A DNA stretch of 37,922 nt from an uncultured virus (IMG/VR IMGVR_UViG_3300042887_005646) (Duplodnaviria; Heunggongvirae; Uroviricota; Caudoviricetes): IMG/VR virus record IMGVR_UViG_3300042887_005646; one strand, written 5' to 3'. The position numbers and the translations under genes were made by a program. The notes below the pieces were generated by a model that ran no database searches, had not been told where the DNA came from, and worked only from the letters and a program-made list of their open reading frames with translations. Numbering within the stretch: the first letter of the stretch is position 1; each line of letters starts with the position of its first letter. Shown here one piece after another: positions 1 to 37,922 of this stretch.

Positions 1-563
1 CCTTCGGCGCCAGGGTAGAGTCTCTTTGCCATCAGTCTAATATAGGCGCCCATGTTTAGTGGTTTATCCACATCCATAAAAAGACTGCCGATATAGGTAT
101 AGCTCGTAGTGCTAAGTAGCGGAGGGCATGCCCTAAGCTCGCGGGCGAAGAACTCATACTCCTCCGGATCGCCTTTAGTAATGTCCCCGATAAAAACCTC
201 AGTCTCTAGAAAATTAGGGTAGATCTCACGGCAGACCGTGTCTGCTAGCATCATCGCGCCCGTGTTATTTGTGGTGATCCCGAACTTTTTCCTGTCGGAG
301 TCAAGCGCGCGTTTGAGGCGCCTCACTACAGTGGGGTAGATAATCCCTGCCGTTCTTTCCGTTAAGCTGTCGAACGGCGTCTCCAGAGAATGCGCGGAGT
401 TGTAGCTCTCTAATAGGCTTTGAAGCTCTCTGCTGTCGTAATAGTCATTGAGCACAATGTTTTTAGGGACAAAGGGAGACTCAGACTCGGGCCAAATATT
501 GGATAGAGTCCAGATATACCGGGCTAAAAAAATCTCAATTATATTATCGGGCCTTGTCTGCAT
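1..563 (-). CDS. Hypothetical protein, 3'-truncated by the window edge
   Basis: Not in the ORF track. Manual translation from ATG at 563 gives MQTRPDNIIEIFLARYIWTLSN...RLMAKRLYPGAE with no stop before position 1. Same strand as all other genes. Confidence 0.8.
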   Translation of the reverse strand, partial: MQTRPDNIIEIFLARYIWTLSNIWPESESPFVPKNIVLNDYYDSRELQSLLESYNSAHSLETPFDSLTERTAGIIYPTVVRRLKRALDSDRKKFGITTNNTGAMMLADTVCREIYPNFLETEVFIGDITKGDPEEYEFFARELRACPPLLSTTSYTYIGSLFMDVDKPLNMGAYIRLMAKRLYPGAE

Positions 564-649
564 GGTAACCCCATTATCTAAATATCATTATACCTTTAAC
601 ATTAAGATTAACAATGCCGCAGGCCAAAAAAGCCGTCTAAGATCGGGTG

Positions 650-1714
650 CTAAGCTACAATCTCAGCCCTGATTATCTTAGCGCAGTCATCTATAGCATC
701 GAAAATATAGGCCAAGACGGTGTCTGACTCGCCCGCGCGGGACAGGGCTTTTTTTGCTACGGCGCCTGGCGTGTGCTTACTGTCATGCTCATCGGAGACT
801 GCTTTAACAGCAAAAGGCGTAAGGATTTTCTGGAGATCCTTCAGGCGGGTCTCGACGGCTAGCTCCTGATCCAAAGTTATTGTGTCAAATGCGCGGACTC
901 GGATCGGGATGTTCGTCTCCTCCAGAAAGGACTCAAGGGACTTACTGGCCTCAGATACCTGCAGAATGTTCTCGAGCATGTCGTTCATTCTACCGAACGC
1001 CCACTTAGTATTCTCTATGTAGTAATGCGGCTCTCCGCCTGAGGGGTCTGCAAAGGTCTTAGATGCCCAGAAAATTACAGCGGCTATGGAAGCTGCAACG
1101 TCATAGGGATTAGTGAGCTTGCCGTACTCTGAGTGGGTGACCTTAGGAAACCCGGCCTCGATTGACTCCATCACCGGGTCCATGAACTTAAGAAGCTCGG
1201 AGTACTGAATTAGAGCTACCTTAAAATTGAACCTCTCGAGGGTATCTTCGCTAGACTGATTTGCTGCGAGATACCTGTCGATCTTATGAGCGAGCTCTTC
1301 GTAATTTTTATGTGAGCTCGCTTTGCACTTCGCTAGGTCTAGCTCCAGCTCTTGTGCCAGGCCCGATATTCCTTTTGCGGCCTCGCATGGGATGTCTCGA
1401 AGGATCCACAATAACTCCAGAGCCGCTGCGTGGATTCTGTCAGCCAGGACAGGCATCTCGTTGGGCGCTCCAGGAATAGGCTGCTTCTCTACAGTCTCAC
1501 TCTTAACCGGCGACGCCATAAGGTTAAGGTAGTAGCTCGGCTCTTTATATGCGCTGTAGACCCTAAACATAGTGTGAGCGCCGTATTTAATGTCTCTCTT
1601 TTTAGAGAAGGTCCCTAGAAAAAAAGGCGTTATGGCGGTGCCGGCAGTTGTATCAGGTGCGGCATACTCGTTGATGTAGCACTTTATGATCCTATAGACT
1701 AATTCGCTGTTCAT
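650..1714 (-). CDS. Hypothetical helical protein (354 aa)
   Basis: Long ORF, co-oriented with neighbours, promoter-like element upstream. No family recognised. Confidence 0.85.
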   Translation of the reverse strand: MNSELVYRIIKCYINEYAAPDTTAGTAITPFFLGTFSKKRDIKYGAHTMFRVYSAYKEPSYYLNLMASPVKSETVEKQPIPGAPNEMPVLADRIHAAALELLWILRDIPCEAAKGISGLAQELELDLAKCKASSHKNYEELAHKIDRYLAANQSSEDTLERFNFKVALIQYSELLKFMDPVMESIEAGFPKVTHSEYGKLTNPYDVAASIAAVIFWASKTFADPSGGEPHYYIENTKWAFGRMNDMLENILQVSEASKSLESFLEETNIPIRVRAFDTITLDQELAVETRLKDLQKILTPFAVKAVSDEHDSKHTPGAVAKKALSRAGESDTVLAYIFDAIDDCAKIIRAEIVA

Positions 1715-1746
1715 TTAAGCACTTGTGGCTGTTGGTGTTGTTCGGC

Positions 1747-1775
1747 GGTATAGTGAAGGGGCCGTGTACTGTCAA
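1747..1775 (-). promoter_or_regulatory. Putative sigma70-type promoter
   Basis: Minus strand TTGACA-17 nt-TATACC with an AT-rich upstream tract, about 30 nt before the ATG at 1714. Confidence 0.55.
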
Positions 1776-1810
1776 CTTGAATAAATTAATCTAATTTATG
1801 TGCTCTCTGC

Positions 1811-2815
1811 TTAGACGCCAAAAGCGTCTAAAATATAATCTAGGGTCTCATCGGGGCGGGGGCTCAAGGCTACGGCAAGCTCGAAGGCGTCGGCAAGCCT
1901 TTCTTTTAGTGTCTCATCATACCCAACTGCGAGATCTTGTCTGCCGGCATTATGTAAATTTCTCAAGCTGGCTCTTGTAGCCTCAATTTTAGTGATACTA
2001 TCGTAGAGTCGCTCTGCTTTACCGTACGGGAGGAAATTGGCGGCTAAGTGCCTGAGAAGGTCCAGGCACCTTTCAGAGGCGCTCATGTACTCTTCGTAGA
2101 TGCTCATACCCGGGGGCGCAGTTACATAAAAGTCAAACACCCCTAATTTAACTAATATTGCTTTAATTATTGCGTCCTCTCGGTAGACAGACTCGAGCCG
2201 GCTAATGAGGCTTCTGAGCTTCCTTAAGGCCACTAGCTTGTCTTTTTTAAAGGTGAGGCATTTAATAATGTCCCTTAAGACTTCAGTGGCGTAGACCTGA
2301 TTTCTCAAGCTGCCTATGTAATATCCTACGTCGTTGAGGGCTAGCTCAGGCAGAGGCGCATGCAGCTGCTCAGTCGCTAACGGGCAGTCGTGAGGGGTGT
2401 TAGTTTTGTAGTAGTTGTCTACGGCGTTAATTAATCTTCTTAAGCGGCTCTGGGCGTTGATGTACCCGCGTTCGTTCATCCTCTCTGTGATTTTGTTTAC
2501 AGCGCGAGCTTCGTGAAGAAGCTCAGTAGGCGCTGTCTGAAGATGTTTTAGCGTTTTGCTGGCGGACCCTCTATTTTCTATATCTATTAAGGGGCTAATC
2601 GAGATGTAGTCAGCCATGTTGTTTTTGCCTTCAGCGGCATAGGCTACCGGCAGAAGCTCAGTCAAAATAAAGTTAATAAGGGTCTCGGCGCGTATACTGT
2701 GGACATAGTCGTCCGCGTATGTGTCAGGTGTAACAGGAATAATGTCGCGCACTCTTCCGCCGGATTCCCTAAGAAGGTCGTTGTGAAATTCCTTTAGTGC
2801 TGAGATGTAGCCCAT
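1811..2815 (-). CDS. Hypothetical helical protein (334 aa)
   Basis: Long ORF. C-terminus (DETLDYILDAF) resembles that of the 354-aa neighbour (DTVLAYIFDAI). Confidence 0.85.
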   Translation of the reverse strand: MGYISALKEFHNDLLRESGGRVRDIIPVTPDTYADDYVHSIRAETLINFILTELLPVAYAAEGKNNMADYISISPLIDIENRGSASKTLKHLQTAPTELLHEARAVNKITERMNERGYINAQSRLRRLINAVDNYYKTNTPHDCPLATEQLHAPLPELALNDVGYYIGSLRNQVYATEVLRDIIKCLTFKKDKLVALRKLRSLISRLESVYREDAIIKAILVKLGVFDFYVTAPPGMSIYEEYMSASERCLDLLRHLAANFLPYGKAERLYDSITKIEATRASLRNLHNAGRQDLAVGYDETLKERLADAFELAVALSPRPDETLDYILDAFGV

Positions 2816-2835
2816 TCTATCACCATCTTGATATT

Positions 2836-2868
2836 AAAAAGGCCGCGGCAACCTGCAGCGGCCTTTTA
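2836..2868 (-). terminator. Intrinsic terminator, possibly bidirectional
   Basis: AAAAGGCCGC...GCGGCCTTTT hairpin with T-tracts on both strands, just after the stop of the 2875-aa gene. Confidence 0.75.
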
Positions 2869-2885
2869 ATTAGTCCTAAGACCCT

Positions 2886-5800
2886 TTAGTTACGGCATCT
2901 ATCCATAACCTCTACCAGCATGCCCTGAGTGTCTACGCCCTCGCGGGAGGCGCGTCTGACAAGTCTTGCGACCTCTCTGGCGAGCCGCCCGTAATAGGCT
3001 GCGTTGCCGCTGCCGCTCGCAATCTCATGCAGGTCATCGGAGATATCGATCGTGGGGTCAATATCTCTCTTGAGCTGCAGGAGGCAGAGCGCGTAGTGCT
3101 TCTGGTCCTCTTCGCTCGAGGTATAATCCGACTCATTGCACGGAATATCGAGTTCCGTGGCAAAGATGCAGATAGCGTTTTTGCCGTAGCTGCTTTCGTA
3201 AGAGGGGCGGGAGCCGTAAGAGGGACGGGAGCTGAAGGGGTTGACTCTGGCAGAGGGGGCTCTGTCGTAGTCTAAGACCTCCGTGAAGCTAGAGGTGCGC
3301 TCGGGCAGCTGAGCGGGGTTACTCATGCGTGCTTTGGGGCTAAACGCACGCTCGGGCAATCTCGAGGGCAGCTGAGCGGGCGGCCGCGAAAGGCGCGGAG
3401 AGGGGTTACTCGTGCGCTCCTTGAGGCTGCTGAACTTGTGGTCGAGCGACTCTCTGAGCGAGGCGGCCTTTCTAGCAATCTCGGGGTTACCGGGGTTAGA
3501 GACGCGCGAAGAGGGTCTGCTGTGCGCAAGTCTGTTCCGCGAGTGATCGGGGTTGGGCGTGCGCCGTTTAACCTTAAAGACGCCGGCCTCGGGGGCAAGG
3601 TCCGCGATGAGCTCTCTAATCTCAGCATTGAAAGCTCTATCGGTCGGCACAAGAGTGTTTATGTCGATAACAAGATTAGCGGGGAGGCCTCTCTTGCCTT
3701 CGATAGCGATGATGAGACGGCGCTCCTCTTTATCGGGGGAGAATCTGGATTCGTCGCCTGGGCGTCTGTTAAGCTCCAGTGCAGGGCTCTCCTGGGCGGC
3801 TCTGAGACTGGACTTAAGCGACTGGAGCTCCCTGTAGGCGCTGACGACCTTACCGGGCAGGAACTCGTCCATTGTATCAATGCCGATGCGGTCGATGTCT
3901 CGGATTGTCATCGGGCGACCGAGACGCGTGATGTTAACCCTCTGTTCGGGTGTAACTTCCCGCGGGTCAATCAGCCCGAGCGAGATAAATTTAGACTCTC
4001 CGCCGCCGCGTGCGCTGCTTTCGGCAATTGCCTTTCTGACATCCTGGAGTTCTGCATTGATGTCGTACAGCCGTTTATTGAAGGTGCGCACATTAGCCAT
4101 TACCTCGAGAGGAAGACCTTCTGGCTTTGTTCTAAGGAACTCGGTGAGGGTTGCGTAGTCACCAGCTAAGCCGCTCCTTGAGCCGATTCCGAGAATTTTC
4201 TCAAGGTCGATGCCGAGCTGCACCGTATCTGCGTCTCTGCCTTCAAACTGGTCTGGGATGCTTACCGCCAAGCGCCCGAAGAGTGTTCTCATGAGGTTGG
4301 TAAGGTAAGCTTCGCGTTTTTTATTGCTATCCGGAGGTGCAGCTGACTGGCGCTCTCCAGTCGCAATCTGATAGAGTCCTTTGAGCATATCGGAGAGCTC
4401 GTTCTCGAGCTGGATAGCGTTTGATCTCGTAGCTGAGGCTGCGGAAACTTGAGCCTCTCCGGCCTCTCTGGCTCTGCCTCCGGCACTGATCGGGACAACC
4501 TTCCCGGTGTAAACGGTGGGGCCGATAGCTGCGGCGCGCTCAAGCGCAGAAAGTCTCTGAGCAAAAGCGCCTCTAACGCCACGGGCGGCCTCTCCGCGCT
4601 GGGCTCTAGCTTCAGTAGACGTCACATCCGTGCCCTGTCGGCCAGTCGCCAGTTTCTTGGCGTAAGGAATGACGTCTTGCTTGGCCTCGAGGTAATCCGA
4701 ATACGCTGCCTGCACATAGTCAGGGAGAGATGCCCTAATAATTGCAGCTTCTTCAGCCGAGACATTTTTACGATTCTCTTTGTTGTATCTATCAATAGCA
4801 AGCTGAAGATTGCTCTGCGCGTTGATGAGATTGCTGTGCTCGATTAACCCAAGCTTAAGGTCTTCAAGTTTTTGCTGAAGCTCTTCTTGCCTGTCGTAGA
4901 CATTCTGCTGGCCGCCGCGCTCGAGTCCCGCGCGGCTTTCGACCATGTCTCTAGTGACAGATTCCCTGGGTATGTTACGCGCATTGGCAATACGCTCTAT
5001 TTCGGAATCTATTGCGCGTGTAGCCGTGTCAAGGGCACGGATCCGATTGGCCATAAAGCGCATATAGTTACCAAAGACATCTTCCGCGCTTGTGGCGACT
5101 CTGGCGAGTGACGCAATGTATTTGTTCCACTCTTTTATCTGGCCGCCAGTCTCGAGCTCGGCAAAGAAGTCTTTATAGTCATTGTTTTGGCTACTCGTGG
5201 CAAGCGGGGATGAGGGCTCCGTAAAGGTGTAAATTACCTTACCCTGAGACTGAGCCAGAGTTATACCGGCATATACACCCTCTACCGACTTTAGGGTTTT
5301 GTCGGGGTAGACCCAGATAACGTCAGAGGCTTCTACGACGGCCCTTGCCGTATTATTGGCCATCTCTTTGGCCTTTTTGCTGTCTACGATGGAGACGCCG
5401 CCCGTGCTCTTAGCGTATTCCAAAATCCGGTTATAGGTATCGCGTCGGTCAGCTGGGGTGGCGGCTTTTCTGCCCCACACCATGTCTGCGAAGCTAACTC
5501 CCTGTTCGTCCTTGTCGTAAGGGACCTCAAGGTGAACATGAATACCCAGCGCCATGGCGGACTCGGCGGCCAGCTCGCTGAAGCCCTCGTTAGCGCTAAG
5601 AACTACGAGCATTTTATCGCCGTAGTATTTTTGGGCACTGTCCAAAAGCGCGTTGAGCTTGGTAGAGAGCTTAGCGGCAATATCCGTGTCTAACTTGAAG
5701 CGCGTAATATAGGCGTCGATTCGCACTATATCCGACTCAGAGTTAGGTTTGTTGACGAGGTCCGCCCGCTTACTAGACAGGAACTCAATGTCCTGAGTGC

Positions 5801-8800
5801 GATCGGCAACCTCTGCGTCGCCCAAGATACCGATGCGTAGCGTGGGGTATCTGAGCTCCGTCTCATAGACAGGCTGACCCGCATCATCAACTTCGCCGGT
5901 AGCGACAAGCTTCACGCCAATCGCAGACTTGGCCTTAATGGCAGCGTCCTTCGCCTGCTGCGCAGTTCTGGCCCGAGTGGCGAGCTCAACACGCGCCTTA
6001 GACCGCGCCGTAAGAATCTCACCTGCCTCACCTCCGCCAGAGGCGAGGAACCCAGAGAGTTCGGCAACGGCGGCAAAAACATCGGCCTCGATTTCCTGTA
6101 TATTAGAATCTTCTGGAGATTCCTGGGTAGGGACAATCTCTTCCTTATACAAAGTTTGTTTTTTGCCTTTTTTGTCTATTGATTCAGCCCCTGTCGGGAC
6201 AAGTCTAAATCTAGGAGCAGGCTTACCTCTAAAACCTCTAATCCTAGGATGGAAAGGCTCAAGCTCTTCGTACTCGCCAAAGAGCGCGTTGACCAGTCTG
6301 CTGATGCTGGTAGCTACTTTCTTTTCGAGGTCCTGCTTAACGGCGGCGGCCGCGGCGCTGTCGACAGGAGCAGCTTTTAGTTTATCGTACCCCAGCGACG
6401 CATTTACTGCCTTAACTATAGCGTCCCTAAAGCCAGGCGGCCCCATAACTTCTCGGCCTGCCTCTTGCTGAGCCCGCATGTCAGAAAGAAGCTTCCTTCT
6501 GTTATAGATGTCTAGCTGAGACTTATACCTCGCGTTTTCGTCAGTCTCCTGGATGTACTTAAACAGGGCCGAATTAATGGCCTCTCTGAAGTCATTGAGG
6601 GAAGTTTGGGTTTGCTCTTCGCTCTCTGCCTGAGCAAGTTTTTCTTCTTTCGTGAGACTCTTTAAGACTTTATTCTCGTCGACCTCTCTAAGCATAAGGA
6701 TGGCCGTTTTTCTAGCATCCTGAGCGGCATCATACTTTTCGATACCGCTGAGCTTAACGTCAACAAAAGCGAGGTCTCCGGTGGGAGTTTTAGTGATTAG
6801 GCGGAGAGGCTTATTATTACGCGGCGAGAAGTCAAACGTAGTGATGTATGCTACGTAGTCATTAAGCGCCTGCTTGTAGGCATCTTTGCGAATAGCCTCC
6901 GCGCTGGAGCCTGCCTGAACGGCAAACCCCAGGGCCCGCTCGCGCGCTGCTGCGATTGCTGAAATTCTGGCCGTCTCAAGGGCCTTAATCTGCTCCGCGG
7001 TGTTAGCCGAGCTAGCTTTTCTGCTGGAGTAAGAAAACGTAATAAGATACTTTTTCTGGCCGTCTTCGCCTTGAACTTCCTGCAGGGCCTGAATGTCTTT
7101 AAGTGGGGTAAATGGATCGCTAGGGGCGCGCTGATCCAGATACTTAATGTAGTCCAATAACGCATCGACCGTTAAGAGAACGTTAACGCGGTCGGCGGCC
7201 TCGCTGGCCTCAATAATGTCTTTATTGATTGCCAATCTCTCTAAATCTGTGGCAACTCTAGCGTTACCTCTTATGCGACGAGCTTTTTTTCTCTCATAAC
7301 GGCTAAGCTCTACTTCGAGGTCTCGAAGTAGATTCTCTGCGCGTACCTGGCTATCACCAATAGCCCTACGACGCTCGCTAGAAGGGCCGGTGAACTCGAT
7401 CTCTTTGAGAGCGTTCCTTCCTTTCTCATCTTTAATTACTTCACAGGTGCTAAACGGCGCGGAGGGATCTTTTTTGGCCGCTTCCAGTCCTGCAAGATAC
7501 TCCTTAACTGATTTAATATAACCTTTATATTTTTCCACTCTTTCGCGAATGTCTATAGCGTGTCCGGATTTGGCTCGCTCGTCGTAAACGCGTACGCCAA
7601 AGGCCTCAGAGTATTTTGCAAAAAGGTCAATTATCGAGTTAGTGTCGCTAATCAGCGCCGTATCTCTTATTGCGTCTTTCTTGTACTCTCCGCGCTCTGT
7701 AATTCTGGACGCTATGTCAACATAACGGTGTATGGCCACGATTGAGGTAAGGATGCTAAGCTTGGCATTCGCACTCTCGCCCTTGAGTCTATCCTCACTA
7801 TCCTCACCAAAGTAAGAGATTGCCTGGTTGAGGTCCTGCTCAAGAATCGACAGCTTTTCGCCACCGATGCCGCTGACGGACTCTGCAAGTACGTACTTGT
7901 ATTCTACATTTTTAGTCGCGGGTACTAGGGGTGCGCGAGGGTCTAGGGCGTCTTTTCTCACCTGAGGCGCGGAAAAGTCGGGCACATCTAAAAACTTAGT
8001 CCTCGGGACAGTTTTTGTTATGCGGACGCCGTCCTCCTCAATTGTTCGTTCTTCCGTCAGTGCCGGGCGCTGGTCGTCCATCGGGACCAGGATCGTTTTA
8101 ACATTTAGGCTCTTAGAGCCGACTGCTGCCCGGTTCTGCTGATACGCCTGAAGAAGTGCGACAAATCTAATCGCCGCCAAGACAAAGGTGAGCTCCGCCA
8201 TGCAATTAGAAAGAGCAGTAACTAACTCATCCGGGTTATTTTTATATTTTTCTAAATCAGTGATCTCACTCAGCCTATCTGATACTTTATTCTTAAGCTT
8301 AAAGCCTGAGAGTGACTCAGTTATATCTCCGCGCTCTTCCGTGAGCTTATCGACCCTATTCCTGATGATACCGTAAATGGGTTTGCCAGTTTTCGCATCT
8401 ATTCCAATAAAGTAACAAGGCTCAGGGCTTTCCGGATTGACGAATGCCTGTGATCTGACCTGCTCGGCGGCAGATTTAGACAGCTCAGCTATTTCGCGAT
8501 CGATAGACTGAATCTCACTAAAGGATTTAGCAGCAAAGGCCTTAGTTCTCTCATCATCATATTCCAGCTCGGCCATGCTGCTAACGCGATAGAAGATTTG
8601 TATAGCCTTTCGCACTCTCGCAGAGCGTCTCGCTATATACTTAGCCTCTTCCGAATCGCCCGATGTGTCTGAGGCGAGACCAGCTAAAGTTCGCGTAAAT
8701 ACACCCAGGTTAGAAATCTCATTGGCCTTAAAACCAATAGCTCTAACAAGCGCGGAGATAAACTCCGCCGCCTTAGAGCTATCTCCTGCTGCGAGCTCTG

Positions 8801-11513
8801 CGCCGAGGTAGCTTTCACCCTCAGACTTTAAATCTGCGTCTTGTAGAGAGCGCTCTTCACCGAGTTCTACCTCTGGGTTAAAGCTGCTTCTATCATATTT
8901 AACAAGAGGCACTCTCGCGTCATTGCTTAAGAGGCATTGTTTTAACTGCCTTTTATAGGATTCTATATCGCTAATCGTTATAGCGGCTGTTTTTTTAGCG
9001 ATCAGGTTTCTGTCTGCTTCTGCCTTAATCTTCGCTTCATAGTCTTCGGCCTCATCCAAGAGGCCGACCACGAAAATGGCTTTGCAGGCTAACGGGTCGT
9101 CAGCGAGCTTGTCCGTGTTTGAAGTGTAGTTTCTGTTCTCTATTTCCTTCTTCTGCCCAGGCGTGAGGGAGTTGCTGCTCACACTGAACATAACACGATC
9201 TATCACGCTATCAGGCTCGCAGGGCTCAATCTCGGCCACCACCTCGAGCCCCTTAAGTCCAACATCTCTGAGTTTTAGATCGGAATTATCAAAGACGGCA
9301 TCAAAGAGACGGCCCTGAGTGGGGCTGCCGCTAATAGTGGGGACGGCCTCCGCTAATCTTCTAGCCTCGGCTTCGGCCTCAATGACGTCTTTTGCGACAA
9401 CAATTCTGTTAATCTTGGCGTGGAGCTTGGTTATCTTTGCGGGTACATTTTCTAAATTCTTATATTTGACAACCGTCTTATCAACGAAAGGCAGCGCGCC
9501 ATCGTAATTAGTGTAGGTTCCATTAACTAGGCCGGGTAGAGTCGTGTAAAGGGCCCTCGAATATTCACTTTTGAGCTCCTGGAGGTTGACAGGGTCGAGG
9601 CGCTTAATCTTATCGAGCCTTGCTGCGGCCGTTTTTTTGATGGCCTCATCCGAAGTAGCTCTGCGAGCGGCATCTCTAGCGCGAAGATTATCGTCCGTGG
9701 GCTCATTTTCATAGAGCTTGGATTTAGCATCTAAATAGGCCAGCGCCTCGTCTTTAACTCGGTCCTCATATTCCTCAGACAGGCTAGCGTAGGCCGACGA
9801 GCTGTCGCGAAGTCCGTAGTAAGCTTCGAGGTCCTGATCGTATTCAGTGAACTTAACAAATGCCCGGCTGAGAGCATTAAGGCTAGTCGTGAAGGATTCA
9901 ATTTTGGGATTTCCGCGCGCTATCGTGTGAAGCTGACGGAGCTTGCCTGCCTTCTCAATAGTCTCATGCGCTACTCTTTTCTCCTCATCAGTCGCCTCGT
10001 CGTCTTCTAAAATAGCGTAAGCGGACTCTAACTTAAGCTTTGCGAGGCCGGCGATGGCACCGTACCGCTTGGTGTAGTTTTTCTCCTCTTCTACTTTGCG
10101 TTTTTCTCTGAGCGATTTTAACTCTTCCTTAAACTGAGTTTCTCTCTGCTCTTTGGCAGTAGCGGCCGCATCATAAGCTAGCTGCGTTAAATCTATGTTA
10201 ATTCTCGCCTCATCTTCATCGGTAAAGCTCGGCGTAAACGGGGTGTTGTTTCTGCGGGCTTCGTTTTCCGCTGCTCTTTTTTCCGCTTTTAGCGGAGCAA
10301 GCACTCTTTGATAGGCCGCAGTATAGAGCTTATTAGCTAGGTCACTATCGCTTTTGTAGAAAGACACTAGCTCTGAAAGCGACCGCTCTTCCTCGTTACG
10401 TTTGTAGCGCGTGATAGCGCCGGCAAAATCTGGCCCAATTTTATTATCCGACTTCAAGCCTACGGCGAGGTTAAGGTCTCTTTGAAGATTTTTCTTTTCG
10501 GGCCCATCGGCCATTAAATTTAATCTGGAGAGCTGATTCTGGAGGGCTTCGCAACGCTCATCAATTTCCCGTGCGCGAATGCTGTACTTAGCGTTAGCGT
10601 CCTTCAGCTCTTCGCTAAAATGCTTTCTCAGCCATTCAGAGTAGGCCAAGATAGCAGCCTCGCCTTTATCTTCGGCATTGTTCAACCTGCTGATAGCAAT
10701 ACCCGAATTAGTGCGATTAACTCTGAAGTGGTCTTCAAAAACGCCGCCTATGCCCGAGGGGTGGTCAGACTCCTTTTTTGCAGACGGGCTGAGCAGATAG
10801 ACCGGGTTAGAAAAAGACTGGAATGCGGCCTCTATAAGCGCGTGAACGCCAGGAATCACTGTGCCGCTATCTTCCGTGACGTCTCTATAGCAGAGTCCCC
10901 CGCCGTCGCATCCGAGAGGTCCGACGACAATACCGACCTGGCTAGCATCTCTGTCGCTAGCTAAAATATCATTGACCGCGTCGACGGCGCCGGAGAGTGC
11001 TAGCTCGACAGCTGCAGTAGTAGCGTCAGATTGATAGTCCTTAGCCACGACTGCGAAAATGATTCTATAGGTCCGGCCCTTAAAAGAGACCTCAATCGGC
11101 TGATTGGAGAGATCGCCTATGACTACCGACCCGGGGGCGACGTCTTTGGCTGCCAAAATAGCCAGATATTTGTCGAAAGCGGCTTGGAAGGGGAGCGCGG
11201 CAAACTCGCTGTTTCCGGTAGCGATTTTGTAATCGCCGATGTTATTCACAAATACGCCGGTAGGACCAATTAGCTTTTTCTGAGCCTGCTTGCTGTTGAG
11301 GGTCTCAGTTTTGGAATCTTTAGTCTTAGCGAGAACTGGCCGGCCGTTCGGGCCCCGCTCTAACGTGAGCACGTAATTGTCCTTAAGATCTTTAACAGAC
11401 AAGGCCGGGGTCTTGGACATGAATTTTAATGACCCGGGCACGCCCAGAATCAGTATCTGGCGATTGTTAGAAACTTCACTGCCCAGAAGATCACGAACGT
11501 TAATTACAGCCAT
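2886..11513 (-). CDS. Giant multidomain protein (2875 aa): N-terminal macrodomain-like region, long charged helical region, SLOG-like domain, RxxNP-rich tail
   Basis: Uninterrupted 8.6-kb ORF. GPLGCDGGGLCYRDV resembles DarG-type PPLGCGNGGLDW. A YpsA-like segment lies at 5214-5840. The tail has RTPNP, RVSNP, RTSNP and RMSNP. Confidence 0.9.
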   Translation of the reverse strand: MAVINVRDLLGSEVSNNRQILILGVPGSLKFMSKTPALSVKDLKDNYVLTLERGPNGRPVLAKTKDSKTETLNSKQAQKKLIGPTGVFVNNIGDYKIATGNSEFAALPFQAAFDKYLAILAAKDVAPGSVVIGDLSNQPIEVSFKGRTYRIIFAVVAKDYQSDATTAAVELALSGAVDAVNDILASDRDASQVGIVVGPLGCDGGGLCYRDVTEDSGTVIPGVHALIEAAFQSFSNPVYLLSPSAKKESDHPSGIGGVFEDHFRVNRTNSGIAISRLNNAEDKGEAAILAYSEWLRKHFSEELKDANAKYSIRAREIDERCEALQNQLSRLNLMADGPEKKNLQRDLNLAVGLKSDNKIGPDFAGAITRYKRNEEERSLSELVSFYKSDSDLANKLYTAAYQRVLAPLKAEKRAAENEARRNNTPFTPSFTDEDEARINIDLTQLAYDAAATAKEQRETQFKEELKSLREKRKVEEEKNYTKRYGAIAGLAKLKLESAYAILEDDEATDEEKRVAHETIEKAGKLRQLHTIARGNPKIESFTTSLNALSRAFVKFTEYDQDLEAYYGLRDSSSAYASLSEEYEDRVKDEALAYLDAKSKLYENEPTDDNLRARDAARRATSDEAIKKTAAARLDKIKRLDPVNLQELKSEYSRALYTTLPGLVNGTYTNYDGALPFVDKTVVKYKNLENVPAKITKLHAKINRIVVAKDVIEAEAEARRLAEAVPTISGSPTQGRLFDAVFDNSDLKLRDVGLKGLEVVAEIEPCEPDSVIDRVMFSVSSNSLTPGQKKEIENRNYTSNTDKLADDPLACKAIFVVGLLDEAEDYEAKIKAEADRNLIAKKTAAITISDIESYKRQLKQCLLSNDARVPLVKYDRSSFNPEVELGEERSLQDADLKSEGESYLGAELAAGDSSKAAEFISALVRAIGFKANEISNLGVFTRTLAGLASDTSGDSEEAKYIARRSARVRKAIQIFYRVSSMAELEYDDERTKAFAAKSFSEIQSIDREIAELSKSAAEQVRSQAFVNPESPEPCYFIGIDAKTGKPIYGIIRNRVDKLTEERGDITESLSGFKLKNKVSDRLSEITDLEKYKNNPDELVTALSNCMAELTFVLAAIRFVALLQAYQQNRAAVGSKSLNVKTILVPMDDQRPALTEERTIEEDGVRITKTVPRTKFLDVPDFSAPQVRKDALDPRAPLVPATKNVEYKYVLAESVSGIGGEKLSILEQDLNQAISYFGEDSEDRLKGESANAKLSILTSIVAIHRYVDIASRITERGEYKKDAIRDTALISDTNSIIDLFAKYSEAFGVRVYDERAKSGHAIDIRERVEKYKGYIKSVKEYLAGLEAAKKDPSAPFSTCEVIKDEKGRNALKEIEFTGPSSERRRAIGDSQVRAENLLRDLEVELSRYERKKARRIRGNARVATDLERLAINKDIIEASEAADRVNVLLTVDALLDYIKYLDQRAPSDPFTPLKDIQALQEVQGEDGQKKYLITFSYSSRKASSANTAEQIKALETARISAIAAARERALGFAVQAGSSAEAIRKDAYKQALNDYVAYITTFDFSPRNNKPLRLITKTPTGDLAFVDVKLSGIEKYDAAQDARKTAILMLREVDENKVLKSLTKEEKLAQAESEEQTQTSLNDFREAINSALFKYIQETDENARYKSQLDIYNRRKLLSDMRAQQEAGREVMGPPGFRDAIVKAVNASLGYDKLKAAPVDSAAAAAVKQDLEKKVATSISRLVNALFGEYEELEPFHPRIRGFRGKPAPRFRLVPTGAESIDKKGKKQTLYKEEIVPTQESPEDSNIQEIEADVFAAVAELSGFLASGGGEAGEILTARSKARVELATRARTAQQAKDAAIKAKSAIGVKLVATGEVDDAGQPVYETELRYPTLRIGILGDAEVADRTQDIEFLSSKRADLVNKPNSESDIVRIDAYITRFKLDTDIAAKLSTKLNALLDSAQKYYGDKMLVVLSANEGFSELAAESAMALGIHVHLEVPYDKDEQGVSFADMVWGRKAATPADRRDTYNRILEYAKSTGGVSIVDSKKAKEMANNTARAVVEASDVIWVYPDKTLKSVEGVYAGITLAQSQGKVIYTFTEPSSPLATSSQNNDYKDFFAELETGGQIKEWNKYIASLARVATSAEDVFGNYMRFMANRIRALDTATRAIDSEIERIANARNIPRESVTRDMVESRAGLERGGQQNVYDRQEELQQKLEDLKLGLIEHSNLINAQSNLQLAIDRYNKENRKNVSAEEAAIIRASLPDYVQAAYSDYLEAKQDVIPYAKKLATGRQGTDVTSTEARAQRGEAARGVRGAFAQRLSALERAAAIGPTVYTGKVVPISAGGRAREAGEAQVSAASATRSNAIQLENELSDMLKGLYQIATGERQSAAPPDSNKKREAYLTNLMRTLFGRLAVSIPDQFEGRDADTVQLGIDLEKILGIGSRSGLAGDYATLTEFLRTKPEGLPLEVMANVRTFNKRLYDINAELQDVRKAIAESSARGGGESKFISLGLIDPREVTPEQRVNITRLGRPMTIRDIDRIGIDTMDEFLPGKVVSAYRELQSLKSSLRAAQESPALELNRRPGDESRFSPDKEERRLIIAIEGKRGLPANLVIDINTLVPTDRAFNAEIRELIADLAPEAGVFKVKRRTPNPDHSRNRLAHSRPSSRVSNPGNPEIARKAASLRESLDHKFSSLKERTSNPSPRLSRPPAQLPSRLPERAFSPKARMSNPAQLPERTSSFTEVLDYDRAPSARVNPFSSRPSYGSRPSYESSYGKNAICIFATELDIPCNESDYTSSEEDQKHYALCLLQLKRDIDPTIDISDDLHEIASGSGNAAYYGRLAREVARLVRRASREGVDTQGMLVEVMDRCRN
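5214..5840 (-). other. SLOG superfamily (YpsA/DUF1273-like) domain within the 2875-aa protein
   Basis: LRIGILG...VVLSANEGFSELAAESAMALGIHVHLEVPY...W...RDTYNRILEYA...AVVEASDVIWVY.D...G....ITLAQSQGKVIYTF follows YpsA motif order (by-eye alignment). Confidence 0.65.
10785..11513 (-). other. Macrodomain (DarG/TARG1-like), probably degenerate, within the 2875-aa protein
   Basis: RDLL start, AFDKYLAILAAKDVAPGSV, YRIIFAVVAKDY, GIVVGPLGCDGGGLCYRDV and LIEAAF...VYLLSP match DarG macro motif order (by-eye alignment). Confidence 0.7.
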
Positions 11514-11544
11514 TTTTCGACCTATGTTTATCTGGTTACGTTAA

Positions 11545-11574
11545 ACTCTATACACTAAAGAGGACTAGGGTCAA
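11545..11574 (-). promoter_or_regulatory. Putative promoter of the 2875-aa gene
   Basis: Minus strand TTGACC-18 nt-TAGAGT (or 16 nt-TATAGA) in the intergenic gap. Confidence 0.5.
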
Positions 11575-11609
11575 CACCCTGATCCTAAAATAAGCTAGCT
11601 ATAGGCGAG

Positions 11610-12224
11610 TTAGATAGATATGCAGTCTGCTAAAACGGCATCTATCTCTTTACTCACTTTAGCCAATCTGGCGCCTTCTTCAAGCAGAAGTATTACAGAC
11701 TCACCGCATTTTTTTGCGGTTTTATTAAGCTGAGCTCTCGTGGCCTTATCTGCAGGTCTGGCTATACGCCTGTGCCCTGCCTCCGCCAAGAGATCACTAA
11801 CAGTGCCGACAATCGCGTTAGCTCTAACGCGCTCTGCCTGAATGCCTAAATCCATATCGCGCTTAAGCATCTCCCGCAGTATAGCGGGCGGTATTTCACC
11901 GGCGAGCACCTCAACGAAAGACGATATAACCTGGCTTATTTCTCGCTTTTTAGCGTCGTATGCCCTGGTCTTCTTGGCTTTCTCTAAGATTCGCTCATAG
12001 GCAGCGTCATACTCAGCAGCATCGTCCATGGCACTAAAGTGCCTCTGTCTCTGCCGACCTTTTTTAGTCTGCTTCTGATCGGGGCCAGAAGTAATGTAGC
12101 CCGCCTTCTGCATGGTAGAGTTGCAGATAGCGAAGGCTGCATTAAGATCGTGGCCTTTATTAACGAGGTCAACGACACACCTTCTCATATAAGAAGGTAT
12201 GCCGCTGGGAGTAAGTCGAGGCAT
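11610..12224 (-). CDS. Hypothetical protein (204 aa) with N-terminal RCV...AFAIC motif
   Basis: ORF with GAGGGG RBS. PSYMRRCVVDLVNKGHDLNAAFAICNSTMQKAG is a small two-Cys helical motif. Confidence 0.85.
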   Translation of the reverse strand: MPRLTPSGIPSYMRRCVVDLVNKGHDLNAAFAICNSTMQKAGYITSGPDQKQTKKGRQRQRHFSAMDDAAEYDAAYERILEKAKKTRAYDAKKREISQVISSFVEVLAGEIPPAILREMLKRDMDLGIQAERVRANAIVGTVSDLLAEAGHRRIARPADKATRAQLNKTAKKCGESVILLLEEGARLAKVSKEIDAVLADCISI

Positions 12225-12236
12225 CGCCCCTCGTAA

Positions 12237-13787
12237 TTAGTGGCCCTGGCTGCCGCGAAGGAACCGGGCGCGCGCCTCTTCAATCACGCGCTCCGCGCCG
12301 GCGTCAAGCGCCAGCTCGGGGTTGTGCGCGCGGTGGTTCCGTCTGTGGTGATGGCGCGGGTTAGACGTGCGGCCCGAGTTGGGGTCCGAATTCGGGCCGG
12401 CTCCACCGGCTCCACCGGCTCCACCGGCGCCACCGGCGCCCGGGGCGCCTTCCCGCATTTTCTGATAGAGCTGGGTCTGAAGCTGATTGCGCTCCATCTT
12501 ATACATCTGAATCTGCATCTCGTTGCGCCGGGTTCTGCTGCTCGAGGCCATGCGGATAAGCGTATCGAGCTCAGAGATTCTCTGGCGAATGGGTGCGAGG
12601 TCAGCGCGGGCAACTTCCGGGTCAAGCGCGAGCTTGAACTTCTCTGCGCGGTAGTGCTCGATAAGAAGCCGGTCAGGGCGGGCCTTCGCCATTTCGCCGC
12701 GGATAAGGAGATCAAGCTCGGCGATGCGCTGCATCTTAGCGGCGCCTGCGGGGATAGGTCCGTGTACGCCACCGAAGCCGAAGCCGCCGAAGCCCGCGCC
12801 GCCGAAGCCCGCGCCGCCGAAGCCCGCGCCGCCGAAGCCCGCGCCGTAGGGGCGGGCGCCGCCGCCGAAGCCGCCGAAGCCCGCGCCGCCGCCGAAGGCG
12901 CTCGAGTAGGGCGCTCTGCCGGTGCCCGGCGCGCCGAAGCCACCCGGACCGAAGCCGCCCGGGCCATAGGGGCCATACGGGGACGACTTGAAGTTCGGCG
13001 GGAAGCCCTGAAGAACGCGAAGCTCATTGCGGTATCTCTCGAGTCTGTCGTCGTCAGAGCGCGACTTGCCTGCCTCGTCACGAATAAGAATTTTGAGCTC
13101 ACGCATTCTCTCTGCGCGCGCATCAAGGACGCCGACGCCGGGGAGACCACCGACAGCGAAGGCCGCCTCGCCGTAAACAGACGCGGCAGGGGTGCCCATC
13201 TTGGCCATGATCAGCTTAACAAGGGCATCCGAGTCGCTGAGCTTATGGAGAAGCGTGTGAAGAGCGGTCTGAATGCTGGCGCCGGCAATCTCCGAGTACA
13301 TGACGGCCTTGCCGCACTCAGTACCGATGCTATCGTAGGCGGGGACGTTCGACCGGTCGTAGCTGATCTGGGTGACCGTTCTGGCGAGGGCGTTATAAGC
13401 CAGCCAGAGAGCGTAAACGGAGGGGCTGACCTCAGGGCGAGTGACCGAGGTGGGCACTGCCTTCTTATAGATCTCAGCAACCTTAAGAAGGAGATCGTAA
13501 GTGGCGGTATCCTCGTTAATCTCAGGGAGGGCTCTAAGGTCGTTAGCGATGTCGCTCTTGCTCTGGCTGTCGAGAGCAGAGGGGACGATCTCTCGAATAA
13601 CTGAGTTGCAAAGGACAATAGCCCGTACCTTCTCGAGGAGAGCGCCGTGCCAGGTGTTTTTAAGCTGATCTTTAACGATCAGGTAAAGAGCAGGCATGCT
13701 CTTAATAAATTTAACGAGAACAGGGCTCGCCGATTTATGTAGAGTGAGTCGAGTAGTGGACTTCTTGGTTTTCTTCGCAGCAGCCAT
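12237..13787 (-). CDS. 516-aa protein with Gly/Phe-rich low-complexity region, three helical repeats and RxxNP tail
   Basis: GGAG RBS, GC3-rich codons, GGAGF repeats, R(M/I)xELxxLIR x3, tail RTSNPRHHHRRNHRAHNP. Confidence 0.9.
   Translation of the reverse strand: MAAAKKTKKSTTRLTLHKSASPVLVKFIKSMPALYLIVKDQLKNTWHGALLEKVRAIVLCNSVIREIVPSALDSQSKSDIANDLRALPEINEDTATYDLLLKVAEIYKKAVPTSVTRPEVSPSVYALWLAYNALARTVTQISYDRSNVPAYDSIGTECGKAVMYSEIAGASIQTALHTLLHKLSDSDALVKLIMAKMGTPAASVYGEAAFAVGGLPGVGVLDARAERMRELKILIRDEAGKSRSDDDRLERYRNELRVLQGFPPNFKSSPYGPYGPGGFGPGGFGAPGTGRAPYSSAFGGGAGFGGFGGGARPYGAGFGGAGFGGAGFGGAGFGGFGFGGVHGPIPAGAAKMQRIAELDLLIRGEMAKARPDRLLIEHYRAEKFKLALDPEVARADLAPIRQRISELDTLIRMASSSRTRRNEMQIQMYKMERNQLQTQLYQKMREGAPGAGGAGGAGGAGGAGPNSDPNSGRTSNPRHHHRRNHRAHNPELALDAGAERVIEEARARFLRGSQGH
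12786..12845. repeat. Coding tandem repeat, 4 x 15 bp (GCCGAAGCCCGCGCC), encoding GAGFG
   Basis: Read directly from the sequence. Confidence 0.95.
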
Positions 13788-13823
13788 AATTACACTCCAT
13801 TGGTTGTTTTTTAAGCTCCTAGA

Positions 13824-13851
13824 GACTTAGCTTAGTCTTAGGGCATTGCAA
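13824..13851 (-). promoter_or_regulatory. Putative promoter
   Basis: Minus strand TTGCAA-16 nt-TAAGTC preceded by GC. Same layout as the element before the capsid candidate. Confidence 0.4.
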
Positions 13852-13855
13852 TAGT

Positions 13856-14692
13856 TTAACGATAAAAAAAGCTATGTGGGTGTGTTTTAATGTGTTTGGC
13901 CGCACTCACAGGCCTTCGGGGATTAGTGGCCCGCGAGGCGTTTATACGTCTCAAAGCACGCTGCCCGGCTGAAGATTGGACAGAGTTTTTAACACGCTCC
14001 GCAGTTTCTTTATCCTCTTTATCTTCTTTAGGGCTTTTAGCAAGATCTGAAGCGGCAGAAACTGCAGACGTTACTAAATGCTTTCCGCTATCGGAGGCTA
14101 GGTATTTCCCGACTCCTCGGCCCGCGGCCGCTGCGCCCCGTGCCAGCGCGGGTAAGGCCCTAATGATTGCCCCAATAGGGTTACTTTCTCTGTCGGCCGG
14201 ATCGGGCGAGTCGTAAATTTCGTCATCGTCGTAGAAAGGACGCGGCGAGCGCGTCTTAGCGCTGCTGGGGACGTGAACACCTAACTCACCGAGCTGGGTA
14301 AGTTTAGGACGTGCCCTCTCCTCTGAGTAGTAGCCGCCTGGGGTGTAGCCCCAGCCTTTGTCCTCTTCCCTAATTGGCTCTAGGATATCCATCTCTTTTT
14401 TGCATCGGTGCAGCCCGGCTAAGAGGCCCTCGGCCACCAGCTCCATATCATCTGCGTTGCCGCCGAAAAAAGCGAGCGTGGCTGAGTGAGGGTATCTAGC
14501 GTGCCTCGGAGCGCCTTTTGCCGGCGAGGAATATCTAGGGTTTCTCTCGCTGATGTCGAAATCAAAATCGCCACTCTCGTTCGCGAGCACCGTAATATAG
14601 AGGCAGCCGCGGCCGCCTGGTAGCGCCTTAGCGGCTTCTTCTACTACGATTAGAAGGTCAGAGACTGTGGGGAAGAGTAACGACATGGGCAC
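13856..14692 (-). CDS. Hypothetical protein (278 aa; may start at ATG 14686) with RESNP and RATNP motifs
   Basis: ORF with its own promoter-like element. An amphipathic segment follows RESNP. Confidence 0.85.
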   Translation of the reverse strand: MPMSLLFPTVSDLLIVVEEAAKALPGGRGCLYITVLANESGDFDFDISERNPRYSSPAKGAPRHARYPHSATLAFFGGNADDMELVAEGLLAGLHRCKKEMDILEPIREEDKGWGYTPGGYYSEERARPKLTQLGELGVHVPSSAKTRSPRPFYDDDEIYDSPDPADRESNPIGAIIRALPALARGAAAAGRGVGKYLASDSGKHLVTSAVSAASDLAKSPKEDKEDKETAERVKNSVQSSAGQRALRRINASRATNPRRPVSAAKHIKTHPHSFFYR

Positions 14693-14716
14693 CTTATATG
14701 CCTTAAACTTAACTAG

Positions 14717-14745
14717 ACTCTAGCAGACAAAAAGACGGCCTGCAA
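14717..14745 (-). promoter_or_regulatory. Putative sigma70-type promoter with extended -10
   Basis: Minus strand TTGCAG-17 nt-TAGAGT with TGn immediately before the -10. Confidence 0.55.
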
Positions 14746-14763
14746 GGGTTTAAAGACAAAAGC

Positions 14764-15030
14764 TCAAATAGATCTTATGGCGTGTACTAAATAGACACGC
14801 AAGGCTGGGTCTTTTTGCATATTGTGCCAAGCATTGTCACAGGCCTCATCGAAGGTTTTACCTGCTGCGGAAGTTATGCGTCTGTACCTTATTTCACCAA
14901 AATTAGAGCTCTCTGGAGTAGAGTCGGACGTTATCTCCAGACCCCTAATCTTCCATTTACCGTTACGCTCTTTTTTCTCTACGGCGTGAACATAGGCCTC
15001 AAAAACTTCATTGCTATCAGGTTGCGACAT
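14764..15030 (-). CDS. Hypothetical protein (88 aa)
   Basis: GAGGAG RBS upstream; fills the gap between co-oriented genes. Confidence 0.8.
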   Translation of the reverse strand: MSQPDSNEVFEAYVHAVEKKERNGKWKIRGLEITSDSTPESSNFGEIRYRRITSAAGKTFDEACDNAWHNMQKDPALRVYLVHAIRSI

Positions 15031-15073
15031 CTACCAAAGCTCCTCTGTTTAATGCGGTAAGCCCGCAGTTGTT

Positions 15074-18000
15074 TTATTTTAGTCTCTCTAACTTTTTCAG
15101 GTATGCTGCCAGGTTCTCGGCGGCTTCTAGGTATGGCCTTCTAGATCTTGCGACCTGCGGCGGGATACGCCTCTTATAAAAAACCTCGCCTAAATTAATG
15201 TCGCCCGAGTTGATTGCGTAAAGCATATCCGCAATAGTGGCCACCTTGGTATTTTTACCGGATGCGGACTCTAGCTCGGTGCCAAGAACTCTAATTATGC
15301 CCTTATTGTCGCCCTCTTTAGCGCTTTCATTTAGCCGGTTAGAGATGTCTTTTATTTGAGAGGTTATAAGGCGTTTCTCCTCCATCATGTTGCTTATGGC
15401 GGCCTTAAGACGATCTTTTATATCCTTCACATTGTAAAAGATATACGTCCCATTATAGGTAGCTAATCCGCCGTAATACTCACGCGACAGCCCGGCTTGT
15501 TTTATATCGCCAGTCTTGAGCCTGTATACGTAATCTTCATCTATGTCTTCTGGGATGTTGCTTTCTGACAGATCCTGGCCCTCGCGCATAGCCTTACTGG
15601 CTTCCTCTGCCCCTAGCTTTTTGGCGGAAGTTGCAGACACCACTTCCAGTTTTTGCGTGGCTGATTCAATATCTTCCAGTAGCTCCATATAATAATCTGT
15701 GATGCTATTGTTAATGGTTTCTAACGTGTCATTGTCCTTTAAAATCTGGGCTGCCTTTTTGGGGGATTCCTCGAAGAAAGGCACTGTTAAAATCTGGGGT
15801 TTCTTTCTGGTCGACTCATCAAAGAAACGCACTCCACCTCTCGAACGTAAGTCCGAAGAGGGGGTATAGAGGCTATCTAAAATATGCTCGGCATAAGGCC
15901 TGCCTATTTTATAGAATACCCTTGTCGGCCCTGCAGATGCCGGAGGAGTTATAACCTCTCCGGCTTTTTTCTTGATGAGCTTTCCATCAACGAGATCTAC
16001 TTCGTCTTTAAACAGCTCTCTTATTTCGGCTTTTAAGTTTCTGGTGAACTCATCTTTTTCTTTCTCTACAGAGCGCTTCTTGGCCTCTATGTCTTTACCG
16101 GCAACATCTACGCGTTTCTCGTTTATGCATGCCTCCACTATATCCTCGATTGTGAGATATTCCTCAGAATCTAGCTCGCTGGGTGTGTAATATTTTTCAA
16201 ATATGAACCTGGCCATTTCCCCGTCTCTGGGGTTTTTGTAATATCGGCCGCTCTCCGACACATTGCGCTTAGCTACCTCAAGTTTCCTGAGTAGCTCTTT
16301 ATTAACTTCCTCGCCCGTCTCAGGCTCATCAATAACTGTACCCTGCTCCCTTGCCAGGTCGCTCATGGACTGCTCGTACTGTTTCTGAGCCTCGTAATCT
16401 ACTTCTTCGCGCCCTGACATTATTTCTGTCTCGCGCTCTCCCCCATCTGTAGCCTGGGTAAGCCGCTGCTGCTGAGGATCAACTATTTGGGCAGTCTCAT
16501 ACTTGGATATTGCCTTTTTTAAATTCTCTTTATTCCTGGCCTTCTCAGCATCAGTCGCGCCCCTGTAGGTATATCGATCCAGGATATCTCGCTTATTTCC
16601 CTCACTGTCTTGCTTAGAAAAAAGCTTAGGGTGCAGATCATTCTCTTTGTCACTTTCAAAAATAACATACCTCTTCAAAATGTCATAACACTCACTGGAA
16701 TAAGGAACGTATTCAGTGACGCCTCTGTCTGCGTTAAAATAAGACCTAAATTCGTGATCAAATCTCCTACCTTTTAGCGTTTTTTGCTTTATGTCTCTGG
16801 GGGCCACTTCTGGGGCCATAACAAAACTAGGGGCTTTTTTTCTAACAGTTAAGACCTGCTTTCCTGACGCTACGCCGCCTGTGAGCGCATATATATTCTC
16901 AGAGGCAATGCGGTCCAGCTCTTTAAGAATAGATTTATTTATATAGCCTATGATGGACGCTTTAGCTGGCTGCTTAGGGTCACTTGAGCCGTATTCAAAT
17001 CCGCCTTCTTTGCCAGTCGGAACATAATCCCCATCTTTATCTTTTCTATAAAGAGCGTGGGGTCGGACTTTAAGCGGGTGCTCACCATCTATGGACCAGT
17101 CCTCTCTGCCAGAGAGCGCCTCAATGGCCTGGCTGTAGCAAATCACCCAGACCGTGTCTGGGCTTTGAAGATCGCTTATCATCTTATATTTAGCTGCGCC
17201 CTTTATATTTTTACCGCCTTCGCCGGTAACCCCGGTAACCAGGGCGTATGTGTTTTTATATAGGTCCTCTATTACGTGCCTAACTATAAGACCGACAGCA
17301 AAGTTATATATGTTTGTGCCTGGCACAATTTTTTTGTTGCTGCTGAGTATTACTCTATCCATCAAAATACGGAGCGCGTCGTCTAGCTCTTCTCCTTTTT
17401 CGTCTATGGCCGGCTCATTTTCGGGCCTAGCGATAAGGAATCCGCCTACGCCCTCATATTTAGTAGCGGCCTCAGATACATATTGCTGCGACGCGGACCT
17501 GTATAGGTTGTTTATGTACTCTTCTATGTCTTTAACTTTTATGCCTACATACAAATTCCGATTTAGCTCGGTTTCGCCCGAACCATATCTCAGAACGCGC
17601 CATAAGCCAGGCGTGACTAGGTCATAAGTGACTATGCTAATGAGCTCTTTAGCGTCCTCAAACAGCGTAGGGATTGCCTTAACTAAATATTTTTGAGGAT
17701 CTGAGTCACTGGGCAAGGCCTCTAAAGGCAGTAATCTCACATCTATAAACTCGCTGCTATCTCGGTCTTCGCTCGGTATTTCTATTAATTTGCGGTAATC
17801 AGAGAGATTATTCTCAACTGGAATATAAAAAGGAGACGTGACGCTTATTGTGACCTTGAGTCGACTAATTTTATCTTTAACTCTGGCGGACGACTGTTCG
17901 TAAAGACTTTCTATGTTCTGTATAGCCGGCGCTATCGGGTCATTGCCAAAGCTGGATTTGCACACCTCTGCATACTCTTTAAGCTTATCTTTTGTAAGGC

Positions 18001-20938
18001 CGCATAATTTAACTATTAAAACATAAGCATCTTTTGTCTTTTGCTCTAAATCTCTAGTTATTTTTTGATCTGCTATATTTGCAGTTTTTCTAGAGCCGGA
18101 TGGGAGAGCTAATAAGTAGCTATATAAGTTGTCTATGCCGGATTCCAGAGGCGGAGTAAACTTTATATCTTTACAGAAATCTGCAAGCTTTTCGAGCTTA
18201 GTGTCATCGCTGTAGTCTTCTCTATCAATAGTCCTAAAGAGCTCGAGATAGGCAGCTTTATCGGAGCTAGATATGATAGCAGCTGGATAAAACCCGGCCG
18301 CAGCTCGGTTAACTAAACGAGCTATATCCTGGCCCACTGCGTTGCCCGGGGTCATGCTTTTTCTCAGCGTCTCGCATATAAATTTGAGCTCGTTAGCTGC
18401 CAAATAGGGCAGGTATATATCCAATATCTCATTTATATTGCTAACAATCTCTAAAGATTCTACTGAAAGTCTTCTTCTTTCGCCGAGATCGTACGACTCA
18501 GCTTTAAATCTCTCAAGGTCTATTTCTAATAATTCCTTAGAGTTATCAAAGAGTTTAGGTATTTTTTCAATAATATATCCTATCTGCTGCATGTATCTTA
18601 GCCGATAGGAGGAATATCCGGCTTGCTTGCCCGATTCCGTTAAATCCGAAGGCGCCTCAGAGCCTTTATCGACCTCAGACGCTAAGACTATACCTTCGCC
18701 GCCTGATTTAAGCCGGACGCTTTCCGGTAGGCTTCGCTGGGTAAGTTCCGTGGCCAACCGCGTCCGAGCGTCCTCATCATAGGCGGGTTTATTGTCAGCC
18801 TCTTTTTCTTCGTCCTCGGATATTAAACCAATATAACTAAGATCGCCTTTCCTAAGTAGCGCAGCCTTTTCTCCGTAGACATAAGTTATAGGTAATATCT
18901 CTTTTATGTCGTCGATTGATTCGACGGGCTTCAATGCTATAATGTCGTAAAAATCGCTAGGGATGCGCTCTTTACCCGCCTGCGATTTAGGGGCATAGCT
19001 TAAGCTGCTGTACTGGGTTACATTTTTATATATTTCTGTGATCAGATTGTAGCGCTTAGTGTTATTTCTCTCACGGAGAATAGTGTTTATGTCGCTGCCG
19101 CTAAAGCCAAGCCCTGACTCTTCTAGTTTATACTTAACCAGGGCGTCATCAGAAATATCTATATCTTTTCCTTCTTTGTCTTTTAGTACTTCTTTTATCA
19201 ATTTCTCATAGTCTGTTTCTGCTTTTTTAGCGTACACGCCTGCATCAGCTTTAGCGTTTACATACTTAACGGCGTACTCTAATGCCGCTGTATATAAGTC
19301 CCTCTGTCGTTCACTGAGGATTTCTTCCCTCTCCTCTATCTGACCCAATTTTAGCTTTTTTATCTCGGCCTCCACTTCGGCCACCCTCTCCATCAATATC
19401 TCCTCTCTGTTGACGAGGTTAGATAATTTAGCTGCCGTAGTTTTTTCGACTTCAGCTTCGCGACGCCGGCTATCTCTGAAGTTTTCTATATCTGTATATA
19501 AATTATAGTAAACTGCCCCGGCTTCAGAGGCAAAAGATAGCGTCTCTTTAAGTTCAGAAAGAGGCTGCGAGTATATTATAGAATTAAAGATGGCCTCAAG
19601 CTCTGCCTTTTTTCCCTCTAACTTTTTATCTAGCAGATTTATTAACTTTTTATCTAGCGGGTTTATGCTGATTAGCTTTTCTTCTATGAGGGCTGTTCTC
19701 TGCGCATCTAAAGCTTTTATTAATTCTTTAGTAGCAGCAATACTTTCCGCCAGTGTCCCATCGTCACCAATATAATCGTAAACAGCCTCAGGTAAATTCC
19801 CATAGTCAGAGAGGCTATTTATAAGACTGTCTTTTAAATTGTTAAATTTTTTAACAATTTCCTTGGTGCCTCTGCCGGAATAGATATCTTTCCGGAGGTT
19901 TTTTACCCTCTCTATGGTATCTGCATTTTCTTCTAAAAATGCGGAAAGCTCCGGGTATTGTCCTCCAAATAATATATCGTCAATTATATCAAAGAGAGCG
20001 GCCTGCGCCGCGGCCTCGGAGGCCCTCCTGTCATCTATCTCTTTAATCTCTTGAGATAGCTGTTTATAGACGTTTTTTATCTCAGATCTAAGTTCGTCTA
20101 TCTCTCCGGCCAGGATGTTCACGAGCTGGAATTTTCCAGATCTCTGAATGCTATCCCTTAATATTCTTTCCGATTGGGACGCTTTAACCGTCTTTAAAGC
20201 GATTTTACCGGCTGTCTTTTGTTCTCTGACTTCTCTTAGGTCTCTTTGTAGATCTTTAAGCCGACTAAAGAGTGGGTCTAGGGTATTTAATTCGTCTCGC
20301 TTCTCGCGCGCAGCAGATACCTCTAACTTACGTTTTTGGTCTCTGTTAATTTTTTTAGCGTCCTCGGCAAACGCGCTTATGTATTCCTCGCCGGGCTCTA
20401 CCGTTCTCTCGGAGACAGCTATTTCGTATCCAGAGATGGCACTATTAAGCAGTTTCTCCGCCATAGGGGACTCTGCCATAGTCAATAAATCTTTAGCCTT
20501 CTCTCTAACAAACGCGACACTCTTGTCGCTTTGATTTTTTAGCCCCCCGATTATCTGATAAAAAATAGGGTCCCTTCGGCCCATATCTACGGATCTAGTC
20601 GGGAACGCTCCTGCGGGGACGACAGCAATAGCCTCTTCTGTAGTAGCTGACGGCGATAGTCTATTTTCTAGAGCCCTTTGCCCCCCTAGTAGCGTTAACT
20701 CGCCAGCTCTTCTTTTGGCGATGTCTTCTACTTCCTTCCGTCTTCTCGAGAGCTCAAGCCTCTTTAGGGCCTCTTCAAGGGTTTCTATTTCACCAATCTG
20801 GGGGGTTTCTATCTCCTCCATCTGTGGGGTTTCTATCTCCTCCATCTGTGGGGTCTCGCCCGTTGAAGAGGAGTCGTCATCTTCCGGATTAGGGTGTCTG
20901 TCGAAGATATATTTGCTGTATTTATTGTATTTGCGCAT
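15074..20938 (-). CDS. Large, mostly helical/coiled-coil protein (1954 aa)
   Basis: Uninterrupted 5.9-kb ORF, E/K-rich. N-terminus MRKYNKYSKYIFDRHPNP is followed by ETPQMEEI repeats. Confidence 0.9.
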   Translation of the reverse strand: MRKYNKYSKYIFDRHPNPEDDDSSSTGETPQMEEIETPQMEEIETPQIGEIETLEEALKRLELSRRRKEVEDIAKRRAGELTLLGGQRALENRLSPSATTEEAIAVVPAGAFPTRSVDMGRRDPIFYQIIGGLKNQSDKSVAFVREKAKDLLTMAESPMAEKLLNSAISGYEIAVSERTVEPGEEYISAFAEDAKKINRDQKRKLEVSAAREKRDELNTLDPLFSRLKDLQRDLREVREQKTAGKIALKTVKASQSERILRDSIQRSGKFQLVNILAGEIDELRSEIKNVYKQLSQEIKEIDDRRASEAAAQAALFDIIDDILFGGQYPELSAFLEENADTIERVKNLRKDIYSGRGTKEIVKKFNNLKDSLINSLSDYGNLPEAVYDYIGDDGTLAESIAATKELIKALDAQRTALIEEKLISINPLDKKLINLLDKKLEGKKAELEAIFNSIIYSQPLSELKETLSFASEAGAVYYNLYTDIENFRDSRRREAEVEKTTAAKLSNLVNREEILMERVAEVEAEIKKLKLGQIEEREEILSERQRDLYTAALEYAVKYVNAKADAGVYAKKAETDYEKLIKEVLKDKEGKDIDISDDALVKYKLEESGLGFSGSDINTILRERNNTKRYNLITEIYKNVTQYSSLSYAPKSQAGKERIPSDFYDIIALKPVESIDDIKEILPITYVYGEKAALLRKGDLSYIGLISEDEEKEADNKPAYDEDARTRLATELTQRSLPESVRLKSGGEGIVLASEVDKGSEAPSDLTESGKQAGYSSYRLRYMQQIGYIIEKIPKLFDNSKELLEIDLERFKAESYDLGERRRLSVESLEIVSNINEILDIYLPYLAANELKFICETLRKSMTPGNAVGQDIARLVNRAAAGFYPAAIISSSDKAAYLELFRTIDREDYSDDTKLEKLADFCKDIKFTPPLESGIDNLYSYLLALPSGSRKTANIADQKITRDLEQKTKDAYVLIVKLCGLTKDKLKEYAEVCKSSFGNDPIAPAIQNIESLYEQSSARVKDKISRLKVTISVTSPFYIPVENNLSDYRKLIEIPSEDRDSSEFIDVRLLPLEALPSDSDPQKYLVKAIPTLFEDAKELISIVTYDLVTPGLWRVLRYGSGETELNRNLYVGIKVKDIEEYINNLYRSASQQYVSEAATKYEGVGGFLIARPENEPAIDEKGEELDDALRILMDRVILSSNKKIVPGTNIYNFAVGLIVRHVIEDLYKNTYALVTGVTGEGGKNIKGAAKYKMISDLQSPDTVWVICYSQAIEALSGREDWSIDGEHPLKVRPHALYRKDKDGDYVPTGKEGGFEYGSSDPKQPAKASIIGYINKSILKELDRIASENIYALTGGVASGKQVLTVRKKAPSFVMAPEVAPRDIKQKTLKGRRFDHEFRSYFNADRGVTEYVPYSSECYDILKRYVIFESDKENDLHPKLFSKQDSEGNKRDILDRYTYRGATDAEKARNKENLKKAISKYETAQIVDPQQQRLTQATDGGERETEIMSGREEVDYEAQKQYEQSMSDLAREQGTVIDEPETGEEVNKELLRKLEVAKRNVSESGRYYKNPRDGEMARFIFEKYYTPSELDSEEYLTIEDIVEACINEKRVDVAGKDIEAKKRSVEKEKDEFTRNLKAEIRELFKDEVDLVDGKLIKKKAGEVITPPASAGPTRVFYKIGRPYAEHILDSLYTPSSDLRSRGGVRFFDESTRKKPQILTVPFFEESPKKAAQILKDNDTLETINNSITDYYMELLEDIESATQKLEVVSATSAKKLGAEEASKAMREGQDLSESNIPEDIDEDYVYRLKTGDIKQAGLSREYYGGLATYNGTYIFYNVKDIKDRLKAAISNMMEEKRLITSQIKDISNRLNESAKEGDNKGIIRVLGTELESASGKNTKVATIADMLYAINSGDINLGEVFYKRRIPPQVARSRRPYLEAAENLAAYLKKLERLK
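20781..20858. repeat. Coding tandem repeat, about 3 x 24 bp, encoding ETPQ(M/I)(E/G)EI
   Basis: Visible in both DNA and translation. Confidence 0.85.
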
Positions 20939-21772
20939 TTAAATCTTCCGTCCAGCCACGCTGCTAGCAACATTATCGCTGTCTTCGAGAAAAGTAAACC
21001 TGGACTTGCGTCTCCTTCCCTCTTCAGCCTTCTCAGTCTTCTTTGCTTCCCTGGACCTTTCTCTCTCCTCTTTAACCAGCTGCTTGCGGGCTTTTTCCGC
21101 GGCCACCTCGGCTGCTTTCTTAGCGCTTCGTTTGCTGACCCACTTCTTGCCGGTGCCTTTGTAGCTGCCCGGCATGGCATCAGGATCTAGCTCCGATATG
21201 TGGTTTTTCTCTAGGTGCTTAGCCAAGTTAAACTTGCTAACGCCGTATAAAACTGCGCCCAGTGAGTTTCCGGCGGGCTCATATTTAGTCCTATAAACCG
21301 TGTCTGCAAAAGTCGCCTTCACCGGGTCGAACTTCTTCTTAACTACGGGTTTAGTTCTATCTCTGGCCTCAGCTATCGTTTTAACTACTGACTGAGTGCC
21401 AATCTTGGCCATGATAGCGTCGCCCGCGGGGGCTACGCCCTCCCTATATTTATCCAAGGCGTGGCTGAGGTGATTGCGAACAACGCTAACCTCTCTGTAA
21501 TCCCCGCCATTATCGCGCATAAGATCCAGTATCTCTATTGCCGCCTCAGCCGCTTTGGCTGGATTCTCCTGCCTAACAGCCTCACGAAACACCGGGACTA
21601 GTTTCTCGAGACGGTCACTCTTGGTGATCGTGATAAACTTGGGCATGCGCCCTTTCCCCCCGGGGTTCGAGGGGGTCCGGGTGCCTGGGTTTGAGACGCG
21701 CGGCTGCGGCTCAAGCTCGGACTCGGCCTGATTTATCGCCGGCCAGGTAATAGCTAAGAGATCCTTCTCCAT
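20939..21772 (-). CDS. Basic hypothetical protein (277 aa) with RxxNP motifs
   Basis: AGGTGG RBS; RVSNPGTRTPSNPG near the N-terminus; Lys-rich C-terminus. Confidence 0.85.
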   Translation of the reverse strand: MEKDLLAITWPAINQAESELEPQPRVSNPGTRTPSNPGGKGRMPKFITITKSDRLEKLVPVFREAVRQENPAKAAEAAIEILDLMRDNGGDYREVSVVRNHLSHALDKYREGVAPAGDAIMAKIGTQSVVKTIAEARDRTKPVVKKKFDPVKATFADTVYRTKYEPAGNSLGAVLYGVSKFNLAKHLEKNHISELDPDAMPGSYKGTGKKWVSKRSAKKAAEVAAEKARKQLVKEERERSREAKKTEKAEEGRRRKSRFTFLEDSDNVASSVAGRKI

Positions 21773-21800
21773 ATTAAACCACCTAGTCTATGCTTAGGGA

Positions 21801-24800
21801 TTAATCAAAGTCAGAGTCGTAGTATTTTCTGGCTCTAGAGGCGGTCGAATAGCCCGGGTTACTGTGTCTATCGTAAGACGGTCTATCGTAAGACGGTCTA
21901 TTGTAAGAGTGTCTTCCGTATCCGACCTGTTGATGTCCGCGAGGGTGACGGCCCGGATTAGGTGTCCGGGCTCGGCCATAGATTAGCTCTCCTAGATTAC
22001 CCTGGTCAGAGTCAATATTGTATAGCAGGTCCGCGAGGGTTCTATCTCCGACTATGCTGGGCGATCCGATGTTCAGCGTGAGGTCCGAGGGTTTAAGCCT
22101 GTCATTGTTGGATTGAGCTGTGAGGTTCTTCGAAAGCGCAAAGGCCTGGGCAGCAAGGTCGTTATTGCCTGCGGCCTCAGCAATCTCAAGAATGCTGTTA
22201 ACTAAATCGGCGGCTGCCTTGGCCGTTTCCTGCAAAGACTCAGCGCCATCCATGTCCGCTTTACTGCTCCTGAGAGAGTCCAGATCGTCAGAGGTCAGAG
22301 ATAAATTAGTGTATTTAGCCGAAGGGCGTTGGCGCTCTGGTTCGGCTTGAGTGGTGGAGGCCTCTGCAGCACCCTCAAACTCACTGTAATCTGGGGTTTG
22401 AGCCGCGCTATCGCTCGATTCATTGATGCTTTCAATCAGCTCACCGATGGTAGATCCCGTGATTTTCTTAATCAGGTCATTAAGCAAGGCCACATCTTTG
22501 TTAATCAATGAAAGGTCTTTTTTGCTAAGTTCATTTATAATGTAAAAGTCCTTACCGGACGCGGCTATCTTGTCACCATGTCTATACGCGGCCTTAAATC
22601 TCTTCTCGACTATCGTAGGTATCGGGAATTTTAAGTAGTTCTTTAAGTAGGGCAGGAGATCAGAGTATAAGCCAATAAAGGCTAGGTCGTCGTCCGCCCC
22701 ATTTTTGATTATTATTTCCTTAACCTCCCCCAAATCGCTTTCGCTAATGGCTCCAGTTATGCTTCTCTTAATGTTCTCTATCTCTATGTCGGAGATTTCG
22801 CCTTCCGGAAGAATAGATTTAGGCTCTGCCGCAGAAGGTTTGGGGGCCTCAGAGGGCGGCGCCTTTGCGGCCGACGACACATCTATATCTAACTTAGTTT
22901 CGGTAGGCTTATAATCAAAAAGGTCGCCACTGGTCTGCTCTTCTTTAGGCTCGGGCTTCTCTTCTTTTTTAGCGGCCGGTCTTCTCGACGAGCTTCTAGC
23001 GGGTGGCGTGGCGTTGTCGGCAGGTCTTGCCGACGTGGAGACTGCGCCTTCAGCAAGCGCCTGCTCAATTGTTACCTTTCCACTTCTGACATCGGCCTCC
23101 CTCTGAAGATCTTCCTCCGACATATCTCTTACCTGAATCTCTGTGATCAGGTTGTTGTTTTTAAGCCGATTTAGGGAGTCCTTAAGTGAGCCTAGGGAAG
23201 AGATGATAAACGCCTGGCTCTTTTTGCCGTGGTTAAGGAGTTTAAGTATTTTCCCCTGGGCAGGAGCTTTCTTTTCCCACCGAGCTTCGTCGGTCAAAGC
23301 ACGCATACCGTCGGGAGTTATCGACCAGGCTATCTGATCTTCTTTGGCCGGGCTAAGGTTATTCTCTTCGCCGCCAGCTGTGCCGGACTCACCAAAAAGG
23401 CTAGAGTAGTCTTTCTCAGGCTCGGCCTCTCCGCCCTCTTCTGGCGGTTTAGGCGCCACTTTGGCTGCTGAGCTGGCTGTGCGCTTTGCCTCACGCTCGG
23501 CTTTGCGCTTTTGCTGTGCCTGGAAGGCAATAAAGGCTGAGCGTGTAGATTCGGTAAAGGGATTAAAAGAAGCATCTTCAGACCTAGTCTTAATATCCTT
23601 AAGCTCCTCGTACCTGTCGTAATCGCGGCTCCCCGGCTTTTCCCCTTCGCAAACAGGGCAGAAGAGGCGGAGATACTGAAGAATCTCGAAGACCTTGTTC
23701 CAGTGCGCGATTGACTGCGCGGCCTCGAACTCGTTTATCTTCTTCTCCGCGAGCTCAGCGCGCACCGCTACGATTTTTTTATGTACAAGCGCCATGCTCC
23801 CGACAAAATCGCCCGTGGCCACGGCTTTTCTAATAGTATTGGCCGCGGCTTTTACGCCGTTCTTTCTTTCTTGAACTTTACGGGCTAAGTCTTTGTTCTC
23901 CGCGGGCTTTCGCATAGCCTCGTTGTATTTGCCCGAGATAAGACGAGGGGAAATGTCTTTAGGCGAGTACTCCGCCATAAACTTTCCGAAGATCTGCGCC
24001 GCGTCTGAGATTTTAGGATAGACCGTGATCTTCTCGCTGGCCTGAACCTTTTGGAGCTCTTTCATCTTGGCTACGCGGTTCTTGCCTTTACCTACGGCAA
24101 TACCGATGCTCTTGGGGAGTTTAAGATAGGCGTCGGCGTCCATTACCTCGGTATTTACCGTAGATCCTGCCGGCGGCGGCTCGTTTGTGGGAGTTGCGGG
24201 GTTATTCGCGCGATCGTCGAAATAATCTTCGTCGTCTTCGTCGTCTTCGTCGTCTTCATCGCCGTCGTCTTCGTCTTCGTCAGTGTCCTCGGAGTAAAAT
24301 TTGAGCTCTTGCTCAATCGCACCCTCGTAAAACTCCGAATCCCAGTCGTCGTCTTCGTCGTCTTCGTCGTCTTCGTCGTCTTCGTCTTCGTCGTCGTCTT
24401 CGTCGTCTTCGTCGGCTTCATAGAAAGCCCTTTCGTCCTCGTCCTCGTCCTCGTCATCCTCATCGTCCTCGTCTTCGTCTTCTTCCTCGTCCTCTTCGTC
24501 TTCATCGAGGTTTTCTTCGGCCGCCGCGCCCACAGGCGCAGAAAGGTTAGCCCGGCGGGCCGTAGGCTTAATGTGATCGTCTTCGATCTCGGTCGTTTCG
24601 ATGACCTCGTACCCGCCTGCTACAGTCTTTGCCGCAATGATATAAGCGCCTACAGGCAGAGAGTCTTCCTTGAGGTCCGTTATCTCGGCGGCAAGCTGCT
24701 TTGCTGCCTCGGGGAAGCTAGAGAACACGGGCGCAAGAACCTGAATAACGGCACCAGGCTTAAAGAAATAGCCTGCGTCCTGTTCCGGATAAAAGTGAGC

Positions 24801-24818
24801 GATGTATACTTTAGCCAT
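21801..24818 (-). CDS. 1005-aa protein with long Asp/Glu tract, CPVC motif, possible winged helix and RxxNP/RPSY tail
   Basis: Long ORF. The acidic tract ends at RANNP; the tail is RTPNPGRH...RPSYDRPSYDRHSNPGY. Confidence 0.9.
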   Translation of the reverse strand: MAKVYIAHFYPEQDAGYFFKPGAVIQVLAPVFSSFPEAAKQLAAEITDLKEDSLPVGAYIIAAKTVAGGYEVIETTEIEDDHIKPTARRANLSAPVGAAAEENLDEDEEDEEEDEDEDDEDDEDEDEDERAFYEADEDDEDDDEDEDDEDDEDDEDDDWDSEFYEGAIEQELKFYSEDTDEDEDDGDEDDEDDEDDEDYFDDRANNPATPTNEPPPAGSTVNTEVMDADAYLKLPKSIGIAVGKGKNRVAKMKELQKVQASEKITVYPKISDAAQIFGKFMAEYSPKDISPRLISGKYNEAMRKPAENKDLARKVQERKNGVKAAANTIRKAVATGDFVGSMALVHKKIVAVRAELAEKKINEFEAAQSIAHWNKVFEILQYLRLFCPVCEGEKPGSRDYDRYEELKDIKTRSEDASFNPFTESTRSAFIAFQAQQKRKAEREAKRTASSAAKVAPKPPEEGGEAEPEKDYSSLFGESGTAGGEENNLSPAKEDQIAWSITPDGMRALTDEARWEKKAPAQGKILKLLNHGKKSQAFIISSLGSLKDSLNRLKNNNLITEIQVRDMSEEDLQREADVRSGKVTIEQALAEGAVSTSARPADNATPPARSSSRRPAAKKEEKPEPKEEQTSGDLFDYKPTETKLDIDVSSAAKAPPSEAPKPSAAEPKSILPEGEISDIEIENIKRSITGAISESDLGEVKEIIIKNGADDDLAFIGLYSDLLPYLKNYLKFPIPTIVEKRFKAAYRHGDKIAASGKDFYIINELSKKDLSLINKDVALLNDLIKKITGSTIGELIESINESSDSAAQTPDYSEFEGAAEASTTQAEPERQRPSAKYTNLSLTSDDLDSLRSSKADMDGAESLQETAKAAADLVNSILEIAEAAGNNDLAAQAFALSKNLTAQSNNDRLKPSDLTLNIGSPSIVGDRTLADLLYNIDSDQGNLGELIYGRARTPNPGRHPRGHQQVGYGRHSYNRPSYDRPSYDRHSNPGYSTASRARKYYDSDFD
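21866..21909. repeat. Coding tandem repeat, about 3 x 15 bp (GTCTATCGTAAGACG), encoding (R)PSYDR-like units
   Basis: Two perfect copies and one degenerate copy. Confidence 0.9.
24223..24510. repeat. Low-complexity (TCG/TCT/TCC)n tract encoding poly-Asp/Glu on the minus strand
   Basis: TCGTCGTCT-type repeats; the translation shows three D/E blocks separated by FYE/FYS motifs. Confidence 0.9.
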
Positions 24819-24851
24819 GGTTTCCCGGTGCAGTATGTTTGTCTGTAATGT

Positions 24852-24879
24852 ATTGTAGCGCCCGATGTGAGTTAAGCAA
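24852..24879 (-). promoter_or_regulatory. Putative promoter of the 1005-aa gene
   Basis: Minus strand TTGCTT-16 nt-TACAAT with an upstream TATTTTTAAA tract. Confidence 0.55.
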
Positions 24880-24922
24880 GAAGTCGGTTTAAAAATAGGC
24901 TGACTGCGCTGCCGTAAAGAGT

Positions 24923-25510
24923 TTAGCCAGGGTCCGCTGCAATAAGAACTCCTGAAATTTCGGCCCTTATGGGCAAAATGACTTTTTCAAAAGTAAAAAG
25001 TGTCTCTTTAGAAAATGGGGTTATTGCAACTCTCATAAAAATCTCGTCGGCAAGATTAGAATATGAGTAAAAAAAATCAGATCCGTAAGCTCCGGCGGAA
25101 TTATAGACGATGTCTTCTGCTTTTCCAAAGGAGGGCTGTATGCCTGTAATTCGAGGGGTCCGGCCGGCCCCGGGGTCGGGGATTCTATACTGCTCTTTTA
25201 TAGCGCCGTTTAATCCGCCATATGATCCCATCAAAAGCCCGACGTACGCTCCACCCACTATCTCCTCATTAAGCCCCAGTATGGGAAATTTATCTAAAGG
25301 GTGTATACGAATTATTCCATTTACGGTGCGGCAAACAGCTCGATCTCCCCCGGCTTTTGCGTCTTTCTCCGCAAACTGAGTAGAGAGCCTGGGGCTATCC
25401 CAGACAAAAGAAAAGCGGGGGTTAGTAATATTACTATCAGTACGAATTAGTTGTACATTCGATGTGATAATTACCGTCTCTTTAAACTCTAAAATTGTTT
25501 GAGACTTCAT
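24923..25510 (-). CDS. Paralog-array protein D' (195 aa), predicted beta-sandwich, probably structural
   Basis: Family motifs LEFK, WDSPRL, DRAVCRTVNG, LMGSYGG, YSNLADEIFMRV, ISGVLIAADP. Closest to 28342-28875. Confidence 0.9.
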   Translation of the reverse strand: MKSQTILEFKETVIITSNVQLIRTDSNITNPRFSFVWDSPRLSTQFAEKDAKAGGDRAVCRTVNGIIRIHPLDKFPILGLNEEIVGGAYVGLLMGSYGGLNGAIKEQYRIPDPGAGRTPRITGIQPSFGKAEDIVYNSAGAYGSDFFYSYSNLADEIFMRVAITPFSKETLFTFEKVILPIRAEISGVLIAADPG

Positions 25511-25511
25511 A

Positions 25512-26054
25512 TTAACTCAGGTCTGAGGCGAGTAATGCGCCAACACAGCTAAATTCTAATTTAATTGGGGGAGGCGTAGGTATTCCTGCTTCAACAAGTC
25601 CACGAACAAAAGATACTTTAATATAAATATTTTGAGCCAAGTTTGAGAAAGATTGCCAATTTTTAAAACCTAGTTGGCCGTTAGATTTATATGCGCAAAG
25701 AAGGGGATAACTGTATCGATCGTTGGGTACAACAACGGGGGGGACAAGATCCAGCGCGTAACTTGTGCTAGCAATAAGGCCAAACCGGCCCGAATACTCA
25801 CCCCAAAGACCGGCTGTAACATAGGCACAACTTGTAGGAGAGTTTAATTCCGCAAAAGATTCTGGTTTTACGTTAACTTGCAAAAGCCCGTTAACTGTGC
25901 GGCAGGCCCCCCTGTTACTTCCTGCGGGTCGGCCATCAATAGGATACATCGTTGTCAGCCGCGGGCTGCTCCAACTAACTACAGAGCCTCGCGCACTTTG
26001 TAAAATATCGGATATTGTATTAGATTTAAACTCTAATATTGGTATACTTTTCAT
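25512..26054 (-). CDS. Paralog-array protein C' (180 aa)
   Basis: EFKSN, WSSPRLTT, VTAGLWGEY, SFSNLAQNIYIK. Closest to 28878-29447. Confidence 0.9.
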   Translation of the reverse strand: MKSIPILEFKSNTISDILQSARGSVVSWSSPRLTTMYPIDGRPAGSNRGACRTVNGLLQVNVKPESFAELNSPTSCAYVTAGLWGEYSGRFGLIASTSYALDLVPPVVVPNDRYSYPLLCAYKSNGQLGFKNWQSFSNLAQNIYIKVSFVRGLVEAGIPTPPPIKLEFSCVGALLASDLS

Positions 26055-26584
26055 TACATTACTCTAATATCAGAGCCTATAAGTGCTCCGTAGCAGGTTA
26101 TATCAAAGGGGCGTGGCCTAGTCTCTTCATTGGCAGAGATACGTTTATTCGCGATTGTTAGCCTAATAAAAATACTTTGAGCTAAGTTAGCGTACGAATT
26201 AAAAAAAGAAAAGCCGAGTCTTCCGTTTGTAGATAGTGCATAAATATTATTAGGCTCATAAAGATCGGACGGGTTTATAGGGTACGATGTTGAGCTAATT
26301 GCGCCAACAAGTCCGGCGTATTCTGAATATAAGCCTGCCGTTACATAGACCTCAGGCACGTCTATGTAATTAAAATCAAAGGCCTCTACTGGATTATTTA
26401 CTCGAACCTCTAATACGCCGTTTACCGTATGGCAAACTGCTCTATCGCTGCCTTTTTTCGCATTATCCGCGGGAAACATAGTACCCAAGCGGGGGCTCTC
26501 CCAAGTAATACACGCGCCGACAAAAGGATCTAGTGTGTCCTTAAATCTTAAATTTTTAAATTCTTGGGCTACTCGTCTCTTCAT
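26054..26584 (-). CDS. Paralog-array protein B' (176 aa)
   Basis: KGSDRAVCHTVNG, SYANL, CYGALIGSDIR. Closest to 29449-30033. TAATG overlap with the next gene. Confidence 0.9.
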   Translation of the reverse strand: MKRRVAQEFKNLRFKDTLDPFVGACITWESPRLGTMFPADNAKKGSDRAVCHTVNGVLEVRVNNPVEAFDFNYIDVPEVYVTAGLYSEYAGLVGAISSTSYPINPSDLYEPNNIYALSTNGRLGFSFFNSYANLAQSIFIRLTIANKRISANEETRPRPFDITCYGALIGSDIRVM

Positions 26585-26611
26585 TCTGTTTATCCTGGTC
26601 TTTAGCTATTT

Positions 26612-27133
26612 TTACTTAGGATTCATTCCTATAAGAGTACCAGTTATAAGGGTATCGATAGGTAAAGGCTCGCTTCTAGCGGCCCCTCCGGGTAAGCAAA
26701 ACATAACGCGAATAAAAATATTTTGTGCTAAATTACCGTACGCTGAGAACTGGGGGAAAGCCACTTCTCCGTTAGATAGATACATCTGACTCGTTATAGG
26801 GTTTGATTTTCTTGTCATTACTAAATATTCAAGAGGGGCGCTGTAGTTTCCGTATTCTCCGTATAGCCCTGCTGCAAGCTCTACGTCACCTTTGCCCTCT
26901 GTGGCTTGTAGAAATTGTTTATCTAAAAATTTAATAGTTACTATGCCGTTAACGATGCGGCAGACTGATCTATCAGCTCCCTTCTGCTCTTTTTTCATGG
27001 GCTCCATCACTGAGAGCCTCTCGCTCTCCCAGTAAACGCCACTATTAAATTTTGTCATTTCCCCGGCGCTAGGCAAGCTGCTTTTAAAGGGGGCTTTATT
27101 GAACTCATAAATAAATTCAGACACTGAATTCAC
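26612..27133 (-). CDS. Paralog-array protein A' (173 aa)
   Basis: IVNGIVTIKFLDKQ, AGLYGEY, QMYLSNGEVAFPQ, NLAQNIFIRV. Closest to 30046-30573. Confidence 0.9.
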   Translation of the reverse strand: MNSVSEFIYEFNKAPFKSSLPSAGEMTKFNSGVYWESERLSVMEPMKKEQKGADRSVCRIVNGIVTIKFLDKQFLQATEGKGDVELAAGLYGEYGNYSAPLEYLVMTRKSNPITSQMYLSNGEVAFPQFSAYGNLAQNIFIRVMFCLPGGAARSEPLPIDTLITGTLIGMNPK

Positions 27134-27209
27134 CCTTAATCTTGTCGCTCTGCGACTTACTTTACATTAGTCGTTTTTTTTTCTATGTTTAGTCAGACTA
27201 AAAATAAAC

Positions 27210-27734
27210 TTAGTCAGCGGCTATTATTACCCCGTTAAAGGTCACATCGATAGGGATGGATTCCGCTGTTACAGTCTGTAGCTTAAAAGTTACGCGGTAA
27301 AATGCTATGGGGGCGGCATTTGAGAACGTGTTAGTTTGTTCAAAGGTAATTAAATTAAAATCAGATCCATAAGCAGGGGCGGGTGGACCAAAAAAAACAA
27401 CCTGGGCTAAGCCGCCTACAACCTGGTCGGCAGTCGGAGTAATTCCTGGGCTAGTTTGAAAGCTAGGATATGAAACTCCCTGAACAGACTGAACGACGCT
27501 ATATGAGCCTATAAGCCCCCCATATACCTGAATCTCTATACCGGGCGGCAGGGGCTTATTCAGCTTCATCTGCATAAAAGACGTCACAGTGGTGTGCGTT
27601 TTACGAGGGGCACCCGGCATTCCAGGCTCTCCCTTTAGTGTAAACTTGCTGGACTCCCAGGCAGTAAAAAGGCGATTTTCTGAGTTGAGCGAATCATAGT
27701 ATCTGTTGTTTGTTATTAAAAACTCAGAAATCAC
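27210..27734 (-). CDS. Paralog-array protein E' (about 174 aa; start revised to GTG 27734)
   Basis: GGAG RBS before GTG-ATT-TCT-GAG; aligns with MITEYL of E; shares YSVVQSVQGVSYP with E. Confidence 0.85.
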   Translation of the reverse strand: MISEFLITNNRYYDSLNSENRLFTAWESSKFTLKGEPGMPGAPRKTHTTVTSFMQMKLNKPLPPGIEIQVYGGLIGSYSVVQSVQGVSYPSFQTSPGITPTADQVVGGLAQVVFFGPPAPAYGSDFNLITFEQTNTFSNAAPIAFYRVTFKLQTVTAESIPIDVTFNGVIIAAD

Positions 27735-27814
27735 TATAAATCTCCGTAAATCAGCAGAAGATACCAAAAACTACATCAAGAAGTCGCTTTAAAAATACGT
27801 TGGCTATAGAGAGT

Positions 27815-28333
27815 TTACCCAGACGCAATTATAGCTCCGTTAAAAGTGACGTCTAGATCAAACTCGGAGCCGGCCACCTGCGTTGTGTTCTGAAAAGTCA
27901 CGCGGTAAAAGGCTAACGGAACGGCGCTAGAGAAAGTATTTGTCTGCTGAAAACTTATTAAGTTAAACTGAGACCCATAATTAGGTCCTGGGGGGCCGGT
28001 ATAAACAATCTGAGTGCCTCCCCCCGGGACGAACTGAGGTGTGGGAGTTATACCAACATCGGTCTGAAAATTAGGGTATGAGACGCCTTGGACAGACTGT
28101 ACGACGCTGTAGGCTCCCATTACTCCACCATAAACATTAACAGTCACTCCTGGTGGGAGGGGTTTGTTTATCTTCATCTGCATGAAAGAGGCTACCCTAG
28201 AATGCGGCGGCCTATCGGACGAGGAGGGCGGAGAAAGCGTGAATTTATCAGACTCCCAAGTATCAAAAATGCGGTCTGTTCTATTTAACCGCGTATAGTA
28301 TCTAATGTTATTTATTAGGTATTCTGTGATCAT
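27815..28333 (-). CDS. Paralog-array protein E (about 172 aa; start revised to ATG 28333)
   Basis: GAGGA RBS overlapping the upstream TGA; WES, SFMQMK.NKPLPPG, QTNTFS, DVTFNG shared with E'. Confidence 0.85.
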   Translation of the reverse strand: MITEYLINNIRYYTRLNRTDRIFDTWESDKFTLSPPSSSDRPPHSRVASFMQMKINKPLPPGVTVNVYGGVMGAYSVVQSVQGVSYPNFQTDVGITPTPQFVPGGGTQIVYTGPPGPNYGSQFNLISFQQTNTFSSAVPLAFYRVTFQNTTQVAGSEFDLDVTFNGAIIASG

Positions 28334-28341
28334 ACATTTCC

Positions 28342-28875
28342 TCAAGCTGGGTCCGCCGCCAATAAAACCCCCGAGATCTTCAAATTTATATTCACTTTGT
28401 TTACTGATGGTAGGATTCCTACCCGTATAAAAATACTGTCAGCTAAATTAGAGTAAGATGAAAAATAATCAAATCCAAAAGCCCCAGATGACATGTTGGC
28501 GACGCTAAACAACCCGCCAGCGCTATTAGCGGGGTTCTTCGCAGTGATCGCATCCGGTAAACCTAAGGGCCCCGGGCCTATTGTGTGCTCTTGTATTGTG
28601 CCCACAAGACCTCCATAGGACCCCATTAAAGATGCCGTTAAAAAAAAATAAAATCCTGGGGTTGCGTCTAGTAATTCTACTCGAACGATGCCGTTAACTG
28701 TTCTACAAATCTGCCTGTCGGACCCGTCTGGAGAGCCTGGTCTAGGGGCAGCTACTGTGAGCCGCGCAAAATCCCAATGCCTCGGGTCGATACTAACCCT
28801 ACCCGGTACAGGGCCCGGGCCCGGGAAGGCGTAGGTAACATTCTCTTTAAATTCCAGAGATAGCGGATATTTCAT
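28342..28875 (-). CDS. Paralog-array protein D (177 aa; start revised to ATG 28875)
   Basis: MKYPLSLEFKE start follows the upstream stop (TAATAATG); LMGSYGGL, YSNLADSIFIRV, ISGVLLAADP. Confidence 0.88.
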   Translation of the reverse strand: MKYPLSLEFKENVTYAFPGPGPVPGRVSIDPRHWDFARLTVAAPRPGSPDGSDRQICRTVNGIVRVELLDATPGFYFFLTASLMGSYGGLVGTIQEHTIGPGPLGLPDAITAKNPANSAGGLFSVANMSSGAFGFDYFSSYSNLADSIFIRVGILPSVNKVNINLKISGVLLAADPA

Positions 28876-28877
28876 TA

Positions 28878-29447
28878 TTAATTTTGGGCAGCTTTGAGTA
28901 GGCCGGAGCACTGGATTCTTATAGGTATTTTTTTATAATTTATAGCTAGCCCCAGGTCTTTTGGTTGACGAGTGAATACTAGTTTAATATATATGTTTTG
29001 GGCATGGTTGGAGAAAGAGGTAAATGTATTAAAACCAAGGCCCCCGTTATTATTAAATAATGGCACACCCCAGCCTATGCTAGGGGCTGTGCTAAAAATG
29101 GCTGTTATCGGCGGGGTACTTACAAAATAGTTTGCGTAATTATCATCTAAAAAATACTGAACGCTCGCTAACACGCCAGGCACGCGATTATATTCACCCC
29201 ACAGTCCGGCCGTCACCAGTACACCTTGGTAATTACCCAAAAGCAGGTCTTTGTTCTCCAAGACATCTACTTTTAAAATTCCATTAACTGTACTGCATAT
29301 AGCCCTGTCGCTACCCTTAGGCTTACCTGGTATGGGGTAAGCTGTTGTTAGACGTGGGCTCTCCCAAACAAACGTAGAGCCTACACGAGTATCCAACTCC
29401 CCTACAACTTTATTACTTTTGAACTCTTGGGTGACTTGAAAACTCAT
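28878..29447 (-). CDS. Paralog-array protein C (189 aa)
   Basis: EFKSN, WESPRLTT, VTAGLWGEY, SFSNHAQNIYIK. Confidence 0.9.
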   Translation of the reverse strand: MSFQVTQEFKSNKVVGELDTRVGSTFVWESPRLTTAYPIPGKPKGSDRAICSTVNGILKVDVLENKDLLLGNYQGVLVTAGLWGEYNRVPGVLASVQYFLDDNYANYFVSTPPITAIFSTAPSIGWGVPLFNNNGGLGFNTFTSFSNHAQNIYIKLVFTRQPKDLGLAINYKKIPIRIQCSGLLKAAQN

Positions 29448-29448
29448 A

Positions 29449-30033
29449 TTACCTCAGATCGCCGCCGATAAGGGCCCCAGAACAAACTGCGTCAATTTTC
29501 AATTTATTATTTAAAGACCCGATCCAAATAGCCGGTCCTCTTTGTATAGTTACTCTAATAAAAATATTTTCCATGAGGTTAGCGTATGAGCCAAAGACTC
29601 TAAAGCCAAGCTCCCCGCTAGATTCGTACATAGTTGTTGTGAGGCCTGCTACTCCTTGTATTCTTGGGTAGTACTGCTGGTAATCTAAAACCCCTATCTG
29701 GCCGGATGACTCTCCGCAAAGGGCGGCAGACACTATAGGAAAAAGAGTATTAAAAACGAAACCACTGTCAGCATATTTAAAATCATCAAGAATAGCGTTA
29801 TTTAATAATTTAACTTTAACAAAGCCATTAACTGTTCTACACACAGCGCGGTCACTGCCTTTTGGACTACCTTCCTTGGGGGCGGCGACGCATAATCGAG
29901 GGCTATCGTATACTATATAATTAGCTCTGTCTTTATAAAGCGTGCTTGGGCCTCTTACTCCATTATCGGCGCTAGAGGGGAATGTTGTCTGCATTCGACC
30001 TCCGGAGAACTCTAATGTGAATTTAGATTTCAT
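29449..30033 (-). CDS. Paralog-array protein B (194 aa)
   Basis: DSPRL, KGSDRAVCRTVNG, SYANLMENIFIRV, CSGALIGGDLR. Confidence 0.9.
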   Translation of the reverse strand: MKSKFTLEFSGGRMQTTFPSSADNGVRGPSTLYKDRANYIVYDSPRLCVAAPKEGSPKGSDRAVCRTVNGFVKVKLLNNAILDDFKYADSGFVFNTLFPIVSAALCGESSGQIGVLDYQQYYPRIQGVAGLTTTMYESSGELGFRVFGSYANLMENIFIRVTIQRGPAIWIGSLNNKLKIDAVCSGALIGGDLR

Positions 30034-30045
30034 ATTAAGCTCAGT

Positions 30046-30573
30046 TTATCTAGGGGCAGTGGCTATTAAAGAGCCCGATATTCGTAATTTTAAAGGGAGA
30101 CTGACTAGATTAAGGTCACTATCTATTCTCCTAAAAACTACCCTAATGAAAATATTTTGTGCTAAATTTGCAAAATTACTAAGTTGAGGGAAAGCAATTG
30201 CGCCGTTAGACGCATACATCTGCGTAAAAAAGGGAGTGTAGAACTGAGAAAAAGATATCTGATCCATTATGCCCGATATGCCAGCATACTCGCCGTATAG
30301 GCCTGCTGATATCTCTAATCTCCCGCTATATTCGATTAACTGTTTATCTAGGAACTTAACGGCGACCAGCCCGTTTACTATTTTGCATATTCCACGGTCA
30401 GACCCTGCGGGGCGCCCCTCAATGGGGTATTCAGTGGTCAGACGTGGGCTCTCCCAGTAGGCAATATCTTTTCCGCTTCTTGCATTTGAGCCGGCGGGTA
30501 CTGGAGCATTTGCAGGGTAGAGCTCGCTGTCAAATAGCACGTTATTAAACTCCTGTACAGCGTAGCCCTTCAT
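30046..30573 (-). CDS. Paralog-array protein A (175 aa)
   Basis: GAGAGGA RBS; WESPRLTT, IVNGLVAVKFLDKQ, QMYASNGAIAFPQ, NLAQNIFIRV. Confidence 0.9.
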   Translation of the reverse strand: MKGYAVQEFNNVLFDSELYPANAPVPAGSNARSGKDIAYWESPRLTTEYPIEGRPAGSDRGICKIVNGLVAVKFLDKQLIEYSGRLEISAGLYGEYAGISGIMDQISFSQFYTPFFTQMYASNGAIAFPQLSNFANLAQNIFIRVVFRRIDSDLNLVSLPLKLRISGSLIATAPR

Positions 30574-30602
30574 GAATCCTCTCTACCGGTATAACAGTAA
30601 CT

Positions 30603-30636
30603 AAAAAGGCCCCACAACCATACATCACGGGGCCTT
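30603..30636 (-). terminator. Intrinsic terminator
   Basis: Minus strand AAGGCCCC...GGGGCCTTTTT, 20 nt after the stop at 30655. Confidence 0.7.
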
Positions 30637-30654
30637 AAAAAGCTAGAGCTTTCT

Positions 30655-31263
30655 TTAGACTTTAGCCACGGACCATTCCGTGTCCTTTCCGCCTAAGATT
30701 GCCTTAGCGCGGTCGAGCGTGATCGCGCTTTCACTGGCGGCGGTGCCGGCTGCATCGGGGATGCGGGAGAGGATAGAGGCCTGCTTGTTATCCGCGGGCT
30801 GGCTAATCGGGACGCTCAGTAACCCGAAGTCGGGCTTGCCCGCGAGGGTGCGCGTGATCGCTGTCACGTCACTGCCCTTGTCGGAGAAGCGATGGGTGCC
30901 GGATGTAAAGGGCTGGAAGATTCGGGCCGATTCCCCTGCCGGGGTCGCCTGCGCGGACGTGTCCAGCATAAACTTACCGCTCTCGTAAACTACAAGCGCG
31001 TCGCCATTGTCATAGTTAACGACATAGCGGCCCTCGAAAGTGGGGATTTTGTCGGGGCCGTAGGAATCGCCCTTAAGGCCGTAGAACCTGGACTTGCTTG
31101 AGACGGGCGTAGCGGGGGAGCGGCTCATAAAGTATATGATGCCGGCAAGCGCAATAACACCGGCGATAACAAGGGGCTTAGTCCCGTAAAAGCCGAACGG
31201 ATTGGCCGCTCTTTTCTGCAAAGCGGTGTGATTTCTCGCTTTAGATTTATGCCGTCTTGCCAT
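30655..31263 (-). CDS. Single-pass membrane protein (202 aa; start revised to ATG 31263)
   Basis: GGGAG RBS before MARRHKSKARNH; a basic leader ends at RAANP, followed by hydrophobic LVIAGVIALAGIIYFM. Confidence 0.85.
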   Translation of the reverse strand: MARRHKSKARNHTALQKRAANPFGFYGTKPLVIAGVIALAGIIYFMSRSPATPVSSKSRFYGLKGDSYGPDKIPTFEGRYVVNYDNGDALVVYESGKFMLDTSAQATPAGESARIFQPFTSGTHRFSDKGSDVTAITRTLAGKPDFGLLSVPISQPADNKQASILSRIPDAAGTAASESAITLDRAKAILGGKDTEWSVAKV

Positions 31264-31306
31264 AAAAAACTCCCATATTAAATTAAACGCCGGCCTCTCT
31301 GACTCC

Positions 31307-31333
31307 AAAACCCCGTGGCGTGAACCTACGGGG
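31307..31333. repeat. Intergenic 27-bp hairpin repeat, copy 1
   Basis: AAAACCCCGTGGCGTGAACCTACGGGG. Confidence 0.95.
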
Positions 31334-31363
31334 CGATGGGCGGCCGCCCTAACAAAATGCCGG

Positions 31364-31981
31364 TTACTTAAACTTCGCAATCGCGGCGCGAATGATCTTA
31401 ATGTCTAGATTTCTGAGGGCAGGGCCGTCTATTTCCTTAGAAAAGCAAATGCGGCCTCTCTGAGCGGCTGCTTTAGCGGGTTTCACATCAGATTTAAGCT
31501 GCTGAACGACAGTCTTTGGAGACACTTCATACTGCTCCGCATCCTCAATCTCAAAAGCCGCTATTGCGGCCAAAGCTCCGACCAAGGCATTGAGGTTAGT
31601 GAGCTTAATGCAGTTATCCGCAGTGAGAGAAAACTTAGGGACTACGTCCGTGTCTGATTTGTACTTTCCGAGCTTGGCTTTTTCAATGGCCGCTCGGTTG
31701 CACATAAGATACAGCTTCCCCAAAACGCCGCTACCCCAGAATTCATCACTGAAAGCATTTGGGAACTCATGACGAAGGAACCTCTTTAGCTCGGCCTTAA
31801 TGTCCTCGGGGGTGGCTTCGCGGCCGAATTCATTTTCAATGTTGAACTTGGCATTCCGAATAACACTGTTAACGACGGCATTGAAATTGGAGATCTTGAT
31901 GAGGCCGTCTTTAGTAACCGTGAAATTGGGCGACACATACTTAAAAGTCTTTGGGCGCTTAAAATTCTTTTTGCCTGGCAT
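31364..31981 (-). CDS. Hypothetical protein (205 aa) with internal duplication
   Basis: AGGAG RBS; PNFTVTKDGLIKISNFNAVV resembles PKFSLTADNCIKLTNLNALV. Confidence 0.85.
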   Translation of the reverse strand: MPGKKNFKRPKTFKYVSPNFTVTKDGLIKISNFNAVVNSVIRNAKFNIENEFGREATPEDIKAELKRFLRHEFPNAFSDEFWGSGVLGKLYLMCNRAAIEKAKLGKYKSDTDVVPKFSLTADNCIKLTNLNALVGALAAIAAFEIEDAEQYEVSPKTVVQQLKSDVKPAKAAAQRGRICFSKEIDGPALRNLDIKIIRAAIAKFK

Positions 31982-32014
31982 AGCTGTTCTCCTGTTACGG
32001 GGCGGGTCTATTAA

Positions 32015-32551
32015 TTAGCGACCGTAACCACGGCGATGATGGCGGTGACCGGGGTTGGTCATTCTGGCATAACCGAAGCCGCCGGACAGGTCGTCGTACG
32101 GGTCTTCCTCATAGTTATAGCCGTAGCCTGGGTTTGGGGTGCGGTCGTAGTCCCTAACGTCGTAAACGACGTACGGAGTCCCATCCGGACGCATCGCCAT
32201 TCTGCTCATGCTGTTGCTGCGGCCCCTAATGCTGAGCGACGAAATAATTTCGCGCTGCGCGGCCTCGATCAGCGGAACATGATGCTCTTCAACAAAGGCA
32301 CGAAATAAGTCCGCGCCCCTCAAGTCCGCGCCCTCCAGGTTAGCGCCCACAAAGTTAGCGCCCGACAAGCCCGCGCCCTCCAAGTTCGCGCCCGCCAAGT
32401 TAGCGCCCGACAAGTCCGCGTTCCTCAAGTTCGCTACCACCAAGTTCGCGCCCGCCAAGTTAGCGCCCGCCAACTTCGCGCCATGCAATTTTGCGCCCGG
32501 CCCAATCTGATAGCCGTTAACAATACCTGTTCCGTCCGGTCCAATAGCCAT
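32015..32551 (-). CDS. Pentapeptide-repeat protein with RxxNP tail (178 aa)
   Basis: About 13 A(N/D/K)Lxx repeats; AGGAG RBS; tail RTPNPGY...[16 protein letters not shown]. Confidence 0.9.
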
Positions 32552-32592
32552 GTTATACTCCTAAAACTGTGGGATTTTAACCTTTTGTCGCA

Positions 32593-32619
32593 AAAACCCC
32601 GTGGCGTGAACCTACGGGG
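32593..32619. repeat. Intergenic 27-bp hairpin repeat, copy 2
   Basis: AAAACCCCGTGGCGTGAACCTACGGGG, identical to copy 1. Confidence 0.95.
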
Positions 32620-32639
32620 TTAGTGGAAGCGGGGGAAAA

Positions 32640-33068
32640 TTAGCCCCAGGCGCAGCCAGGCAGATTTCTGTTGGAAAGCTTGGCGCCCTCATTGATTGCA
32701 AACCCGGCGCCGATGCAGCGCTTGCCCTGGGGGCCGAGGAAGTTGACGCGATCGCCAAAAAGAATAGCGGGGTAGCAAACGCCCTCAAACTCTACGCTAA
32801 TTGCTGCAATTCTAGAATTGCCGCTGCTGCGATTGGGCGGAATGGCCTCAAAGCGGCAGCCCCGTTTGCGGCAGTCGTCAAGGCTGAGGAGGAAACAGCC
32901 CTCTTCCGGGCGGTCGTCAATAACCAAAACGCGGCCGTCGCTGTAGCGGATGCCGAAGGTGTGGTCATCTTTTCCGGCAACACTAACTCTAACAAACTGA
33001 ATGGGGGTGGTGGCCTGACGGCCAGAAGGAAGGCCACGAACGGAGACGGCTGGGGGAATGATCGGCAT
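32640..33068 (-). CDS. Hypothetical beta-rich protein (142 aa), probable paralog of 33153-33773
   Basis: AGGAG RBS; QFVRVSVAG...FGIRYSDGRVLV resembles QLVKITLPG...IGIIYPDNEILV. Confidence 0.8.
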   Translation of the reverse strand: MPIIPPAVSVRGLPSGRQATTPIQFVRVSVAGKDDHTFGIRYSDGRVLVIDDRPEEGCFLLSLDDCRKRGCRFEAIPPNRSSGNSRIAAISVEFEGVCYPAILFGDRVNFLGPQGKRCIGAGFAINEGAKLSNRNLPGCAWG

Positions 33069-33103
33069 CTGAGACTCCTATCTAAAAAGGGTTGTTTACC
33101 GCC

Positions 33104-33130
33104 AAAACCCCGTGGCGTTAACCTACGGGG
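33104..33130. repeat. Intergenic 27-bp hairpin repeat, copy 3
   Basis: AAAACCCCGTGGCGTTAACCTACGGGG. Confidence 0.95.
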
Positions 33131-33152
33131 CGGGCGGGATAGGTCTATATTA

Positions 33153-33773
33153 TTAGACGTCGTTTTTCGCGACCGTGACGGCTTCCTCGACTTTCTCTGC
33201 GACCTGAGCCGCAGCCTGGGCAGGCTTTTTAGCGCGGAGAGCAGCCTTCTTCTTGGCGTAATCGCTGACCTTAGACGGCGAATCGTCCTCGCCATCCCAA
33301 TCAAAGTCGGGCTCCAGGCGCGAAGCAACAATGTATCCGCCACGGATGCAGTCAAGGAAGTCCTCAAGGCAGACAATTCTGTCGCCCTTTCTGAAGTAAA
33401 TGTCACCACGGCAAGCGATAGCCGGGATAACTCTACCCTCATCGAAGCGCTTAATGCTTACGCCGGCGAAGTTACCGAGCTTTCTGCCGAGAGAGGACTC
33501 TTCGTCCTCAGTAATAACGTCGATCTTAATTCTGCAGGGCGACTTGGGCTTAATCGCCAGCGCCTTCGCGGCCTCGTCCAGCCCGGGGTGCTTAGCGTTA
33601 AGCTGCCGAGAGACGCCTCCCTGGCTGCACATCTTAATTAAGGCCGCAAGGGGCATAAGGCGCACAGCCTTCTTACCTCTGAAAACGAGGATCTCGTTAT
33701 CAGGGTAAATAATGCCGATAGCGTCGGCGCCCGGGAGAGTAATCTTAACAAGCTGACAAGTCTTTTTAGCCAT
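33153..33773 (-). CDS. Hypothetical protein (206 aa)
   Basis: TAAGGAG RBS; lies between repeat copies 3 and 4. Confidence 0.85.
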   Translation of the reverse strand: MAKKTCQLVKITLPGADAIGIIYPDNEILVFRGKKAVRLMPLAALIKMCSQGGVSRQLNAKHPGLDEAAKALAIKPKSPCRIKIDVITEDEESSLGRKLGNFAGVSIKRFDEGRVIPAIACRGDIYFRKGDRIVCLEDFLDCIRGGYIVASRLEPDFDWDGEDDSPSKVSDYAKKKAALRAKKPAQAAAQVAEKVEEAVTVAKNDV

Positions 33774-33811
33774 TTTAACTCCTTATTAGTTAATGGACTG
33801 GGTCTGCCGCC

Positions 33812-33838
33812 GAAACCCCGTGGCGTCAACCTACGGGG
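33812..33838. repeat. Intergenic 27-bp hairpin repeat, copy 4
   Basis: GAAACCCCGTGGCGTCAACCTACGGGG. Confidence 0.95.
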
Positions 33839-33860
33839 TGGGCGGAAGGGAGTTCCTAGC

Positions 33861-34736
33861 TTACGGGGCCGGGAATCTCATACAGTGCAACGTAACATTG
33901 AGCGATGCGATGTAGTCAAACAGGTAGACCGACGAGGTAATACCGGTCGAGGGCTGCGGAACGAGCTTGGGCACGCGGCAGTTAATACGAATCGTCTCGG
34001 CTCTGCTGATGTACGGGATAAGATCCCAGATGTACGAAAGCTTACCGTCGCCACACCACTCAGAAAGAGGCGCGTAGTCGGTGAAGATGTTCTCGTTGTT
34101 AGCGCGCTCGAGCTTGCCCTCAATGTAGTCCATAGGAGCCACATTGTTGTTAAAGGGGCCAGTCTCAATGCTGTTGGCGAAAGCGGCGTTCAGAACCGGG
34201 TCAGTGACCGTGGCCGTTACCTTACGAATGTAGGTAGCGAACGGGAAATAATACTCCAGCGTGAACTCCGCGTTCTGATCGTTCGTCGGGTCTTCGCTAT
34301 TAAGAATGATATTAGTAATCTTCTTAGGAACGATGAAAGGACGAAGAATCGTCTGGGGACCTAACTGCTCGCCGGCCTGACGCGAAAGGGCGTCAAGTCG
34401 GGACATTTCGCCAGGGGTACGCTCAGCCAGGAACTGGTCCTGGAAAGTGTTACCCTGCGGGTACATCATCGGGCTGCCGGGGCCCTGCTGACGTACGGGC
34501 TCAGAATTTCCCATGCCCTGCTGATAATAGCCGGCGTGCTGATGCTGAGGCGGAATAGTTCCGGGCGGAAACTGGCCCGGCGGATAGTGCCCTGGTCCAT
34601 AAGGGCCAGGGCCCTGGGCGACATACCCATTTGGCGACTGAGAGGCCGGCGGGCTCGGCTGAGCCGGGGCGTATGGATAACTCGGCCCACCGAAAGGATA
34701 CTGCGGCTGATCTAAAGGTGATCTTCTATTACTCAT
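33861..34736 (-). CDS. Candidate second/minor jelly-roll capsid protein with P/G/Q/Y-rich N-terminal arm (291 aa)
   Basis: About 100-aa low-complexity arm, then about 165 aa of beta-strand-like pattern ending LNVTLHCMRF. Directly downstream of the capsid candidate. The ORF is clear; the function is inferred. Confidence 0.45.
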   Translation of the reverse strand: MSNRRSPLDQPQYPFGGPSYPYAPAQPSPPASQSPNGYVAQGPGPYGPGHYPPGQFPPGTIPPQHQHAGYYQQGMGNSEPVRQQGPGSPMMYPQGNTFQDQFLAERTPGEMSRLDALSRQAGEQLGPQTILRPFIVPKKITNIILNSEDPTNDQNAEFTLEYYFPFATYIRKVTATVTDPVLNAAFANSIETGPFNNNVAPMDYIEGKLERANNENIFTDYAPLSEWCGDGKLSYIWDLIPYISRAETIRINCRVPKLVPQPSTGITSSVYLFDYIASLNVTLHCMRFPAP

Positions 34737-34763
34737 TTGTTTAAGCTCCGTTTATTCCTAACG

Positions 34764-34797
34764 AAAAGAGCCGCGCCACTTTTCAATGACGCGGCTC
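34764..34797 (-). terminator. Intrinsic terminator after the capsid candidate
   Basis: Minus strand GAGCCGCGTCAT-loop-GTGGCGCGGCTC followed by TTTT. Confidence 0.8.
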
Positions 34798-34840
34798 CTA
34801 GGGCCAGAGTTATCTGGTAGGTGTCTTACGCTGTCGGGTA

Positions 34841-35551
34841 TTACGCCGAGACAACGTTGAAGCGCCAGCCGGTCATGACAAGACCAACAACCGCCGTCGA
34901 GACGATCGGGTTGTTCTCAGCCTTCGGGGCGGGAGCCTGCGTGATGAAGGCGGGCTGGTGAAGACGCAGTTTAAAAATAATCTGCTGCTTCGCGGGGAAG
35001 AAGAGACCGCCGTCGGCCGGAAGGCGACGAGCAACCGTACCACCGTTGGTGGGGAAGCTGATCGTGCTGTTCGCCACCGTGGTCGAAGCTGCCTTCGACT
35101 GGGTGCCGTACTCAGCGCAGGGCCAGTAGCGGGTCGCGCCGCACTCCCAGGTCATCGAAAGACGCTCCTGGTAGATCGACGTCTCCGAGGTAACCCAGTC
35201 GGTGATGTGCGAGGGGCAGGAGGTGAAGACGTCAACGCCGAGCGAGTCAGCGATGAACTCCGAGCCAGCGGGGATCTTACCGCTGTCCTTGAGGTTCGTC
35301 TGGGCCTGGGTCAGCGGGCGAGACTGAGCGTTGGCCGTTGCGTAATCCTGGTACCAACCCTGGCCCGTCTGACCGACGCCAGCAGAGAAGAACACGATCT
35401 CCTGCTGGGTGATGAGACCAGTCGTCTTATCCGCATATCCTGCGAGGTTGACCTGCGAGTACAGGGGCTCGTAGAAAATCGTCTGAGCGATGTTCTGGTT
35501 GGTGAGGAAGGTATTCATTGCGGTCTTAGCAGCACTAGCGTTCTGGAACAT
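34841..35551 (-). CDS. Candidate major capsid protein, single-jelly-roll type (236 aa)
   Basis: AGGAG RBS, own promoter and terminator, strong GC3 codon bias. Pattern PLY...FF...GQ...T...TNL...G.IP....F....LGV and terminal strand LVMTGW recall uncharacterised viral capsid-like proteins (recollection, not a search). Confidence 0.55.
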   Translation of the reverse strand: MFQNASAAKTAMNTFLTNQNIAQTIFYEPLYSQVNLAGYADKTTGLITQQEIVFFSAGVGQTGQGWYQDYATANAQSRPLTQAQTNLKDSGKIPAGSEFIADSLGVDVFTSCPSHITDWVTSETSIYQERLSMTWECGATRYWPCAEYGTQSKAASTTVANSTISFPTNGGTVARRLPADGGLFFPAKQQIIFKLRLHQPAFITQAPAPKAENNPIVSTAVVGLVMTGWRFNVVSA

Positions 35552-35595
35552 GGGTTACTCCTGTTGTTGTTCCGTTGAAAAATTCAATTATGAGA

Positions 35596-35623
35596 GTCTT
35601 AGCACAGTAAAAGTGGTTTGCAA
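35596..35623 (-). promoter_or_regulatory. Putative promoter of the capsid candidate
   Basis: Minus strand TTGCAA-16 nt-TAAGAC with TGC before the -10. Confidence 0.5.
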
Positions 35624-35625
35624 GA

Positions 35626-35653
35626 GGTTTGCTCAACTTTTTTTGAGCAAACC
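35626..35653. promoter_or_regulatory. Perfect 11-bp inverted repeat (terminator, RNA-stabilising hairpin or operator)
   Basis: GGTTTGCTCAA-6 nt-TTGAGCAAACC between the 409-aa gene stop and the -35 box. Confidence 0.6.
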
Positions 35654-35667
35654 CCTAGCTTACCGAA

Positions 35668-36897
35668 TTAGCACATCTGGGGGACGGTGACCTGGTTGCC
35701 CTGCATGACGCTGTGGGGCGCCACGACGGGGACCGGGAGCTCAGCGGCCGTGAATACGGTGCCAAGCATGCCCTCGTCGTCAAAGATGCTACCGAGCATT
35801 GCGTTGGTCTCGGGAAGGTTCTCGAGGACGGTGGCGCCCATGCCGTAGTCGCCATAGCTACCATGCATGTCGCTGTAGTCATAGGTACCAAGCATCGCGT
35901 TGGGGTCGTTCAGGCCCGGGAGAACCAGAGCGCCGTTCATCGCGGGCGAGGGGCCGGTGAGGGCGAAGGTGCCAGCCGCGGGGCCGGTGAGGGCCATAAC
36001 GCCCGAAGCGGGGACGAGTTCGGCTCTCTTGAGGCCATCATAGGCGAGGACGGCGCCAGCGGCGATCGCGGCCGGACGGATGTCGAAGCCGATCTTGCCA
36101 CCAAAGCGCTCCTGAAGGTAGTCACCAGCGACGGCAACCAGAGCGCCAGCGGCGAGGTGCGCGTAACCGATGAACTTCGGGTTCTCCTTGAGGTAGCCAA
36201 TGCTGCTGAGACCGTCGCCAACGATCGGAGCAAGGCGGGCAGCGATAAACGCGCCAGCGATAAGCAGACCGGTCTGGATCAGGGTCGCCTTCACGTCAAA
36301 GCCGGGGTTATGGCGACGAGCGTGAGCGCGGTGACGTCTGACACGACGGGGGTTGGCGTGACGGCCCTTGGCGTGGGCGCGACGGAGGCGGGCCGAGGGA
36401 TTCGCGGCGCGCTTCGACTTCTTCTTGCCGGCCTTACCCTTTTTCTTGCCCTTCTTGCCAAGTGCGCTCATGAATTCGCGCATCTCGGGCGAGCCCTTAC
36501 CAGCAGCGAAAGCCTCGGCGCGGGTAACCTTACGCGCTTTGCCCTTGCCGCTTCTCTTGGCGGGCGACTTCGCCTTCGACTTCGACTTCGACTTCGACTT
36601 CGACTTCGACTTCGACTTCGACTTCGACTTCGACTTCGACTTCGCCTTGGTCTTAGGGGCGGCCTTCTTCTTGCCGGCCTTCTTCTTGCCCTTGTTCGCC
36701 ACGCGGCCAAGGCCGCCGGCGTCGATAAGGTCACGAGCGGAAGCCGAAAGCTTAGCGCCGCCTCTTCTCAGACGGGGATTGCCAACGCGGGACAGTGCAT
36801 CATGTAGGGACATCTTCTTCATTGTCTTCTTCTCCTTTAACTGTGAGTGCGAGGGGCTCGGATTTGTGACTCTCGCTGGAATCCATTTAACAGACAT
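35668..36897 (-). CDS. Lys/Arg-rich putative DNA-condensing membrane protein (409 aa) with five RxxNP motifs
   Basis: About 200-aa basic half with (SK)11 and RVTNP, RVGNP, RAANP, RHANP, RRHNP; then three hydrophobic helices and an acidic tail; strong GC3 bias. Confidence 0.8.
   Translation of the reverse strand: MSVKWIPARVTNPSPSHSQLKEKKTMKKMSLHDALSRVGNPRLRRGGAKLSASARDLIDAGGLGRVANKGKKKAGKKKAAPKTKAKSKSKSKSKSKSKSKSKSKSKSKAKSPAKRSGKGKARKVTRAEAFAAGKGSPEMREFMSALGKKGKKKGKAGKKKSKRAANPSARLRRAHAKGRHANPRRVRRHRAHARRHNPGFDVKATLIQTGLLIAGAFIAARLAPIVGDGLSSIGYLKENPKFIGYAHLAAGALVAVAGDYLQERFGGKIGFDIRPAAIAAGAVLAYDGLKRAELVPASGVMALTGPAAGTFALTGPSPAMNGALVLPGLNDPNAMLGTYDYSDMHGSYGDYGMGATVLENLPETNAMLGSIFDDEGMLGTVFTAAELPVPVVAPHSVMQGNQVTVPQMC
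36574..36639. repeat. Perfect hexamer microsatellite (CTTCGA)x11 encoding Ser-Lys repeats
   Basis: Counted directly. Confidence 0.95.
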
Positions 36898-36979
36898 TTT
36901 TTATCTCCGTGGGATGTTTAATGCTATATTAACTTTAGTTTTGCAACATATAGATGTGTGTATTTCTGTGTATAAAACA

Positions 36980-37453
36980 CTAATTTATGATGCCGTGCTC
37001 GATGATATGCGGATCACCATCTCTGTGCTCAATTGCGTAGCTGGGCTTAAATCTAGAGGCTAAAAGAACAGGGCCTCCTTTATTTTTCTCGGCCTTAGTG
37101 GTCACGACCCAAAGGAAAGGAGTATATATTCTTCCTTTATTTCCTTCTTCATCGAGAGTTTCAAAGTCAATGACCCGCCCAAGCGCTATTAAATCTTTGC
37201 CGGGCGTAGGAAACTCGATTAGCTCCTCGCCCTTTTTAGGCCTTCCGGTGGCTGCTACTAAAAGATAGGGGAATCTGCCTTTCTTTTTGCCGAAGTCGTG
37301 GCGGTAAACAGTAGGCTCGCCATCTTTAACAGTGACGTAAGAAATCGCCTCTAATTGAATTGTGGGCGCGCCGCTTCCTTCAGGCACGTAGAGTTTTTCT
37401 ACATACCTAGAGGGAGTGCCCCAGTGTAAAAGCTCGTAGCTAAGCTTACTCAC
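36980..37453 (-). CDS. Small beta-rich protein (157 aa; start revised to GTG 37453) with HWG, YRHDF and C-terminal HGIIN
   Basis: GGAGG RBS before GTG; 8-nt overlap with the upstream gene replaces the 206-nt overlap in the ORF track. Confidence 0.8.
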   Translation of the reverse strand: MSKLSYELLHWGTPSRYVEKLYVPEGSGAPTIQLEAISYVTVKDGEPTVYRHDFGKKKGRFPYLLVAATGRPKKGEELIEFPTPGKDLIALGRVIDFETLDEEGNKGRIYTPFLWVVTTKAEKNKGGPVLLASRFKPSYAIEHRDGDPHIIEHGIIN

Positions 37454-37913
37454 AAGGCCTCCAAGTCTGTGTCTCTTCGTCGAAATACTCGGCGCCGCTA
37501 ACATAGCTGTCAGACTTAGCCTTTTTATAGCCAGAAGTACCTGCGGCGCCTTTCGGGGCGGATTTAGTCTCTTCAAAACCTGCGGCGATATTATTGGTGC
37601 CGTCAAGGGCCTGCTGGAAAATCTCTGTGTCTCCAGTGGCATTTTGCACAATGAGCTCTAAGAGCGCTCCCACTTTTCGTATACCGGCGTGTCCTCCGGC
37701 ACGGATTACTGCCTCGGCCTTATCGGCAAGCGCCTGAGGCAGGCTCTTAGTGTCCGTAACTCGCTGGTAAACGATCTGGTTAGTAGAACGGCGCGTATTC
37801 TGGTACTGCGCAATGCCGTACCCAGCAATTGCGCAAAGGAACATAACGCCAATATCCTTCATGACATCGCGTTCTTCTGACACGTCTTTCTCCACATTTT
37901 CAGAGTTGGACAT
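37446..37913 (-). CDS. Single-pass membrane protein (155 aa)
   Basis: AGGT RBS; hydrophobic IGVMFLCAIAGYGIA segment near the N-terminus. Confidence 0.8.
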   Translation of the reverse strand: MSNSENVEKDVSEERDVMKDIGVMFLCAIAGYGIAQYQNTRRSTNQIVYQRVTDTKSLPQALADKAEAVIRAGGHAGIRKVGALLELIVQNATGDTEIFQQALDGTNNIAAGFEETKSAPKGAAGTSGYKKAKSDSYVSGAEYFDEETQTWRPCE

Positions 37914-37922
37914 AACTACCTA

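Follow-up and report, generated by a model that had tools for sequence, protein, structure and literature searches.

In adenovirus, a jelly-roll virus, the protease cuts pVII, pre-mu and pVI, the basic core peptides that condense DNA, at a shared motif with the consensus (M/I/L)XGX-G or (M/I/L)XGG-X, and further site motifs are known for the prohead proteases T4 gp21 and phiKZ. Encapsulins load unrelated cargo by short conserved peptides in disordered termini, and an Asx-Pro turn or N-capping box places Asn-Pro where a flexible segment meets a helix or membrane segment. The SPN3US protease gp245 is reported to process nine head proteins at a total of 14 sites, each time after AXE, and several copies of this motif lie within propeptides (PMC10052503). 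Asparagine peptide lyases include reovirus mu-1 (family N7, Asn-42), FlhB/YscU (family N6, Asn|Pro-Thr-His) and the coat proteins of nodaviruses and tetraviruses (PMC3207474).

We analysed a 37,922-nt stretch of uncultured virus DNA (the window, ~38 kb of a ~100-kb contig), in which a motif R-x-x-N-P (RxxNP) recurs in nine proteins. As in the prohead-protease sets, one short motif is spread across many unrelated proteins, there those of the particle, and mostly near termini (PMC10052503). The prohead-protease sets have Glu at P1, whereas RxxNP has Asn-Pro and is unrelated in sequence, and its sites are as frequent in C-terminal tails as at N-termini. The likeness to adenovirus is that the arm of a 409-aa protein would also yield basic Arg/His peptides; the prokaryotic host, the membrane-anchored arm and the consensus differ. 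With the asparagine peptide lyases RxxNP shares Asn as key residue, and FlhB cuts at Asn-Pro and the viral coats mature on assembly (PMC3207474), but lyases have a single site in a folded, self-processing domain, while RxxNP is found in multiple copies in disordered parts of many proteins. The original prediction had drawn analogies to adenovirus and poxvirus maturation and to FlhB/YscU. At the level of sequence these did not hold, because RxxNP has no sequence relation to the consensus motifs of adenovirus and poxvirus, and the NPTH that defines FlhB/YscU is found at 0/44 Asn-Pro pairs. Compared with encapsulin tags, RxxNP is also tandem and internal, and no shell partner was found for it. 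Compared with an N-capping box, it has a fixed Arg at −3, a lineage-specific excess, N-P-Gly sites and replacements of Pro by Gly or Lys.

The RxxNP motif in the window

Exact RxxNP sites were counted 24 times in the 12,176 residues of the 30 ORFs of the window. Arg stands at −3 in 24/44 of the Asn-Pro dipeptides in these ORFs (P(>=24 of 44) = 8e-18 at fR 0.063), and among 8,000 patterns of the form a..bc RxxNP ranks first in over-representation (Poisson p 5e-20). The 22 sites listed in the original prediction are all present in the proteins it named, together with its variants RVNP (2875-aa protein) and RTPSNP (277-aa protein), and two more sites lie in jelly-roll paralogs. Its estimate of 1-2 sites by chance was realistic: 1000 shuffles of whole proteins, inside 40-aa blocks or inside 20-aa blocks gave 1.61 (maximum 6), 1.74 (maximum 7) and 1.77 (maximum 7) sites, respectively. 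The predicted enrichment thus survives a local, composition-matched control with a ~14-fold excess, and, as in the substrate set of a maturation protease, the motif is shared by nine unrelated carriers (24 sites versus 1.6-1.8).

The mirror pattern PN..R occurs twice. RxxNP has 1, 0 and 1 matches in the plus-strand frames. In the two minus frames other than the coding one it has 5 matches free of stops and 2 that contain a stop. At the 24 sites Arg is encoded by CGC (11), AGA (7), CGG (2), CGT (2), AGG (1) and CGA (1), Asn by AAC (15) and AAT (9), and Pro by CCC (12), CCG (6), CCA (4) and CCT (2). Due to this varied codon choice the signal lies at the protein level, as had been proposed.

The flanks of the sites are more hydrophilic than the background (mean Kyte-Doolittle −1.07 versus −0.41; Mann-Whitney p 1e-5). 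The sequence downstream differs between sites: N-P-Gly is found at 7/24 of them, and helix-like sequence such as NPELALD, NPAKAAEA or NPEIARKAA follows several. Five sites have acidic surroundings, e.g. FDDRANNP and FDRHPNPEDDD. The layout of the motif is that of one fixed residue and two semi-specific ones, followed by N-P. The nine carriers are unrelated, as originally described, in that they have no mutual BLAST similarity at E<1e-3. The exception is a short C-terminal module common to the 1005-, 1954- and 2875-aa proteins, detected by local alignment only (z 10 for the match between the 1005- and 1954-aa proteins).

Carriers of the motif and its conservation

All carriers are encoded on the minus strand. 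The 409-aa polycationic, membrane-anchored protein (35668..36897), whose MSVKW start is preceded by a GGAG Shine-Dalgarno site, has five sites: RVTNP (36859-36873), RVGNP (36775-36789), RAANP (36397-36411), RHANP (36349-36363) and RRHNP (36304-36318). Residues 1-198 have a net charge of +61, and a TM-like segment at ~205-227 begins 9 aa past RRHNP. Cutting this arm at RxxNP would give Arg/His peptides of 15-16 aa. Across 11 homologs of the family, RxxNP accounts for 48/51 Asn-Pro pairs. At RVGNP and RRHNP, 12/12 sequences have R, N and P, as do 11/12 at RAANP, and RVANK at residue 65 is RxxNP in 8/12 family members. Around the sites the sequence drifts, and homologs have gained sites (RAPNP, RHENP) at places that do not align with the others. 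At the N-terminal site, ~13 residues on both sides of N-P are conserved (WIPARVTNPSPSH). The first sites are 26-31 aa apart in 12/12 sequences and later sites 15-21 aa apart in most. Arg and Asn are kept where Pro is replaced by Gly (6 homologs) or Lys (4 sequences), which indicates that recognition would be centred on Asn.

In the 277-aa protein (20939..21772), an acidic leader is followed by RVSNP (21686-21700), the variant RTPSNP and then RQENP (21560-21574) at the start of a helix; the N-terminal site is RAANP or REANP in both homologs that span it, down to 33% identity. The 1954-aa protein (15074..20938) has RHPNP at residues 14-18 (20885-20899), separating a basic/aromatic leader of 13 aa from an acidic repeat region. 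Taken over the 409-, 1954- and 277-aa proteins, the leaders ahead of N-terminal sites measure 12-36 aa. In the 1005-aa protein (21801..24818), whose N-terminal domain is conserved in a distant, syntenic 8.9-kb relative (L001), RANNP (24198-24212) lies directly past a poly-Asp/Glu stretch of ~100 aa, and RTPNP (21954-21968) and RHSNP (21855-21869) lie in an R/H/Y-rich C-terminal tail.

C-terminal tails contain 2-4 sites 13-33 aa apart with Arg/His peptides in between. The 2875-aa protein (2886..11513) has RTPNP (3549-3563), RVSNP (3492-3506), RTSNP (3402-3416) and RMSNP (3315-3329), with gaps of 19, 30 and 29 aa, in a disordered region 120-225 aa from its C-terminus, and its variant RVNP is located at 3237-3248. 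Near the C-terminus of the 516-aa protein with Gly/Phe-rich repeats (12237..13787), RTSNP (12357-12371) and RAHNP (12318-12332) are 13 aa apart with an Arg/His peptide between them. The 178-aa pentapeptide-repeat protein (32015..32551; Pfam PF00805 at E 1e-23) has RTPNP (32129-32143) and RMTNP (32051-32065) in its R/Y/H-rich C-terminal tail; a match to this protein was not found in L001. In the 278-aa protein (13856..14692), RESNP (14177-14191) precedes an amphipathic hydrophobic stretch and RATNP (13919-13933) is near the C-terminus. The 202-aa membrane protein (30655..31263) has RAANP (31198-31212) ~9 aa before its TM helix. Its ATG at 31263 is the likely start, because the longer TTG ORF, which reaches 31380, includes a copy of an intergenic hairpin (31302-31333). 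The placement that had been described is thus correct: sites lie in linkers and at termini, where they often separate an arm that is basic or rich in R/H/Y from a folded part or a membrane helix.

The predicted conservation was also borne out: besides the homologs of the 409-aa and 277-aa families, L001 keeps the motif. Among the 40 listed of 606 differences between contigs from four lake runs (17000-36999), 0 fall in motif codons, where ~0.3 would be expected, too low a number for the comparison to be informative. Judged from its enrichment and its conservation in relatives, RxxNP is a genuine short linear motif under selection.

Genomic context and lineage

Ten tandem paralogs of 173-195 aa with a single jelly-roll fold are encoded at 24923..30573 on the minus strand, compared with only two in L001. 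The AF2 model (pTM 0.77) has IBDV VP2 as its best structural match (Z 9.3); TNF/C1q-like folds and phage jelly rolls rank next. Two paralogs contain the remaining RxxNP sites, RVNNP (26390-26404) and RKSNP (26798-26812). These are probably due to chance, because they are at folded, non-conserved positions of the paralog alignment and chance alone would give ~1.7 sites. Conservation is highest in two genes for candidate coat proteins of 236 aa and 291 aa (33861..35551, minus strand), both free of RxxNP. Their identity to L001 is 82% and 71%, compared with 31-44% for their neighbours, and the 22 homologs are all without names. The 236-aa candidate was modelled by AF2 from a 21-sequence alignment with a pLDDT of 48.6, too low to resolve its fold or to support a structure search.

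A comparison with PRD1/PM2-like viruses in the broad sense, which have jelly-roll capsids and an internal membrane, gave generic jelly-roll matches and membrane proteins; a lead to P2/P3 capsid families (Atlas) scores only 0.76-0.78, and a packaging ATPase was not found in the window. Neither a capsid hallmark, a portal, an HK97-type coat nor a reader of the motif was identified in the window. Shine-Dalgarno sites in the motif-bearing block indicate a prokaryotic host. The block was found in lake metagenomes only, on contigs of ~100-147 kb, and the sequencing runs listed are DNA metagenomes. The source belongs to an undescribed group of large viruses that infect bacteria or archaea, and the context of the block looks tailless and membrane-containing. 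Jelly-roll folds and gene order are the two grounds on which we infer that the motif carriers are located in the virion.

Except for the pentapeptide domain, the block has no match in Pfam, PHROGs or NCBIfam, and neither Pfam at E<=10 for eight proteins nor a PDB sequence search with three queries gave anything useful. Relatives were found neither among viral contigs, by protein scans and the DNA pattern of the hairpin, nor among genome contigs. With the 236-aa and a 180-aa protein as queries, tblastn found nothing in 50,697 phage records, and a scan of metagenome contigs gave two loci only. An 18-residue match in a Thalassospira MAG was rejected as spurious, since other window proteins have no match there, and RAMP-like Atlas matches of a 157-aa protein (0.83-0.86) were treated as chance because few features are shared. 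In the literature, the matches listed for 'RxxNP' are unrelated uses (CagV, choanoflagellate GPCRs), and the titles and abstracts on large jelly-roll viruses of prokaryotes do not describe this lineage.

Possible functions of the motif

Because relatives keep RxxNP in the flexible arms of nine unrelated proteins, the motif probably serves all of them as a mark for cutting or addressing, as far as sequences can tell. We tentatively prefer the reading that it is an address-and-cut signal for particle maturation, which seems quite possible though short of likely. Motif-bearing arms would bring unrelated proteins, namely giant coiled-coil, membrane, polycationic DNA-facing and accessory pentapeptide-repeat proteins, into the assembling particle, where a single virus-encoded, Asn-centred enzyme would trim them, recognizing Arg(P4)-aliphatic/Thr/His(P3)-small(P2)-Asn(P1)-Pro/Gly(P1'). 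Trimming would take off the acidic leaders and reduce the basic arms to short Arg/His peptides, which would remain with the DNA. The particle context, the common reader and the cleavage are each steps that we infer. One common reader is suggested by the lack of mutual similarity among the nine carriers. Cleavage is favoured by the shape of the motif, which resembles a P4-P1' pattern of protease subsites, and by the placement of sites after leaders, after the acidic stretch and in tails, which fits the removal of propeptides; a tail on an accessory pentapeptide domain that has no match in L001 is as expected for a transferable tag. SPN3US gp245 and the T4 propeptides that target proteins to the prohead core are precedents for this reading (PMC10052503). 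On the other side, most proteases disfavour Pro at P1', the ~13 conserved residues on both sides of N-P in the 409-aa family resemble a binding epitope more than they do a bare scissile site, and for the sites with helix-like sequence behind them a structural N-cap is also an explanation. A protease family was not found in the 30 ORFs of this ~38-kb part of a ~100-kb contig (Pfam and PHROGs, NCBIfam on 21).

The same conservation on both flanks of the N-terminal site in the 409-aa family would be explained if RxxNP were an uncut docking or packaging tag bound by one hub common to the carriers, e.g. a membrane protein, a scaffold or the base of a coat protein, with tandem copies giving avidity and register on a periodic lattice. 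The conserved spacing in this family (26-31 aa in 12/12, later 15-21 aa in most), the tandem arrays in disordered tails and the tail borne by the accessory pentapeptide domain are in line with such a tag, and the SPN3US report offers a precedent in T4 propeptides that direct proteins into the prohead core (PMC10052503). We consider docking possible but doubtful, since no partner was found in the window, it is hard to see why a protein already anchored in the membrane would need five addresses in its DNA-facing +61 arm, and a strict Asn next to a Pro that may be exchanged for Gly or Lys fits an enzyme subsite better than a turn epitope.

RxxNP could also be a structural hinge without a dedicated reader, i.e. 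an Asx-Pro turn or helix N-cap with a flanking Arg that marks the junction between a flexible basic arm and a helix or membrane segment and could aid contact with DNA or lipid headgroups. The first positions of helices favour Asn as N-cap and Pro as N1 residue, two sites lie 9 aa ahead of TM helices, and helix-like sequence follows several sites. However, N-P-Gly at 7/24 sites starts no helix and the downstream sequence varies, and a hinge leaves unexplained the fixed Arg at −3, the ~14-fold lineage-specific excess, the strongly acidic contexts and why Pro is replaceable and Asn is not. A hinge is therefore rather unlikely.

Strict conservation of R and N with tolerance at −2 and −1 would equally be expected if a virus or host enzyme modified the Asn or Arg without cleavage. 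This is improbable, because a transferase or hydroxylase family is absent from the window (Pfam, NCBIfam) and we know of no precedent for RxxNP as a modification sequon. Similarly improbable is self-cleavage triggered by assembly through asparagine-peptide-lyase chemistry, with a succinimide at Asn-Pro or Asn-Gly. Asn is strictly kept with Pro or Gly as partner, and 5/10 lyase families consist of viral coat proteins that cleave when they assemble (PMC3207474), but known lyases cut one site that lies within a folded domain, from which the catalytic partner comes, whereas here unrelated proteins have up to 5-7 sites each in disordered arms, NPTH has 0 matches and an FlhB-type domain was not found (Pfam). 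An artefact of composition or repeats, or a DNA-level signal, is almost certainly not the explanation, since the carriers are low-complexity and Arg-rich but local 20-aa shuffles give 1.8 sites against 24 observed, codons vary, other frames are nearly empty and the carriers are not paralogs.

Several known motifs were rejected. Ribosome skipping of the 2A type has the consensus N-P-G-P at the C-terminal end of its motif, and NPGP has 0 matches; the sortase B signal, NP(Q/K)(T/S)(N/G/S) followed by a hydrophobic tail, likewise has 0 matches. The endocytic motifs NPxY and NPF match 4 and 3 times without conservation, and an AT-hook-like DNA-binding motif was ruled out by the five sites in acidic contexts. 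The two adenovirus consensus patterns occur 5 and 11 times, unconserved, and Peptidase_C5 was not found (Pfam).

Extending the preferred address-and-cut reading, we speculate that the source is a large, tailless, membrane-containing lineage of prokaryotic viruses with an Asn-centred processing code R-x-x-N-(P/G) and genome-condensing peptides, although we regard this wider proposal as unlikely to hold as a whole. An Asn-specific viral enzyme or assembly-triggered Asn chemistry would act on the disordered arms, the acidic leaders would be stripped, the membrane-anchored polycationic precursors would be chopped into protamine-like Arg/His peptides that condense the genome, and the same tag would be reused for loading accessory cargo.

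Large virions use shared maturation or targeting motifs to coordinate what becomes of dozens of proteins, and such motifs offer a route to listing particle contents from sequence only. RxxNP marks nine otherwise unannotatable proteins of a virus group without a cultured member or database annotation, and in the lack of annotation for these carriers it is the only functional handle on their genes. If the sites are not cut, RxxNP would be a portable address tag. If they are cut, the enzyme would have an unusual Asn|Pro specificity and the polycationic membrane-anchored protein would be the precursor of a DNA-condensing core, of a type that, to our knowledge, occurs in no cultured phage. Should the processing code prove true, prokaryotic viruses would have their own equivalent of adenovirus core maturation, based on a new specificity.

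Abundance and placement of the RxxNP motif

Translation of the 30 open reading frames (12,176 residues) yielded 24 exact copies of RxxNP (Arg-x-x-Asn-Pro), and 24 of the 44 Asn-Pro dipeptides have Arg at position −3. All 22 sites listed in the original prediction, in nine proteins of 2875, 1954, 1005, 516, 409, 278, 277, 202 and 178 aa, were recovered by translation and counting, as were its variants RVNP and RTPSNP. The two further sites lie at folded, non-conserved positions within two jelly-roll paralogs and are about the number expected by chance. Shuffling whole proteins, 40-aa blocks or 20-aa blocks (1000 shuffles each) gave 1.61, 1.74 and 1.77 expected copies with maxima of 6, 7 and 7, respectively. 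The predicted enrichment over a composition-matched disordered background is thus borne out: with the block shuffles reaching 7 at most, the local composition of disordered, Arg-rich stretches does not account for the excess. RxxNP tops the list of all 8,000 patterns of the type a..bc (Poisson p 5e-20), followed by patterns due to the ten paralogs (C..VN, W..PR) or to simple repeats (G..GF, D..DD). The mirror pattern PN..R and the pattern K..NP occur twice each. Matches to RxxNP number 1, 0 and 1 in the three plus-strand frames, and 5 stop-free matches were found in the two non-coding minus frames. Codons differ between sites, as had been claimed: Arg is encoded in six ways, Asn in two and Pro in four. 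The signal is at the level of the protein, not of the DNA.

Position −1 is small (Ser 8, Pro 4, Thr 3, Ala 3; n = 24), position −2 is mainly Thr, Val, Ala, His or Met, and Gly follows the Pro at 7 of the 24 sites, with varied residues elsewhere. Sequence around the sites is more hydrophilic than background (p 1e-5). The expected placement in termini and linkers holds: N-terminal sites occur in the 409-aa (residues 9-13), 1954-aa (14-18), 277-aa (25-29, after an acidic leader) and 202-aa (18-22) proteins, and sites in C-terminal tails in the 2875-, 516-, 278-, 1005- and 178-aa proteins. In the two membrane proteins, of 409 and 202 aa, 9 aa separate the end of the last site from a TM-like helix. 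The polycationic, membrane-anchored 409-aa protein (35668..36897) carries all five of its sites within an arm of 198 residues whose net charge is +61, and one site of the 1005-aa protein directly follows a poly-Asp/Glu stretch of ~100 aa. Neighbouring sites are separated by 13-33 aa and in many cases flank Arg/His/Tyr-rich peptides. Five sites stand in an acidic context with Asp at −1, which argues against a purely DNA-binding role.

The carriers had been described as unrelated, and all-against-all BLAST of the window proteins found the jelly-roll paralog family as the only relationship. Local alignment revealed a short module ahead of the tail that is common to the 1005- and 1954-aa proteins (z 10), with a weaker match in the 2875-aa protein (z 6.1); but for this C-terminal module of the three giants, the description as unrelated holds. 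In the 1005- and 1954-aa proteins (21855-22000 and 15074-15300) the module reads ADxLYxIxS...NLGExxYxR and is followed by RTPNP in one protein and RRIPPQ in the other. The 516-aa protein (12237-13787) has a long Gly/Phe repeat region of GAGFGG and GFGPGGFG units, which resembles FG-type cohesive repeats and is flanked by coiled-coil-like segments repeated three times.

Conservation of the motif in relatives

A search of a word-indexed database with residues 150-409 of the 409-aa protein found 11 homologs, all from metagenomes, with 49-83% identity over that region. When these are aligned with the window protein, all 12 sequences have R, N and P at RVGNP and at the RRHNP that precedes the membrane segment, and 11 have them at RAANP. 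The Lys/Ser/Ala-rich flanks vary in both sequence and length. RxxNP accounts for 48 of the 51 NP dipeptides in the homologs, the other three being copies of an ENPKF that is conserved in the membrane part of the three closest homologs. In all 12 sequences the first sites are spaced 26-31 aa apart, and in homologs new sites (RAPNP, RHENP) appear at non-aligned positions. One site reads RxxNG in 6 homologs, and another RxxNK in 4 sequences (that of the window included) and RxxNP in 8; Pro is therefore under looser constraint than Arg and Asn.

For the 277-aa protein an exhaustive HMMER search found only 3 relatives; both of those that cover the N-terminus retain RxxNP at the aligned position (RAANP, REANP), down to 33% identity. 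A third comparison came from an 8,955-bp metagenome contig (L001), a compact syntenic relative, which encodes in order homologs of the 155-, 157-, 409-, 236- and 291-aa proteins, two jelly-roll genes and the N-terminus of the 1005-aa protein. Its 409-aa homolog is 31% identical and all four of its NP dipeptides belong to RxxNP, among them one at the extreme N-terminus (WIPARVTNP) and one ahead of the membrane helix (RAKNPGFDLK). Conservation in homologs thus extends to both families and to this contig. The analysis bears out the original observation of RxxNP, and in evolutionary terms the motif is functional.

Sequences from other lake metagenomes show many joints, replacements and length changes at 24232-24507 (poly-Asp/Glu of the 1005-aa protein) and 36407-36656 (Lys/Ser repeat of the 409-aa protein), so the length of these low-complexity arms differs between strains. 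A 15-base deletion at 21866 adjoins RHSNP in the PSYDR repeats.

The gene block and its coat candidates

All sizeable ORFs of the window lie on the minus strand, tightly packed or overlapping. Many starts are preceded by a GGAG-type Shine-Dalgarno sequence and others are coupled as TAATATG or ATGA, which points to a bacterial or archaeal host. Apart from a pentapeptide-repeat domain (32015-32551), Pfam and PHROGs gave no match for the 30 ORFs; NCBIfam gave none for 21 of them, and no tRNA or Rfam family was found in the window. Homologs of the block proteins were found in metagenome assemblies only, on contigs of up to 99,922, 115,085 and 146,853 bases. The window DNA occurs in lake-water metagenome runs; among the 24 listed, 5 contain at least half of the sampled words, and 2 of those 5 runs may be the source.

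The ten tandem paralogs (24923-30573; 173-195 aa) are predicted to adopt a single jelly-roll fold (confident AF2 model, pTM 0.77). The model best matches the birnavirus VP2 projection domain (Z 9.3, rmsd 3.2, 132 aligned), followed by TNF/C1q-like trimers, PBSX XepA, the SPV1 coat protein (Z 7.8) and small-virus coat proteins; these matches show a generic jelly roll but establish no particular role. The paralogs are 21-43% identical to the first, 8 of 10 share a conserved WESPRLTT and CRTVNG core, and their number, ten against two in L001, marks a large lineage-specific expansion. Conservation is much the highest in the motif-free 236- and 291-aa proteins (33861..35551), which are 82% and 71% identical to their L001 homologs (neighbours 31-44%). 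High conservation is usual in coat proteins, and the two are coat candidates. The model of the 236-aa protein is poor (pLDDT 48.6); a weak Atlas lead (0.76-0.78) is to the PM2 P2 or PRD1 P3 capsid families. The 291-aa protein (33861-34736) begins with ~100 disordered Pro/Gln/Gly/Tyr-rich residues followed by a conserved C-terminal domain, a layout repeated in L001.

A GC-rich hairpin followed by a U-run (consensus CCCCGYAGGYTNACGCCRCGGGGYTTYGGCGG; −28.8 kcal/mol, z −3.0) is conserved 25-45 nt upstream of gene starts, with four copies in the window (33807-33838, 33099-33130, 32588-32619 and 31302-31333, minus strand; 0 expected) and four in L001 (about 4889-4920, 6051-6082, 6401-6432 and 6698-6729). 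In this lineage the hairpin probably serves as a terminator or regulatory element between genes. In contigs from two runs 32619 is joined back to 32012, so related strains may have a tandem duplication or rearrangement of the hairpin-flanked pentapeptide gene. The 157-aa protein (36980-37450), encoded directly upstream of the 409-aa gene, matched no known family. It ends in AIEHRDGDPHIIEHGIIN; the H-x-x-E-H pattern of this protein, kept in L001 as HIKEH, could be a metal-binding site, and the preceding RDGDP is RKGNP there.

We infer that the block is a particle-building module of a large, probably membrane-containing, bacterial or archaeal virus. Judged by title and abstract, none of the papers listed for large jelly-roll prokaryotic viruses describes this lineage.

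Possible roles of RxxNP

To share one strict tripartite signature across unrelated proteins, with turnover of the motif in drifting disordered arms, is how a short linear motif behaves, and such a motif would be read by a common factor. We tentatively favour an address-and-cut signal, in view of the positions of the sites, a subsite-like pattern, a tagged cargo and parallels in other viruses. The residue pattern would correspond to protease subsites P4-P1', with strict Arg, a semi-specific aliphatic residue, a small residue, strict Asn, and Pro or Gly. Cutting would remove short leaders as well as acidic stretches and free Arg/His peptides of 15-16 aa from the polycationic arm, a process paralleled by core maturation in adenovirus. 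The 178-aa pentapeptide-repeat protein, which has no match in L001, looks like a cargo given a transferable tag in its motif-bearing tail. As described in PMC10052503, gp245 of SPN3US cuts after AXE at 14 sites in nine head proteins, SPN3US propeptides contain several motif copies, and T4 propeptides target proteins to the core; the proposed processing would parallel these prohead-protease systems.

Three points count against an address-and-cut signal: no protease was found among the 30 ORFs, Pro at P1' is unusual, and in the 409-aa family conservation at the N-terminal site covers ~13 residues on both sides of N-P, which is more like a binding epitope. An uncut docking tag is somewhat less likely than the favoured reading, and a structural role of the motif as an Asx-Pro hinge or helix cap is less likely still. 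That RxxNP is a modification site is improbable. Least probable is self-cleavage at Asn: each known case involves one site within a folded domain, and the window proteins lack NPTH.

The literature searches gave no description of the motif, and the matches listed for the string 'RxxNP' are unrelated papers. RxxNP would belong with the maturation or targeting motifs that proteins of large virions have in common.
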